From a virus, in IMG/VR virus record IMGVR_UViG_3300002053_001113, positions 18,650 through 82,649 of that record: a stretch of 64,000 bases of DNA. One strand, 5' to 3'. Each line of letters starts with the position of its first letter. The first letter of the stretch is position 1. Positions 1-64,000 of the stretch are shown piece after piece. The position numbers and the translations under genes are program-made. Below the pieces are notes generated by a model that saw only the letters and a list, made by a program, of their open reading frames with translations, made no database searches and had not been told where the DNA came from.

Positions 1-2
1 TT

Positions 3-2969
3 GGAAATAATAATAGTGTTGTACAGATGTTATATACGATAAGAAATGTTAGTCAGGCAAACAATAGTTTAGTTTATTGGACTGCTTGGTGTAATGACAG
101 CGCTGGCAATGTATTTAATGGGTTGCAACAAGCTTATTGGGTACGACAGGAAGATAATAATGGAAGTTGGTTTAATGGTACATGGACAAATGAAAATAAT
201 ACAATAGATGGAAACTGGTCAAGTTGGGGATATTTAACAAGTCCAGGATGTGGAAATGTAGGTTATGGACAATTTTATTTTAACTATACAATTCCAGAAG
301 GAGCATTAAGAGCAAACTTTTCATTTAGAAGAGGCGGGTTGTCAAACAGTTCTTATATAGTTGATGATGTTGATGCTGGGTGTATTGAGAATAATAATGG
401 AATATTGATTATGCGTGCAGCTATACAAAGTGGGTTTACAAGTCTACCACAATGCAACTTTTATGGTTATCAAAGATGGCAATGTTGGAATGGTAGTACT
501 TGGCAAACAATTTATAATAAAGCTTTCTCCTACCCAAATGTGTATAGTGATGCTTATATTTATGAGGAGACTACGTATTGGGAATATAATGATGATATAC
601 AAACTATTAACGTGACTGATGTTACATTGCCAGCAATTTCAGTGGGCGATGGAAATAGTTTCAGTACAAATAATCGTTCTGTAATAAGTAATGCCTTACA
701 TAATTTAAGTTTAAATATAACCTATTTTGATTATAACTTGTTCCAAACGTTTATTAATATAAGTTGTGATACAAGTGGAGAGATTTATTATTGGGAGGAA
801 CTGAATTGGAATCAGACAAGTTATACACACATTGATGAAGTTGATTTAACTGGGTTGCCAATGCAAAGATGTGTATTTTTAACAGGAGCAAGTGATGACC
901 ACACTGATAACACAATAGGTGATTATAAGGTTAAAAAAATTGATAAAGGATTTGAATGGGAAACAGATAGAGGAATAAAGATTAAAATTGAGAATTTAGA
1001 TACTGGTAGTGGTGATATTGATAGTATGGAAAGTACAAAAAAGGATGACAGATATTCATTTAGTTTTAATTACAAGGATAAAAAGAATAAGAGGACATTT
1101 ATAGTTGAAAGTGATAAGATACTTTATCCAATAATTGACAGTAATTACCCAGCTCATTTTGTAGCTTGGAACCCAGAAACAAAAAGTGGAAATTGGATAG
1201 ACTTTGCAGAATATGATGTAAATGGACTTGTTAAGAAAGATAAGGAAATAAAAATAAAACAGATTAATGATTATAGATATGAGGTTGAAGTAAAGAGTGA
1301 TAAAGATATTGATAGTTTAGGATTTAATTCAATAGGTGGAACCAATGTTAATAATGCAAGTTACAGCTTTTATATAGGAGGAGCTGTAAATGTAACTGGG
1401 CTTAATGTATATGATAATGGTAGTATCAGTAATTTTTCAGTTGTTGTAACAACAAACAACTCCTATCCAGGATATAATGGAACCCAGTACATAAATTCCA
1501 CTCAAGGGTGGGTGCAAAATTTATCAAATGGAACTTACACCTTTACCTTTGTGCACCCACACTTTTATAATCAAACTTACTTTATAAATATAACTAACAA
1601 TTCACAAGACTTTCAATGGAGTAGTTATCAAGGAATAGTGAATATAAGAGCAAGAAATGTTAAGACATTGGTGTATTTAAATGAGCTTAACATTACTGTT
1701 ACTAATGAAGATTCAGCACAAGCTGATGTGCAGAATAATGTAAGTGTTGGTGTGTTTTATCTTAATGCAACAAGTTATAATTTAACTTTGGAAAAAACTG
1801 ATTATGTAACCTATTCAGAAATATTCAATTTAAGTTATCTGGAGAATAAAACAATAATAGTTGAAATGCCATTCTTAGCTACTTTTAGATTATGGGATGA
1901 AAGAACACACGACCCATTTAATATAAGCAGTCCTGATAAAATAAGTTTCTTATTATTCTGCCCCGATGAAACTTATACCACAGAGATAACTGCTGTTAAT
2001 AGTTCAATACCAATAACTTGCAATTATATTAAATTTAAGTTTGTGTTAGATTATGGAGCTACAAGTTATTATCGTACATTTATACTTGACCCAGATGAGG
2101 CACTTGATGTAGATATATATCTAATAGATTTATTAACAACACAATATATTTATAACAGTTTAATATTAGACGATTTACTATCAAGTTATGATAATCCAAG
2201 TATTTATGTAAATAAGATAATTAATGACCAGACTGTACAAATAACGGCTGATTACGTTGATGTGGAAAATAAAATTGGAGCATATTTGATAGAGAATCAT
2301 GAATATATAATAGAGGTGCACAGTGATAATAATCCTGTAAGAGTGCTTGGGTTCTACTCTGCAGATATAAGTGGAGAAAAAGTATTAAAACTTTATGATA
2401 TAACATTACAACCAACACCTTCTGGAGTAATTAAAGATATAAGTTATGTTGTTGATATTGTTAATACTACAGGTGATGATATATTAACTGCTGTTTATGA
2501 TGATAAACAAAATCTAACGACTGCTGTAACCTTTACTGTGGTTAGAGATACCTATAATGGAACTGTGTTATATACAAGTACAGTAAGTGGTGAATCACAA
2601 ATACAGTTTGAATATAATATTACACCATATGAGAATGTAACACTTTTTGCTGAGATGCAAATACAAAGACCAACAGGTGACTTTACATATACAAAGAGAA
2701 TAAGAGAGGTTACACAAATAACTTTGGAGATATTCCAATTTGTAAGTCAAAGCTGGTTTAATTGGTTCTTTACAATATTGTTAAGTGTAATAGCAATTTA
2801 TGCTACGATTAAAACAGCAAATCAGGTCACAGCAGCATTACTTGGATTAGCAGCATTATTTGTAATATTTGGTTGGTATGGAGTAAGTTGGGGTGTGCTT
2901 GGTTTATGCATACTTGTGGCGTTACTTGCAATTCTTAAAGAAGGAAGTGGAGGTCGTAAGATAATATGA
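3..2969 (+). CDS. Large membrane-anchored glycoprotein, putative virion spike/end-filament protein (5' truncated by window)
   Basis: Frame is open from the window edge; many N-x-S/T sequons; beta-rich ectodomain; 2-3 C-terminal TM helices; lies upstream of the capsid-like genes. Confidence 0.55.
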   Translation, partial: GNNNSVVQMLYTIRNVSQANNSLVYWTAWCNDSAGNVFNGLQQAYWVRQEDNNGSWFNGTWTNENNTIDGNWSSWGYLTSPGCGNVGYGQFYFNYTIPEGALRANFSFRRGGLSNSSYIVDDVDAGCIENNNGILIMRAAIQSGFTSLPQCNFYGYQRWQCWNGSTWQTIYNKAFSYPNVYSDAYIYEETTYWEYNDDIQTINVTDVTLPAISVGDGNSFSTNNRSVISNALHNLSLNITYFDYNLFQTFINISCDTSGEIYYWEELNWNQTSYTHIDEVDLTGLPMQRCVFLTGASDDHTDNTIGDYKVKKIDKGFEWETDRGIKIKIENLDTGSGDIDSMESTKKDDRYSFSFNYKDKKNKRTFIVESDKILYPIIDSNYPAHFVAWNPETKSGNWIDFAEYDVNGLVKKDKEIKIKQINDYRYEVEVKSDKDIDSLGFNSIGGTNVNNASYSFYIGGAVNVTGLNVYDNGSISNFSVVVTTNNSYPGYNGTQYINSTQGWVQNLSNGTYTFTFVHPHFYNQTYFINITNNSQDFQWSSYQGIVNIRARNVKTLVYLNELNITVTNEDSAQADVQNNVSVGVFYLNATSYNLTLEKTDYVTYSEIFNLSYLENKTIIVEMPFLATFRLWDERTHDPFNISSPDKISFLLFCPDETYTTEITAVNSSIPITCNYIKFKFVLDYGATSYYRTFILDPDEALDVDIYLIDLLTTQYIYNSLILDDLLSSYDNPSIYVNKIINDQTVQITADYVDVENKIGAYLIENHEYIIEVHSDNNPVRVLGFYSADISGEKVLKLYDITLQPTPSGVIKDISYVVDIVNTTGDDILTAVYDDKQNLTTAVTFTVVRDTYNGTVLYTSTVSGESQIQFEYNITPYENVTLFAEMQIQRPTGDFTYTKRIREVTQITLEIFQFVSQSWFNWFFTILLSVIAIYATIKTANQVTAALLGLAALFVIFGWYGVSWGVLGLCILVALLAILKEGSGGRKII

Positions 2970-3388
2970 ATATAGTTATTAAGTTAATGGTTTTTAGTAT
3001 AGTATTAAATTTTGCCACAGGTGTAATGATGGCAGCTATACCTGCTTTTGATGTTTCAAATACTGGAGGACTTGTTTATGAGACTGATTATGCAGGAGAG
3101 TTTGTGAGTGGAATGAATCAAACAATTCAACCAGTGAGTGAGTTAGAGAGTAAAGGAGACCAAATTTATAGGTTGTTAGACTTAATGAATTTAGGATTTA
3201 TAAATAAATTGATACAGACAATAGATAAATATATGTTTGGGTTTGTAAATATTTTACAAGCAGTTATTGGGCCTGCATTAGACCCAGCAGTACGAACGAT
3301 AGTATTTAGTGGACTAAAAACTATAATAACAATAGGTTATTTATTTGGAGCATTCTATCTATTTACAGGTAGAGATGTGAGGGACTAA
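2966..3388 (+). CDS. Membrane protein, putative virion component
   Basis: N- and C-terminal hydrophobic segments; ATGA overlap with the previous gene. Confidence 0.55.
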   Translation: MNIVIKLMVFSIVLNFATGVMMAAIPAFDVSNTGGLVYETDYAGEFVSGMNQTIQPVSELESKGDQIYRLLDLMNLGFINKLIQTIDKYMFGFVNILQAVIGPALDPAVRTIVFSGLKTIITIGYLFGAFYLFTGRDVRD

Positions 3389-3389
3389 A

Positions 3390-3680
3390 ATGGTTAATGC
3401 AACAGGATGGACAGAACTTTTGGATGCGAACTTAATTGGTGCAGCTTTTACTATGTTTGATACTGCATTTGTTGGGTGGACTGTTGCTATATTATTTTTT
3501 GTTTTTCAGTTTATGATAATAGTAAAAACCAGAAACGTGACTATTGCTTGGACTGTTGGAATATTGTTCGCAAGTCTTTATGCTGTAAGTGCATTTGTAA
3601 AACCAATTAGCATACAAGTAATATTTTTATTGTTGGTTTTTGAATTAGCAGGCATAATATATTTATTATTGTGGAAATAA
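3390..3680 (+). CDS. Small multi-TM membrane protein
   Basis: About three hydrophobic helices in 96 aa; operonic spacing. Confidence 0.6.
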   Translation: MVNATGWTELLDANLIGAAFTMFDTAFVGWTVAILFFVFQFMIIVKTRNVTIAWTVGILFASLYAVSAFVKPISIQVIFLLLVFELAGIIYLLLWK

Positions 3681-3681
3681 A

Positions 3682-3909
3682 ATGGCGAAACGAAAAGTTA
3701 TCATTACAAATAACAGAGAAATTTATGAAAAACTTAATATGCTAAATTTTTCACCCGAGGTTGTATTAAAAGGTGTGAAAGAACTTCAAATTAATAGAAT
3801 ATTGAATAACATTAATAGTTCAAGTAAAATCTTAGATAGTGAGATTTTAGGCGACTATATACTTATTAAAAAAATTGGTCCAATTAACTATCAAGTATAT
3901 TTAAAGTAA
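3682..3909 (+). CDS. Hypothetical protein
   Basis: ORF in tight operon. Confidence 0.45.
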   Translation: MAKRKVIITNNREIYEKLNMLNFSPEVVLKGVKELQINRILNNINSSSKILDSEILGDYILIKKIGPINYQVYLK

Positions 3910-3916
3910 TATCAAA

Positions 3917-3934
3917 AAAATATATATATAAAGG
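3917..3934 (+). promoter_or_regulatory. Putative late-class promoter AAAATATATATATAAAG
   Basis: Near-identical motif upstream of 3977, 11373, 15003, 16930 (+) and 56875 (-). Confidence 0.65.
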
Positions 3935-3976
3935 AGAAGGATTACTTATATTACAAAGAAACGGAGGTATAATACA

Positions 3977-4201
3977 ATGTTTATGCAAATAGCAATTGGG
4001 GCAATTGGAATTGGTGTTGTGTTAATGGTAGGTTATTTAGTTATTGCTCAGGTAAGAGCTGCACTACCAACCACAATTAATGATAGCAATTTGACAGCAG
4101 CTTTGTCAAGTACACAAGCAACAGTATTTGCAGGATTTGGGTTAATCGCTGTAGGTATAATTGTGTTAGCAGCATTTGGACTGATTAACATCTTTAAATA
4201 A
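3977..4201 (+). CDS. Putative major capsid protein copy 1 (spindle-shaped-virus-type hydrophobic helical hairpin)
   Basis: 74 aa; two hydrophobic helices joined by a polar loop with an NLT sequon; GGAGG RBS. Confidence 0.7.
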   Translation: MFMQIAIGAIGIGVVLMVGYLVIAQVRAALPTTINDSNLTAALSSTQATVFAGFGLIAVGIIVLAAFGLINIFK

Positions 4202-4231
4202 GACTTGCTGAAAAGCGGAGGTAATTAGAAG

Positions 4232-4528
4232 ATGTTTATGCAGATAGCAATTGGAGCTATAGGAATTGGCGTTGTACTAATGGTTGGCTATTTAGTAATA
4301 GCACAGGTTAGAGGTGCTTTGCCAGTACCACAGATTAGCAATCCGTGTTATGGAACAAACCTAACAGGTGATTGTGCAGGAGGTGACAACACCAGTTTAT
4401 TGATTAATGACCCAGGTTATGTTTCAGGAATAACAGGAACACAAGCGACAGTATTTGCAGGGTTTGGTTTGCTTGCTGTAGGAATTATTGTACTTGCTGC
4501 ATTTGGTTTAATTAATATTTTCAAATAG
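4232..4528 (+). CDS. Putative capsid protein copy 2 with extended Cys-containing loop
   Basis: Same helices as copy 1; loop is about 25 aa longer, with 2 Cys and NLT/NTS sequons. Confidence 0.7.
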   Translation: MFMQIAIGAIGIGVVLMVGYLVIAQVRGALPVPQISNPCYGTNLTGDCAGGDNTSLLINDPGYVSGITGTQATVFAGFGLLAVGIIVLAAFGLINIFK

Positions 4529-4585
4529 GCAGGTTCATACAACGATAGAGTTTTAATAAAAAAACACAACGGAGGGATAGCCAAA

Positions 4586-4807
4586 ATGTTTATGCAGATA
4601 GCAATTGGGGCAATCGGCATTGGCGTAGTCCTTATGGTTGGATACCTTGTGATAGCACAGGTAAGAGCTGCATTGCCAGCTTCTGCTGACGGAAACGTCA
4701 CTGCAGGTTTGGCAAGCACGCAGGCTACTGTGTTTGCAGGTTTCGGCCTAATTGCCGTCGGTATAATTGTACTGGCTGCATTTGGACTCATCAACATCTT
4801 TAAATAA
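4586..4807 (+). CDS. Putative capsid protein copy 3
   Basis: Same helices; loop with an NVT sequon; followed by a T-rich tract. Confidence 0.7.
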   Translation: MFMQIAIGAIGIGVVLMVGYLVIAQVRAALPASADGNVTAGLASTQATVFAGFGLIAVGIIVLAAFGLINIFK

Positions 4808-4909
4808 ATTTAAAGATGCAAAATGCTGTATAGTATGGTAAATTTTTTTATTTTTTTTCTATTTCTACCAAAACATTTAAATAGTAGAAGGTTAGTATTA
4901 TTTAGTAAA

Positions 4910-5044
4910 ATGTTAAAAACAATAAAGGTGAAGGAAAGAACTCATTCTAGACTTAAGGAAGTTGGGCAAATGGGGGAGACATTTGATAGTTTATTTAATA
5001 GGCTAATAGACGAGTTTAAGAAAAACAATGGGGAGGGAGGTTAG
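4910..5044 (+). CDS. Ribbon-helix-helix (VapB/DUF217-like) DNA-binding protein
   Basis: MLKTIKVKERTHSRLKEVGQMGETFDSLFNRLI fits the archaeal RHH pattern; CAAAACATTTAAATAG promoter about 25-40 bp upstream. Confidence 0.65.
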   Translation: MLKTIKVKERTHSRLKEVGQMGETFDSLFNRLIDEFKKNNGEGG

Positions 5045-5047
5045 AAA

Positions 5048-5368
5048 ATGTTAATAGAACTTTTTATATTTTTTCAGATTGTTGTACTGGTATTGTTTGC
5101 AGTTTCTTTTTTTACCAAACAAGAGGTACTTTGGGCACTGACCATTGTAGTTGCTGGAATTTTGATGTTTACTGCCTATCATGTTGAAACTTATGTGTAT
5201 GAATATAATACTACCACAGGTGCTTATGACCCAATGATAGTTTCACACAATTATCCATATTTAATGGGCATCAATTTATTATTTTTTGTATTGGCTTTAA
5301 TATTTGGCTTATTTGATTTGTTTGATAAGTATGGTATAAAGCTTAAAAAGAAAAGACGGCAGGTGTGA
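5048..5368 (+). CDS. Membrane protein (3 TM)
   Basis: Hydrophobic helices with a basic C-terminal tail. Confidence 0.6.
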   Translation: MLIELFIFFQIVVLVLFAVSFFTKQEVLWALTIVVAGILMFTAYHVETYVYEYNTTTGAYDPMIVSHNYPYLMGINLLFFVLALIFGLFDLFDKYGIKLKKKRRQV

Positions 5369-5369
5369 T

Positions 5370-7301
5370 ATGAGGTTAAAGGCTCTAGTAATTTTAATAA
5401 TGCTGGTTCTACTTTGTAATCTTTCTTTTGCTTATAATATTTTTAGTCCAGAGAGTCCACCAGGTGTTGCACCAGGACAAGTTTGTTTAATTTCTGGTGG
5501 AACTGGGTGCAATATGAGCGGACCAATTTATATGAATAATAATAATATTTATGATGGTGTATTTATTAATGCGACGTGGGTTGGAATAATTTATATTAAT
5601 GCAACACAAGTTTTAAATGAGTATTGGGTAAATGAAAGTGGAGACATAATGACTGGAGATTTAAATATGAACAATAATGATATTCAGAATGTTGGTGAGT
5701 TTACAAACTTTTTTGATACTATGTGTCCTGGTAATCAATATATTTATGATATAAATGATAATGGTAGTTTTTCGTGTGGGACACCAATTGACACCTGGTG
5801 GCCACTAGGCGGTAGTTTTTTATATAATTGTAGTGGAAGTTTATGTTTTGATGAAAGTAAATTAAATGATACTATTGATGCAAGAGATACAGACACCTGG
5901 TGGCCAATTGCAGGTTATTTAATTAATGATAGTGGAAATTTAAATGTTAATGAAAGTATGTTAAATAAAACAATAAGTGGAGTAATTAATTTTTCAGAAC
6001 ATTGGGTTGATGAGGAAGGAGACACAATGAGTGGAGATTTAAATATGTCTTTTCATAACATAAGTGAAGTTGCTACTATAAGAGCAGATTATTATGGTAG
6101 TAATTCACCAATTAGATTTGTTGATGAGAATGGAACTGTTATTGCTCAGATGTCAACAACAAATTACACAGGTTGGGGTAGTGAGTATGGTGATATAGTG
6201 GCAAGGACAATAACAGTAGATAGGCTAATAATAAGAGGGTTATTGAATTATAGTAATACAGAACCTCCAGATGTATGGGATGCTGACGAGATTTATATTA
6301 ATGAATTTAATTTTACTTTTTATTTTAATGAAAGTATGTTGAACAATACTATTGATACAAAAATTGTGGAGTTTAATTTTTCAAGATGGCCTTTGGGTGA
6401 TGATTATTTAGTTAATTGTTCTGGAAGTTTATGTATGAATGAGAGTAAATTAAATGCAACTATTGAAACAGTTTCTAATGAGACAGACCCATATTTTCAT
6501 TATTATTTTATTTATAATCAGTCAACAGGTTATTTAGAATTATGGGTTAATAATACAAAACAACAGGAGTGGGGTAACTCTACTAATGTTTATGGTAAGG
6601 CAACATTTTATGGAAATTCATTCTTTCAAAATATGACTGGAAACGATTTACTTATAGATGCAAATGTTAGAGTGGCTTATAATATAAATGTAAGTGGTTG
6701 GTATTATGGCAATGGAAGTAGGCTTGAGGGGGTTTGTCTAACAAATGGAAGTGGCTGTGGTCCTAACCAAACTGATACACGTATTAAGTCTACTCCACCT
6801 TATTTGTATGACAATAGCACACATATATTTTTTAATGAGAGTAGATTGAATATAACAATACAAGGTAATCTTAATGATACAGATACACACATACAAGGAG
6901 ATGGTGTTTATTTATATGATAATTATACCACAATGTTTTTAAATGAAAGTAAGTTAAATAATACAATAACGTCGTTGGCAGATGTAAAGGCTTATGAATA
7001 TAATTTTACAGTTGTGGTGAGTGGAGGGACAGGAAGTGCAGTATCAGGCCAGACTTTTAACTATTTGATTACACAAGTGACAGTATATCCGCCAACAACT
7101 CCTATAAGTTACCATTTTGAGCTTAATGAAACAACAAGTGGTGATATAATTGATAGAGATAGAAAGGCACACACAGGGGTTTGGGATATCTATAAACAAC
7201 ACAGTTTGAATGATAGTGTAACAGCAACTATCACAAATTCAAATCAGGATGGTAATTTTACTGTTAGAATAAAGTATATTGATAATGTAATACAGGTATA
7301 G
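5370..7301 (+). CDS. Secreted fibre-like repeat glycoprotein
   Basis: Signal peptide; repeats of YLxNxSGxLxFNESKLNxTI; two WVxExGDxMxGDLNM motifs of the kind seen in viral fibres. Confidence 0.55.
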   Translation: MRLKALVILIMLVLLCNLSFAYNIFSPESPPGVAPGQVCLISGGTGCNMSGPIYMNNNNIYDGVFINATWVGIIYINATQVLNEYWVNESGDIMTGDLNMNNNDIQNVGEFTNFFDTMCPGNQYIYDINDNGSFSCGTPIDTWWPLGGSFLYNCSGSLCFDESKLNDTIDARDTDTWWPIAGYLINDSGNLNVNESMLNKTISGVINFSEHWVDEEGDTMSGDLNMSFHNISEVATIRADYYGSNSPIRFVDENGTVIAQMSTTNYTGWGSEYGDIVARTITVDRLIIRGLLNYSNTEPPDVWDADEIYINEFNFTFYFNESMLNNTIDTKIVEFNFSRWPLGDDYLVNCSGSLCMNESKLNATIETVSNETDPYFHYYFIYNQSTGYLELWVNNTKQQEWGNSTNVYGKATFYGNSFFQNMTGNDLLIDANVRVAYNINVSGWYYGNGSRLEGVCLTNGSGCGPNQTDTRIKSTPPYLYDNSTHIFFNESRLNITIQGNLNDTDTHIQGDGVYLYDNYTTMFLNESKLNNTITSLADVKAYEYNFTVVVSGGTGSAVSGQTFNYLITQVTVYPPTTPISYHFELNETTSGDIIDRDRKAHTGVWDIYKQHSLNDSVTATITNSNQDGNFTVRIKYIDNVIQV

Positions 7302-7311
7302 GTGAGACAAA

Positions 7312-9396
7312 ATGAAAAAACTAATAATAATACCAATATGTTTGTTGTTTGTAATACCTTTTATTATGGCTGACCAGACTGTGAAAACTGTTGAAATACC
7401 TTTAGGATATGAGGCTATGGCAGGTGCTAATACAATTTATTATTATAATTTAAGTGTTGATTACCCAGATGGAATTGATAGAGTGTTGGCAATGGAAATA
7501 TTAGTTAAAGGAGATTATGCTGCTAATACAATATCATATGCAGGATTTTTGGTTGATGATACAGTAGTATATTGCACACCATCACAATGGACTATTTATT
7601 TAACATCAAATAATTATGAAATGAGTTTTGATTGCACACCGTTATTACAAAGTGCTAATTGGCAAGGTGGAAATATAACTTTTGTAATGATGAGTGATAC
7701 GCTTTCTGCTAATGTAAAAACAAGAGTTAAATTAACATATTACAATAATCCATTAGCCAGTATGATTGTAACTGGAACTTATTATGAAAGTGGCGATATT
7801 GGAAGAGTTTATGTTCAAGTGGCTGATGATGGAGTTCCAGTTACCAATGCAAGTTGTTATGCTACTATTTATGCACCAGACTATACTATATGGGCTGATA
7901 GTCAATTATTAGTTGAACTACCAGGTGAATCAGGTATGTATGTTTATCCATTTGTAGCACCCAACGAGACTGGTGTTTATGGCATAGCTGTGAGTTGTCA
8001 GTATGATTATAGTACATTTTGGGTATATCAGGCAGATGATATTGATTATGTTGATTATACTGTAACACTTGGTACTTGGGATGGAGGAGCTGCTATTAAT
8101 TTAAATGATTATGCTGATGGTTTGTATATGGCGTTTACATCAGGAGGAGGAGCAACAAAAAGTGTTGATGTATATTATGATTTTGATATAACTGGTAAAG
8201 TAACTATAGATAATACAACAGATATATATTTACATTGGTTGGGAGAGGCTACAGGTACACCAACACTTACTATGTATTGGTGGAATTGGACAAGTGGTGT
8301 TTGGGTAACTTTTCCAGACACATTAACACTTTCAGGAAAAGGAGGAACAGCTGCACCAACAGGCGCTGATGACTATTTATCAAGCAAATTTTTGTTTGAC
8401 AATTATAATGATGTTATAAATAGTAGCAATATTATTAGAGTTAGAACACTGCTGGGGGGACCAGCAATTTTTAATTATTGGCATAATTGGTTGGCGTTAC
8501 GTTTTAACTCACCATCTTCATCAACCTTAAGCCAAATTAGAGGTGGGGGAGAGATAAATGTAAAAAACAGATTAGAGGATATACCGTTTAATGTTTGGAA
8601 TTATACAAACAGAACGCTAACAGCAACAGGACAACATTGGGTAGGAAAAACTGAATATGTACCAAATGAGATAGGAAAGGTAGTTATTAGAGCTATTGAT
8701 TCTAATGGAGAACCATTGGAGGGAGCTGATTGTGAGGTGGGTGTAGTTTATCCAAATAATACTTTTTATATTAATAGAAGTAATATGACTGAGTGGGCAG
8801 GTAATATAACTGGTATTTATTATTTTGATTTCCTTGTTCCAGATGTTTCAGGAATATATACTTATGGTGTTGATTGTTTTAAAGGTGGAAAAGATTATTA
8901 TATGTTAAATACGTTCCACGTGGTTGTTCCAGAAGTTTATGCAGTAAATAATATAACATCTGAGGAGATTTGGAATTATACAAATAGAAATTTAACTTAC
9001 TATCCACCAACCACAACTGCAGAAGGTGTTTGGAATTATACAAATAGAACGTTGACATATTATGAAGATGTTACAAATTATACCTTAATTCCAATTGATG
9101 TTTGGAATTATGCAAACAGGACACTAACGTATTATGATGTAAATAATATAACACCAAATGATATCTGGGCATTTATTAATAGAAATTTAACTTACTACCC
9201 ACCAACAACAACTGCAGAGCAAATTTGGAATTACACAAACAGGAATTTAACTTATTATGAGGATACAACAAATTACACAAGAATACCAGATGATGTATGG
9301 GGTTATAGTGGTAATGTTACAAGTAATTTATTAGCACAATTTGCAACAGACATTTGGGGCTATGTGGCAAGATATACACACGGGGTGGTGATATAA
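7312..9396 (+). CDS. Secreted glycoprotein with duplicated Ig-like domains and C-terminal WNYTNRxLTYY repeats
   Basis: Signal peptide; two related 'A.C...I.YP....G.Y.Y.F..P...G.Y...V.C' domains; 6 or more WNYTNR repeats. Confidence 0.55.
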   Translation: MKKLIIIPICLLFVIPFIMADQTVKTVEIPLGYEAMAGANTIYYYNLSVDYPDGIDRVLAMEILVKGDYAANTISYAGFLVDDTVVYCTPSQWTIYLTSNNYEMSFDCTPLLQSANWQGGNITFVMMSDTLSANVKTRVKLTYYNNPLASMIVTGTYYESGDIGRVYVQVADDGVPVTNASCYATIYAPDYTIWADSQLLVELPGESGMYVYPFVAPNETGVYGIAVSCQYDYSTFWVYQADDIDYVDYTVTLGTWDGGAAINLNDYADGLYMAFTSGGGATKSVDVYYDFDITGKVTIDNTTDIYLHWLGEATGTPTLTMYWWNWTSGVWVTFPDTLTLSGKGGTAAPTGADDYLSSKFLFDNYNDVINSSNIIRVRTLLGGPAIFNYWHNWLALRFNSPSSSTLSQIRGGGEINVKNRLEDIPFNVWNYTNRTLTATGQHWVGKTEYVPNEIGKVVIRAIDSNGEPLEGADCEVGVVYPNNTFYINRSNMTEWAGNITGIYYFDFLVPDVSGIYTYGVDCFKGGKDYYMLNTFHVVVPEVYAVNNITSEEIWNYTNRNLTYYPPTTTAEGVWNYTNRTLTYYEDVTNYTLIPIDVWNYANRTLTYYDVNNITPNDIWAFINRNLTYYPPTTTAEQIWNYTNRNLTYYEDTTNYTRIPDDVWGYSGNVTSNLLAQFATDIWGYVARYTHGVVI

Positions 9397-9397
9397 A

Positions 9398-9961
9398 ATG
9401 GATGAAAGAACGCCAGTGCATAGAATAGAAGGATTAGGTAGACAACAGCTTCCACCAGAGTTAATGCCTCGTCAAAGAAGAGCTTTACAACAACAAATGG
9501 CGCCAAATCCATTTGCTGTTGAACAATATAGAAATATTGGTCTGCCTGATATGCCAGTAAGTTTTGGTGGGGGTATGACTGAAACTATGTTGAACAATAG
9601 CGAGGTTCCTGAAGAGATTAGGAATAGGTTTTGGTATATATTCCATAAAGATAATGTATTAACATTTTTAGATGAGGACAGAAAGGAGAGTAAGTTATTA
9701 AATTATGATATTATTAAAATTGATATATTGAATAGTATTCCATATTATGACTACACGTTTGAACAGGAATTACAGTTTGATATGTTGAGAAATGTTTTAG
9801 AGACTAAATTAGATAGAGCATTAGGATTTAAAGGCCAGAATATTAAAAATGAAAGAATAATGCTTCAATCACAATTTAGTGAACAGAGACATATAAGTGA
9901 AACAGGAGATGGAGGACCAATTAAAGAAGGGTTCTTTAAACGTTTGCTTGGCAGAAGGTAA
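9398..9961 (+). CDS. Hypothetical protein
   Basis: ORF with GGTGA RBS. Confidence 0.55.
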   Translation: MDERTPVHRIEGLGRQQLPPELMPRQRRALQQQMAPNPFAVEQYRNIGLPDMPVSFGGGMTETMLNNSEVPEEIRNRFWYIFHKDNVLTFLDEDRKESKLLNYDIIKIDILNSIPYYDYTFEQELQFDMLRNVLETKLDRALGFKGQNIKNERIMLQSQFSEQRHISETGDGGPIKEGFFKRLLGRR

Positions 9962-9977
9962 ATAGGGGGTTTTAGAA

Positions 9978-10637
9978 ATGGCGTTAGAATGGTTGACAAA
10001 TATTTATCTATGGATAGGAATATCATTATTGTTTATATTGTTATTTGGAATATTAATGGTATTTTTAGTAATCTTGGCGAAGAAGACACACGCAATCGTG
10101 GAGTTTAAAGCTTGGAGAAAAGGAAAACCAATTGCTTTATTCTTTTTAGAAAATAGATATTGTGAGTGGAAGCCTGTTATACCCGAGGCAGGTATAATAC
10201 AAGATGACAATTATGGTTCCTTTATAATAAATGAAAGAGCTACTTATGTTGATAAAAGAACAAAGGCTGTTTTAATTCCTTTTGATGCTTCATTTGGTGC
10301 AAGTGTAAATGTGCATGCAGCAAAGTTAGCAGATGATTTACAATATGTAGTAAAAGATGAAGAGGAGCTAAAAAAATTACGTTATGCTATAGCACACAAT
10401 TTAATTGATGACAACGTGACTATAACAGCACTTAAAACAAGCATACATTTTGGAGCAGTTAAAAATATGATGACTGCACTAATACCACATAATATAAGTG
10501 CTAAAATTGAGAAGATAGTTGCTTCAAGAATGAGAAATTATGGTAAAATTAATGTGCCACATATAGCACTTTTATTTGCTGCTATATTAGGTGCAATTAT
10601 AATTGGGTATTTAATAATAAGAGTAGCAGCTAAATAA
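9978..10637 (+). CDS. Membrane protein with N- and C-terminal TM and a soluble central domain
   Basis: Hydropathy pattern. Confidence 0.55.
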   Translation: MALEWLTNIYLWIGISLLFILLFGILMVFLVILAKKTHAIVEFKAWRKGKPIALFFLENRYCEWKPVIPEAGIIQDDNYGSFIINERATYVDKRTKAVLIPFDASFGASVNVHAAKLADDLQYVVKDEEELKKLRYAIAHNLIDDNVTITALKTSIHFGAVKNMMTALIPHNISAKIEKIVASRMRNYGKINVPHIALLFAAILGAIIIGYLIIRVAAK

Positions 10638-10638
10638 A

Positions 10639-11307
10639 ATGGCAACAGCAACTGGACCTCCAGCAGCAAGTTATAAATTTAACACCTTTCAGGAGATTAA
10701 GTCTCATTCATCTATTTTGTATAATGAAAGAATGGCAATTCTTTTTTATTTGTTAGATATGAGAAGTATTGAAATGAATAGAGACTTTAGCGTTCATAGT
10801 ATGTTGGAGGTTAGGGCAATATTAAAACAGATTTATAAGAATATAAGAATGTTGATACGTAACAACCCAACAGTTAGGGCGACATTAAACTTGGAGACAA
10901 AAGACCCAGGCATTTACATAACTGATTTTGCTATGGGCACAATTGATAGAATGATTGAATATTGTGATACCAATGAATATACTACAAGGAGAATTTATAT
11001 TATTATTAATGAGCTTAATAGGTTAGAGATGTTAATGAAGGACATTTTACAATACTTCCATTACTTTATACGTCCTGATTTCAGGCAAAAACCAGATATT
11101 GAGATTGCTACTGAAAGCTATAAAGAAATAGCTGATAAACGTACTATTGAAGAATTAAAAGAGATTGTTGGAAAATCACACACTATTGATTTTGAAAATT
11201 TAGGAACAAGTAGAGTGGAATTAACACAGGAAATAGAATATGATAAAGTTGTTGATGGTCCTGAGGATGAGGATGAAGACGAAGATAATACACTTGATTC
11301 TAGTTAA
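10639..11307 (+). CDS. Hypothetical helical protein with acidic tail
   Basis: Operonic ORF. Confidence 0.5.
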   Translation: MATATGPPAASYKFNTFQEIKSHSSILYNERMAILFYLLDMRSIEMNRDFSVHSMLEVRAILKQIYKNIRMLIRNNPTVRATLNLETKDPGIYITDFAMGTIDRMIEYCDTNEYTTRRIYIIINELNRLEMLMKDILQYFHYFIRPDFRQKPDIEIATESYKEIADKRTIEELKEIVGKSHTIDFENLGTSRVELTQEIEYDKVVDGPEDEDEDEDNTLDSS

Positions 11308-11372
11308 ATAAAAATATATATATAAAGAAGGAGACTAATAATAGTTTTAAATTAGAGGGTAATGGAGAAAAA

Positions 11373-14300
11373 ATGAGAATTATACTATTGTTTCTACCTT
11401 TATTTATGTTAATTATATTGCCTTTTGTTTTGGCTAATCCAGCACCTCAAGCTGAGATTACAACTGATACAACATTAATAGGAGATGCAAATGTAACACA
11501 ATGGAATATAACAGGAGCAGTGCTTGATTGCCAAGGAGCAACTCTAACAAGAGAAAGTGGAACTGATTACATTATTCATTTAAATAATGGTGCAGTTGTG
11601 AAGAATTGCATCATAGATGACTCAGCTAGTTATCAGACAGTAACGATTGACCAAAGCAATGTTGTGTTTGATAATAACACAGTTATTATGAATTATGATG
11701 GTCATCCTTTCTGGATTGGTGCGGTTAGCAATGTAAATATAACAAATAACCATCTTGTTCAGTTATACGCTGATACTGGTTTTATTGGCAGCTCAGGGTC
11801 AAATAATATTAGGATAATTGGCAACAGATTAGACGGAGATGGTTCCAATCCAATAGGTATTTGGGGTGCTTCATATGATTATTTTATTGAGGATAATTAT
11901 ATTAATGGTAGCAGAGGAATAATTTTTGAGGAAGGGTCTCATGATATCACTATTAGGAATAATACATTTGTGAATTATGAATCTGGTAGGGCAATCACTT
12001 TTGATGAAAATCAGAATATTCATGATGTCTTGATTGAAGACCATTATGTATCAGGAACAGGTCAATTTATTTATGCTACAAATGCAAGTAACATAATGAT
12101 AAGAGATAATATCTGGCAGGATGCCAATCCAAACAATTTTATTATGAGATTTGGTGATGGTAATAACCTTACTGTGTATAACAATACATTTAATAATTTA
12201 ACCTTTGTAAATCCAGGAACTGATGTACGTATTATTGAATTTGATGGTGGTAATTTTAATAATGTTTTAGTTCAAGATAATTATATTAATAATATTGTGG
12301 TTAAAGATTATGATACTATACTTTCAACAACTGGGAATATGGTTAATTTTACAATTGATGGTAACTATATTAATAATATTTGGTGGCCAGTGTGGAGTGA
12401 TGATACAATACACGTTCTTGAAATAACATCACAGAATAATAATACTTATATAACAAATAATCATATATCAAATGTTACAAATAATAATGCTAGCAATGGT
12501 GGCTTAATTCATATGAGAAATGATAATTTTAATATTGTGATAGATAACAATACATTTGCTGATTGTGTTTGGTATTCTGATGATAATTTTATTTGGTATG
12601 ATGTACTTAACTTGGAGGGGGTTGGTATTAATGTAACTAATAATATATTTGAGGATTTTTATATGTATGGTAGTGATAATTATAATAACATAATTAATAT
12701 CCACAATGCTTACAATATGTTAATTGATGGAAACACCTTTCAACGTTTATATGCACCTGAGGGAATACTTAATATTGGAACTGCAGATAATATAATTGTA
12801 TCTAATAATATTTTTACACAGTTTGGTGACCAGGGAGGTAGTATGTTTGGAACTGGTAGTTCTTCAACTTATTTATTATTTAAAGATAACAATTGGTCTT
12901 ATACTAATAATAGTGCTATGTTTTGTGGTAATTACATACTTAATATGACTGGAAACAGATTTAATAATCTTTTTATAGAGCAAGATATTAATATATTTTG
13001 TTTGCAACCAAATGATACCATAACTTATAATGTTTTTAATGATATAACATATACAAGTGGGCAATTTTTTAATTTAGCAAGTGGTAGTAATTATTGGATT
13101 AATTATAATAATTTTAGCAATATTGATTTTATTAATGGATATCAGTTACTTTGGGACCAAGCAGATACTACTGATGTAGAATTTGTAGGAAATAGATTAA
13201 TTAATATAACAGGAACATCAGGAGTTATACACCCTAATGGTGATAATTATTTAATTGAGGATAATTTATTTCAAAATTTTGATGGTTGGGCATTATTTTT
13301 TGATAAAGGAGATAATTATATAGTAAGAGAAAATAGATTTATTGATACAGGAACAATTGCAATGAATTCTAATAGTGGTGATTATCTAGAAAATTATTTG
13401 TTTGAAGATAATTTATTTCAAGATATAATCAATGATACATATATGGGAGGAGCACTTTTTTTCCATAATATAACTTGGAATAAAAATAATTTTAGCATAA
13501 CCCGTAATTGTCTTGATATTTCTGGGGCATCACATTATTGTTTTTGGAATGGTGTGAGAGGGTTTAATAGTTTTACAAATAATAATTTTTTAACTAATGG
13601 TTTTAATATGAGTTGGTCTTTTCCAGCATCAGTAATATTATTTGATACAGACCTTTTTGAAGAAGTATTGGTAGAAAACAATACAGGACCTTTTAGTATA
13701 GTTCCAAGGTTAAGATATGGTAGTGATATGAATTTGACAGTTAGAAATAATAATATTGTTTATAATTATTTTCCAGAACATTCTTATTATGAGTATAATG
13801 CACAGGAGGCGTTTATCTATTTATATGAATATAGTGGGGAGACTGATACAGTTTATAATGTACTTTATGAAGGAAACACGTTTACTTCAAATGGTGATAG
13901 TACTATGATTTACCCAAGATTAATATCTCCTGATGATAATGTTTTAATAAATGGAAATACATTTAATGGCGATATTGTGTATATATTTAGGACAGCAAAC
14001 CAAGAGAATTATATTACTTATAGTGGAAATACATTAAATAATGTAAATGTTAATATGATACCATTCTTTGATTTTAATATATCATCATCACATGATTTTT
14101 TTAGTAAGGCAGATAGAATTGATTTAGATGCTAGACACATTTGGGGTGGTAATATAGCAGGAATAACAGGAGATATGAATGATTTACAGATTGGCAATGT
14201 GGTACTGTTACCAGCTAATACCAATGTAAATTTGTTAAATTTAGTTTTAGAGGCTCCAATACTTAATAATGGTACAAATAATAGTTTTAATGTAGAAGGA

Positions 14301-14939
14301 ATGACTTATGTAAATATAACCAATTATGTAGAAGAAGATGAAAATCAAACTCCGGAATTTACTGGAAATACAACCAATTTGGCTGTTAATGTTAATATAC
14401 AAAATGTCTCATTAGTTTTAGATAATAACCAAGGCACTATTGAATGGGAGCAACCTGTAAATTTAACTGTTAATGGAAATATTGATGCTATAGTTGAAAT
14501 AGGTACCAATACTATTGAGGTTAAAACAAATCTTAATCCAAGTATGAATAAACCAGCAAGATTGACATTTAAAGATTTAACCTATACAAATGTTGACCAA
14601 TTTGATGTATATAAAAATGGTGTAATTTGTACATCAAGCGAATGTTATGATGAGGAATTTGTTGGTAACTATTATAGGTTGAGAGTTAGTAGTTTTAGTA
14701 ATTTTACCTTACGTAATAGTTTTGATATGAATACTTATTTAGGAGTAAGAGATGATTTGTTTGTGATATTAGGGGCGTTTGCTTTCTTGGTAGTTATGAT
14801 TGGTGCTGCTATTGTATTAATGATACTTACTGGAAGCTTTGATACCACAAGCACATTAAGTATTATATTAGTTGCAGCATTAGGTTTTGCACTTTTAATG
14901 GCTGTATTAATGGCTATATTAACTAACTTTGTGGTATGA
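11373..14939 (+). CDS. Right-handed parallel beta-helix adhesin/receptor-binding protein with C-terminal 2-TM anchor
   Basis: Signal peptide; many 'NxxIxxNxF' PbH1-like repeats; own promoter at 11311. Confidence 0.7.
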   Translation: MRIILLFLPLFMLIILPFVLANPAPQAEITTDTTLIGDANVTQWNITGAVLDCQGATLTRESGTDYIIHLNNGAVVKNCIIDDSASYQTVTIDQSNVVFDNNTVIMNYDGHPFWIGAVSNVNITNNHLVQLYADTGFIGSSGSNNIRIIGNRLDGDGSNPIGIWGASYDYFIEDNYINGSRGIIFEEGSHDITIRNNTFVNYESGRAITFDENQNIHDVLIEDHYVSGTGQFIYATNASNIMIRDNIWQDANPNNFIMRFGDGNNLTVYNNTFNNLTFVNPGTDVRIIEFDGGNFNNVLVQDNYINNIVVKDYDTILSTTGNMVNFTIDGNYINNIWWPVWSDDTIHVLEITSQNNNTYITNNHISNVTNNNASNGGLIHMRNDNFNIVIDNNTFADCVWYSDDNFIWYDVLNLEGVGINVTNNIFEDFYMYGSDNYNNIINIHNAYNMLIDGNTFQRLYAPEGILNIGTADNIIVSNNIFTQFGDQGGSMFGTGSSSTYLLFKDNNWSYTNNSAMFCGNYILNMTGNRFNNLFIEQDINIFCLQPNDTITYNVFNDITYTSGQFFNLASGSNYWINYNNFSNIDFINGYQLLWDQADTTDVEFVGNRLINITGTSGVIHPNGDNYLIEDNLFQNFDGWALFFDKGDNYIVRENRFIDTGTIAMNSNSGDYLENYLFEDNLFQDIINDTYMGGALFFHNITWNKNNFSITRNCLDISGASHYCFWNGVRGFNSFTNNNFLTNGFNMSWSFPASVILFDTDLFEEVLVENNTGPFSIVPRLRYGSDMNLTVRNNNIVYNYFPEHSYYEYNAQEAFIYLYEYSGETDTVYNVLYEGNTFTSNGDSTMIYPRLISPDDNVLINGNTFNGDIVYIFRTANQENYITYSGNTLNNVNVNMIPFFDFNISSSHDFFSKADRIDLDARHIWGGNIAGITGDMNDLQIGNVVLLPANTNVNLLNLVLEAPILNNGTNNSFNVEGMTYVNITNYVEEDENQTPEFTGNTTNLAVNVNIQNVSLVLDNNQGTIEWEQPVNLTVNGNIDAIVEIGTNTIEVKTNLNPSMNKPARLTFKDLTYTNVDQFDVYKNGVICTSSECYDEEFVGNYYRLRVSSFSNFTLRNSFDMNTYLGVRDDLFVILGAFAFLVVMIGAAIVLMILTGSFDTTSTLSIILVAALGFALLMAVLMAILTNFVV

Positions 14940-15002
14940 TAAATATATATATATAAAGGAAAAGACAAATTAATCTATTAAAGTAGTGGGTAGAGCGTTA
15001 AG

Positions 15003-16874
15003 ATGAGAGTGAAGACATTAATATTACCTTTATTTATACTATTTCTAGTACCCTTTGTTTTTGCTGCAGTACCAGTAATAGACACTGCTTTAATTAACAT
15101 TACAGCACCATCTCCAGTTGATGATTTGCCTGGTTATTGTAAGGCAAATGATAGTGATGGAGGAACACTTACGTATTATTATAGATGGTATAGTAATGGT
15201 GTTTTAAGATATGAGTGGGTTGAGGAGAGCAGTGCTGTCCAGGGAGCACACAACGATGGTGTAGATAGAAAGTGGCCACATCTAATATATAACTTAACAG
15301 GAGATGATAGTTGGATTATGATTAGTGGCGCTAATAAAGATGAGGCAGAGGAGTTTTATGGATATAGATGGAATGGTACAGAATGGGTAGCAAACAGTAG
15401 TGTAGTTGCTGGTTTAAATACTGTATTATCAGGGAATCAAGATGCGTATATAGCAGGTGGCTATAATGTAAGTGGAGATGGAAAATATGATGTGTGCATT
15501 ACGGATTATAGTCTAAACAATAATAATATGCAATGGAATGGTACAGAATGGGTAGCGGGTGGAACAACTTGTATGTCTTCAATTGGTACAGGACCATACC
15601 CAAACGTTATGGAAAATTTATTTAATAATGGTGACTGGTATGGTTTTACTCATACTTGTTGTAGTGGAGGCACAAACGGATGGACAAGGTCGCCAGGAGA
15701 TGTAGGTTGGACAAGTGACAACACAGTATTTTCAACAATAATTGCAAGTGGCCACCACACTATATATGGTGCTTATATAAATAATGTTCCAACTGTTGTG
15801 TTTTTACACTCATCTTGGCACACAAACAGATTTTATGAATGGAATGGAACTGCTTTTGAATATAAACCACTTATGGACCTTTATACAGGACATTACTCCA
15901 AGTTTGGAGGACAATTTGTTTATGATTTTAATAATGAGGGAAAGTGGAGGATTTTTGAAGGACACTACAATAGCGCGCAATTTAGGTCTTATTTGTTTAA
16001 TGATTTATTTAATGTGGCAAGTGTACCAGAAAGCACATTATATAATGTTGAAAACATATCCTCTGATAGGACTTCCAATAGTGAAAATTGGACGTTATCG
16101 TGTATGGCAAGTGATGGCACAAGCAATAGTAGTTGGCTAAACGATACTGTTGTGATTGAGGTTTGTCCTGAGACTGTAAGTAATATAACAGAAAACACAA
16201 ATTTATATGGTGAGGGTTGTGTTGTACAGACTGTGAACGTACAGGAGAATGGAAGAATTGATTGTGCAGGTGGAGGATTAACTGGCAGTGGAGGATTTAC
16301 TTTAGCATTAACTGGTGAGAATTCTGCCTTAACTAATTGTACTTTACAGAACGTGAATTTGGTGGTAGATGTGCCAAGTGGAGGCATAGTGTTTCCAACT
16401 TTAAATGCAACAATAACCGATACAACTAATAATATCGTTATACAGCCAAGGTCAATTTATGTTGATAGTACAGCATTACCAGATTTAGATGTACCAGCAA
16501 GTTTAACATTTAGGAATACTGGTTATACAACCTTGGAGCAATTTGATGTTTACAAAGATGGTGTTGAGTGTACAGATTGCGTTGAGGGTGACATAGTAAA
16601 TGGAACATTTAATATGAATGTAACAGGGTTTAGTAATTTTACATTAAGAGATGGAATTGATTATGCTACATATAAGACAGTAAGAGATGATGCTATATAC
16701 ATACTTGGAGTATTTGCTTTAGTTGTTGTTTTATTAGCTGCCACCTTTGTTGTTATGTTTGTTTTTGGCAAGATGGAGATTGATGTTTTACTACCTATTA
16801 TACTTGCCTTAGCAGCAGGAGCTGCTGTATTGATGGCTGTGTTTTATGTGATTGCGCAGGCTATGATAGTTTAA
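15003..16874 (+). CDS. Second adhesin-like glycoprotein sharing the C-terminal module of 11373
   Basis: Signal peptide; WNGTEW repeats; PAxLTF..QFDVYKxGV.C..FSNFTLR..VRDD plus 2 TM shared with 11373; own promoter at 14941. Confidence 0.65.
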   Translation: MRVKTLILPLFILFLVPFVFAAVPVIDTALINITAPSPVDDLPGYCKANDSDGGTLTYYYRWYSNGVLRYEWVEESSAVQGAHNDGVDRKWPHLIYNLTGDDSWIMISGANKDEAEEFYGYRWNGTEWVANSSVVAGLNTVLSGNQDAYIAGGYNVSGDGKYDVCITDYSLNNNNMQWNGTEWVAGGTTCMSSIGTGPYPNVMENLFNNGDWYGFTHTCCSGGTNGWTRSPGDVGWTSDNTVFSTIIASGHHTIYGAYINNVPTVVFLHSSWHTNRFYEWNGTAFEYKPLMDLYTGHYSKFGGQFVYDFNNEGKWRIFEGHYNSAQFRSYLFNDLFNVASVPESTLYNVENISSDRTSNSENWTLSCMASDGTSNSSWLNDTVVIEVCPETVSNITENTNLYGEGCVVQTVNVQENGRIDCAGGGLTGSGGFTLALTGENSALTNCTLQNVNLVVDVPSGGIVFPTLNATITDTTNNIVIQPRSIYVDSTALPDLDVPASLTFRNTGYTTLEQFDVYKDGVECTDCVEGDIVNGTFNMNVTGFSNFTLRDGIDYATYKTVRDDAIYILGVFALVVVLLAATFVVMFVFGKMEIDVLLPIILALAAGAAVLMAVFYVIAQAMIV

Positions 16875-16929
16875 ATAAAAATATATATATAAAGGAAAAC
16901 GTATAAATTTAAGTAAAGAGAACGTAAAA

Positions 16930-17070
16930 ATGAAGTTTAACCTGACATACAATAATATAAAATTTATGTCAGTTGTGGCTAAAGATGAGAATGCTGCTTG
17001 GGAACAAGTTAAAAAAGCAGGAATTAGAAATAAAAGTAATATGTTAAAATTAATTAAAGTTGAGGTGTGA
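16930..17070 (+). CDS. Small hypothetical protein (46 aa)
   Basis: First ORF after the promoter at 16878; translated by hand as MKFNLTYNNIKF... Confidence 0.45.
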   Translation: MKFNLTYNNIKFMSVVAKDENAAWEQVKKAGIRNKSNMLKLIKVEV

Positions 17071-17071
17071 A

Positions 17072-17329
17072 ATGGCCAAAAAGAATACAGATTTAATGAA
17101 AGAGGCTAAAGATGTAATGAAAGTTGGTGCTACTACAATGGTAGGACACGGAGTTCTTGCTGGACTGAGTAATGTACCAGGTATGCCTGCACAAGCTGGG
17201 CAGACTGCCAAAATTGCAGGCAGTGGATTAACATTAGTTAATGTTGGACAATTAGCTAAAAGTGGAATGACAGTAGTTAAGATGTTTGATACTGGAAAAA
17301 GTAAAAAACTTAAAAAGAGTTGGTGGTAA
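17072..17329 (+). CDS. Small Gly/Ala-rich basic protein
   Basis: GAGGTG RBS before ATG 17072. Confidence 0.55.
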   Translation: MAKKNTDLMKEAKDVMKVGATTMVGHGVLAGLSNVPGMPAQAGQTAKIAGSGLTLVNVGQLAKSGMTVVKMFDTGKSKKLKKSWW

Positions 17330-17331
17330 GA

Positions 17332-17544
17332 ATGGGTGTTGTGGAGAATATATTAGGTAAGAGACCAGAGTGGGCAGCTTCTGTGGCTTATGTTGATAAA
17401 CTTGCTAAGAAAGTACAAAAAAGATATAAAGTTAGCAAAGAAGATGCAAGAGATATACTTGATGAAGCAAGTGCTTATAATATTAATGACGAGGCAGACT
17501 TATTTTATGTTATTGAGGCAGAGATATTACCAAATTGGAGGTAA
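17332..17544 (+). CDS. Small protein with N-terminal MGVVENILG tag
   Basis: ATG 17332; N-terminus resembles the MDPVKKILG family. Confidence 0.55.
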   Translation: MGVVENILGKRPEWAASVAYVDKLAKKVQKRYKVSKEDARDILDEASAYNINDEADLFYVIEAEILPNWR

Positions 17545-17550
17545 AACAAA

Positions 17551-17685
17551 ATGGCTAAGAAAAAATATGAGATGCCAACTGGTGTTGGGGCTGACCCATA
17601 TGATGTTGCTGAAGAAACTAAGAAGCCAGTTCAAAAGGCAACACCTGCAGGTATAGTAAACAAGATTTTAAAGAAAAAGTATTAG
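17551..17685 (+). CDS. Small hypothetical protein (44 aa)
   Basis: GGAGG RBS; MAKKKYEMPTGVG...GIVNKILKKKY. Confidence 0.45.
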   Translation: MAKKKYEMPTGVGADPYDVAEETKKPVQKATPAGIVNKILKKKY

Positions 17686-17715
17686 AAATAATACGCTGGA
17701 TAAGGAGGTAGAAAA

Positions 17716-18207
17716 ATGTTTGATATTGATAAAAGTATCAATAGAATAATTGGAACAAAGAAAAAATTTAAAGATAGTGATTTTGATGGTGTTCCTGACA
17801 GTAGAGACTGCCAACCATTTAATCCTTTAAGACAAGATAAAGTAGATATATATTATTATAAAAAAGGATTAGACCCTAGAACAAGTACATTTTGGGATAG
17901 TATATATAGAGAAGTACATTATGGAAATAAACCATCATTAGCAGTTACTAGAAACGAGTTTAATACCTATTGGGGATATGTTGATAGTAGAAATGTCGAT
18001 ACAACAACAAGGTCCACACAAGGTGTTTTAGAGTCTATTTTTGGTATGTATAATGTTAGTAATCCATTAGCTACTCCTGCTGGTCAACAGAAAATAAGAA
18101 GTGTGGGTGTTGGTCATACAAGTATGAGTATTGGTGACGTAATTAAGTTAGGAGGAATATATTATATTGTTGCAAGTGAAGGATTTAAAAGATTATATGT
18201 GAGGTAA
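17716..18207 (+). CDS. Protein with MFDIDKSINRIIG tag, DxDxDGVPDxxDC Ca-binding-like motif and YodL-like C-terminal domain
   Basis: First ~41 aa are homologous to the 56204 protein; C-terminal GHTSMSIGDVI motif. Confidence 0.55.
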   Translation: MFDIDKSINRIIGTKKKFKDSDFDGVPDSRDCQPFNPLRQDKVDIYYYKKGLDPRTSTFWDSIYREVHYGNKPSLAVTRNEFNTYWGYVDSRNVDTTTRSTQGVLESIFGMYNVSNPLATPAGQQKIRSVGVGHTSMSIGDVIKLGGIYYIVASEGFKRLYVR

Positions 18208-18212
18208 AGAAA

Positions 18213-18389
18213 ATGGACCCAGTAAAAAAGATTTTAGGAAAAGAACCAAAACATTATCCAAAGCCAAAATATCCTTATTGTAATAAAGGACATCTTTTGG
18301 TTGAGGTATATAATGAAAAATATAATAGATATGATTGGGACTGTCCAACTTGTATTGAAGCAATGAGAAGAGCCCGTGAGGGGAGGTAA
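18213..18389 (+). CDS. Small Zn-finger-like protein with MDPVKKILG tag
   Basis: Translated by hand: MDPVKKILGKEPK...CNKGH...CPTC...; GAGG RBS. Confidence 0.6.
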   Translation: MDPVKKILGKEPKHYPKPKYPYCNKGHLLVEVYNEKYNRYDWDCPTCIEAMRRAREGR

Positions 18390-18394
18390 AGAAA

Positions 18395-18550
18395 ATGGAA
18401 TTTTATGCAATGGCATTAAAGAAAAAAATTAATATACCAGATGTGAATGTAAGGAAAGTAGTGAGAAATGGAAGAGCCTTTTTAGTTGGAAAATATAAAG
18501 TTGGTAGCAAAGAATACGAGGCTTGGAGAGCACTTGGAAAGGTGAAATAA
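18395..18550 (+). CDS. Small basic protein resembling the CC1/DUF5679 archaeal chromatin-protein family
   Basis: MEFYAMALKKKINIPDVNVRKVVRNGRAFLVGKYKVGSKEYEAWRALGKVK; GGAGG RBS. Confidence 0.45.
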   Translation: MEFYAMALKKKINIPDVNVRKVVRNGRAFLVGKYKVGSKEYEAWRALGKVK

Positions 18551-18552
18551 AA

Positions 18553-18717
18553 ATGGCCTTTGATGAGCAGTTTGAAAAGGTTGGTGGCGGTCCAACTGGA
18601 AAAAGCTGGTGGAAGGAACAACGTAAAAGATTAGAACAGGAAAAAGAAAGAAGAAAAAAATCTGTTTTACGCAATCTACCAGAGGATACAATAAGGCGAA
18701 TATTAGAAGAAGAATAG
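18553..18717 (+). CDS. Small charged protein
   Basis: GGTGA RBS before ATG 18553. Confidence 0.45.
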   Translation: MAFDEQFEKVGGGPTGKSWWKEQRKRLEQEKERRKKSVLRNLPEDTIRRILEEE

Positions 18718-19280
18718 TCACATTAGTGTGAATAAAAGGTGAGGTGCTGATAGGATGGCAAAAGGCAGAAAGAAAAAGAAGTAAATATGTTACTAAGGAG
18801 TTACTGATAAAATTGTTTTTTTAATTTTAAATTTTAAAATTTGAGGAGTAACACATGGCGAAGGATGTTGATGATATAATTAAGGAGGAAATAAAAGAAG
18901 GTGTTGACTTCTTTTTTAGATGGAAGAAGGCAATAACAGCACACTTGAAGAAAAAATGAGATTTGGAAGAAAAACATTAGAAGAAATAAAAGAAGAGGAT
19001 GAGATAATAAGAGCAAGTGATTTGGATTTAAAATTGAAAACACCGCAGTTTTGGAAACGTGATGATATGGGTGAGATATAATGGCAAGAATAAAACGGAG
19101 GTAGTAAAATGTATTATCAAAGAGTTTCAAACAAAGATTTTGAACAAAACATTAAAGGGAAGCTACCGTTTGGTGGGTGGGTTTTAATAAATGAGCCAAC
19201 TATAAGACATCTGGGAGTTAAACCAGGTGATGTGATTGTTAATAAATACAGAACAATATATTTTAGGGTAAAAGGATAAA

Positions 19281-19487
19281 ATGGCAACAATTAAAGATAT
19301 GAAACCTTGGATGACACCAACCAAATTTGAACGAGAAAGGTTTAAATTAGTAAAAAAAGATGGAGAATTTTTTATTGGTTATAATGGTGATTTACTTATG
19401 TCTCTTCACACTACTGACAAAAAAGAGGCTGAAGAGATGTTTGGATTAAGAGTTGATAAAGTTATAGAAAATATTAATAGAGGGTGA
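19281..19487 (+). CDS. Hypothetical protein
   Basis: ORF with RBS. Confidence 0.5.
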   Translation: MATIKDMKPWMTPTKFERERFKLVKKDGEFFIGYNGDLLMSLHTTDKKEAEEMFGLRVDKVIENINRG

Positions 19488-19492
19488 TATAA

Positions 19493-19714
19493 ATGCCAGC
19501 AAATCTAAGATTTTACAATAGAGACCCAAACGGGTTAGGTAGAGGACGTGGAGTCTATTATCATAGAGGACATGGATATTGGAGTAAGTATGATGTAGGT
19601 AGAGATGCTAAGATACAGGCGAGAGGATATAGAACACACAAGACAGGATTGAGTAAAACAACTGGTAAGGCAAGTAAGATAGCACAAGCAGGAGATGGCA
19701 AACTACCACGTTAA
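19493..19714 (+). CDS. Small basic Gly/Arg-rich protein, possibly nucleic-acid binding
   Basis: GLGRGRG motif; GGTGA RBS. Confidence 0.5.
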   Translation: MPANLRFYNRDPNGLGRGRGVYYHRGHGYWSKYDVGRDAKIQARGYRTHKTGLSKTTGKASKIAQAGDGKLPR

Positions 19715-19832
19715 ATCAAAACATTTAAATATCTTTTTCTTTAGTTAAAAGAATGTATAAATCACAACATTTATATAGTGGAATATATTATTTAATATAA
19801 GGCTTTAAATAAAATAGAGGGGGTGATTTATT

Positions 19833-20057
19833 TTGAAAAGAGGCACCTCTATAAGGGGTAGAAAACGTGCCAAACGTTCTAAGCCTCCAAAATCACGTAG
19901 ATATTGTTTGGCTTGTCAAAAGAGGACAAGTTTTAGATATGATAAAATTGTAGGTCATAGTAGATGTTGTGAATGTGGAGGAGCATTATCAAAACGTTTT
20001 ACTCCAAAGGAGGTGGAAAAGTTTGTCAAAAGCAAACAGAAAAAAAAGAACTTGTAA
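19833..20057 (+). CDS. Basic Zn-ribbon protein
   Basis: CLAC...CCEC; TTG start with GGTGA RBS; downstream of promoter motifs at 19714 and 19760. Confidence 0.55.
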   Translation: MKRGTSIRGRKRAKRSKPPKSRRYCLACQKRTSFRYDKIVGHSRCCECGGALSKRFTPKEVEKFVKSKQKKKNL

Positions 20058-20496
20058 AATATGTGGAGCACCAAGTTATGGTTTTAGATGTTTCAGTTGC
20101 CACGTGAGACGAGCAGGGTCACGTGTCAGCCAAATGCTACAAAGCAGAAAGCAGTTGAAAAGAAGAATGGGTATAGAAGATGTTTGGGATTACCAAATAC
20201 ATGACAAAAGTGAAAGTGACTATATGCCACGACAAAGAGATTAATGAGGATACAATAGTGAAAGCTTTGGAGGACAACTTGGAGTTTAAACTATTAATGG
20301 TTGAAGGAATTAGGACAAAGGTGACAGAAAAACAATGAGGCCTCCTTATTGGTGTCCAAATGGGTGTGGTAAATGTGTGAGTTTGGTATTGGATAGTAAT
20401 GTTCCAAAAGAGATAAGAGCTTATAGATGTAAAAGATGTGGTGAGTATTTTACATTAAGGAGGTTAAAAAGATATCATAACTATGGAGGGTAAAAA

Positions 20497-20742
20497 ATGG
20501 ACGAGGATGAAACAACCTTAAGAATGAATTTAGTTGAGATGGTTAATGACCTAAAAGGAAAAAGAATATTAAAAGAAACACTGGTTGGGTTTTTACATCA
20601 TTATGGTTTGGTGGAATACATACCTGAGGAAGATAAAAAACCAATAGGAATTAAATTTAACAACCAATATTATGCCAGGAGTGAACAAGGTGAGTATGTT
20701 AAGGTTAATTATATATTAGGTTTGGAGGAGGGTGAAAAATGA
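20497..20742 (+). CDS. Hypothetical protein
   Basis: GGAGG RBS. Confidence 0.5.
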   Translation: MDEDETTLRMNLVEMVNDLKGKRILKETLVGFLHHYGLVEYIPEEDKKPIGIKFNNQYYARSEQGEYVKVNYILGLEEGEK

Positions 20743-21398
20743 ATGTAAACGAGATATTTGAGAGCATACAAGGTGAAGGACCATTTACAGGCAAGCCTGC
20801 TGTGTTTGTGAGGCTGTGGGGTTGTATCAAACCATATTGTAGTTTCTGTGATACAAAATATGCTTGGAGCAACAAAAAGAAAGAAGCAAAAGGTATGGAC
20901 GTTAGTGATATCATAAAAAAGGTTGAGAAATATAAATCAAAATTTGTTGTAATAACAGGAGGAGAACCTTTTGCACAGGAAAAGGTTTATTATTTAATTA
21001 ACAGGCTATTAGGTGATGGATATAAAGTTCAAGTTGAAACAAGTGGAAAGGCAGAGATACTTAAAAATAGATTTGATGATTTTATGAGTGATAATTTAAG
21101 TATTATAATGTCACCAAAACAATACAATGGAAGATTTAAGGTATTTGACAATAAAACACTTGATGTAGCTGACGTTTATAAGTTTGTTGTTGAAAATAAA
21201 GAAGAGTTGAATAATGTAATTGAATTTGTAAGGTGGAATAATATTGAGAAAAAACGTGTATTCCTAATGCCTAAAGGTGCTACACGTAAGGAGCAGTTAA
21301 AGATTAGCCAACAAGTGATTAAGTGGTGTATTGATAATGGTTTTAATTTTTCAACAAGATTACATATATTAATTTGGGATAGAAAAAGAAAGGTGTGA
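20739..21398 (+). CDS. queE: 7-carboxy-7-deazaguanine synthase (radical SAM)
   Basis: EIFESIQGEG...FVRLWGC-x4-CSFCDT, TGGEP, ETSG, SPK, RLHILIW. Confidence 0.9.
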   Translation: MNVNEIFESIQGEGPFTGKPAVFVRLWGCIKPYCSFCDTKYAWSNKKKEAKGMDVSDIIKKVEKYKSKFVVITGGEPFAQEKVYYLINRLLGDGYKVQVETSGKAEILKNRFDDFMSDNLSIIMSPKQYNGRFKVFDNKTLDVADVYKFVVENKEELNNVIEFVRWNNIEKKRVFLMPKGATRKEQLKISQQVIKWCIDNGFNFSTRLHILIWDRKRKV

Positions 21399-21698
21399 AC
21401 AGGAGTAGTAATTACCCGAGATTGCTACGCTACAATAGGAGGGACTGAGGCATCTGGAGTAGCAACCTAACTGCCGAACACCTCCAACTCCTTCACAAAA
21501 CCTAAACAAAAAGGAAGTGGCTGAAATTAAGGCACGTGGATTAATCTCCTCTCTATAAGTCTGGGGTAAACGGTCTGGCAAGTCCTTTTATGAAAAAGGT
21601 GGAAATTCCAGTGGCAGGTGGAAGACCTTCCTTCCTTTATAACTCTCTGTTTTCATGGTGAATAGGTGTTCTGGGACCTCGTCTCCCAGCCCTCACCC
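21391..21698. ncRNA. Candidate ~300-nt multi-domain structured RNA (unclassified)
   Basis: GC-elevated intergenic region with several complementary stems (see findings). Confidence 0.5.
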
Positions 21699-22795
21699 TA
21701 ATTTCTAAATTTTAATTTTAACACCAATGAGAACAATAGAAGTTTTTGGCTACTATGCCAGCTATTACTACCACAGCCACGATTAAGGCAGTAACGAAGA
21801 TTAGAGTAATCACCATACGTATCTTGTGTTTTGTTTTTCTATTCATTTATTGTGTGTTTTATACCTGTTCAATCATATAAATGTTTTCAGGTTGCATTAA
21901 GGCTAATTGTCTTTGTTCTTTTTTTGCTTCTTCAAAGCTGTTATATATAGTATCTTCTTTCTCATCTACATCAACTGGTATGTAGGCTACTATTTTATAT
22001 TTTCCACTATTTGGATATTTAACTCTTGCTGCCATTTTTTCCACCCCTCATTATTCTATATAATATTAAAAAGATAAAGATTATAATCATTATTGTAAAT
22101 CCAAATATCACTTGCTCATTACTTATTTGGAGTGCCATTTATTCATCCTCATAATCTGGGAAAAATACTTTTTGAACTTCTTTTCCATCTTTAAATGCTT
22201 GTATTAATGTTTGACTATTCTCTTCATCTAACTCAAAAGTTACTCCTTCTCCTCTTGCTACATCAAACATTATTTCAACTCTTTGTTTCTTTCTCATTTT
22301 GTTCCACTCCGTTTCTTTTCTTTGATTTATACCACTGCCACTCAAATGTGATAAGTGCTATAATAAGTAATGCTATTGCTAACCAATTTATAGCAGTAAT
22401 AAGACAGGTGTAGATGGCTAATAACACAAACATCATCATCATTACACTTTCCACAACATCAAAAGGAAATGTTGTTCCATATTTAATCTGTTTTCTTCCC
22501 ATCTCTATCTCCCCATAAGTCACCAACTATAATATTACAATTATGCTTTTCTTTTAATACTTTTCTATGTTTTGCCACCAATGATTCACTTGTTGTGACA
22601 AACCTTTTTTGTTGTTCATTTGAAATTAAATATTGAAAAAAGTCGTATAATGATATAATATCTCTTTCAGTAAGTTTTTCTATTTCCATAAACTCCAAAT
22701 CAGCCTCCTCCTGTAATTCTTTGTCACTCATTTTACCTAACATATCAAATATGTCTTTTGGTGTTGGTTTCTTTTTGTCACTTGTTATTCTCATT

Positions 22796-23302
22796 TTAAC
22801 ACTTGCCCTCATCTGGCTTTAAGCCAATTTTCCTATCTACTTTTAATGCTATTTTCCTTGTCAAAGCAAACAGCTTATAAAAGTCTTCTATTGTCCATTT
22901 TGTATCTGTGAATCCGTGACCCATTTTCAATCCTATACTTTGTAGTTTCCTCACATCTCTTCTTATTGCATCCCATTCTTTTCCTTTAGGAACCTCTATA
23001 TCATATAAATGGTCACTTGCTGCATTCATCATCATCTCAATTTCCTTTGCTAAATATTTCTCATAGTCACCATCATATACTTTATCTGCTATCTCCACAA
23101 ACATCTTTAAGTATTGCATATAAGGAAACCCATAGTTTAAGGTATCTGGCGGACTTCCACTTATCATCAACTTTCTATTCTTAGGTGTTTCGTCCATCCA
23201 CTTTTTGTATATCCTCATTTTACTTGCGTTAAAATGTTCAATATGTTCTGCAAACTTTACCAAACATATTACTAATCCTTTTCCATATTCTGATTTAGCC
23301 AT
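22796..23302 (-). CDS. Hypothetical protein
   Basis: 168-aa ORF with GGAGG RBS in a minus-strand operon. Confidence 0.55.
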   Translation of the reverse strand: MAKSEYGKGLVICLVKFAEHIEHFNASKMRIYKKWMDETPKNRKLMISGSPPDTLNYGFPYMQYLKMFVEIADKVYDGDYEKYLAKEIEMMMNAASDHLYDIEVPKGKEWDAIRRDVRKLQSIGLKMGHGFTDTKWTIEDFYKLFALTRKIALKVDRKIGLKPDEGKC

Positions 23303-23472
23303 CTTTCTTCCTCCTCCTAAAATTTATAATCACAAGTATAATTATAATAATGAAGGAGACAAGCAAGTAAATCTCCTCTACTAAATCACCAAACCACCCT
23401 GCTATTACATTATGAAATAAAGCCAATAGGCAGAGGACTATAATAATGAAAGTTAAAATTGGAAATCGTTCA

Positions 23473-23730
23473 TCACTCATTTTTTCTCTCCTTATATCTC
23501 TTTACATTAATGTTGTGGCAATGACGGCAAATTGATTTACTATAATTAGCCTTACGTTTAAGGCATTGATTACAATAACCAAGCCTCTTTGCCTTCTCTC
23601 TTCTCTTTGCCATATATTTTTTGTTATACTCCTGCCACTTCTTTTTGTTCTTTTCTATATATTTCTTACGTGTTTTAGCATACTTTCCACTCTCAACATA
23701 TTTTCTCATATATTTATTTTTAATCACCAT
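23473..23730 (-). CDS. Basic Zn-finger protein
   Basis: CNQC...CRHC; Lys/Arg-rich. Confidence 0.55.
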   Translation of the reverse strand: MVIKNKYMRKYVESGKYAKTRKKYIEKNKKKWQEYNKKYMAKRREKAKRLGYCNQCLKRKANYSKSICRHCHNINVKRYKERKNE

Positions 23731-24061
23731 CTTTTATTATCCTCTATCATTCTTTTACTAATGGCTATTACATAACCAATCCAAATTAAAATAAACTCCA
23801 ACAAGCAAAGGAAAATATAATCCCAAAAGGTTCGTTCACCATATAACACAACATCAAAGTAAGCCATAACAGGTATCAAAAATAAAAAGACAGCTAAAAT
23901 AAGTGGTAAATGTAATCTTATTTCTACTATGTCTTTAACCATATAACTTCCAATCTTATTTAATACTTTTGATAACTTACTTTCTCTTTTCATCCTCATT
24001 TCACCTGTTTTTTTGTTAAAACTATACTTTTTCATCATATTTATCAAAATCCGTCTCATTT

Positions 24062-24230
24062 AAACACTTGATTTCCACACGTTCTTGCGGTAGTTAATAG
24101 TTTAACACCCGCGGATTTATCCACCACTTAAACCTAATTTATCTACTTAGATAGTTTAGGTTTAACGTGTGATTGTTGTTTAACGTGTATTGTGTAATAA
24201 AAGTGGTGAAAACGTGGAATTTCAGTGTTT
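24062..24230. ncRNA. Candidate structured RNA or nested inverted repeat
   Basis: AAACACT/AGTGTTT, TTCCAC/GTGGAA, CACCACTT/AAGTGGTG, TTAAACCTAA/TTAGGTTTAA. Confidence 0.45.
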
Positions 24231-24900
24231 GTGTGTGTTTAACCACCCTGTTTATATTAAATAACACCCCACACCATGATTTATACAATTAATCATAACA
24301 TATATACCCACAATTATCATTAAAATTAGGATAGTGATTGTAAATATCCACACCCACACATTTTTATTCATATTTAATCATCTTTATCAAGCAACATAAC
24401 AACAATAAACTCTTCCACATTATTACTTTCCATTTGTGTGCTTTCAGTAGCTATAAAGGTTTCTGCCTCTGCTTTTGTGTCAAAAATATCTTTTTCATAG
24501 CCACAATACTCCCCATCAGTGTTTAAGGCTATTACTTGATATTTCATTTTCTTACACCAGGAAAAGTTTTTACTAAATCACTATAATTTTTCATAATTTC
24601 AATTATTGTGTCTCTCTCTAATCCAGAGATTTGACTAACTGTCTTTACATCAAACATATTAGTCACTCCACTCTCTCTCACCTTTTCATATGCTTCAAAA
24701 TCTTCTTTTGATATCTCCATGTTACTCCACCTCAGTATTTTATAATCTTACCACAATTGCAACAAATAACTACCCCACCACTGGTTACTGCAATCTCTCT
24801 TCCTTCTTCACTGCATTTACATACGTCTTCTTCCAAAATAATCCACCCACCTATTTATGGTTAAAATAAAAAAATTCAAAAAAAAATTTACTGAAACAAT

Positions 24901-25305
24901 TTATATGGTGTTTTGAACATAATAAATGACATTACGTCCTGAAGTTCTTTTATGGACACCTTTATGGCTTGCCTTTATTTTTGACAATACATAATGGGAT
25001 TGGCGCCCATCCAAGCCATATGCCTTATTCAAAACATCTGATGACATCTCTGCACCTTTTAGCATCTTATCATAGACCTCTATCATAATCTGCTTCAGTC
25101 GTCCTCGCTTGCCAGTATTTCGCCTTTTACTTGGTCTTCCTCTGCTATTTAAACTGACATAGGGGTCAAGTTCCTTAGCAAGTGCAGCTAACTCAACTAT
25201 GACAGCCTTTAGACGTTTAGCATAATCCACATAACGTCCTCTTTGGTTGTCATATCTGTTTGCCTTCTCTGACAGTTCTGTCAGTTGTTCTATCAGTGTT
25301 TTCAT
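24901..25305 (-). CDS. Coiled-coil plus putative winged-helix DNA-binding protein
   Basis: Helical N-terminus, basic linker, wHTH-like C-terminus; GGAGG RBS. Confidence 0.45.
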   Translation of the reverse strand: MKTLIEQLTELSEKANRYDNQRGRYVDYAKRLKAVIVELAALAKELDPYVSLNSRGRPSKRRNTGKRGRLKQIMIEVYDKMLKGAEMSSDVLNKAYGLDGRQSHYVLSKIKASHKGVHKRTSGRNVIYYVQNTI

Positions 25306-26540
25306 ATATATTCCTCCTTCACCTTTTAAGTGAATATAAAATAAAAAAAGTCTGGATTAAGTTAGGAGAGACAATGGTGAAGAGGTGAAGAAACTCCACC
25401 CATTCCGCCTCTGCCTTCTCGTTCTAAAATCCAAACTTTTTTTATATGATAAGGCCATACTCTTTCAGTTTGGCCTCGGTGTCTATATTTTTTCCAGGCA
25501 ACATTTTCTTTAATCCGTTCTCTACGATGTTGCCAAATCCTAAATGTTTTTCTACGTCGTCCATTTTAATGACCTCCTGTTATTACATTATTTTTTAAGT
25601 TGAATAAGTATATAAATTTTTTGATTATACGTTATTCTCATCAGTTAATTCTGCAATCCATTCATCAATTAAATCTCTTGCACTTTCTAAATCTTCAATT
25701 TCTGGAGATGTGCCAAACACATCTTCAAGCCATTTTCTATCAAGTTTTTCCATTATTCTCCTCCCTCCACTTCTATGTCATAAACATAATTATCTTCATC
25801 TTGTGGCAAACCTTTTATATAGTTCTCTGCCTCTTCTTTTGTTTTAAAACCTGTTTTCAGTTTTTCAATTTTAATCACACTAAATCTCCGCCTCTTTTCC
25901 AAAACATCAACTAATATGTTTGCCACGGTGTTATTACTCTTGCCTTCCAACAAATCAACTATTCTTTCAGCTATTGTCTTCATTTTCCACCTTTACAATA
26001 TCATACTCACCAATTCTTTTGTATGTATCTTTCTTTGTTTTTATGTAAAATTCTTCACCTGTTTTATATTCCACACACACCACAGTGCTTGAAGGTGGAA
26101 TAATATATGCCTTGTCTTCTTTAATCAACTTGTCTATTGTTTTCTGGTTTAATATCTCCTTTACTTTCATTTTTCAATTACCCCCGTCACATATTTAAAA
26201 CTTTCAATTACATCATCTGGTGCATTTGTTTTAATTAACCAATCATAAACAACACCGTATTCGTCATCAAAATCTACACTCATTTTCTTTCCTCCATTAG
26301 TTTCCTTGCCTTTGCTAAGGCTTGTTTTTTAGTATTAAAAGCAAAATACTCACCTTTATCTTTTCCATCAGTTCTGCCTATCCAAACCCTATATTCTCCA
26401 TAATTTAACTTATATTCCTCGTCCTCCTCATAAACCAAAATTGTTTTTGGTATCTTATTTGATAGCGTAAAATATTCAACTGCAATCCAACTTTTGTCCT
26501 TTGGTTGTTCAACAACCTTTCCCCAATCTGTTAGTGCCAT

Positions 26541-27188
26541 TTAAATCATCTGTGGTAATGTATAATCTAAAGTTATAAAATTCTTTAATTCATAACCTTT
26601 ATAAGCTTGAACAATAGTATTGCAAACAAGACTGGCAACACCCAAAACGGTGAAAATAATTGCTCTCTCTGTGCAACGTTCCTGCACTGCCTCTTCATCT
26701 GTAAATAATGTCTCCTCATACAACGCTACTCTTTTTTTGCTTGTCATATCAACATTATAAACCTGTCCTTGTAGTCCTGCCATACGTGTATCAATAAACA
26801 ATTGAACCTTATCTCTCTTACAAGCATCAAATACAACTTTTCTTGCCTTCATTTTATCTACACAACAAATCACTATTTGACTGTCAAGTTTTTGTCCTTT
26901 GTATTCACCAAATGTTTCTACCTCTACCTCTTCATTAAACTCCTGCATCCAATCTCTGGTAGCTTTTGCTTTACGCAAACCAATATCACTTTCCGTAAAA
27001 AATTGATTTGGTAAGTTGTGTTCTTCAACTTTATCAAAATCATAAAGAGCAAATTTTTGCAAACCCATTTTTGCCAAACTTACTGCAACATAACTACCAA
27101 CTGCTCCACAACCAATAATAGCTATCTTGTTTTCTTGATAGTCATTTACATTTATAATTCCAATTTGTCTATCATATCTTTTTGCCAT
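26541..27188 (-). CDS. E1-like ThiF/MoeB adenylyltransferase
   Basis: RYDRQ, IIGCGAVGS, DFDKVEEHNLPNQ, CVD, DTR and a C-terminal Cys (RCTERAII). Confidence 0.9.
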   Translation of the reverse strand: MAKRYDRQIGIINVNDYQENKIAIIGCGAVGSYVAVSLAKMGLQKFALYDFDKVEEHNLPNQFFTESDIGLRKAKATRDWMQEFNEEVEVETFGEYKGQKLDSQIVICCVDKMKARKVVFDACKRDKVQLFIDTRMAGLQGQVYNVDMTSKKRVALYEETLFTDEEAVQERCTERAIIFTVLGVASLVCNTIVQAYKGYELKNFITLDYTLPQMI

Positions 27189-27189
27189 A

Positions 27190-27816
27190 TTAAACACCAA
27201 AAAACGGCAGTCCTTTTCTTTTTGTAGTTTCAACAACTATAAAACCTGTTCCACCACAACAACCACATTCCTGCCAGTCTCTATCATCCTCTTCAACCTT
27301 TTCCTCTATCTCCTCATATATTTTTCCAACATCAACCTCTTTACTAAAATCTATTGGAACATCTAAAAATGGTTCAATGTCATCAACACTCACATAATTT
27401 CCATTTTTAAGTTTTGAATCTAATCTACACTTATAACTCATTCCCCCCTTTCTTATGTTGCCTTTAAATGCTACAACAATACCAAAACACATATCACTCA
27501 AATTGCATAAACGTTGAAAACATTTATCATCATCTTTACTCCAAAATGTATTCATAGTATTATGAGAATGCCACCAGCCTATTACACTACTCAACATCTT
27601 ACAACTGGCATTCTTTGTAAAGTCCATCATAGCTTTCTCACTAATCTCAAAATGTGAAGTTGTTTTTCTCTGTCCTAAAAGTATTGCCTTATTAACAACT
27701 AAATCGCCATTCTTCTTTATTTTACCTAATAACAAACCACCTATCTCTCCATCTTTTACATTACGAGAGTAAGCTTCCATATATCTATATGCCTTCTCCT
27801 TTATAATCACTGTCAT
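27190..27816 (-). CDS. JAB/JAMM (MPN+) metallopeptidase
   Basis: EIGGLLLG ... GWWHSH-x7-S-x2-D. Confidence 0.9.
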   Translation of the reverse strand: MTVIIKEKAYRYMEAYSRNVKDGEIGGLLLGKIKKNGDLVVNKAILLGQRKTTSHFEISEKAMMDFTKNASCKMLSSVIGWWHSHNTMNTFWSKDDDKCFQRLCNLSDMCFGIVVAFKGNIRKGGMSYKCRLDSKLKNGNYVSVDDIEPFLDVPIDFSKEVDVGKIYEEIEEKVEEDDRDWQECGCCGGTGFIVVETTKRKGLPFFGV

Positions 27817-28454
27817 TTTTTCACCTTTATGTATGGTTTTAAAATTTTAATTGCATCCTTTTTAATTTTACCACTAAATTCAACTAATTCTCCTCGTCTA
27901 TTATATTTCTTATGAAGTTTTTCTAACTTTGGAATTAGTTTGTTATTCCTAATTTCAGTTGCCCATTTTGCTTGCAACCTAATCATATCATAATAAAAAG
28001 CTTCAGTTTCACCTCTCTCGGGGTCTCCATCTTCTAACAAATCTAATATTGTTCTCGCCAGCCAATACCAGTCTAAATTATGTTTCATAATATAAACATC
28101 ATCTTCAGCACTACCCCAACAAATCTTATTTCCCCAGTGGTCTTTAATGTGATAGTGATGCACTCCTTCCCCGCCTCCAACACCTCCATTTACTCTTTTT
28201 AAATAAACTCTCAAAACCTCTTCACCTACTCGTTGTGATATTCTAATTTTAAAACAGCCAATAGAACAAAGAAAAACTCCTTTATATTTTCGTCCTTTAG
28301 GAACAGGATTAATAGGATTTGTGATTATAGTAATGCCACGTGATGTCTGCTTAACAGAATTTATTCTTCCATCTTCTTTTAACATTTTTGCTGCTTGTGC
28401 CTTATTATACATTACCTCATACATTCTCCGTTTCTTATAAAAGTGCATAGCCAT
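27813..28454 (-). CDS. Putative prokaryotic E2-like conjugating enzyme
   Basis: HHYHI-x6-KICWG resembles the E2 HPN...ICL catalytic motif; lies between Ubl and JAB. Confidence 0.6.
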   Translation of the reverse strand: MAMHFYKKRRMYEVMYNKAQAAKMLKEDGRINSVKQTSRGITIITNPINPVPKGRKYKGVFLCSIGCFKIRISQRVGEEVLRVYLKRVNGGVGGGEGVHHYHIKDHWGNKICWGSAEDDVYIMKHNLDWYWLARTILDLLEDGDPERGETEAFYYDMIRLQAKWATEIRNNKLIPKLEKLHKKYNRRGELVEFSGKIKKDAIKILKPYIKVKK

Positions 28455-28483
28455 TTTAAAAATAAAAAAAAAGGTAACTGGAA

Positions 28484-28774
28484 TTACCAGCTACCTCTTA
28501 CTTTTGTGGTTACAGCAATTTTACTGAATTTGTGCGCCTTTTCAGAAAGTGTAACCTTCTTCCAAGTTCGTCCTCTTTCAGGTATTGCCTCAACCTTAAT
28601 TTCACTGTCGTCCGTAGGTATGTCAGCTTTTTCCAAAGCACGTTTAATTGTGTCAGACTTGGTCACCTCAATAAAGATTGGGTGTGCTCCAATTCTTCTA
28701 ACCTCAACTAATTTGCCTTTAAGCCTATCTACCTCTTTGGCTTTCAGTTTTTTTAGTTCTGTCTTTGTTGGCAT
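28484..28774 (-). CDS. Ubiquitin-like beta-grasp protein
   Basis: VEVRRIG..IEV..SDTIKRALEKADI...IAVTTKVRG-SW pattern; first gene of the E2-JAB-E1 operon; GGAGG RBS. Confidence 0.7.
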   Translation of the reverse strand: MPTKTELKKLKAKEVDRLKGKLVEVRRIGAHPIFIEVTKSDTIKRALEKADIPTDDSEIKVEAIPERGRTWKKVTLSEKAHKFSKIAVTTKVRGSW

Positions 28775-29265
28775 TAATACCACCCTCCATTTTTTAATCA
28801 CGTTTTCCACACGTGATATCTCACTACATAATTATATATAGTAAGCCTGAAAAACCTCGTTATTTCTAACGTGTCTTTGTTTAATCACTATTATCATTTT
28901 GTTTTAATTTTACTATTTAGATACATAATTTCTTTCTCTAATTCAAACGCCTCTTCATTTAGCTGTTCCAATTTATCACAAACTTTTTGATATTTTCTTT
29001 GTGCTCTTTTTAGTTCTTTTTTTGTCTCGTCCATCTAAATCAGCCTCAAATAAATTAATCTCATAACCGCCATAAGCAATAAGAGGAACACTTTCAGCAA
29101 CCTTACTTTCTTCACAAAACCTCAGCGCCTCATCAAATGTGTCAAACACAATATAATAGTCTTCGCCTTTCTCATTATTAAAATGTGGGTGGCACCAGAC
29201 ACGTATTTCTGGTTTGACTAATTTGCCACCTGTTTCTTGTGTTATATCTTTAAGTGCTGGAATCT

Positions 29266-29715
29266 TTAAAAGCATTTTCTTAACCTCTCATTTAAACATT
29301 CTAAAACATAATCAGTATAAGCTTTATGTTGTGCACCGTGGCTCCAAAATTTCAGATGTGCTATCTCGTGCGCCACTGTTTCTTTAATATCATTAAACTT
29401 TCTCAATTCACCTAACATTCTTTTAAATGTTTGTTTTGTCCTTCTATCAACATAAGTGCCATCTTTAGATGGAACAAATTTTGCCTTTGTAATATTAACC
29501 ACAATCTTAAAGGTATCACTTTTCCTATTCAAAAAACACGTTCCTTTCTTTTTTAGCGTTCCATTTAAATAATACCTAAATATAATATCCTTTGGAACAG
29601 GCAGTTTTTCCCACTTAATCACATCTATAGCTACCTCTTTTAATATTTTCAACTTTTCTTTTAATTCTGATAATTCAGTCATCTTTTCTCCTCTTTGGTG
29701 TATTATATTTATCAA
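29266..29715 (-). CDS. SprT/YgjP-like Zn metalloprotease domain protein
   Basis: TVAHEIAH-x5-H motif. Confidence 0.6.
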   Translation of the reverse strand: MINIIHQRGEKMTELSELKEKLKILKEVAIDVIKWEKLPVPKDIIFRYYLNGTLKKKGTCFLNRKSDTFKIVVNITKAKFVPSKDGTYVDRRTKQTFKRMLGELRKFNDIKETVAHEIAHLKFWSHGAQHKAYTDYVLECLNERLRKCF

Positions 29716-29988
29716 TTACAATAGTATCTGGTTCTATTTCAATATATCGTTCGCCACAACCATCTTCAATAAAAAATCTACTTGTTATAATTGCTTTTCC
29801 AAGCTCCCACTCCCAAGTTTCATCATCTATAACTGAAACTTCAACTTCTCCTGGAAAATTAGCCATATCCCAAAAGTCACTAAAATCTCCACCATATAAG
29901 TGCCACTTTTCTTTACCAAAAACTTCATCAAGTTCATCAGCAAAATAATCTCTACAATCTTCATCTATATACAACTCACCTTTAGCAG

Positions 29989-30339
29989 TCATAGTATTAT
30001 CACCTTTTTCTTAAATTTTTCTGCATAACTAATAGTATTTTCACTGCCACCTGTTCTATCTTTAGCTACAAAAGCATAAAGTATATCACAAGTTTCAGCT
30101 ATTTTTTTATTCCTATCATAATAACGTTGTATCATATCACCTCTACTCTTAATATCTTTTAAATCAGGAGTATGTATAATCACAGCCATTAGTCGTTCTC
30201 TTGCTCTTTCAACAGCCCAAGTGTCAACACCTTTACACCCACCACTTACAACAATATCAGTCTTTTTTAAAGTATCAACTAATCTAATAACTTCTTCCTT
30301 GTTAGTTCTCCTTCTACTTCCTATAATACCTATTTTCAT
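29989..30339 (-). CDS. SLOG superfamily (DprA/YspA-like) protein
   Basis: IGIIGSR, VSGGCKGVD, RN..IA..CD, GS.NTI.YA. Confidence 0.8.
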   Translation of the reverse strand: MKIGIIGSRRRTNKEEVIRLVDTLKKTDIVVSGGCKGVDTWAVERARERLMAVIIHTPDLKDIKSRGDMIQRYYDRNKKIAETCDILYAFVAKDRTGGSENTISYAEKFKKKVIIL

Positions 30340-31425
30340 TTTTTATCTTCCAAACCTCTCTTAATTCAGCAAATATACTCTTTGCTCTGTGTTCTAATAG
30401 AACACCTTTAGCAGTCATTTTCCTCCTCCTCTGTCCATATATCTGTAATCTTAATAATGTTCTCCTCTTCAGTTTCCTCCTCCTCTAAATTACGCCAATA
30501 ATGAGCTCTTTCCTCAGCCTCATTTTTATTTTTAGCTTTAACTTTAGCAGTCATAATCCGTTCAACAATTATTCCAACATTATAATATTTCTCTTCATTT
30601 GTCATCTTTCCAAACCTCTCTTAATTCAGCAAAGTGACTTTTAGCCTTATGGTCTATTAAATATCTAACATCATCAAATAACTCTTCTTTAAAAACCTCA
30701 AATTGTTCATTTGTCATTTTCTTTCTAAACAACTTTTCAAAATATTCTTTATTAAAAGCCTCAAAAAACCTTTTTTTTCTCATCTCCTCTAATTCTTGTT
30801 TTTTCATTCTTAACAACTCCTTTACTCTACTTACAGGACCACGTTCATCTGTTATCAATTTATTCTCAATAAATTGATAGGCATCAGTTAAACGTTTCGT
30901 TCTTGTATAAGCTTTATAAGGAAACAATTTTGATAACACATAGAATAGGCCATCCTCTTCCTTCTTATAAATATCATATCCTTTGTATTTAAAATGCCTT
31001 TTAATTGTCTTCATCTTGAACTTCCATTTCTCTTAAAACATTATCTAATGAATCTTGTATGCTTTCAACATCAAGCTCAACAAATTCCTCGGTTTCATCA
31101 CCACAAAAATATAAAGGTATAATTATCTGTTCATCTCTATCTATTATGTCTTGCATTCTAACTTTCATTTTCAAATTCACCTCCATTCCAATCATAATAG
31201 AATTTTTTATCTTTTGCTATCTCTGTCATACGTTTATAGATTAAATCAAATTCCTTATCACCAAAATTTATTTGGTGCTGACAACCATTTTCATCATCAA
31301 AAACAAGAATAAAAACATTACCGAAAATACCAACACTTCTATCCTCGTGCTCAATGTCTATGCCTAAATAATTCTCTACATTAATGTCCTTAATTTCTTT
31401 TTCCATTTCCTTCACCTTAGAAACA

Positions 31426-31660
31426 ATCTTCACCTTGTTTCACCTTTTATATTATTGTCACATATTTAGTAAGTAGATTAACTATATAAAGTTTTTGATT
31501 ATTCTTTCGTTCTATCCTCATTAATTCACCTGATTTACTATAAATTTCAATTCAAATTTTGAACTGATTAAGGCCTGGTGTGTCTTACCAATCTTCTTCG
31601 TTACTCCTTAAAAAATGGAGTAACATCAACCAAAACAAAAAAAAAGAAAAAAATAGAAAT
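31426..31660 (-). repeat. Intergenic regulatory module, copy A
   Basis: Shares AGTAAGTAGA.TAACTATATAAA.TTTTTGATTATTC, an identical ACTATAAATTTCAATTCAAATT and a GTTACTCC/GGAGTAAC inverted repeat with copy B. Confidence 0.7.
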
Positions 31661-31662
31661 AC

Positions 31663-32199
31663 TTAAGAAAACTTCTTAAGTATTTCTAAATAAGGTTTCT
31701 TTTGTTCCTCAAGACTTTGAATGTCTCTGTCAAGCCTATCTATCTCGTCTGTGGCTCGTCTTAGTTCTCTCTTTGCATACTCAACTTCTTCATTTAATTT
31801 TTCCTCTTGGAACTTTTTCTTAGCTGTTGCCAAGTTAGATTTTTTAATGTTTTCTAATTTCATTTTCTTTCCTCCATTTCTTTTCTCCTCACATAACTCA
31901 AACAATTTTAATACCAGTCTTGTTAAACTTACGTAATCTCTGTCTGCAGATTCTGGCCAATCTCCTTTATTAGCTTTATAACCATAAACATCACTACAAA
32001 AGTCATATTTATAAGTTATACCTAACAATTGAAAAATTCTTGAATTAGCACCGCCACAAGATAAGTGGTTGTTCATCACGTCATAAGTCATACGGTTTGG
32101 GCTTCCATTCTTATTAACAAGAAAATGAACTTTATCACCTTGTTTGAGTGTGTGTCCTTCAAGTTCGTTTCTCTCCCAATAGTCCATTTTGTTTTTCAC
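31663..32199 (-). CDS. Hypothetical protein with C-terminal coiled coil (possibly two in-frame genes)
   Basis: Internal GGAGG RBS before MKLENIKK. Confidence 0.45.
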   Translation of the reverse strand: MKNKMDYWERNELEGHTLKQGDKVHFLVNKNGSPNRMTYDVMNNHLSCGGANSRIFQLLGITYKYDFCSDVYGYKANKGDWPESADRDYVSLTRLVLKLFELCEEKRNGGKKMKLENIKKSNLATAKKKFQEEKLNEEVEYAKRELRRATDEIDRLDRDIQSLEEQKKPYLEILKKFS

Positions 32200-32222
32200 C
32201 CCCCATAGTCTTACACTATGAT

Positions 32223-32450
32223 TTATATTTTAATTCCAAAAAACTTTAAAGCATCTTCTTCCTTAAAAAAGAGTTGTGCTCCACATATAGGACAGTCATA
32301 ACTATCTGGTTCCCCACTTTCACCAGCACCCCACTCCTTTCTTTCATCTTGTTCATACTCGCCTTTACTATTTAAAGGAGTTCTTATCCAAATGTTTTGG
32401 ACGTTATAAAGGTAAGTAATGTTTGCCTTACAACTTGGGCATTTTGTCAT
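32223..32450 (-). CDS. Zn-ribbon protein
   Basis: CPSC...CPIC. Confidence 0.6.
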   Translation of the reverse strand: MTKCPSCKANITYLYNVQNIWIRTPLNSKGEYEQDERKEWGAGESGEPDSYDCPICGAQLFFKEEDALKFFGIKI

Positions 32451-33340
32451 TTTCTTTTCACCTTTACTTTATCTCTTATATCAAATTCATTACCATGAAA
32501 ATCATTTATAAAAAATAATTCTTCAATCACTTCCTCGTCTTTTTTAAATTCACAGTCCATATCTATCAGCATATTTTTTAGTTCATCAAATTCTTTCTTT
32601 TCTACTTCAATTTCAAACTTAATAGTTTCAGTCATCTATATCATTAATTAAATTTTGTGCTTCTTTTAATGTATCACAATAATCAACAAGCTCACCACTT
32701 GGTTGTTTGTGTATTGTAATAATCTCGTCTCTATCATAATAATTACTACCAACGTGATGATTGATTAGGTAGCCTTTGTATTTATATATACTATCCTCAC
32801 TCACTCGCCCAACCAATTCAAATTTAGATTTTCTCTTTCTCATTTTTCCACCTGTTAAATTTAAAGTTCAAAACCAAGTATCACATTTAAGGCAGTGTGA
32901 CTTATCATCAACTTTAAATGCTCTAATTTGGAAACGCCACTTGCTAACATCTTTCTCTTGGCAGTTTTCAACTTCGTGGGCTCCACAATTAGGACAAATT
33001 AAACAATTGCACCCTTCCTTATTAATAGGTTTCACAACTATAATTTCAATATCACTACTTTTGGATTCTTCCATATTAATCTCCATCCTTAAGTATTTTA
33101 TAATGCTTACCTTTAACTAAATTAAGCGTAAGATTTCCATCTTTATCTTGAGCATAAACCACATAGTCTCCATATCTTACCATTTAGCCTAACGCCTCAT
33201 CTATAGCTTCTCTTATTTTGAATAATTTGTATTTATCATCCCAATTATTTTTTGGAACATCTAATATCAATTTTATTTCATCCAAAATTGCCTTTAGCAT
33301 TTTATACTCAGAAAAATCTTCACCTTTTGTTCCTTCCATT

Positions 33341-33580
33341 AATCTTCACCTTTTGATTTAAACTTAAATACTCATATATTAAGTAAGTAGAATAACTATA
33401 TAAATTTTTTGATTATTCACTAAGACTACTCTCCACCAGCCAGATAATTAACTATAAATTTCAATTCAAATTATGGATAGATTAGAATTATAGAATTTGA
33501 ATGGTTTTAGATGTTACTCCTCACGTATTTAGGAGTAACATAGAAAAAACCAAAAAAAAAGAAATAAGGAAGTTTCCTTC
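33341..33580 (-). repeat. Intergenic regulatory module, copy B
   Basis: Direct-repeat homologue of 31426-31660; perfect 11-bp inverted repeat at 33511-33541. Confidence 0.7.
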
Positions 33581-33581
33581 C

Positions 33582-33902
33582 TTATTCCTTTTTAACAATC
33601 TTAAGCTCGTCATCACTTTCTTCAATTTTATAAGTGCTCCACCAACCTTTACGTTCTGTCTTAATGTCACGTAAAATTGCGTTCACCAAAGCAGTCACTC
33701 TTGCTTCCTCAATTGGTCTGCCTTTGCTGTTTTTAGTTATGCCTTTTGCCTTAAAGTGGTTAAGGATTTTTTGAACCGCCTCGGCTCTATCCTTAACACC
33801 AGTTTCTGCAAGTGCCTTAAAAACAGACACAATAGTTGGCGTCTTATTTTCTGTCTTTGTTTCTTGTTTTTCTTTCTTTTGTTTTGCTTTCATTTGTTTC
33901 AC
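33582..33902 (-). CDS. Basic putative DNA-binding protein, paralog of 46294-46539
   Basis: Shared pattern KAL...VK...E...K...E.KV.A.....R.IK...Y...EE. Confidence 0.5.
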   Translation of the reverse strand: MKQMKAKQKKEKQETKTENKTPTIVSVFKALAETGVKDRAEAVQKILNHFKAKGITKNSKGRPIEEARVTALVNAILRDIKTERKGWWSTYKIEESDDELKIVKKE

Positions 33903-34583
33903 CTTTTGTTGTTTTTGTTTTTTGTTGGAGTGGAAAATTGTTCGTTTTCCAACCCAGTCTTATATATAAGTAAGTAGGCAGACTTTATAAATGTTTTGAT
34001 TATATGCTGTAAAATAGAATAAAAAAATCAAAACATTTATAAATGGATAAAAATCAAAACATTTATAAATACATTTATGTTACTATTATATGAGGAGTAA
34101 CACGAGAAAATGGTGGGTGGAATAAATGTATTCTCAAATAAAATGATAGGAAACATTATTTTTCCATACATCTTTTTCAACCATTATTTGGCAAAGTATA
34201 TATTATAGAATATATATTAGATACGATATGATATTAAATATCTTTTATAGAATACATATTAAATAAGATATGATACAAAAGTTATGATTAAAAAGATGAA
34301 TAAAATTTTGTTAAAACATCAAAAAAATTTTAACCAACTATAAAATTTAGGAGTAACATCAAATAAAAATTAAACAAATCAAACAAAATTAAACATCAAA
34401 CAATACAAAACATCAAGTCAAAATTTAACTACAAAAAAATCAAATTCAACTTAAATCAAGTCAATTCAAATTCAAATATATTGATTTGAATTTTAATTTC
34501 AATTTGAAATTTCAAATTTAAAATTGTATTTTTCCATTTTTTTGGTGTTACTCCAGATTTCAAATCTAACTAGGTGTTACTCC

Positions 34584-35663
34584 GTGAAAGCAGATAATTT
34601 TGATGTAAACTTATTTAACGAGTATTTGAAAAGTTCAAAATTTAAGTTGAGTGATGGTACACGTGATAAGTATGTTGGTACTGTGAGAAAATTTCTAACA
34701 TCAAATCCAGACATTGACAGTATAGATGAATACAACAACTTTCTAACAGAAAACCCACAATATTTAAACCAATTTGCACTCTCTTATTTTATTAAATTTA
34801 AAATTGATGATAACACATTAAAGAACGCACTATTAAAAGGTTTAGTTAAAAAAGATTTAAAAGAACCAGAAATAACACGCAAGTCTTTAACAAACAAACA
34901 AATATCTCAAATAATTAATAAAATAGAAAACCCAGAACATCAACTTATAGCACGTTTACAACGTGAAACTGGTGCACGTGCAGGAGATATAATAAGATTA
35001 AAAAAAGAGAATATAATTAAAGAAGAAACAAACGATAAAACAATATTAAAATTAATCATTATTGGAAAAGGTAAAAAATTAAGCACAACCTATGTGGCTG
35101 ATGAAGAACTACAAAACGACTTATGGGATTTCAAAGAAAAATATAGCAAAACAATAATGTTCTCAAACTCAGATAAGCCAACTAAATATGTATTTTTGAG
35201 ACCACCCAAATTTATCATAAAAAAAGAGCCTTATACACCATCCTCATTATCAGGATTAGCATACGGCCGATATTATGCAAGTCTAAAAGCTGCAATGGAA
35301 GAGTGTGGATTTAATACAAAAGATTGGAGCACACACGACTTTAGAAGAGACTTCGCAAGAAGAATGTATGAACAATATGATAAAGATATATACAAATTAC
35401 AAAAAGCTTTAAGACACAGAAGTATAGAAACAACAGCCATTTATCTAAGACAATCGGGGTTAGACTTAAAAGAAGATTTAATTGAACAAACTAAAACACG
35501 TAAAAAAGAAGAACAAAAAAAACAAGACAAAAGACGTATAATTGTTCTTAAAGATAATGTTATAGAAGGTTGTAAAGTTGGAGATATAATTAAGATTGGT
35601 GAAAACATCAGTGATACTGACGTGGATATGTTAATCTCTGAGGGTATTCTAAAGGCTATATAA
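34584..35663 (+). CDS. Tyrosine recombinase/integrase (XerC/D-like)
   Basis: TGARAGD (R), GKGKK (K), HDFRR (HxxR), LRHRSIETTAIY (H, Y); start codon uncertain (GTG 34584). Confidence 0.9.
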   Translation: MKADNFDVNLFNEYLKSSKFKLSDGTRDKYVGTVRKFLTSNPDIDSIDEYNNFLTENPQYLNQFALSYFIKFKIDDNTLKNALLKGLVKKDLKEPEITRKSLTNKQISQIINKIENPEHQLIARLQRETGARAGDIIRLKKENIIKEETNDKTILKLIIIGKGKKLSTTYVADEELQNDLWDFKEKYSKTIMFSNSDKPTKYVFLRPPKFIIKKEPYTPSSLSGLAYGRYYASLKAAMEECGFNTKDWSTHDFRRDFARRMYEQYDKDIYKLQKALRHRSIETTAIYLRQSGLDLKEDLIEQTKTRKKEEQKKQDKRRIIVLKDNVIEGCKVGDIIKIGENISDTDVDMLISEGILKAI

Positions 35664-36045
35664 AAACAACCGAGTGATTTCCACCTAAAACATTACCCTA
35701 TATTCTACACTATTTTTTGAAACGGTTGTCTTCCCCATATTACATTACAAAAAGGTATATATTACTATGGAAACCCACAATATATATGTGATTCTCAAAG
35801 CTGGGGTTTTTGTTTTAAGTAAAAAAACACGCAGAAAAAAACAAGGAGCATTCAAAATCACAAAATTTCCAGAAAGAAATAGTAATTTCTTTTGGTATTT
35901 TTTGGAGGTTATATACCATAATGGTCACCATATATCATAATTATGAAACTAACTTCACCAGGTGAATGAATAAGTAAGATGTTTATTAACTTAATAACTT
36001 AATTAGTTTCTTAGTTATTCTCACCTTGTTAAACCTAAGTATTCT

Positions 36046-36142
36046 GCGTGATTATGTGGTCTATTCGCCCCTCTCTTATTTGCCGTCTGACTGTGAGCAT
36101 CTAAACCATCAGACCTGCTGCGGCTTCACCTGTCATTCACGC
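36046..36142. ncRNA. Candidate ~100-nt structured RNA
   Basis: GC-rich island closed by GCGTGA/TCACGC with an inner GTCTGA/TCAGAC stem. Confidence 0.45.
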
Positions 36143-36977
36143 TACCAAAACCAAGAATGAACAAAATTCCACCTTGCAATTCTATACTCAAGTCTATACG
36201 TTTTCTCCACTACCAATTATATACTCTAACATAGAAATAACTTACCATTTACCACGGTCTTTTCCCCACCAAAAAACGTCTGCCAGCAACCGAATTATAT
36301 ACAGGAGTATAAGAATACCAATAGGTATTAAAATATATTGCTTTAATGTTAATAGCAAAACAAAAAACACAATCAAAATTGCTAACCCTTTAAGTAGTAT
36401 TCCTACCATTATAATCCTTTCTCCTTAAACTCATATTACTCTGATGCATTATAATCATTTGTAATAGCTCTTTATCTTCTTGTAACTGATTATATAAAAT
36501 AGCAAGTTTATCCATCTCTGCTAACAGTCGTTCCTCTTTATCATATAAATCATCTAACTGTTTAAGTAGTTCAGGAATATCTTTTTTAACTGGTTGTGCC
36601 ATTGTATTGCCACATTATATCTTCTTCTCTTATTGGTTGTGGATATGCGCCGGTAGAACTACACTTTGGTGTAACTAATTCACCATTAATATATGTCTCA
36701 ACACAACCGCCAGGATATTCAACAGTAATTTCCTGTTTAAAAGCATCTTTATTTCTAACTAACAATATTACCATTATGATAATCACAATTCCAAAAATTA
36801 TACCCATTATTATTCTAATCTTTTTATTATCCATCTTTAACCTCCCGTAAGTTTCCATATAACCCAAGTGGCACCAAATATTAAGAATAAAATGCCTATT
36901 AGAATTAGTATTTTCTCAGGTTCTGCAGCTAAAGCACTTGCTCCAGTTACATTGTACAATGATGCATTTGTAGGCAT

Positions 36978-37469
36978 TTAAGGTTGCCACCATTTTCTTT
37001 TCTTAAAATATTGTTTATCAACTTTTGCTTTTTTAAGAGCAGTTCTATATATCAAAAATACAACAAGTGAAAGCACCACAGGTACAATAAAAAATACAGT
37101 TGACATAATACCATATGCTTGCATTCGTTCTGCTTTTGGAACATTAGCCTGCTCCTGTACTAAATCTGGATTAATAATACCCATAGTATTACTAAACACA
37201 GCCAACCCAACACTTAAAATTCCAAATACCACTATTAACAACATTAAATATAATGCAAAGTGAGTTGGATAAATATTTCGTATTGTGTAAAACCCAATAC
37301 CTAAAATTACTAAACCTTTTAATATTATAAGAGGCCAAATTGAACCTGTTAATAAAAACAACGGGTTACTCTCACCTGGCAGTATAAATAAGGCTGTAAT
37401 TAAATCAGCTATGTTAAGCAATACAAAAACTAAAAAAAGAACAAAAAGTAATGGATTTTTTGGTTTCAT
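36978..37469 (-). CDS. Multi-TM membrane protein (DUF5658-like)
   Basis: NIADLIT...GESNPL motif; 4 TM. Confidence 0.55.
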   Translation of the reverse strand: MKPKNPLLFVLFLVFVLLNIADLITALFILPGESNPLFLLTGSIWPLIILKGLVILGIGFYTIRNIYPTHFALYLMLLIVVFGILSVGLAVFSNTMGIINPDLVQEQANVPKAERMQAYGIMSTVFFIVPVVLSLVVFLIYRTALKKAKVDKQYFKKRKWWQP

Positions 37470-37631
37470 CCTAATGAGACTGCGCTAAGCATAAATATAA
37501 CTGCTAATAGTGCTCCACAAAAAGCTCCAAACAGTCCAACTTTTATCACAAACCATCTATCTACTACTCTTTGTTCTGCCATAAACTCCTTAAAGGTTAG
37601 GCCATTACGCATTTGCTACCACCTCAACTAA

Positions 37632-38255
37632 TTAAAAATGGAAAAATATTATATGTCTGCCATTAATTACTTGTCTGCCTATTTGAATAACAGTACTGTT
37701 GTCAACAGCTGTTGCCAAATCTTGTATAAAATTATTTAATTGTGATTCTGGAACAGTTGCCTCTACAACCTGTGCCTCCAATAGCCTTATAACAACTTTA
37801 ATGTTGGTATCTCTTTGTGGTGGAGGCATAGCATATTCCTGCCCATATGCTTGCCTATACTCAGGTGGTATAGGAGCAGGTGGTGGTCTAGGTGGCTGTG
37901 GCATTTCACGCACTGTCTGTCTTATATTTTCCTCAAATCTCCTCTGCTCATTTGGACTAGGCCTTGCCATTTTTGGTGGCTCCCTCACACCTTCTGGAAA
38001 AGGACTCGGACTATAATCCTCTGGTCTAGGTGGCACTTGCCTTTCCTGCTGCTGATTCTCCTCGTCATCTATCTTTTCTAATTTTCCCCCTCTTAATGCA
38101 AATTTTCCCATTTTCACTACTTCCTCCTTTAATTTTCGTATTTTTCTTTCGTATTTTGGATTACCCGTTGCTAATAATTTTTCTATTTTTTGTTGTTTCT
38201 GCCTCATCTTCTCTAATATTTTTCTCTTCTTTTTTTCACTTATTTCCTTTGGCAT
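37632..38255 (-). CDS. Proline-rich hypothetical protein
   Basis: Basic N-terminus, Pro-rich linker, small C-terminal domain. Confidence 0.5.
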   Translation of the reverse strand: MPKEISEKKKRKILEKMRQKQQKIEKLLATGNPKYERKIRKLKEEVVKMGKFALRGGKLEKIDDEENQQQERQVPPRPEDYSPSPFPEGVREPPKMARPSPNEQRRFEENIRQTVREMPQPPRPPPAPIPPEYRQAYGQEYAMPPPQRDTNIKVVIRLLEAQVVEATVPESQLNNFIQDLATAVDNSTVIQIGRQVINGRHIIFFHF

Positions 38256-38601
38256 ATTTATTCAACCTCGCTCTTGCTTCTGGTGTTAATATAGTCACCT
38301 TCTCAAAAGTTGACGTTCTTAATACTTGTGCATATTGTGATTCAGATAACATAAGTTTAAGCTGTCCTTTATCAATTGTTTCTCTTTTTTGTGTAGATAT
38401 CGTAACACTTATATTTGTATTCTCATCTTTATATTTTTCCCACTTTCTTTCCTTTAGATAGACTTTAATTTTATCTCTCAAACTTTCCTCTATTTTTTGT
38501 ATCTCTGATAGTACATTATTAACTTCTTGCCATCTAGAAAGAATGGACGTAATATTTTTTTCGTCCAAACCTTCTAGTAATATTTCTGTATTATTTACCA
38601 T
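38236..38601 (-). CDS. Hypothetical phage-type protein
   Basis: Operonic ORF. Confidence 0.5.
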   Translation of the reverse strand: MVNNTEILLEGLDEKNITSILSRWQEVNNVLSEIQKIEESLRDKIKVYLKERKWEKYKDENTNISVTISTQKRETIDKGQLKLMLSESQYAQVLRTSTFEKVTILTPEARARLNKYAKGNK

Positions 38602-39516
38602 TTATATAACTCCTTTTTCCATTGGCAATTTTGCTAATGGAGTTAATAAAAGTCTTTGTGCCTTTTTCTGTAAAACATTCTCAACGTGTGGAGTTATATG
38701 TTCACCATGTGTTAAGTAACTGGTTACTGCATTGTACATATCCCACCTATTAAACTTGGCTTTCATTTTACTTTTATCAGTCCACACATAACTCACACTC
38801 TTTTTATTAGTTTTTTTGTCAGTCACTATAACAACATCAACACCAAGTTTTTGTAATATTTTCTCTCTGTGTTTCAATTGGTCAAACAACTTGCCTATAA
38901 TCCTACAAGCCATTTTCCACTCAATGCTGTCCTTCATACTCTCTGAAACCCAGCCCTTTAAATCATCTCTGGCATTAATAATTGCTGATATACGTCCCTC
39001 TACAAAACCTTCTATTTCTCTGATACTTTTATCAATGTGTTTTACAGAAACAACTTTCTCATAAGCACTTATTATCATACCATTCATACAAGCTAACCTC
39101 GTAAAACGTGGTACAACAAAAAGTCCTGTGGTTTTGTCATAGCTGTTAATTAATCTAATGCCTGTAGTAAATTCCTCATTAAGTTTATCATACTTAATGT
39201 TTCTGCCTTTGAATTCTATGTCTGCAAAAGCTCTGTTTCCTTGCTGTGTAATCTCCATAGTAAAGTTAAGCCCCAATCTATTAAGTGCCTCTGCAAAGCT
39301 GTCAAAATACTGCTTGTGTGAAACAAGCTGGTAATGATTAACTACTGCAGCTGCAAACTTTCCTTTACTCACATTGTAGATGCCTTTAAACTTTTCAACA
39401 TCTTTAAGAACTCCACCATCATCAATCTTTAAAGGCACTTCAACAGCCTTGTCTAGATTGGAGGTTGCATTCTTAATTTCTGCCAAGGTTTGGCATACGT
39501 AGGTTTGTTCTTTCAT
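38602..39516 (-). CDS. DUF932/DUF945-family protein
   Basis: YQLVSH, LINSYD.T, RLACMNGM, WDMYNAVTSYLTH. Confidence 0.75.
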   Translation of the reverse strand: MKEQTYVCQTLAEIKNATSNLDKAVEVPLKIDDGGVLKDVEKFKGIYNVSKGKFAAAVVNHYQLVSHKQYFDSFAEALNRLGLNFTMEITQQGNRAFADIEFKGRNIKYDKLNEEFTTGIRLINSYDKTTGLFVVPRFTRLACMNGMIISAYEKVVSVKHIDKSIREIEGFVEGRISAIINARDDLKGWVSESMKDSIEWKMACRIIGKLFDQLKHREKILQKLGVDVVIVTDKKTNKKSVSYVWTDKSKMKAKFNRWDMYNAVTSYLTHGEHITPHVENVLQKKAQRLLLTPLAKLPMEKGVI

Positions 39517-39589
39517 TTTTCTTTACCCCCTTTCGGTTTAACGGTTTAATAACAATGTATAAATTAAACGACTATATAAATGTTTTGAT

Positions 39590-40255
39590 TTACCTATTCA
39601 TTCGTCTGAGTAAACTTTCAATTTCCTCATCAACTGGTCTAGGTCTTTTCTTCTCCTTCTTTTCTTGGAATACAAATTTATATAAAATTATTCCTATTAA
39701 ACCAACAATAATCAAAATTAATGCAATAACAAATATAACACTTGATGAACCCTCTGAAAAACTTGGCAAACTAAAACTCTCCTTTTTAACTGGAGAAGCA
39801 GGTGGACCAAAAGCCAAATTATTAAAATTAAGTGTCCTTCTAAAATCCTCATTAATTAAATCTACCTCTCCTGGCTCAGTTGCCGTTGTCCTGTTTTTTA
39901 AACTCTCGTTTGCCTCAATATCATCTTCTGATATTTTATCTAAATAATACTCCACAACAATATCATATTCATTTGTTGTGTTCTTGTCAGTCTTTAACCA
40001 TATAATAGTTGGGTTTTTACATTTACAATTCCATAAGTCTGATTCTACCTCTTTACAATCAATAAAACTATACTCATTAGGTTTAATTTGTTGTTTTCCT
40101 CTTAATTTAACAACAATATCATCAATGCATTGACCTATTGTTGTAACATTATAATCCACGCCCGAATCTAGACTATAGACTGGTATAACTAAAAGAAAAA
40201 ACACTAAAACAAAACATAAAATTTTAGCTCTATTCATTTTCATCCACCTCATCAA
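39590..40255 (-). CDS. Exported membrane-anchored protein
   Basis: Signal peptide, Cys pairs, C-terminal TM. Confidence 0.55.
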   Translation of the reverse strand: MMRWMKMNRAKILCFVLVFFLLVIPVYSLDSGVDYNVTTIGQCIDDIVVKLRGKQQIKPNEYSFIDCKEVESDLWNCKCKNPTIIWLKTDKNTTNEYDIVVEYYLDKISEDDIEANESLKNRTTATEPGEVDLINEDFRRTLNFNNLAFGPPASPVKKESFSLPSFSEGSSSVIFVIALILIIVGLIGIILYKFVFQEKKEKKRPRPVDEEIESLLRRMNR

Positions 40256-40342
40256 ATATTACAATAATTCTATGTATCACAATTGGTTTACCATAACCAT
40301 TGAAATAATCCATCATTCGTAGTTCATCCTTAAACTCCTTTT

Positions 40343-40714
40343 TCATTTTATCACTACTTTAATAAAACAACCTTTATTCCAAGTTTTATTTTTGCCCTTA
40401 CCTTTCCAACGTGGTTTATCCCAAAGCCATAGTTCAAAACTTTCTCCATCTTTACCATACGTGTCTTTAAATTCACGTATATCTTTTTGATGTTTTAAAT
40501 AATAATTTCCAGGTCCTAGATGTTTACTACTAATATATTTTCTTTGCTTACCTTTAAAGGCAACAACATCAAATAAGCCAGCAAAATCTATTGTTCCAAA
40601 CCTATAACGTATTGATTTAAAAACAATAATCCAACCAGCTTTAACTAACTCATCTCTTATTCTCTTTTCCTTATTGTAACCCTTTTTAACCTTACTTACC
40701 ATTTTGAAAATCAA
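40343..40714 (-). CDS. Holliday junction resolvase-like PD-(D/E)xK nuclease
   Basis: KGYNKEKRIRDELVKAGW...FDVVAFK. Confidence 0.7.
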   Translation of the reverse strand: MIFKMVSKVKKGYNKEKRIRDELVKAGWIIVFKSIRYRFGTIDFAGLFDVVAFKGKQRKYISSKHLGPGNYYLKHQKDIREFKDTYGKDGESFELWLWDKPRWKGKGKNKTWNKGCFIKVVIK

Positions 40715-42527
40715 ATATGTTTTTTACAACAACAGGCTTAATAAAATATTCCAGTTCACGCCAAACATTACTTAAATCTATATGATTAATTTTTAAACCC
40801 TCCTTTTTAAATTCTTCCAAAGTACAATAGCTTTTACCTTTACCAACACCAACGTGTTTTAAATTTGGTATCAAAAATTGTACACCACTTCCATATTTTT
40901 TTGATATTTGAGCTGGCAAACTATTTGGTGAGGTTTTTGCATACTGCTCATAAACTCCAACATCTTTTCTCATAGCAGCTAACCCAACGTCCTTGTCTAA
41001 AAGCTCAAAAATTAAATTCTTTAAATATACTTTACTAAAATTAATTTGCCCATTCTTAATTTTTGGAACAAGGTGCTCCCAAAAAATCTTACGTGACAAC
41101 AGGCTATTACTCTTTTTGTTAATACCTAAATTTTTGATTCTAACCTCGCCATCTTGTGTAACATAAATATAATTCTTTTTTAGCAAACCAAGTGGCTTAT
41201 TAATAAAGTCATCTTCGTCCATTTCTACATCTGTTTCTCGTTCCTCTATTGCTCCTCCTTTAAAGAAAAACATATATTTAATCTCATCGTCAATACCCAT
41301 ATCAAATGTATCCTGTGGAAACGGAACTGTATCTTTTATATCTTTAATTATTTTATCTTTTACCTTTAACATTCTACTTTTATTATTAAATCCATCAATA
41401 ATATAAACACTATCAGTATCTGTGTAAATAACTTTATAGCCATTCTCCCTAAAAATTTTACGAGCATACTTTGTCCATTGTCTTCCAATTCTAGTACAAT
41501 CTCCACCAGCAACTTTATCATAAACACGTGTATAATATGAGTTATTTAATATTCCATAAATTGTATTAAGTATAATCTTAATTGTGTATTCACGTCTATC
41601 CTTTTTACTTTTAAACTCTAATCTTTCGTTGTACCATTTCTTTAATAACTGCGCCACGTCACTCATCTGGTCTCCATAATAAGTACCTTCAACTTTCCAT
41701 TTCCCATCCCCAAACCAAACCTTTCTATCATTGGTATCAGTTGGTTGTTTACGTCCATATAAATTACATTGAATCATTATATGAGGATACAAACTATTAA
41801 AGTCTAAACAGTATATATTTCCCTCAAATCTTTCACCAGCAGGATAGGCAACATAACCACCCTTAATACCTGCACCTTCACTTTCATGTTTTCCATAAAC
41901 CTCTGTCCATTTCATATCTCTACATATTGCCTTATAAGTAAACTTTGCTATACTGGTTGTTAAATAAACTTTTCTTTCAATATCATCTTTTGATATAAAT
42001 GGTTTAAAACCTGCAAAATAATCTTCAACCCACTCATATAATTTTTTTGTAATCTCTATATCACGTTTTGTATATTCTGTTATTTCTTTTCTTTCTTCTG
42101 CCGTCCAACTTTCTTTCATAAATAACTTATAATCAATTTCTTTTTTTCCACTTTCCTTGTCAACAAGTCCAAGTGTTTTAGTTATATAATCAAGTGTATA
42201 TCTCATCAATATATCCTTTAACAAGCCCTTTTTTATTTTCATTGCGCCTGCACGTTTTTCAAATATCTCCAACAAGTCAATCATAATTCTATATTTTAAA
42301 CTAATCCCTTCTCTAGAAAGTATAGGATTATCGTAATGTTTATTATTAAAACCTACTAAAAATTTATGTGCGTTTATAATCCTTTGTACCTGTTCCAAAT
42401 CTGTTAATATATAATATTTTTCTGTCTTATAACTATAACAACCAAACACCTTAAATTTATCCTTACTACTATCTGGCTTACCAAAAGTTTTGGTTTCAAT
42501 ATCATAAATTAAAACACTATCAGTCAT
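40692..42527 (-). CDS. polB: Family B DNA polymerase (RNA-primed type)
   Basis: ExoI YDIET, ExoII FN..YD, ExoIII YTKRD, DFNSLYP, KIILNTIYG, YTDTDS. Confidence 0.95.
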   Translation of the reverse strand: MTDSVLIYDIETKTFGKPDSSKDKFKVFGCYSYKTEKYYILTDLEQVQRIINAHKFLVGFNNKHYDNPILSREGISLKYRIMIDLLEIFEKRAGAMKIKKGLLKDILMRYTLDYITKTLGLVDKESGKKEIDYKLFMKESWTAEERKEITEYTKRDIEITKKLYEWVEDYFAGFKPFISKDDIERKVYLTTSIAKFTYKAICRDMKWTEVYGKHESEGAGIKGGYVAYPAGERFEGNIYCLDFNSLYPHIMIQCNLYGRKQPTDTNDRKVWFGDGKWKVEGTYYGDQMSDVAQLLKKWYNERLEFKSKKDRREYTIKIILNTIYGILNNSYYTRVYDKVAGGDCTRIGRQWTKYARKIFRENGYKVIYTDTDSVYIIDGFNNKSRMLKVKDKIIKDIKDTVPFPQDTFDMGIDDEIKYMFFFKGGAIEERETDVEMDEDDFINKPLGLLKKNYIYVTQDGEVRIKNLGINKKSNSLLSRKIFWEHLVPKIKNGQINFSKVYLKNLIFELLDKDVGLAAMRKDVGVYEQYAKTSPNSLPAQISKKYGSGVQFLIPNLKHVGVGKGKSYCTLEEFKKEGLKINHIDLSNVWRELEYFIKPVVVKNIFDFQNGK

Positions 42528-42859
42528 TTCCTTCCCTCGCTTCAAAAGTTGGTTCTGCTAACTCCAACAATTCTTTTTTAATTGTCTCCAGCTCCATTAG
42601 TGCCATAGCAATCTCTTTTGTTTGGACATCTTCACTAACACTATAATTAGAATTAACAACAACACCTTTCACCTTTATATCAATATTTATCATCCAACCA
42701 CCACTCTTCCATTGTCATCAACAAGTATCATACAAAAATGATGTCTACCAAAAGGATAACTCATCTCATTATCTATAGTTGTAGCTAAATGAAGCTCTTC
42801 ATTAGCTACTTGATAACAGGCTTCTTTCCATTCATAATCACACCCTTCACAATTTGGTA

Positions 42860-43219
42860 TCATAGTAATTTTCTAATTGTCTTTATCTTATTTTTCTTTC
42901 TCCATCTTTGTTCTTGTACTCCTCCAATTAAAACAACAATAATATCATAAGCCATTATAATAACAACTGCAATTAAAGTAATAGACATTAACCTCATTGC
43001 AGCTGATAATGTATTTCCAGCACTATCTTTTAAATAATCAAATTGGTCATCACTTACTATAAGATACGTACTAAAAACCATAGATGAAACTATACTCAAC
43101 ATTGTCACAGTTAGTAATATTATATATACTCCATTAGCGTTTTTCTTTCTGTCTTTAAATCTATAATCATATTCCTTCTGTTGTAAGGGTGTCATACTCT
43201 TGTATGTTTGCCAATTCAT
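42860..43219 (-). CDS. Two-TM membrane protein
   Basis: Hydropathy. Confidence 0.5.
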   Translation of the reverse strand: MNWQTYKSMTPLQQKEYDYRFKDRKKNANGVYIILLTVTMLSIVSSMVFSTYLIVSDDQFDYLKDSAGNTLSAAMRLMSITLIAVVIIMAYDIIVVLIGGVQEQRWRKKNKIKTIRKLL

Positions 43220-43555
43220 TTTTTCTACGCCTCCTTCCTACTCTTTTATTATTTATTTTATCTTTTATTTTGCCACACAACTTATAATAATCACATCTCT
43301 TACATATTAAACTCTTCTTACTATACTCTCTCGTACCAAAACATCTTGGCTTCATCTCATATACCTCGCAACTGAAAGGCCAGCACCTATTAATATTAAA
43401 ACAGTTCCAACACCTGTCAGCCACCCTGGGATATTAATCTTAATTATATTACTAAAAAAAGGCACAACAAAAATAATAATACCTAAAATCATTATTGGAT
43501 GTGGTCTAGGTTTTTCAGGTTCAACGTAATATTGCTGCCCATTCATTCTTCCACC

Positions 43556-44743
43556 TCAAAAATTAAATATTCCAACTTGTTTTGTTTTTTCTAAATGTTG
43601 TGGTATTAACCAATTTTCAAACTTCTTTACTGCATTATAAACTCCATTCTCTATTGCAAAATCAATAAACTCTATGCTCTTTAATGTCTTCTCATTAATG
43701 TTTATAGCACGCAAATATTCTAAAAACTTCTCTTTATCATTAACAATATTATTTAATAGGTTATTATAATAAATATATTGATATAAATTATGTAAAGAGA
43801 TTAAAGTACCAGCATATATGTCTGTTCTATTTAAATCTTCAATGTCAACAACCGTCCTACATACAGGACACTGGCACGGCAATTCTTTTAAGTGAGGATT
43901 TATTTTTTTAAACTTCTCACCAAAACTAAAATTAGGACCTATATCAAATGGCATATAATAGGTACGGTAAATACTTCCAATATTATAACTGCTACTATCA
44001 TATGTCACTCCTATGTGTTGTAACTTACTTGCTGCATACACAATCGTTGGAACAACGTGTTTTCCACTTGTACCAAAAAAATGTAACCATTTAAAACTCT
44101 CTTTCTCAAATTCTCCCTTTTCCCACAAAAACATAAAACCCATTGCTTGTATCATTGGGTCCCATGGAGGCTTCATTCCAATTGCCCAACCATCAAACTT
44201 AAAATCCTTTACACGTTCATACCATATTTCCATTAACTTAATGTTTTCACCATGTAAAACATTTAACAACTTTGCCTTATAGTTCTTTCTCTCCTTTTCA
44301 AACAACTCAAAGTTTTTTGCACTCTCCTCAAGTGAGGCTTTAAACTCATCATAAGTTGGAGCCTTATCAAGTGTTGGAGGAATATCCAAGTTCATCATTA
44401 TATCACAGTTTTCTTCCTGCCATCTCAAACTATCTATTGGTTGTATCTTACAAGGTTGTCCTCTTATCTTAAAAGAGGCAATTTGAAACCCTGCACTATC
44501 CCCAACTAATATTTTATCTTTTGGATAACCAATCATTTCTCTAAAATTAGTACTGGCGTTTTTGCCAACACCATAGATACCATAATAACAACTTTGTAAA
44601 GCAACGTTGTGTTCATAATGACTATCCTTAGTAAAGAACTTCATATCATATTCCTTTCCATCTTTACCTTTATATTTCAGTCCTCTATTCCAAACACTAT
44701 TAAACTGCTCGCCTATTGCTGGAACAAACTCTGCTTTACTCAT
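43556..44743 (-). CDS. TGT-fold transglycosylase, probably DNA-acting (DpdA-like)
   Basis: DSAGFQ, MNLDIPP, VLHG, HFFG, YDSSS, CQCPVC...HN Zn site; sits in a deazaguanine cluster. Confidence 0.8.
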   Translation of the reverse strand: MSKAEFVPAIGEQFNSVWNRGLKYKGKDGKEYDMKFFTKDSHYEHNVALQSCYYGIYGVGKNASTNFREMIGYPKDKILVGDSAGFQIASFKIRGQPCKIQPIDSLRWQEENCDIMMNLDIPPTLDKAPTYDEFKASLEESAKNFELFEKERKNYKAKLLNVLHGENIKLMEIWYERVKDFKFDGWAIGMKPPWDPMIQAMGFMFLWEKGEFEKESFKWLHFFGTSGKHVVPTIVYAASKLQHIGVTYDSSSYNIGSIYRTYYMPFDIGPNFSFGEKFKKINPHLKELPCQCPVCRTVVDIEDLNRTDIYAGTLISLHNLYQYIYYNNLLNNIVNDKEKFLEYLRAININEKTLKSIEFIDFAIENGVYNAVKKFENWLIPQHLEKTKQVGIFNF

Positions 44744-45210
44744 CTTAACACCTTATCTCCTTTATAAGTTTTTCCTTCTAGTTTTCTAGTGTCAACTTCT
44801 TTAAAAGAATCTAAACCCCCAATAAGTACAAAATTATTTTCTCTCTTTAATGATTGTAACTTAATTTGTACTTTCCAAGGTTCGATGACTTTAAGTTTTT
44901 TAATACCCAAGTCAGTTATTGAAACAACAAGTCTTGCCCACTTCAATATCTTCTCACTTAATTTTCTTAATTTTTTATAATCAACCTCAACTGTAATTAT
45001 AATCCAGTGTTCTGTAGCATCAATTGCCCACTCAACAGTTTTATTATTAACAGGAGAACATACTCCTGCACCAAAATATATTTGTTTTATACGTGGATTA
45101 TGTTTTAAAGCGTGTCCTATCTGCCAAGTAGCAACATCTTTATGGCCAACAAAAAGTGTCCACATACCTTTTAACTCGCCTTCCTTCTCTTTGCCTATCC
45201 ATAACTTCAT
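44740..45210 (-). CDS. Hypothetical protein in the DNA-modification cluster
   Basis: Translationally coupled between the glycosyltransferase and TGT-like genes. Confidence 0.55.
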   Translation of the reverse strand: MKLWIGKEKEGELKGMWTLFVGHKDVATWQIGHALKHNPRIKQIYFGAGVCSPVNNKTVEWAIDATEHWIIITVEVDYKKLRKLSEKILKWARLVVSITDLGIKKLKVIEPWKVQIKLQSLKRENNFVLIGGLDSFKEVDTRKLEGKTYKGDKVLR

Positions 45211-46244
45211 TTTAACATAACGTTTGCCATTTTTGGAACACTATCTAAAGATTGTTGCCTTAACTTTTCTTGATTTTCAGTTAAAGCTTTTTGTAGTACA
45301 GGGCTCCAATAGTTCTTAATTAAGTATTTTATTTTATCTATTGCTGACTTTCTACTAATATATTTAAAGTGTCCATCATACATCTCTTTATAAGATAAAG
45401 TATTTGGAACAACTGGTAGTGCACCCAACATCATTGCTTCAACAGTTCCAATACCATACGTCTCCTGTAAGTTAGCACTAAATATTATCTTAGCATCTTT
45501 AATTAAATTATAATACTCCTTCTTGTTTTTGGTTACTTCCATTGTTTTAACAAACTCAAACTCTGGCAATTGTCTTGCAATTGAATCAAAAACTTGTGGA
45601 GACTTTTCTGGGTCAACTCTGTGAGGAAAAACAACCAAATCCTTTTTTGGTAACTTTTTAACATTAACCATTCCAATCTCTTTTTTAATCTCCTTCTGCC
45701 AATCCATTGGAAACCCAACAACGTGTATCTTAACTTTCTTAATATTTTTTCCAAAGAAGCTTACTATCATATCTTTATGAAATTGTGTTGCAACAAAGTG
45801 TCCATCACAAGCTTTAAACCATCCTAATTCATTGTGACAAGCCCACTTTCGTAATCCTGCCTGTGTTACAAAATCATAAGGGTCATAACTTCCTGCGTGC
45901 CAATAAGCATAAATTTTAATAGGAATATTATTCAATTGTGACATATACTTTAAAGCTGTTATACCAAAATGCCACCCATCCATAAATAAGAATCTATCTC
46001 CTTTCTTAACAGTATCATAACTAAATAACTCTGCCAGATTAAAAACTTGTTGTGCCTTCCACATATTAGTTTTATTAATATCCAAAAACTTACCCTTCTC
46101 TATCTTATCAGGCATCTTTGGTCCATCAATATATCTTACATTAAAATATTTTGAGAATGCTGGTTTCCAATAATTATACCATTGTTTGGTATAACGTTTC
46201 TCTATTGGCTCTAGAGTTATAATATATAAATTAGGTTTCATCAT
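45207..46244 (-). CDS. GT-B fold glycosyltransferase (GT4-like)
   Basis: HRVDPEK, QETYGIGTVEAMMLG (E-x7-E), SYKEM. Confidence 0.85.
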   Translation of the reverse strand: MMKPNLYIITLEPIEKRYTKQWYNYWKPAFSKYFNVRYIDGPKMPDKIEKGKFLDINKTNMWKAQQVFNLAELFSYDTVKKGDRFLFMDGWHFGITALKYMSQLNNIPIKIYAYWHAGSYDPYDFVTQAGLRKWACHNELGWFKACDGHFVATQFHKDMIVSFFGKNIKKVKIHVVGFPMDWQKEIKKEIGMVNVKKLPKKDLVVFPHRVDPEKSPQVFDSIARQLPEFEFVKTMEVTKNKKEYYNLIKDAKIIFSANLQETYGIGTVEAMMLGALPVVPNTLSYKEMYDGHFKYISRKSAIDKIKYLIKNYWSPVLQKALTENQEKLRQQSLDSVPKMANVMLK

Positions 46245-46293
46245 ACACCCTCCTATTTTTACTATTTATTAAAAATAATAAAAGTAAAAAAAT

Positions 46294-46539
46294 TTAAGAT
46301 AATCTCAAAGTAAAGTTTTCTTCACTCCAAAGATACTTTTTAGCTTTTGCACCTTTACCAGCTTTAATCTCTCTAACCATAGTTTTAGCTTGTGCTTTAA
46401 CTTTCTTTTCATCAGCCTCTGGTTTCCATTGTGTAACTTTTGCTGCTACATCTTCGTAGTTTTTAACTTCCTTTAATTGCAATGCCTTTAAAATTAACTG
46501 AGCATTGCTATTTTCTCTCTTTCCTTTTGCTTCTGCCAT
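46294..46539 (-). CDS. Basic putative DNA-binding protein, paralog of 33582-33902
   Basis: Sequence similarity by eye; GGAGG RBS. Confidence 0.5.
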   Translation of the reverse strand: MAEAKGKRENSNAQLILKALQLKEVKNYEDVAAKVTQWKPEADEKKVKAQAKTMVREIKAGKGAKAKKYLWSEENFTLRLS

Positions 46540-46810
46540 TTTTATCTGTTCCTCCGTTTCTTTTATTTTTTGAGCTTTATCTATAGCATCTCTGGCCTGT
46601 TGGTGTTCTTATCATCTAAAATCTTTAAGGCACGTTGAAATGTTCCTTCTTCAATTTCTTTCCTATCAAACTGCCTTATTAAATTTTGTTGTTGCCTTCT
46701 TAGTCCATTTACTTCAATTTTCAGTTCCTGGATACGTTCTTTTGATATTTCTAGTTCCATTTTTTACACCCATATATTAATTAAGTGCGTTCGATATATA
46801 AATGTTTTGA

Positions 46811-47149
46811 TTAATCAAAACTCATCAAAACACCATTCTCGCCATCTTCACTTATTTCAAACATCATTTTACGTTTTGGATACTTGGTACTTATTTTTTC
46901 ATATAATGATTGTGCTAACATTTCACAACTCTTATATTTAATATGGCTATCAATCTCATTTAAAAACTCTTCTACCTCTTGTTTAAACATTATAAACTCA
47001 ACATCTCTATCTTGATGAAACACTTGCAAATACACTTTAAAATGAAACACGTGCCTATGCTCATTTCTCAAGAAAGCAACCTTTTCAGGCGCATCTGGGT
47101 AATGATGTAAAAATACACGTCTGGTAGTTATCCAAATATAATTTACCAT
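46811..47149 (-). CDS. QueD-like T-fold protein (DpdL-like, candidate CDG decarboxylase)
   Basis: H..P.AP..V.FLRNEHRHVF (LxxxHRHxF), SCEMLA, SEDGENG. Confidence 0.65.
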   Translation of the reverse strand: MVNYIWITTRRVFLHHYPDAPEKVAFLRNEHRHVFHFKVYLQVFHQDRDVEFIMFKQEVEEFLNEIDSHIKYKSCEMLAQSLYEKISTKYPKRKMMFEISEDGENGVLMSFD

Positions 47150-47152
47150 TTT

Positions 47153-47806
47153 CTAACCTCCATTCTGATGTACCCACCTCAAAAACTCAGCTCTTGATGC
47201 TGGGTCATCTTTAAATGCTCCAATTAATTTTGTAGTTGTCATTTTTCCTTTCTTCTTTGCTCCTCTCATAGTTTTACATAAATGCTCTGCTTCCATAACC
47301 AATCCCATAGCAATGGGCTCTATACATGGAGTATCCACAATTTCATATTCATCTTTACCAGTATAGGTGGCAGGAATAGTGAGCGCCTCCCACAGGAACT
47401 CAACTATTTCATGAACTAATCTTTCTTGTATCTGTAGCTTTGCACTGTAATAGTCCACAACCCTCGCCACCTTACTCAACCCCAAAATTTTTCCTTGGGG
47501 ATGAGGAATATAAGCAAAATAATATTTTCCAAAAAATGGTACCATGTGATGCTCACAATGAGAATAAAAATGCCCCTCATCAGTTATCATTTCATCATAA
47601 ATTATGTTATCCTTACCATTCATAAAAGTTGTAATCTTTGGTTTTTGTTTTTTATCATAACCTCTAAATATTTCCTTCCACATTTTAACAACACGTTTTG
47701 GAGTATCTTTTAATCCTTCTCGTTTAACATCTTCACCTATCTGTATTAATATATTTTCTATTAATTCCTCTTTAATTTGTTTTCTAACATTATTCGTTGT
47801 TGTCAT
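47153..47806 (-). CDS. folE: GTP cyclohydrolase I
   Basis: REGLKDTPKRV, SHCEHHMVPF, GLSKVAR, QIQERL, HLCKTMRG. Confidence 0.95.
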   Translation of the reverse strand: MTTTNNVRKQIKEELIENILIQIGEDVKREGLKDTPKRVVKMWKEIFRGYDKKQKPKITTFMNGKDNIIYDEMITDEGHFYSHCEHHMVPFFGKYYFAYIPHPQGKILGLSKVARVVDYYSAKLQIQERLVHEIVEFLWEALTIPATYTGKDEYEIVDTPCIEPIAMGLVMEAEHLCKTMRGAKKKGKMTTTKLIGAFKDDPASRAEFLRWVHQNGG

Positions 47807-48380
47807 TAATCTCCACCTCTATCCCTATATTATAACCATAATTTTTTACTAACAAAATAAACTCACTATACCAAACATCATCAATATTTTCAATTGCAGG
47901 TTTTATAAAAACTTGCCCTTTTGGTACTCCAAAATTTTGTGCTATCATTGCTGATTCATCAATATCATCTTTTGTTTTAATATTAAATATGAAATAGGTA
48001 TTACAACCAACAAAAAATTCTATGATATTCGGTTTAATTCTATCCTCATATTTTATATTACTATGCTTTAGTTTTAGATTAACATAATAAATTACATTCT
48101 CAAAGGTTCCAATTTTAACAGGCCTTATGGTACCATTGGTATGTATTTCAATCTTAACAGTTGGATTTAATTTAATTATTTTGGTAACCAATTTAGCTAC
48201 TGCATCTCTTTGTAAAAAAGGCTCCTGCCCAGTCAAAACAACATACGGAAAATGTACAGCTTGTTTTGCTATATCAACCTCGTCAATACTAACCCCTCTC
48301 TCATCAAGTTCAATAAAAAAGGCACGTCTTCCAACATTAATAAACCTCGTGTAACTCACATAGGTCTTTTTAATCTTCAT
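47790..48380 (-). CDS. Degenerate QueE-like protein lacking the radical-SAM Cys motif
   Basis: LTGQEPFLQ, IEIHTNG, NLKLKHS are retained; no CxxxCxxC. Confidence 0.6.
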   Translation of the reverse strand: MKIKKTYVSYTRFINVGRRAFFIELDERGVSIDEVDIAKQAVHFPYVVLTGQEPFLQRDAVAKLVTKIIKLNPTVKIEIHTNGTIRPVKIGTFENVIYYVNLKLKHSNIKYEDRIKPNIIEFFVGCNTYFIFNIKTKDDIDESAMIAQNFGVPKGQVFIKPAIENIDDVWYSEFILLVKNYGYNIGIEVEINDNNE

Positions 48381-48838
48381 TTATTAGCCTCCCATTCTGC
48401 ATAACTATTATCAGTCTCATACAATTTAATCTTAATACAAAACAAAACCAAACCTTTGTTTTCAAAAACTGTATTAAGTGTTTGTCCTATCCACTTTGCC
48501 ATATTCTCTGCTGTTAAACGCCCATTAAAATCAAATAATTTTTGTCTTATTTTTTGATGTAAAAACCCAGCTATCTCACAAGACGTTTCATCATTTTTAT
48601 TATAAGCAAGTGCATGGTCCATCTTGTCTATAATTTCTTCCTTAACTATCTTTTTTAAATCACTAAAATCAATAACCATACCTAGACTTGATTTATCTCC
48701 TACTATTAGACCATCTCCATTTCTAGCAACTGTCACTTCTAACTTATAATTATGTCCATGAATATTTTTACATAAACCACAATGTCCTTCTAACAAATGC
48801 GCCATTGCAAAATCAAAATTCTTCGTTATTGTTATCAT
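48377..48838 (-). CDS. queD: 6-carboxy-5,6,7,8-tetrahydropterin synthase
   Basis: FAMAH, CKNIHGHNY, DFSDLK, DH, TAEN, LYET. Confidence 0.92.
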   Translation of the reverse strand: MITITKNFDFAMAHLLEGHCGLCKNIHGHNYKLEVTVARNGDGLIVGDKSSLGMVIDFSDLKKIVKEEIIDKMDHALAYNKNDETSCEIAGFLHQKIRQKLFDFNGRLTAENMAKWIGQTLNTVFENKGLVLFCIKIKLYETDNSYAEWEANK

Positions 48839-49226
48839 TTTCTCCCTCCATTTTAAGCCAAGCAATATACTCCTCACCTTCTTCCTCTTTTGGTTTTTTT
48901 GTTAAGATTTTTGCCTTTGGGTTTCTCTGTCTCCTATACTTCATTATATCATCTTCAGTAATTTTTAATTTGTTTAATAATAAATTAATCAACTCAACAA
49001 TCTCCTTACCTTTGTGTGTCAATATTAATATGTGTTTTCTTCCTTCTTTTTTTATTGTAATCCAATCTTTTTTAACAAAGGTTTTCTTTAAATTATGCAA
49101 GTGTGAGTAAGTTATTAAAGTTTCATAATAAATATCTAACACAGATTTTTGATTATTACCCTTTTCAATAGCTTTAAACATAATCATAAAGTCTGGTACT
49201 ATTATACGTTTCTCATCTGTTTTCAT
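48813..49226 (-). CDS. Winged-helix (MarR-like) transcription regulator
   Basis: ITYSHLH...WITIKKEGRK...LTHKGKE. Confidence 0.65.
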   Translation of the reverse strand: MKTDEKRIIVPDFMIMFKAIEKGNNQKSVLDIYYETLITYSHLHNLKKTFVKKDWITIKKEGRKHILILTHKGKEIVELINLLLNKLKITEDDIMKYRRQRNPKAKILTKKPKEEEGEEYIAWLKMEGENDNNNEEF

Positions 49227-49227
49227 T

Positions 49228-49731
49228 TTACATTCCCCATTTATCCAACCCATGTTGAGGGTCTGGCACATTTGTCTTTCCAAACTCTTTAATTAAGTTA
49301 AAATCAACACCATATTTTTTCCAAAATCTTTTCTTTACTCCGTAATAACTAAACCAGTTTGCCATATCATTTTTTATTATATTAATCAATCTATATTTAA
49401 TAGCATTATAATCATTATCAGATAATTGTAAATGTTTCCTAATCTTACTTATTAAAAAATCAAATTCTTCTTCCTCTTCAATTTGTTTAATATATTTAAC
49501 AAAAGGCATTCTGTCAAGCTTTGGTATTATACTCCAAGCCAAACTCAAATACATTTTCTTTGGTAACACAAAAACATATTTATCCAACCATCTAACCTGT
49601 ACACGTAATTTATCATTCATTGCTAACCATCTTTGTATAACGTATGGTTGTACCTCTGTTTCATCAAGTTCACTAATCCAATCACATTTTCTATTTGTAT
49701 ATAAATTTTTCAGTACTTCAAAAATATTCAT
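49228..49731 (-). CDS. Putative clamp-loader accessory subunit (T4 gp62-like)
   Basis: PYVIQRWLAM motif; near RFC and PCNA genes; C-terminal PIP-like QHGLDKW. Confidence 0.5.
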   Translation of the reverse strand: MNIFEVLKNLYTNRKCDWISELDETEVQPYVIQRWLAMNDKLRVQVRWLDKYVFVLPKKMYLSLAWSIIPKLDRMPFVKYIKQIEEEEEFDFLISKIRKHLQLSDNDYNAIKYRLINIIKNDMANWFSYYGVKKRFWKKYGVDFNLIKEFGKTNVPDPQHGLDKWGM

Positions 49732-50297
49732 TTTCTTTCTTCCAAGAGTTTAAAATCTTTTAGTAAAACATCTTTCATTTCTGGTGTGTATGTTGCAACA
49801 GCAGGATGATAAAACGGAATAATTTCTGTTGTACCATACAAATCAACAGACTTAAAAACTTTACCGTGCACCCTACTTATGCTTTCTAACTTATCCTTTA
49901 AATTAAATTTTCTCATCACAAACTTGGTAGCATAATTACCCAAAGTGCAAATTACCTTTGGTTTAATTAAATCAATTTGTGCTGTTAAATAAGGAGTACA
50001 AGCTGCTATTTCGGTTGGTGTTGGGTCTCTATTATTTGGAGGACGACACTTTAATATATTACATATATAGATGTCACCTCTTTTTAAATTAACAGATGCT
50101 AACAATTCATCAAAAATTTTACCTGCTCTACCTACAAAAGGTCTTCCACTCTCGTCCTCATTAAACCCAGGTGCTTCACCAATAAACATTATCTTAGCTG
50201 ATGTGTCTCCTTCACCAAAAACATAATTCTTTTTACTTTTATATAATTCACAATTTGTACATTGCATTACTCTATCCTTAACATCTTCAATTTTCAT
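49728..50297 (-). CDS. udg: Family 4 uracil-DNA glycosylase
   Basis: CTNC, GEAPG.NED, GRPFVGRAG, KCRPP.NR, HPA. Confidence 0.93.
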   Translation of the reverse strand: MKIEDVKDRVMQCTNCELYKSKKNYVFGEGDTSAKIMFIGEAPGFNEDESGRPFVGRAGKIFDELLASVNLKRGDIYICNILKCRPPNNRDPTPTEIAACTPYLTAQIDLIKPKVICTLGNYATKFVMRKFNLKDKLESISRVHGKVFKSVDLYGTTEIIPFYHPAVATYTPEMKDVLLKDFKLLEERK

Positions 50298-51193
50298 TTT
50301 ACCAACTCAATAATACTTGTTACAAAAACAACACGGCTATCAGCTCCCCAAGCAATATCCTTCTCGTTTCTACAACACATCTGTATAATCTTAAGATTGG
50401 GTGGGTTCTCCTCTAATGCTTTTTGCCAAAAATGCATATTAAGTTCTCTAGAATCTATAGTGCCTTCCATAACAAGTCTTTTTATATTAAACCAATCTTT
50501 TTCCTTTAACATATTCCACATCTTATCAAACATCTCATTAATTGGTTTAATATTCTCTTTTATTACATCCTTTCCTTCTGTCTTTAAATCTTGTAAAACT
50601 AAAACACAATTACGTATATTTGGATAGTTCTTATCAATAAGTTCATTTAAACCCTCATCAGTATATATCATCTTTTCATTCTCGCATATCCACTTTAAGT
50701 AATGTTTAATTTCATCTTTCTCTGGATATGCAAAAGGTATAACAACACAACGTGATATTAAAGGGTCAATCACTTTGTTTATGTTGTTACAAGTTAAGAT
50801 AAAAAACACATTGCTGCTATAAGTTTCCATAACATTACGTAAAGCATCTTGTGATGTTTTTAACATACCATCAAACTCATCTAAAAATACACATCTACGT
50901 TTTCCTTCCTTACTACTTTTTGTCATAGCAAAGTTTTTAACTTTCTCCCTTACAACCTCAATCTTTCTATCATCACTACTATTTAATATTAAAGCATCAC
51001 AATCAAGTTCATTAATTATCGCCTTTGCCAAAGTTGTTTTTCCTGTTCCAGGCGCCTTACTATAAAATAAAAAGTGTGGTATAGCATCTGGGTTTGATAA
51101 ATACTTTTTAATTTTTTCTTTAAATGCTCCAACTATACCATCAACTTTAGCAGGACGATATTTCTCAGTAAATATAACATCTCTTGGTTCCAT
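50294..51193 (-). CDS. Clamp loader AAA+ subunit (RFC small / gp44-like)
   Basis: EKYRP, PGTGKTT, LNSSD, LDEFD, Q.ALR..ME, SRC. Confidence 0.92.
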   Translation of the reverse strand: MEPRDVIFTEKYRPAKVDGIVGAFKEKIKKYLSNPDAIPHFLFYSKAPGTGKTTLAKAIINELDCDALILNSSDDRKIEVVREKVKNFAMTKSSKEGKRRCVFLDEFDGMLKTSQDALRNVMETYSSNVFFILTCNNINKVIDPLISRCVVIPFAYPEKDEIKHYLKWICENEKMIYTDEGLNELIDKNYPNIRNCVLVLQDLKTEGKDVIKENIKPINEMFDKMWNMLKEKDWFNIKRLVMEGTIDSRELNMHFWQKALEENPPNLKIIQMCCRNEKDIAWGADSRVVFVTSIIELVK

Positions 51194-51204
51194 TTTTAAT
51201 CCCC

Positions 51205-51801
51205 TTATTGTTCTTCAACACGTGGTGCTACAATTATAGTTATTACACTTGTCTCTGTCTTCTCCATTACTTTAGCTGGATAAGAAGTTTTTAAACTTAT
51301 ATATCTTCCAGTATTACTTATTACAACTTTTTTTTGCTCAGTTTTAAAAGTCATAACAGCATCCTTATTTAATTTAATATCATCAAAAACACTTTTTAAT
51401 CTAGTCGCTGTAAGTCCAAACGTCTCCTCAAACTCAAGTTTTGGTTCACCTGTATCTGTAGTCAAAAAATTTTCAGCTACTAATTCAATTCCAACAGATT
51501 TAGTTTTGTCCTTTACAGTTAATAAATTACCTTCTTTTTTTAATGATATTGTATCACCAAATCTGCCAAGAACATTAACAACATTTTGCAAATCACCAAG
51601 TCCAACAGCACCAAGTTCTTTATAGTCTTCAAACACACTCTTTTTTAACCACGCCATAACTCTTGCTTGTTTTGGGTCTGAGTTAGCATTAATCTTTAAC
51701 CCATCTTTTCCAAACTCCAACACAGTTTCAGTAATTTGTTGTGCTCCATCCATCCTTGCTTTCTTTAAAAAACCAACCAATACCTTTGTTTTTACTTTCA
51801 T
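51205..51801 (-). CDS. Sliding clamp (PCNA-like), apparently shortened
   Basis: LEFGKDGLKI.A.D, L....FEDY, C-terminal IVAPR; adjacent to the clamp loader. Confidence 0.75.
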   Translation of the reverse strand: MKVKTKVLVGFLKKARMDGAQQITETVLEFGKDGLKINANSDPKQARVMAWLKKSVFEDYKELGAVGLGDLQNVVNVLGRFGDTISLKKEGNLLTVKDKTKSVGIELVAENFLTTDTGEPKLEFEETFGLTATRLKSVFDDIKLNKDAVMTFKTEQKKVVISNTGRYISLKTSYPAKVMEKTETSVITIIVAPRVEEQ

Positions 51802-51852
51802 TTAAATTACCTCCGTTATCTATTTTAAAGTAAATACAACAACTATATAAAC

Positions 51853-54012
51853 TTATTGATTCGGTTTTGAACTATCCTCCTCATCAATATCATGCCCCTC
51901 TCTTTTTAAAGCTCGTTTTCTAGCCAAACTTGCCATTCTAAAGAATTTTGTTTCATCAATAAAATCATAATAATGTGCTCCTTTTTTTCCTTCCATCTTT
52001 CTAAGCACACGTCCTAACATCTGTATTGTTTTTACATCTCCTTTATTAGCACCAACATTAATCACAATATCCAAACTTGGTATATCAATTCCTTCAGAAA
52101 ATATACTAATAGTTGAAACAAGCACATTCACGTTACCTTTAACAAATTCATCAAACATTCTTTCGCGTTCTTTCTTAGCTGTCTCACCATATAAATGCTC
52201 TACCATTACCAACTTTTCTAACATTTCCTTTAATAATTTACCATGGTCAATTAACTTGGTTAATATTAATATCTTTTTATTTTTATTCTTTTCTACCAAT
52301 TCCACAACCTGTAAATTTCTATCAACATTCTCAGATATAAATTTTCCATAATAATTATTATAATTGGGTGTTTCATTTATTAATCCAGTTTTTGCCTCAT
52401 TCTCTTTTCTTTCTATTAATTCTTTATCCATATAATTTTTAATAAACGTAATTTTTGGTAATACTAACCAACCTTTTTCTATTAAACGTTTACTGCTTAA
52501 ATCAAACACCTTATATCCTGTACTTGCTGTTATCATCATATCATTTCCGTCGTCTCTGTAAGCTGTTCCACTTATTCCTAATCTATATTCACTGTTGATT
52601 AACTGCCTACTTATTTTATAATAACTTTTAGCAGCAACCTTGTGTGTTTCATCAAATATAACAAACCTAACACTTCTCAAATAAGAGGCATATTTACCTA
52701 AACGCTTATTTAAAGTTTGTACCGTAGCAACTGTAATTGGTTTTATATCATCAGTACCAGCACCAATACTACCAACTTCAATTCCCAAACTATCTTTAAT
52801 ACGTTTTCTCGTCTGTCTCAATAACTCTATCTTATCAACAATAAATAAACTCTTAACTCCTAATCTTCTAATACATTCTATAGCAATTTCTGTTTTACCC
52901 CCACCAGTTCCAATCTCAAGTACTCCAATCTTATTACGTAAAAACGTATCAACTGCGTCCGTCTGATAATCCCTCAACACTACATTATTAATAAATTCGT
53001 TGGGCATCTTTATACTTGTTTCATCAAACTCTCTGTGGTCTTCTAATCTAAGTGCTAACTCCAACTTCTTATACTCAGCATAGTCCTTCAATGTTTTCAC
53101 TAATCCTTGTTTAAAACCTATTGGTAAACTTCTTGTATTTAAGTTCCAAAACTTTACAGTTGTCCTCGCCATTGGGTTTGCTTTCTTCATAAAGTAAGCA
53201 TTTTTTAACTCATAACTAAATTTCTTATCAATACCTTTATGTAATAACTGCGTCATAGGTCCTTCTACCTTAATGTTGTTTCCTATTACGTGTAAAGTAA
53301 AATTCAAACAACCTTCTTTTTGAAAACATAAATTTTTATAAGGACAAAAGAAATTACAATCTTTACACATTGGTGGAACCTGCCTATTATAAATAACAGC
53401 ACTCATTTTTTGTCGTATATCAAAATGCCATTTCTCTATATCTATAACATCTTGCATTGTAGGTATAACTGTAACCTCTCCTTTAGTACCAGTATATTTT
53501 AAATAATAAGCAGTAGCTTTTTTAGGTAGACGATTAAACTTCCTATAATATAAATAACAATAAAACATCAACTGTTTTTTATATATATCCTCACTTTCAT
53601 CACTTCTAGTTCCTGTTTTCCAATCAACTATTTCATCCTTCTCAGTATTAACCGCATCTAAATATGCTATTGCATCTGTATAAAATATCTTTAACTCAGT
53701 GCTTGTTATAACAAAGTTTTTGTTAATTCCCTCCAAAACCATTAGCCAATATTTATCTCTCTTTAATCTTAACAAACTTTCATCTAATTTATACTTCTCC
53801 CACAATGAATTAAATTCTTCCTTTAAATCTGGTAATTCAATATCTTGTGTATTATAATATATCTCCAGTGTTTTGTGAACTACGGTACCAGCATCTGCAT
53901 AACTTGTATCACCAGAAACAACAGGAACTTTAAGAACATATTGGTAATACCATTCACGTGGGCAAACTTCAAATACATGGTTTTGACTAAATGACGTTGG
54001 TTTCTTTAGCAT
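51853..54012 (-). CDS. Cas4/AddB-like PD-(D/E)xK nuclease fused to an SF2 (UvsW/XPB-like) helicase
   Basis: CPR..., DWKTG, QL..Y, CxxCxxCP; LRDYQ, TGGGKT, DETH, SGT, EGID.P, Q.LGRVLR. Confidence 0.85.
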   Translation of the reverse strand: MLKKPTSFSQNHVFEVCPREWYYQYVLKVPVVSGDTSYADAGTVVHKTLEIYYNTQDIELPDLKEEFNSLWEKYKLDESLLRLKRDKYWLMVLEGINKNFVITSTELKIFYTDAIAYLDAVNTEKDEIVDWKTGTRSDESEDIYKKQLMFYCYLYYRKFNRLPKKATAYYLKYTGTKGEVTVIPTMQDVIDIEKWHFDIRQKMSAVIYNRQVPPMCKDCNFFCPYKNLCFQKEGCLNFTLHVIGNNIKVEGPMTQLLHKGIDKKFSYELKNAYFMKKANPMARTTVKFWNLNTRSLPIGFKQGLVKTLKDYAEYKKLELALRLEDHREFDETSIKMPNEFINNVVLRDYQTDAVDTFLRNKIGVLEIGTGGGKTEIAIECIRRLGVKSLFIVDKIELLRQTRKRIKDSLGIEVGSIGAGTDDIKPITVATVQTLNKRLGKYASYLRSVRFVIFDETHKVAAKSYYKISRQLINSEYRLGISGTAYRDDGNDMMITASTGYKVFDLSSKRLIEKGWLVLPKITFIKNYMDKELIERKENEAKTGLINETPNYNNYYGKFISENVDRNLQVVELVEKNKNKKILILTKLIDHGKLLKEMLEKLVMVEHLYGETAKKERERMFDEFVKGNVNVLVSTISIFSEGIDIPSLDIVINVGANKGDVKTIQMLGRVLRKMEGKKGAHYYDFIDETKFFRMASLARKRALKREGHDIDEEDSSKPNQ

Positions 54013-54051
54013 ACGTGCACCTCAGACAGTATATATAAAAAAATAAAAAAA

Positions 54052-54636
54052 TTATTTCACAAATTCATCAACAACGTTTTTGTGAACTTCTTCTTTTGTG
54101 GTTGGATTAATAACAGTCTCAACCTTAATTTTAGCCTTTGGTTGTGAGTTTAAGAAACCCATAAATTCTCTTAAACTAACTTCATTAATATCTTTCTCTT
54201 TAAAGTCTGCGTAAAGTCCAAGTAGTCTACTTGCTTGGTTGTTCCTATCACGAGTTATTGTTGGATGTGAGTATTTATCACCTTCACGTTTAAACACTCT
54301 AACCCCACTATAAAATTCTTGTTGTGCCTCTTCATTATAATATAAAACAAAGGTGCAATATTTAAAATCCTTGTCACCAGCCTTTGTTTTATCCCACACA
54401 CGGTCAAGTGGTGGCAGTATAATATCTGCTTTTTTTATTGTTACTACTTTTCCATCAAGATTAATTCTTGGTGGAGCCTTAACACCTTCTGGAGCTTTAC
54501 TCCAATCATATGTTGTTCCAGCACTGCCACTTGCTATTAAACTATCCTGGTCTTGCGGCACATCTGAGAATTCTTGTTCAGGAGCAGTGTCTTCAACTTC
54601 TAACTCCTCAAACTCATTTTTTTCTTCGTCTGTCAT
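54052..54636 (-). CDS. Hypothetical protein, possible ssDNA-binding protein
   Basis: Acidic N-terminus and beta-rich body; heads the replication operon with its own promoter. Confidence 0.35.
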   Translation of the reverse strand: MTDEEKNEFEELEVEDTAPEQEFSDVPQDQDSLIASGSAGTTYDWSKAPEGVKAPPRINLDGKVVTIKKADIILPPLDRVWDKTKAGDKDFKYCTFVLYYNEEAQQEFYSGVRVFKREGDKYSHPTITRDRNNQASRLLGLYADFKEKDINEVSLREFMGFLNSQPKAKIKVETVINPTTKEEVHKNVVDEFVK

Positions 54637-54690
54637 ACGTATCCCTCCATTACGTTTTTTATACGTTGTTAATGAAAGTAAAACTTACTA

Positions 54691-54709
54691 CTATATAAAT
54701 GTTTTGATT
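54691..54709 (-). promoter_or_regulatory. Putative early/middle promoter AATCAAAACATTTATATAG
   Basis: Recurs at about 19714, 19760, 25608, 31482, 33396, 33985, 34026, 34052, 39572, 46795, 51843, 61221 and 61735. Confidence 0.7.
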
Positions 54710-54720
54710 TTATAAAACCC

Positions 54721-54778
54721 CACAAGGAGTTTAAGTTTCACATATTTTCCAAGAAGTTTGGGGGACCAACTCCTTGTG
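54721..54778. terminator. Hairpin with perfect 11-bp stem at the end of the small-gene array
   Basis: CACAAGGAGTT...AACTCCTTGTG; function inferred only from position. Confidence 0.35.
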
Positions 54779-54792
54779 AGGAAAAGAGGTGA

Positions 54793-54957
54793 TTAAAAAT
54801 TTAAGCCTAAACAATCATAACACTTATATTTACCTTTCTTTGTATAAATAAATCTATCAGTCATCTCTCCACAAAAGTCACACTCCACCTCGTAACCTCT
54901 ACTACCTGGTTTTTTTACTACCTCTCTTCTTCCTAATATCCTATCAACAACATTCAT
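54793..54957 (-). CDS. Zn-finger mini-protein with MNVVDRILG tag
   Basis: Translated by hand; CDFC...CYDC. Confidence 0.55.
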   Translation of the reverse strand: MNVVDRILGRREVVKKPGSRGYEVECDFCGEMTDRFIYTKKGKYKCYDCLGLNF

Positions 54958-55061
54958 CTTTTCTTTTTTCTCCTTCCAATTGGACCACTGCCTTGTCCAA
55001 TACCTAATCCCCTTCCTTTGCCTTTACTCCTTACCTTACGTCCTGGTTTTTTACAAGCCAT
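54954..55061 (-). CDS. Basic Gly/Arg/Lys peptide
   Basis: MACKKPGRKVRSKGKGRGLGIGQGSGPIGRRKKKR; paralog of the C-terminus of the 55246 protein. Confidence 0.55.
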   Translation of the reverse strand: MACKKPGRKVRSKGKGRGLGIGQGSGPIGRRKKKR

Positions 55062-55063
55062 AT

Positions 55064-55246
55064 TTACCACCTAAACCTTCCAATAGGTCCTCTACCTTTA
55101 CCAACACCTAACCCTCGTCCTCTACCTTTACTTCTTATTTTACGTCCTGGTGTTTTACACAAAGACTCTTCAAATTCTACTTCTTCCTCCCAATCTTCTT
55201 CTAATTCTTCTTCTCCTTTTCCTAATATCTTTTCCACTGGGTCCAT
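55064..55246 (-). CDS. MDPVEKILG-tag protein with acidic and then GR-rich segments
   Basis: ORF track; repeated junction upstream. Confidence 0.6.
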   Translation of the reverse strand: MDPVEKILGKGEEELEEDWEEEVEFEESLCKTPGRKIRSKGRGRGLGVGKGRGPIGRFRW

Positions 55247-55264
55247 TTTTATTTACCTCCATTT

Positions 55265-55480
55265 TTAATAAGACATATATTCTTCTTCAGTTAATTTATG
55301 ACCATGAGCTGCTGCACGTTTTTTAGCACACTTAAAACATAAATCTGCAGCAGGGTTAGTTTTCTTTCCTTCGCATTCAAAACAATACTGTGAATCATAT
55401 ATATCAGCTTCTATTAATCCTTCAAAAAATTCTTTTGTTTCATAATCATGATTGCCTAATATCTTTTTAACTGGGTCCAT
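55265..55480 (-). CDS. MDPVKKILG-tag Zn-finger protein
   Basis: CFEC...CFKC. Confidence 0.6.
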   Translation of the reverse strand: MDPVKKILGNHDYETKEFFEGLIEADIYDSQYCFECEGKKTNPAADLCFKCAKKRAAAHGHKLTEEEYMSY

Positions 55481-55486
55481 TTTTAT

Positions 55487-55621
55487 TTACCTCCGTTCTC
55501 TAAAACCAACAACCATATGAGTAAGATGTGTATCATAATTTTCATCAGTAATTATAACATTACAATCAACACATTTAACATACCCTTTCTTTTTTCCTAA
55601 TATCTTTTTAACTGGGTCCAT
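55487..55621 (-). CDS. MDPVKKILG-tag C2H2-like mini-protein
   Basis: Translated by hand: MDPVKKILGKKKGYVKCVDC...HLTH... Confidence 0.6.
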   Translation of the reverse strand: MDPVKKILGKKKGYVKCVDCNVIITDENYDTHLTHMVVGFRERR

Positions 55622-55627
55622 TTTTAT

Positions 55628-55807
55628 TTACCTCCTCCTTGGTGTACCATATTTACTTACCATTATAGCTTGATGCATTTTCAACGCTCTATTATATGCA
55701 CCCTTCTCACCATACTTATCAATTGAATAACAATGTATGGTTTTGGTAACACCTTTTGTGTTACAATGCACAACACACCAATTTCTTCCATACTTTCGTA
55801 ATGCCAT
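55628..55807 (-). CDS. Small AP2-like DNA-binding protein
   Basis: MALRKYGRNWCV...YSIDKYGEKGAYNRA. Confidence 0.45.
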   Translation of the reverse strand: MALRKYGRNWCVVHCNTKGVTKTIHCYSIDKYGEKGAYNRALKMHQAIMVSKYGTPRRR

Positions 55808-55812
55808 TTTAT

Positions 55813-55974
55813 TTACCTCCTCATTATTCCAGCTTTTTTCATTAACTTTTCAACATCTTTGCGTGTTAATAATTCGCCTTTCACGTTTTTTCCAAACCAC
55901 TGCCAAACATCTCTGGTTTTTATATATTTCCTAAATAATTTATTTCCTGCTACATCAACATAAATTGGTTTCAT
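55813..55974 (-). CDS. Small basic hypothetical protein
   Basis: Translated by hand: MKPIYVDVAGNK... Confidence 0.45.
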   Translation of the reverse strand: MKPIYVDVAGNKLFRKYIKTRDVWQWFGKNVKGELLTRKDVEKLMKKAGIMRR

Positions 55975-55976
55975 AT

Positions 55977-56204
55977 CTACCACTCTCCTTCATAACCTTC
56001 TTTATATTCCTTTACCTTTCTTTCAACAACCTCAGGTTCTAAACCAGTAATAATTTTCTGCATACCTGCTATAGCAATCTCATCCTGCCTCATTACATTT
56101 TTTGGTTGACAGTCTTTCCAATCAGGAACACCATCCATATCAGTGTCCTTCTTTCTGTGTTTTGTTCCAATTATTTTATTTATTGATTTGTCTATATTAA
56201 ACAT
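55977..56204 (-). CDS. MFNIDKSINKIIG-tag protein with DxDxDGVPDxxDC motif
   Basis: First ~41 aa are homologous to the 17716 protein. Confidence 0.6.
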   Translation of the reverse strand: MFNIDKSINKIIGTKHRKKDTDMDGVPDWKDCQPKNVMRQDEIAIAGMQKIITGLEPEVVERKVKEYKEGYEGEW

Positions 56205-56206
56205 CT

Positions 56207-56875
56207 TTACCAAACCTCCTGTTTTTCTTCTTCATGAGCTATATAATCTTTACCTTCTCTAACCTCTGCTGCGTGTTTGGTTTTATCTATTGTACCAGGA
56301 GGATGATTTGGAGGAGAATAAACAGTATAAAGTTTTAAAGGTTCTTTACCAGTATTAATTACATTGTGTTTGGTTCCAGCTGGTATTAATACAGCATCAC
56401 CACTTTTAGCTTGAAAGGTTTTTTTATCATTAAAAACAAATTTTGCACGCCCCTCCTCTATTCTAAAAAATTGGTCAACATTTTGGTGTGTTTCTGCACC
56501 TATATCTCCTTTAGTAGGAATACTCATTACAACAAGTTGCTCCTTATCACCAGTAAATAAAACTTTTCTATAATTTTTGTTTTTAATACTACTCTGTTCA
56601 ATGTCACCAGTAAAAACATTCTTTTTGGGGTGTGTACCAAAAAAATTATTCAATACACGTTCAGTTGTTAGCATCCTTCCTTTAATAGTTTTTCCTGTGG
56701 GAGACCTTACTGTTGGTTGTGTAAATGGAAAGAATACACTTGCTTTTGCCATATATAACAGCTGCGAAGCACGTTGGCCAGACGTCTGCTCCGCAGAAGG
56801 CTTTAAGGGGGTTTTATTCATAGAAAGAGGTGTTCCCTGTAAAGCTTTTTTAATACTCTTATCAATATTAAACAT
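56207..56875 (-). CDS. Cupin-domain protein with MFNIDKSI N-terminal tag
   Basis: IGAETH..VDQFFRIEEG...GDAVLIPAGTKHNVINTG...LYTVYSPPNH. Confidence 0.85.
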   Translation of the reverse strand: MFNIDKSIKKALQGTPLSMNKTPLKPSAEQTSGQRASQLLYMAKASVFFPFTQPTVRSPTGKTIKGRMLTTERVLNNFFGTHPKKNVFTGDIEQSSIKNKNYRKVLFTGDKEQLVVMSIPTKGDIGAETHQNVDQFFRIEEGRAKFVFNDKKTFQAKSGDAVLIPAGTKHNVINTGKEPLKLYTVYSPPNHPPGTIDKTKHAAEVREGKDYIAHEEEKQEVW

Positions 56876-56929
56876 CTAAATCCCCTTTAATATACATATA
56901 ATTAGTCTTCTTCTTTATATATATATTTT

Positions 56930-58402
56930 TTATTCCCAAGAAAAATAGCGAGGAAATAAATATTCAACATAATACCTAGTAGCTTTCTCACCATATTTTA
57001 ATATACAACCTTTAGTAAATCTAGCCAATCTTTCAACATTTAAATAATCATACTCTATTAAATCTTCCTTAAATTTTTTCATATCTTCTTGTATTGTTGT
57101 ATTACTATCTAACTTTAAAGCAGCTGTTGCTTGTTCGACGTGCTCCCAATTAAAACTATCCAATTTTCTATCAACGTATTTTGTCCTAGAAGGCCAAAGT
57201 TTATAAAGTGGTGGTATAAGGTTTGTTATACAAAAAGCATTAACTATGTTCTCATCAAACTGGAATTTTTTATTAGGAAGATTTGTTGGCAAACTACCAT
57301 GTTTTTGTTCTAACTCTCTATGTATCTCTCTAAATTCATTTGTGTTTAAATCAATTTTACTATCCCTCAGTAAGCACTTTATTTGAAACCAGAGGTAGTT
57401 ATTCCTCATACCCTCAGGCAAATCATTCTCTAACATAAACTTAATTAACTTATGCTCCCTCAACTCTCCTTTCTTCATTCTTTCCTTTATTGGTATAGTC
57501 CTACTCTTCACAAAAACACTTCTACGTTTAAATTCTTTAATATCTTTTTCAAAAGATAATACATAATCACTTAAACCTGTATTTTCTTCATTTCTCATTG
57601 CCACAATTCCTCTCCAAGTAAAACTATCATATTTATAATTTTTTGTTTGTGGCAATGCACCCACACGTCCAATATTAAAACAAGCTTTATCAACTTCAAC
57701 CCCAACATCATCTCTAAATTTACGTGCAAACATCATAATATGTTTTCCAATTCCTTTGCGTATAATTTCCTTCATAACTTCAAACTCCTCATTTAACACT
57801 GGATAATAATAATCTTCTTCTCTATGTTTGTGTTTTATAATCTTACTTTTTTTAAACTCAACCTCTGGCATTCTAATAGGAAAATCAAGTTTAATTAAAA
57901 GTTGTACACCATTTCCAGAACAGATTTTAATATAATTATTATTCCAAACCTCTCTTCCTAATTGTTCTAATATTTTTTCAGCTACATAATCACAATTCAT
58001 TAAATCTGCCTTTGTTGCTGAACTATTCTTCTTTTTTAATCTATCAATATCAATAAATATAAACTTAATCTCTTCAACATTAATATCTTTTCCTCCAAAA
58101 TTTTTGTAACCATATATATCAAAATTACGTTTACGTGGATTAATACCAAACCACATTGTAGTTTTATCTCTTACAAAAGCTATTACATTCTTCAGTTGTA
58201 CACTATTATTTATATATACTCCACTTGGACTATATGGTAGTTTGAAACGTTTAGCAGTCTCTCTCATTATATTATAATCTTTAATACGTATCTCCATTAC
58301 TTTATTATTACCATCAGACCACCATTCCCAAAAGTCACTTATAGTAAAATTACTATAAAACTTCTTTATTCTATCATTTTCGTCTAACCTGTGCCACTCC
58401 AT
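56930..58402 (-). CDS. Archaeo-eukaryotic-type primase / primase-polymerase
   Basis: FIDID, SGNGVQL; C-terminal EGMRNN helical domain; adjacent to MCM. Confidence 0.7.
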   Translation of the reverse strand: MEWHRLDENDRIKKFYSNFTISDFWEWWSDGNNKVMEIRIKDYNIMRETAKRFKLPYSPSGVYINNSVQLKNVIAFVRDKTTMWFGINPRKRNFDIYGYKNFGGKDINVEEIKFIFIDIDRLKKKNSSATKADLMNCDYVAEKILEQLGREVWNNNYIKICSGNGVQLLIKLDFPIRMPEVEFKKSKIIKHKHREEDYYYPVLNEEFEVMKEIIRKGIGKHIMMFARKFRDDVGVEVDKACFNIGRVGALPQTKNYKYDSFTWRGIVAMRNEENTGLSDYVLSFEKDIKEFKRRSVFVKSRTIPIKERMKKGELREHKLIKFMLENDLPEGMRNNYLWFQIKCLLRDSKIDLNTNEFREIHRELEQKHGSLPTNLPNKKFQFDENIVNAFCITNLIPPLYKLWPSRTKYVDRKLDSFNWEHVEQATAALKLDSNTTIQEDMKKFKEDLIEYDYLNVERLARFTKGCILKYGEKATRYYVEYLFPRYFSWE

Positions 58403-58781
58403 TTTTTCTACCTGTTATTAGTGCTCCTAAAGATAAACCAAATACAACCCCTCCAACAATACATAATTTATTACCTTGTTTTATTTGTCTAGCCCCTAAT
58501 CTGTAACCATCATCTAATGTAATTAGCTGCCCATCAGTTAATGTTTCAACATAATTAAAACTTTCATTAACTCCATAATATAATAAAATATAATTCATCT
58601 CTCCTTCCATCTCTTCTAAATTTTGCGCCACGTCCATATTGTGCCAACCTGTTGTAAACATATCAACACCATAAATTATTAAAACCAAACCCAACATAAT
58701 ATCCATTATTATAACTAATCTTGCAATCTCTTCTAACTTTACTTTATTTTTGCGTCTTTTTTTCTTTTTTTCTTTTTTCAT
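58374..58781 (-). CDS. Two-TM membrane protein
   Basis: Hydropathy. Confidence 0.5.
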   Translation of the reverse strand: MKKEKKKKRRKNKVKLEEIARLVIIMDIMLGLVLIIYGVDMFTTGWHNMDVAQNLEEMEGEMNYILLYYGVNESFNYVETLTDGQLITLDDGYRLGARQIKQGNKLCIVGGVVFGLSLGALITGRKNGVAQVRRK

Positions 58782-60937
58782 ATAAACTCACCCTCTGGTA
58801 GTCCAAACTCATCCTTCTTTATTGTGTCCTCCTCAATTTGTTTTTCTATTTCTTTTGCTCTCTCCAAGTCTGGAGGACCATGTATATTATAATCAATAGT
58901 ATCAACAACGTCTAATTTACAATTTGTTTTCTCAATTATCCACTTCAACAAATCAAAATCCTCCTCTTTAATTTCTTTACGTTGATTTATTATTCGCGAT
59001 AACCTAACAACATTATAATAAAACTCCTTTATCCTCGCATCTGCTATTATTCCGTAACTCTCTAATATTTTATCAACTTTATAAAAATGTTCTTTATCAT
59101 CAGCACTTTCTTTATATTCTTTTAAACTGTCAAAAAATGTTTGTATTTCCTCTGCTTTTAATGCTCTTATTAATTCTAAGTTTTCACTTATTGTGTCCCT
59201 TGCCACATTTCCTTTTATAACTTCTGATAGTCCATCGTCTTGTTTTTCATTTACCAAATAAAAGTAAAAAGGAAATCGTTCATGTAAAGCATAATCATAA
59301 CCATCAATCCACCACTGCTCCTTCTGTTTATATTCTATTCGCTTTTCATTAATAACTTTATGTAGGTGAGGGTTTGTATATTTAAATATTGGTTGATGTA
59401 GGTCCCATTTTTCATTCCATTCAACTTTCTCCTCACCACCTATTGTTACATTCAACTCTTTATATGCTTTCCTAATAACTCCTCTGTATTGCCCTAAATG
59501 ATTATAGTCTAAATTTTCACTTATATTCACTTGTGCTTTACGTTTATTAAAAACACCTGTTCCGCCTGCTCTATCATAACCATAATCATCTTCAAGCAAA
59601 AATGTTTTTAAGTTTTGTGTCAACTCTTTATTCTCACCCGCCTCGTCAATATGTATTGTGTTATAAGTGCCTAAATATCCAGTAGTCACTATTTTCTGTT
59701 CCTTACCCATCAAACTTACTACAACTCTAGTCCCTCTCAAAGCAGCTACACTCGTACTCAAACCATTTGTGGTTAAGTTTAAATGGTTGTTAAGCAAAAA
59801 CCCATAATATTTTAATACTGTTGTTTTACCTGTACTTGCTCCTCCCACTAATTGTATATTACCAAATAATTTTCCACCTAAATGTGTAATTGCTTTTTGT
59901 AATATCAACGCCACCTTAACTGGATACAACCCATAAATTTCCATACCTGTTTGTTGTTTAATAAAATTATCTAATGATTTTTGCATTGTAAAAATATAAT
60001 TTTCATCCTCTTTTTTCTCTGGAATATTAAACTTATTTGAGCCTACAGATTTAACATCTATTATTTGATAAAGCTCAGTTTTTCTAGGATTCTTAACTCT
60101 AAATAAAACACAGTCATAAAATCCTGGAGCATATTTATTAAAACTAAATGCTCCTGTAGAGTGTTTATTTCCTTCTTCATCCTCATAACTTATATCATAA
60201 TAATAAGCATCTTTTGTTGTACTTACCTCATTATCTGGATTAAGTTTAGTTCCACAAACACGTATTCTTTCTTCACCTGTTGGACTTATTGTAGTACGAT
60301 ATCCTTCACAACTTATTCTATTATTTGTACTAACTGTATCATAAGCTTTCATATTTGTTTCTGTTTTGCATTGTGTACATTTATAAAAAAACTCAATAGG
60401 ATAATCAAACTTAATACTTGTGGATAGAATTTGTATATAACATCTTTGTAAAACATCAACATTTTGTGGAGTTGTAACTGGCATTGTTTTACTAAAATCA
60501 TATCTAAACACAATATCACCACCTTCATCGCAAGTATATTTTCTTACATCTTTATATACAGTATGTTTGTCTAATACCATATATCTAACTCCACCTTCTT
60601 CTTTTATGTCTAATCCTTTATGTTCAATCTCATCATATTCAACTATACTTTTTCCCAACTCTAATAAAAATCCATTTAATTCTCTCTTAATACTATTTAA
60701 ATCATCTGTTTTTAACATTAATGTTTTTTTATCAAACTTCGTTCTATTGTAATGTAAAAAACCTTTATAATCTTTAACTATTTTATCAACTTTAATATGA
60801 TTTTCCTGTTGTAAAATCAACCTAGTAAGTTTTATAGCACCTAATTTGGAAAGACGCTTAAATTTCTTTTGTATAAATTTAATTACCTCTTTGTTATTAG
60901 AATATTCTCTAATCATACTATCAGTAATTCTTTCCAT
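58778..60937 (-). CDS. MCM-like replicative helicase
   Basis: Zn finger CTQC..C..C; Walker A GGASTGKT; SVAALRG; Walker B IHIDE; ERF arginine finger. Confidence 0.8.
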   Translation of the reverse strand: MERITDSMIREYSNNKEVIKFIQKKFKRLSKLGAIKLTRLILQQENHIKVDKIVKDYKGFLHYNRTKFDKKTLMLKTDDLNSIKRELNGFLLELGKSIVEYDEIEHKGLDIKEEGGVRYMVLDKHTVYKDVRKYTCDEGGDIVFRYDFSKTMPVTTPQNVDVLQRCYIQILSTSIKFDYPIEFFYKCTQCKTETNMKAYDTVSTNNRISCEGYRTTISPTGEERIRVCGTKLNPDNEVSTTKDAYYYDISYEDEEGNKHSTGAFSFNKYAPGFYDCVLFRVKNPRKTELYQIIDVKSVGSNKFNIPEKKEDENYIFTMQKSLDNFIKQQTGMEIYGLYPVKVALILQKAITHLGGKLFGNIQLVGGASTGKTTVLKYYGFLLNNHLNLTTNGLSTSVAALRGTRVVVSLMGKEQKIVTTGYLGTYNTIHIDEAGENKELTQNLKTFLLEDDYGYDRAGGTGVFNKRKAQVNISENLDYNHLGQYRGVIRKAYKELNVTIGGEEKVEWNEKWDLHQPIFKYTNPHLHKVINEKRIEYKQKEQWWIDGYDYALHERFPFYFYLVNEKQDDGLSEVIKGNVARDTISENLELIRALKAEEIQTFFDSLKEYKESADDKEHFYKVDKILESYGIIADARIKEFYYNVVRLSRIINQRKEIKEEDFDLLKWIIEKTNCKLDVVDTIDYNIHGPPDLERAKEIEKQIEEDTIKKDEFGLPEGEFI

Positions 60938-61151
60938 TTTCCTCCTTCACTCCTGTAACTGAAAGAAAATCAAAACTTAAAGGTATAGGTCCATCTTTAT
61001 GGTCATCTAGAATAATTTTATCATCTAAAACTTCTAAACAAATTCCCCTGAACGTATGGGTTTTGTTGTTGACAAGTTTGGTTACAAAAATGTATTTTCC
61101 AATAAATCTAGTCCAATGTTTTTTCTCGTCAACTATAGAAATGTCAGACAA
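60921..61151 (-). CDS. Small Sm/SH3-like beta-barrel protein
   Basis: FIGK.I.V......FRG....V.D..I.L pattern; TTG start with GGTG RBS. Confidence 0.4.
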   Translation of the reverse strand: MSDISIVDEKKHWTRFIGKYIFVTKLVNNKTHTFRGICLEVLDDKIILDDHKDGPIPLSFDFLSVTGVKEENGKNY

Positions 61152-61381
61152 CCTTCACACCTTCCATTCAATCATTTTAAAAAAATTTAAAGCCTAAAAT
61201 TATAAAAAATTGTTATATTATTTAAATGTTTTGATTGTGTTTTTCTTATGAAAAACTAACTTTTAAATTTCACCAAAACCACCATTTACTATTTATAAAG
61301 TTTACGGTTCTTAACAACTATTTTTTAAAAAATCACCTAAATTAGAAATCAGTATATTAATATATAAAAATTCTTTCCAAA

Positions 61382-61638
61382 ATACTACTTATTACTAATT
61401 CTTACTAAAAATTATGAATGAAATTGTTAATTTTTAAAAATCTTAACAGTCTATACTAATATACTATATATGTATATTTTTTAATTTTTTGCTCAAAACC
61501 TGTATATACGTCAAAGTGGTATAAATTGTTAAATATTAACAGGATTATTGAAAGATTTTAGTAATAAGTAGTATGGGTTACTAAATTGTTAAGATTTAAC
61601 AATTTATTATAAAAACACATACATACAGGTTTTGAGCA
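61382..61638. repeat. Nested inverted repeats, candidate replication origin
   Basis: 16-bp, 17-bp and 21-bp (1 mismatch) inverted repeats in a divergent AT-rich gap upstream of MCM/primase. Confidence 0.6.
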
Positions 61639-61781
61639 GAAAATTTGAATCCTTGCAAAAAATAGTGATTTTTTAAAAGTGTTGTCACTTAGGAGTTAGT
61701 GACACTCATAATTACCTAAAAACAGGTTGTACGAAATCAAAATGTTTATATAGTAAGTGTACTTTTATATATATGAAGTAA

Positions 61782-63372
61782 ATGGTAAAAAGTAAAAAAC
61801 GTATTATTTACGCAATAGCTGATAATAATGGAAAAGGAAGGTTTGTAGGGTTTGTTGAAGCAAAAACAAAAGAGGTAGCTAATAACAAAGCTAAAAGTAA
61901 AAATAAGGATTATGCTCCTTATGGTATTCCAATACATGATGGTGGTGATTATAAAAGTGGGCTTTGGAATAGAGAAAAATTTAATAGGTGGAGAAGATAG
62001 AAGTAAGAAAAAAAGGTCAAAAAATTATAACTTACTATGAAGTTATTTATAATGGTAATTTATTTAAGGTTAAAGAAATAGAAGATGTAAATAAGAAAAT
62101 GATAACATATGATGTTAGAAAAGAAGAAACACAAAACGAACGTGTAAATATAATAAAGGAGATATCAAGTTTATAGAAGGTGTTTTTAAAATGTCTTTTA
62201 TGAAACCAAAAACAATTTATGAAAATAAGAAAACTAGAATATATATTAATCAATGTTATAACAAAGGAAAGAAAACAAAGTTGTATGTTGTTAGGAGAGA
62301 TGATGATAAAGGAATTGGAAGACTTTTAGGAACAATAAAATTTGATGGAAGATGGAGACAGTATGTTTTTATTCCTGAAGATGGAACAAAGTGGAGTGCG
62401 ATGTGTTTGAGAGGTGTGGCAGCATTTTGTGATGTGATTACAGTTAAATGGAGGATAAAAGTTTTGTTAAATAAAAAATGACTAAAAATTTAATTAATGA
62501 TAGAGTACTTAATAATATAGCTATTAAGTTGTTGAGAAATTGGTTTGTAGTTACACCAAAAAGTAAAGAAGAACCAGAAGGAGATGTTTGGGGAAAAGAC
62601 ACTTCTTTAGGAACAATAGATGAAGTAAAAAGTGCTTTAATTAACGATATAATAGAAGAAATAGAGTGGAATAAAAAATGAAAACAAAAAATATATCTAA
62701 AGAAAAAGTTGTACGTGAAATTAATGCTCTTGGTGACGTTATAAGAAATAAAATTGATATGTTTGAGAAAGAAGGGTGTAATTTTCAAGATGAATATAAT
62801 AAAGGGAGATATCAAGGAGCAATAGATGGCATGAAAGATATGTTAGACAATTTAAGTAGAATGGCTGAGGAGTTAGGATTACAATGATGAAGACAATTAA
62901 ACACGGAGAAGAAAAACAGTTACCAAAAAACTGGACACCCGAAATGTGGGAAGAATTTATAAAATGAAAGCTAAAACAAAGTTTTTAAAAATGTTTTATA
63001 AACTTCCTGAAAGAGCAAGAAAGGAATTAGTATTTGATGCTTATGGTATAAATTCAATGACGTTAAATGTTTGTGCTATTGAAATAAGAGCAGATACAAA
63101 AATTGGAAAAAAGATTTTAATATGGTTAGGATATAAAGACGATTAAGATGGCTAAAAAAACAAAAGGAATGGTAAGGAAGTATGGTTGTAGTTATTGTGG
63201 TAAAACTTATGCTGTTGATTATTTTAGACAGATACACGAAAAAAATTGTGAAGAGAACGACAATAAAATAACACCCACACCTTATACACCCTTTCCAGAA
63301 ACAAAAGGTACAATGTATAGTTGGACACATTTATCAGAGAGAGAAAAGAAGGCTTTAAAGAGGTTTAGTTAA
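61782..63372 (+). other. Cluster of small hypothetical genes
   Basis: Overlapping short ORFs (61782, 61988, 62191, 62478, 62678, ~62964, 63148) after the promoter at 61735. Confidence 0.55.
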
Positions 63373-63630
63373 TGATTAAAAAGAAAGAAATAATATTGTT
63401 TGATTATAGTAAATCGCAACAAGACATTATTTTAGATGACATTGAAAAATCACTTTTAAGATTAGGAATTATTTTATTAATAATTTATAACTATGTGATT
63501 TGGTTTGTATTATAAAATGAAATTAAATATTAATTGGAATAAAAACATAACACAAGGTGGTCACGCTATATATGTTATAGAGAAGGGTGATATTAAAAAA
63601 TTAATTAAAAAGATTTTTTTGGTGATATAA

Positions 63631-64000
63631 ATGAAAGAAGGAAAGAAGATTTATTACACTTGGAAGCAGTTTGATGATGATGTTAAAAAAATTCTAAAAT
63701 TTATTAAACGTAAAAAAATAAAAGTTAAATGGATTTATGGAATTCCAAAAGGAGGACTTGTGTTGGGTGTGGCATTAGCTAACCACTTAAAAGTTCCTCT
63801 GTTTACACAAAGGATGAGTTTATTTAAGTGTGTAAGGATGTTTTATAAGAAGGAAGAGTTAAAACATATTTTAGTTGTTGACGATGTTAGTGATACTGGA
63901 GGCACAATGTTAGATATACCAGACATTATACAACATTACACGGTTACATTACATAAAAAGAAAAGAACACAGTTTACACCAGACTTTTGGTGTAGAGAGA
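63631..64000 (+). CDS. Type I phosphoribosyltransferase (xanthine/guanine PRT-like), 3' truncated
   Basis: Translated by hand: YYTWKQF...GIPKGGL...ILVVDDVSDTGGTM...PDFW. Confidence 0.85.
   Translation, partial: MKEGKKIYYTWKQFDDDVKKILKFIKRKKIKVKWIYGIPKGGLVLGVALANHLKVPLFTQRMSLFKCVRMFYKKEELKHILVVDDVSDTGGTMLDIPDIIQHYTVTLHKKKRTQFTPDFWCRE

What the first reader, a model, noticed from the sequence alone, without database searches (positions are those of the whole stretch)
1..64000. Large (>64 kb) putative spindle-type archaeal virus with a near-complete own replisome
Seen: hydrophobic-hairpin capsid-type proteins and membrane glycoproteins, with no terminase, portal or HK97 gene in the window. These co-occur with PolB, MCM, primase, PCNA, RFC, UDG, Hjc, an SF2 helicase and an integrase. 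Established: Fuselloviridae, Halspiviridae and Thaspiviridae are much smaller, and such full replisomes are more typical of large tailed archaeal viruses. Inference: an undescribed lineage. The style of its surface proteins is reminiscent of DPANN-type archaea, but the host cannot be assigned from this sequence.
Basis: partly seen in the sequence, partly recalled or inferred. Interest (0 to 1): 0.7.

Follow-up and report, generated by a model that had tools for sequence, protein, structure and literature searches.

The report
Large spindle-type archaeal virus, own replisome
This is most of a complete 82.5-kb circular genome of an uncultured marine archaeal virus that appears to build its particle from tiny hydrophobic hairpin proteins, as spindle-shaped viruses do, yet carries its own DNA-replication machinery and belongs to a widespread lineage for which no description was found.

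Summary
The window is bases 18650-82649 of an 82,649-bp IMG/VR record with a 104-bp terminal repeat, and an ORF crosses the junction, so the map is circular (82,545 bp). PolB, a divergent MCM, an AEP primase (by fold), PCNA, an RFC-like loader, UDG, a nuclease-SF2 helicase and a tyrosine integrase are confirmed. The Hjc-like nuclease rests on a lead only.

No terminase, portal or HK97 capsid was found in the window, in the 18.6-kb flank, or in two related genomes of 116 and 125 kb.

Three tandem 73-98-aa two-helix proteins are the best conserved genes, with 938 homologues, the 120 listed at 73-100% identity. Their fold is too simple to assign.

Independent support for a spindle type comes from the flank. 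A 353-aa AAA+ ATPase there has only one PHROG match, the SSV1 B251/His1 ORF16 family, and hhalign to His1 ORF16 gives 94%. A ConA-like lectin giant protein also lies there.

The claim that spindle viruses are much smaller is outdated: ANME-1 spindle viruses of up to 72.6 kb with RNA-primed PolB are published.

Best reading (about 0.6): an apparently undescribed lineage of very large spindle-type or related hairpin-capsid viruses. The host is unresolved. The same scan had already noted this genome's capsid paralogues, its 7-deazaguanine cluster and its Ubl operon.

The parts
1..2969 (+). C-terminal 988 aa of a 1556-aa giant protein (it starts in the flank at genome 16948) with an N-terminal and C-terminal TM segments; candidate adhesin or terminal-fibre protein
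   Evidence: No Pfam family. The C-terminal part is conserved in 34 of 83 related loci.
2966..3909 (+). Three small conserved genes just upstream of the capsid genes: 140 aa (N- and C-terminal TM), 96 aa (polytopic), 75 aa (soluble)
   Evidence: Present in 35, 48 and 49 of 83 related loci. No Pfam or PHROG family where scanned.
3977..4807 (+). Three tandem paralogues (74, 98, 73 aa) of a hydrophobic alpha-helical hairpin protein: candidate major capsid proteins
   Evidence: The ORF at 4417-4797 (-) is an antisense artefact over these genes.
5048..5368 (+). 106-aa polytopic membrane protein, conserved next to the capsid genes
   Evidence: Present in 54 of 83 related loci.
5370..9396 (+). Two large proteins (643 and 694 aa) with an N-terminal hydrophobic segment; variable between relatives
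   Evidence: 11 and 3 of 83 loci
9398..11307 (+). Conserved trio of 187 aa, 219 aa (N- and C-terminal TM) and 222 aa of unknown function; part of the lineage's morphogenetic core
   Evidence: Also present in the 125-kb relative G002 at 36-37% identity.
11373..16874 (+). 1188-aa right-handed beta-helix protein and 623-aa protein, both with N- and C-terminal hydrophobic segments; candidate receptor-binding proteins
   Evidence: Beta_helix 7.7e-9; TM segments
20739..21398 (+). Radical-SAM protein (QueE-like)
   Evidence: Radical_SAM 2.9e-9, Fer4_12 5.7e-5
26541..27816 (-). ThiF-type E1-like enzyme and JAB/MPN peptidase
   Evidence: ThiF 1.1e-32; Prok-JAB 2.8e-8
34524..35663 (+). Tyrosine integrase
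   Evidence: Phage_integrase 1.3e-16; phrog_1 8e-26
40343..40714 (-). Hjc-like PD-(D/E)XK nuclease (lead only)
   Evidence: negative
40692..42545 (-). Family B DNA polymerase with exonuclease domain
   Evidence: 51-59% identical to the G001 gene
43556..48877 (-). 7-deazaguanine DNA-modification cluster: TGT/DpdA-like, 156-aa unknown, glycosyltransferase-like, 81-aa, 59-aa and 112-aa unknown ORFs, FolE, radical-SAM-like, QueD
   Evidence: TGT 2.9e-11, GTP_cyclohydroI 1.4e-53, PTPS 5e-29, Radical_SAM 1.2e-4 (below cut-off), Glycos_transf_1 3.6e-4 (below cut-off)
49728..54012 (-). UDG, RFC-like clamp loader, PCNA, PD-(D/E)XK nuclease fused to an SF2 helicase
56930..58402 (-). AEP-fold primase/primase-polymerase (AEP domain, residues about 17-298) with a helical C-terminal domain
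58778..60937 (-). Divergent MCM-family AAA+ helicase with a four-Cys zinc module (C187, C190, C210, C228) and Walker A at 365-372
61152..61781 (.). AT-rich divergent intergenic region with TTGTTAA..TTAACAA palindromes and a 29-nt inverted repeat, at the minimum of cumulative GC skew; candidate origin or control region (inference)
63631..64000 (+). Start of a 140-aa PRTase-like ORF that continues across the terminal repeat into the start of the record

Best explanation
The window is about three quarters of the complete circular 82.5-kb dsDNA genome of an uncultured archaeal virus from marine sediment or seawater. It belongs to an abundant and apparently undescribed lineage, which includes two IMG/VR relatives of 116 kb (partial) and 125 kb (terminal repeats).

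I read the particle as the spindle-type, or closely related hairpin-capsid, kind.
- Shell: built from many copies of 73-98-aa hydrophobic helix-loop-helix proteins. These are encoded as 1-4 tandem paralogues whose helices are frozen and whose exposed loops vary.
- Assembly: takes place at the membrane, with a conserved B251/ORF16-type AAA+ ATPase and a set of small membrane proteins.
- Attachment: through giant, membrane-anchored lectin and beta-helix proteins.

One genome arm holds these structural genes. The other arm is transcribed from the opposite strand and makes the virus largely self-sufficient for DNA metabolism.
- An MCM-like helicase and an AEP primase start RNA-primed synthesis.
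- PolB works with PCNA and an RFC-like loader.
- A nuclease-helicase, an Hjc-like resolvase and UDG process and repair the DNA.
- A DpdA/FolE/QueD/QueE set puts 7-deazaguanine into the DNA against restriction.
- A tyrosine integrase allows lysogeny.

Shown: the gene identities, the circular map, the conservation pattern, and the absence of detectable head-tail genes.
Inferred: the capsid role of the hairpin protein, the spindle shape, the assembly role of the ATPase, the archaeal host, and the order of events.
For: (1) Hairpin protein.
- It has two helices.
- It is the best conserved gene of the lineage: 938 proteins at E<=0.01 among 947 candidates, and the 120 listed are 73-100% identical. 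Identity is 81% to G001 and 73% to G002, against 23-69% for the other shared genes.
- The paralogue helices differ at 15-22 nucleotides but at only 0-1 residues.
- Copies per related locus: 1 in 15, 2 in 33, 3 in 29 and 4 in 6 of 83 loci.

(2) ATPase in the flank.
- The 353-aa ATPase has a single PHROG match, phrog_5484 (7.3e-6, profile positions 25-230 of 239).
- That family holds SSV1 B251 (5.2e-101) and His1 ORF16 (2.8e-62).
- A 22-sequence profile against His1 ORF16 gives hhalign probability 94.2%, E 1.2e-7, 144 columns.
- BLASTP gives 25% identity over 150 aa, E 0.001.

(3) Published signature. Passages read in 10.1101/2025.02.15.638363 say the signature module of spindle-shaped viruses is a hydrophobic alpha-helical MCP plus an AAA+ ATPase. 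Paralogous MCPs, a tyrosine integrase and a >1900-codon adhesin occur in nanohaloarchaeal members. Passages read in PMC12934983 describe many TM proteins and TM-anchored ConA-like lectin proteins as core genes of Thermococcales spindle viruses. Here the 1807-aa flank protein has Laminin_G_3 at 5.5e-25.

(4) No head-tail genes. No VirB4 or HerA-type ATPase over the cut-off.

(5) Protein language model. The nearest clusters that carry any Pfam family are VP1_VP3 (PF06281) and His1_capsid (PF25665), each at 0.83. This is a lead only.

(6) Replisome and circularity.

(7) Lineage. 30 of 122 ORFs are shared and syntenic with G001 and 20 of 122 with G002. The structural block is conserved in metagenome loci.
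Against: - No sequence or profile link from the 74-aa protein to known spindle capsid proteins. Pfam and PHROGs give nothing at E<=0.01, the PDB profile search nothing at E<=10, and hhalign about 1% to His1 VP21 and SSV1 VP3.
- The fold searches are uninformative. No Foldseek match at E<=0.001 in BFVD or PDB. In the wide VIA search any helical hairpin scores Z 8-10.
- The ATPase link has limited specificity. phrog_5484 also rings in 9 of 14 control cellular genomes. The same ATPase profile scores 88% over 74 columns against the element's own MCM-like family. It scores only 42% over 43 columns against SSV1 B251. tblastn against 50,697 phage records found nothing significant.
- Atlas clusters that hold these proteins are labelled Uroviricota for the few members with a label.
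- Passages in PMC11706807 report multi-copy two-TM 'holins' with a Pacearchaeota homologue in tailed Adrikavirales. I could not test whether that is the same family.
- CheckV rates the record 19% complete, against the terminal repeat.
- No particle, transcript or protein data exist.
Confidence: 0.6

Rival explanations
1. It is a virus, but of another enveloped or membrane-based morphotype: bacilliform, pleomorphic, ovoid or something unseen. The 74-aa hairpin protein would still be the main shell or envelope protein, but the particle is not a spindle.
For: Passages in PMC12934983 say that hydrophobic alpha-helical hairpin MCPs occur in both spindle-shaped and bacilliform viruses. There is no sequence link to any spindle MCP. 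Genomes of 82-125 kb exceed the 72.6 kb given as the largest ANME-1 spindle virus (PMC9894754). Searches give the sizes.
Against: The ATPase matches best the family shared by SSV1 and His1. The whole gene set (paralogous hairpin MCPs, ATPase, integrase, lectin adhesins) is the one described for spindle viruses in 10.1101/2025.02.15.638363 and PMC12934983 (passages).
Confidence: 0.2
2. It is a head-tailed virus (Caudoviricetes) whose HK97 capsid, portal and terminase are too divergent to detect. The 74-aa proteins would then be holin-like or other membrane proteins.
For: Atlas clusters with these proteins carry the label Uroviricota where a label exists. Large archaeal tailed viruses of marine hosts have near-complete replisomes. 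A two-TM multi-copy 'holin' with a Pacearchaeota homologue is reported in tailed Adrikavirales (PMC11706807, passages).
Against: Four head-tail Pfam families matched 0 of 3 genomes in six frames, while the same searches rang in 3-5 control genomes. No PHROG or Pfam head-tail hit appeared among the ORFs scanned. The one unannotated protein of capsid-like size without a predicted TM segment (410 aa in the flank) is barely conserved: a 45-aa match in G001. Holins are not usually the best conserved, purifying-selected, tandemly multiplied gene of a lineage (the generalisation is my own knowledge). IMG/VR scans with the 74-aa profile found only G001 and none of the Adrikavirales contigs, though these are pattern scans and can miss relatives.
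Confidence: 0.08
3. It is not a virus. It would be an integrative plasmid or other mobile element whose hairpin proteins are VirB2/Ced-type pilins, or membrane proteins of a transfer or adhesion apparatus.
For: Conjugative pilins are also roughly 70-aa helix-loop-helix hairpins (my own knowledge). The element has an integrase and a full replication set. No capsid fold is proven.
Against: CagE_TrbE_VirB matched 0 of 3 genomes. DUF87 gave one sub-threshold, 28-position hit inside the SF2 helicase. The sole conserved small ATPase matches the spindle-virus family. The protein starts directly with helix 1, with no leader. IMG/VR holds all three records as viral.
Confidence: 0.1

Closest known systems
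[quoted passage not shown]
   Same: Large genomes, circular in Itzamnaviridae. One structural arm and one enzymatic arm. Hydrophobic alpha-helical MCPs, in two copies in Itzamnaviridae. RNA-primed family B polymerase. Que genes for 7-deazaguanine. Known from marine sediment or vent metagenomes only.
   Different: The largest reported there is 72.6 kb, against 82.5 and 125 kb here. GC here is 28-32%. Homology could not be tested: OP413839 is not in the phage collection, and IMG/VR scans with the capsid and ATPase profiles returned only G001 and G002. The passages I read do not mention an MCM/AEP/PCNA/RFC set or 3-4 MCP paralogues for them.
His1 virus (Halspiviridae) and SSV1 (Fuselloviridae)
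   Same: A 73-74-aa two-helix MCP of the same length and layout as His1 ORF21. A B251/ORF16-type AAA+ ATPase. Small multi-TM proteins and signal-plus-anchor proteins around the MCP gene (annotation). A glycosyltransferase-like gene. An integrase, as in SSV1.
   Different: Those genomes are 14.5 and 15.5 kb, about one sixth the size. His1 uses a protein-primed PolB on a linear genome. MCP sequence similarity is undetectable. ATPase similarity to SSV1 B251 is weak.
Nanohaloarchaeal spindle viruses DNSV-1/2 and Asgard Wyrdviridae (10.1101/2025.02.15.638363, passages read)
   Same: A morphogenetic module of AAA+ ATPase plus paralogous hairpin MCPs. A tyrosine integrase. One very large adhesin-like gene. 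A possible DPANN host.
   Different: DNSV genomes are 20.8-22.1 kb, and the passages I read mention no replisome. Homology to them was not tested, because I held no sequences.
Thermococcales spindle-shaped virus families (PMC12934983, preprint, passages read)
   Same: Hairpin MCP. Many TM proteins in the core. TM-anchored concanavalin-A-like lectin proteins. Replication modules that use MCM or AEP.
   Different: Those replication loci hold one initiator type each, not a full replisome. The hosts are hyperthermophiles. There is no evidence of shared genes.
Magrovirales, large tailed viruses of marine Poseidoniales (PMC11706807, passages read)
   Same: Uncultured marine archaeal viruses carrying archaeal-type replication genes (PolB, primase) and a very large LamG-like protein.
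   Different: They have an HK97 MCP, portal and terminase, none of which was found here.

Membership tests
Spindle-shaped archaeal virus assemblage (signature module as stated in 10.1101/2025.02.15.638363) | Small, highly hydrophobic alpha-helical hairpin major capsid protein | tested here: met
   Met for architecture only. The proteins are 73-98 aa with two hydrophobic helices, are the most conserved gene, and are tandemly multiplied.
Spindle-shaped archaeal virus assemblage | Detectable homology of that protein to SSV VP1/VP3 (PF06281) or His1 VP21 (PF25665) | tested here: inconclusive
   No Pfam or PHROG hit at E<=0.01. hhalign probability is 1.4% and 1.1%. The atlas's nearest named clusters are exactly these two families, but at 0.83, which is lead level. 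Fold searches are non-specific.
Spindle-shaped archaeal virus assemblage | AAA+ ATPase of the SSV1 B251 / His1 ORF16 family | tested here: met
   Only PHROG hit is phrog_5484 at 7.3e-6, the family of B251 and ORF16. hhalign to ORF16 gives 94.2% over 144 columns. Caveats: control comparisons give 88% to an MCM-like profile and 20% to RFC; the family rings in 9 of 14 control genomes; B251 alone gives 42%.
Spindle-shaped archaeal virus assemblage | Lemon- or spindle-shaped virion | not testable with these tools
   Needs microscopy of particles.
Itzamnaviridae / Tepeuviridae | Shared protein clusters with the type genomes, and ANME-1 CRISPR targeting | not testable with these tools
   OP413839 is absent from the phage collection. 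No spacer database was available. The shared layout (two arms, RNA-primed PolB, Que genes) is seen, but layout is not membership.
Caudoviricetes (head-tailed viruses) | HK97-fold MCP, large terminase and portal | tested here: not met
   Each of PF05065, PF03237, PF03354 and PF04860 matched 0 of 3 genomes in six frames. None appeared in the Pfam and PHROG scans of ORFs. Very divergent versions cannot be excluded without folding every unknown protein.
Conjugative / Ced-type DNA transfer systems | VirB4 or HerA-type transfer ATPase beside a hairpin pilin | tested here: not met
   PF03135 matched 0 of 3 genomes. PF01935 gave one hit below the cut-off, inside the SF2 helicase.
Archaeo-eukaryotic replisome components | MCM AAA+ core, AEP primase fold, PCNA, RFC-like loader, family B polymerase | tested here: met
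   MCM; AEP; PCNA; RFC-like; PolB

The most novel reading that the evidence does not exclude
This is a family- or order-level lineage of 'giant' spindle-type viruses. Complete genomes are 82.5 and 125 kb, and related genes sit on contigs up to 183 kb. The lineage is globally common in marine sediment and water and is almost invisible to virus catalogues: I found 3 IMG/VR records (the window's own and two relatives) against hundreds of metagenome homologues. It would hold the largest genomes known for a hairpin-capsid particle. It would also carry a full archaeo-eukaryotic replisome and, in one member, 17 tRNA genes. Its multiple capsid paralogues with frozen helices and variable sequon-bearing loops would form a mixed or switchable surface coat. 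The host could be a DPANN or an Asgard archaeon.
Probability: 0.35. Interest if true: 0.8.

Novelty: new variant of a known kind. Interest (0 to 1): 0.62.

Why it matters
Spindle-shaped viruses are thought to package DNA in an expandable helical lattice of tiny hairpin proteins. How large a genome such a shell can hold is an open question.

- Size. Complete 82.5- and 125-kb genomes with this signature would raise the known ceiling: 72.6 kb in the ANME-1 study, and about 76 kb for large tailed spindle viruses as I recall.
- Complexity. It would show that replisome-level complexity, and even tRNA arrays, evolved outside tailed and giant viruses.
- Detection. The lineage is abundant, yet I found only three IMG/VR records of it (the window's own and two relatives), so it marks a blind spot of marker-based virus detection.
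- Capsid biology. The frozen-helix, variable-loop capsid paralogues give a simple system for studying surface variation in a non-icosahedral capsid.
- Host. If the host is a DPANN archaeon with a genome of about 1 Mb, the virus would amount to roughly a tenth of its host's genome.

Tried and rejected
Fold comparison of the 74-aa protein.
- Foldseek against BFVD and PDB gave no match at E<=0.001. One Nitrosopumilus spindle-shaped virus protein appeared at rank 14 with E 1.9.
- The wide VIA search gave Z 8-10 to designed helical hairpins and many unrelated helices.
- I rejected this route as uninformative for a two-helix protein.

Sequence links of the 74-aa protein. tblastn to 50,697 phage records found no match at E<=1. 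The PDB profile search found none at E<=10.

PolB against phage records. Only remote hits of 23-25% identity, which do not help placement.

ATPase. tblastn to phage records found nothing significant. The PDB profile search found none at E<=1.

Host.
- No tRNA gene in the genome.
- No Rfam family at gathering score in the window.
- No tRNA-like att fragment around the integrase; the only hit was MicF at E 0.8, which is chance.
- GTDB hits lie on 7.6-11.9-kb contigs binned with Thermotogaceae, Rhodobacter and Clostridia MAGs. I take these as mis-binning.
- The tRNAs of G002 are degenerate and AT-rich and gave no domain signal.

Expression. No RNA holder was listed. I did not lay reads.

Habitat. 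Near-identical DNA is held by runs labelled marine sediment or seawater metagenome. Four runs hold 0.73-0.99 of the sampled words, and two of these may be the source.

Complex prediction was not used, because self-association would not separate capsid, pilin and holin.

Literature. Searches found no description of this lineage. A Nanobdellota genome preprint holds none of the words virus, provirus, spindle, integrase or mobile element. Supplements were closed. The tables in PMC9894754 and PMC11706807 that list capsid and 'holin' sequences may bear on whether this family was seen before.

E2 and Ubl of the neighbouring operon. No Pfam family for 27813-28454 or 28484-28810.

Full report
WHAT THE SEQUENCE IS

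The window is bases 18650-82649 of an 82,649-base IMG/VR virus record classed as having direct terminal repeats. The repeat is an exact 104 bases. When one copy is removed, a 140-aa PRTase-like ORF reads straight across the junction. The map is therefore circular or circularly permuted, 82,545 bp, and the record is complete. CheckV's 19% estimate conflicts with this. I take that estimate as unreliable for a lineage without reference genomes.

GC is 31.8%. Coding strand and GC skew switch at about 21.5 kb and about 61.4 kb of the window. This splits the genome in two:
- a + strand arm that starts in the 18.6-kb flank and ends near 21.4 kb;
- a - strand arm from about 21.8 to 61.2 kb.

CHECK OF THE OBSERVATION: REPLICATION AND DNA-METABOLISM GENES

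- Directly by Pfam: PolB, UDG, an RFC-like AAA+ loader, a PD-(D/E)XK nuclease fused to an SF2 helicase, and a tyrosine integrase. PHROGs agrees for the integrase.
- PCNA needed a two-sequence profile with the G001 orthologue. All 15 PDB matches are PCNA or sliding clamps, best 7.1e-5.
- The 719-aa protein gave nothing as a single sequence. A full-library search found 145 representatives of its family. A 39-sequence profile matched 102 PDB sequences at E<=1. The 32 best are all MCM subunits, best 3.4e-7. 8 of the 39 members hit the Pfam MCM P-loop domain. Four cysteines and the Walker A lysine are invariant or nearly so.
- The 490-aa protein had no sequence match anywhere, and none of its 120 listed homologues carries a Pfam domain. 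Its AlphaFold model is confident, pLDDT 91.5. Foldseek's best rows are AEP enzymes, though none reaches E 0.001. In the VIA re-alignment all 50 listed entries are AEP primases or primase-polymerases (Z 9.8-13.1; best is cyanophage S-2L PrimPol at Z 13.1, rmsd 3.2, 175 aligned) over residues 17-298. The DxD aspartates D118 and D120 are invariant in 28 sequences.
- The Hjc-like 123-aa protein rests only on a language-model and structure lead: named clusters with PF01870 at 0.92, and TM 0.68.
- The arm also holds a 7-deazaguanine set (TGT/DpdA-like, FolE, QueD, two radical-SAM proteins) and a ThiF-JAB pair. Earlier readers of this scan had already noted both.

CHECK OF THE OBSERVATION: STRUCTURAL GENES AND THE FLANK

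Three tandem genes at 3977-4807 encode 74-, 98- and 73-aa proteins with two hydrophobic helices. Around them lie small polytopic membrane proteins and large proteins with terminal hydrophobic segments. One of these has a beta-helix domain.

- a second SF2 helicase;
- a 353-aa P-loop ATPase;
- giant ORFs of 1414, 1807 and 1556 aa, the 1807-aa one carrying a concanavalin-A-like lectin domain and DUF2341.

No terminase, portal or HK97 capsid appeared:
- among 58 protein segments scanned with Pfam;
- among 24 of the element's segments scanned with PHROGs;
- in six-frame searches with four head-tail Pfam families in this genome and two relatives (0 of 3 each), while the same searches rang in 3-5 control genomes.

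THE LINEAGE

The 74-aa protein has 938 homologues at E<=0.01 among 947 candidates. The 120 listed are 73-100% identical and sit on contigs up to 109 kb. The ATPase has 412 homologues; the 120 listed are 56-100% identical (58-81% in the intein-bearing forms, where coverage is partial), and 15 of them carry an intein domain. Their contigs reach 183 kb. The primase has 196 homologues.

IMG/VR is far poorer. Pattern scans returned only two relatives:
- G001, 116,032 bp, linear record;
- G002, 125,063 bp, with an 87-bp terminal repeat and GC 27.7%.

G001 shares 30 of my 122 called ORFs in conserved order and G002 shares 20 of 122. The ORFs common to both relatives are:
- the hairpin protein, the 96-aa membrane protein and the C-terminus of the giant protein;
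- the ATPase, the SF2 helicase, and proteins of 170 and 102 aa;
- PolB, the RFC-like loader, PCNA, the nuclease-helicase and a 194-aa protein.

G002, but not the truncated G001 contig (which is cut at the hairpin gene), also has the 106-aa protein, the 187/219/222-aa trio and the integrase.

In 83 further loci (80 of 232 metagenome matches, plus 3 GTDB contigs) the block around the hairpin genes recurs. The counts are limited by short contigs.

WHAT THE HAIRPIN PROTEIN IS

It is the best conserved gene of the lineage: 81% and 73% identity to G001 and G002, against 23-69% for the other shared genes. Its paralogues differ at 15-22 nucleotide positions in each helix but at only 0-1 residues. Nearly all variation lies in the loop. 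Copy number per locus is 1 to 4. That is the behaviour expected of a protein packed in a tight repetitive lattice with one exposed loop.

Its length and layout match His1 ORF21. But I could not link it to any known capsid protein:
- Pfam and PHROGs give nothing;
- hhalign to His1 VP21 and SSV1 VP3 gives about 1%;
- fold searches return any helical hairpin.

The protein-atlas search is suggestive only. Among clusters that carry any Pfam family, the two nearest are the SSV VP1/VP3 and His1 capsid families, each at 0.83, below the level that the tool calls more than a lead.

INDEPENDENT SUPPORT FOR A SPINDLE-TYPE VIRUS

[quoted passage not shown] They add that nanohaloarchaeal and Asgard members have paralogous MCPs, and that the nanohaloarchaeal ones have a tyrosine integrase and a gene of more than 1900 codons taken to be the adhesin.

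- The flank's 353-aa ATPase has one PHROG match, phrog_5484 (E 7.3e-6, nearly full profile length). That family contains SSV1 B251 and His1 ORF16.
- A 22-sequence profile aligns to His1 ORF16 with 94.2% probability over 144 columns. BLASTP gives 25% identity over 150 residues.

The controls temper this:
- the same profile scores 88% over 74 columns against the element's MCM-like family and 20% against its RFC-like protein;
- it scores 42% against SSV1 B251 over the Walker A region only;
- phrog_5484 rings in 9 of 14 control cellular genomes.

I count the ATPase link as moderate.

A 2026 preprint on Thermococcales viruses (PMC12934983, passages) adds that many TM proteins and TM-anchored concanavalin-A-like lectin proteins are core genes of spindle viruses, and that their replication modules use MCM or AEP. 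The lectin giant protein here fits that picture.

RIVALS

- A tailed virus with undetectable head genes is unlikely, for the reasons given above. Two things speak for it. Atlas clusters are labelled Uroviricota where labelled. A paper on Poseidoniales viruses (PMC11706807, passages) reports multi-copy two-TM 'holins' with a Pacearchaeota homologue in tailed Adrikavirales. I could not test whether that is this family, because the supplements were closed.
- A conjugative-pilin reading lacks its ATPase.
- A different hairpin-capsid morphotype, such as bacilliform, cannot be separated from a spindle by sequence.

COMPARISON WITH WHAT IS KNOWN, AND NOVELTY

The ANME-1 study (PMC9894754, passages) describes Itzamnaviridae and Tepeuviridae with structural and enzymatic arms, RNA-primed PolB and Que genes, the largest at 72.6 kb.

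What is different here:
- size: 82.5 kb complete, and 125 kb with terminal repeats in a relative;
- a full MCM-AEP-PolB-PCNA-RFC set;
- three to four capsid paralogues;
- 17 tRNA genes in G002;
- the abundance of the lineage in metagenomes against its near absence from IMG/VR.

I could not test homology with the ANME-1 viruses. Six literature searches found no description of this lineage. I therefore rate it a new variant of a known kind.

HOST AND HABITAT

The replisome is of the archaeo-eukaryotic type, and genes are packed in long co-directional blocks, with Shine-Dalgarno-like motifs before 56 of 122 ORFs. I infer an archaeal host from this.

Only one named record with a capsid homologue is a Pacearchaeota MAG. 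One is labelled 'bacterium', and three GTDB hits sit in bacterial bins on short contigs. The DPANN idea is neither supported nor excluded. An Asgard or other low-GC sediment archaeon is equally open.

Runs labelled marine sediment and seawater metagenomes hold near-identical DNA, and no RNA holder was listed.

VERDICT

- Observation: confirmed.
- Interpretation: partly supported.
- Best explanation: a very large spindle-type (hairpin-capsid) archaeal virus with its own replisome, confidence about 0.6.
- That it is an archaeal virus-like element of an undescribed, widespread lineage: about 0.85-0.9.

Noticed in passing
window 43556-48877 and 20739-21398: 7-deazaguanine DNA-modification genes: TGT/DpdA-like, FolE, QueD and two radical-SAM proteins. 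A glycosyltransferase-like gene and several small unknown ORFs (156, 81, 59 and 112 aa) lie between them. No QueC was seen among the proteins scanned.
   Followed up: partly
window 26541-28810: ThiF-type E1 and a JAB peptidase overlap by 47 bases.
   Followed up: partly
G001 (L013) 56658-59803; G002 69670-71713 and 112056-114952: In the relatives several core genes are interrupted. PolB of G001 is two ORFs of 592 and 459 aa, against 617 aa here. The ATPase and PolB of G002 match in two pieces about 1.1 kb apart. 15 of the 120 listed ATPase homologues carry an intein domain, PF14890.
   Followed up: partly
G002, L105 15007-19820: A cluster of 17 tRNA genes in the 125-kb relative, and one tRNA-Thr in G001. 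This genome has none.
   Followed up: partly
window 61152-61781: A 630-bp AT-rich divergent intergenic region at the GC-skew minimum, with several TTGTTAA..TTAACAA palindromes and a 29-nt inverted repeat (90% complementary). Candidate origin or control region.
   Followed up: partly
window 51205-51801: The PCNA here is 198 aa against 243 aa in G001. The alignment shows about 35 residues missing near the C-terminus. Whether it still forms a ring is open.
   Followed up: no
window 29989-30339, 38602-39516, 56207-56875: A small SLOG/DprA-like protein (DNA_processg_A 1.4e-7), a DUF932 protein (3.7e-13) and a cupin-domain protein (6.7e-16). Their roles are unknown.
   Followed up: no
whole record: CheckV completeness values of 19%, 70% and 73% are attached to records of 82.6, 116 and 125 kb, although two of them have terminal repeats. 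The estimator seems to have no suitable reference for this lineage.
   Followed up: no
window 4417-4797 (-): A 126-aa ORF antisense to the capsid paralogues. It matches relatives only because it mirrors them, so it is an ORF-calling artefact.
   Followed up: yes
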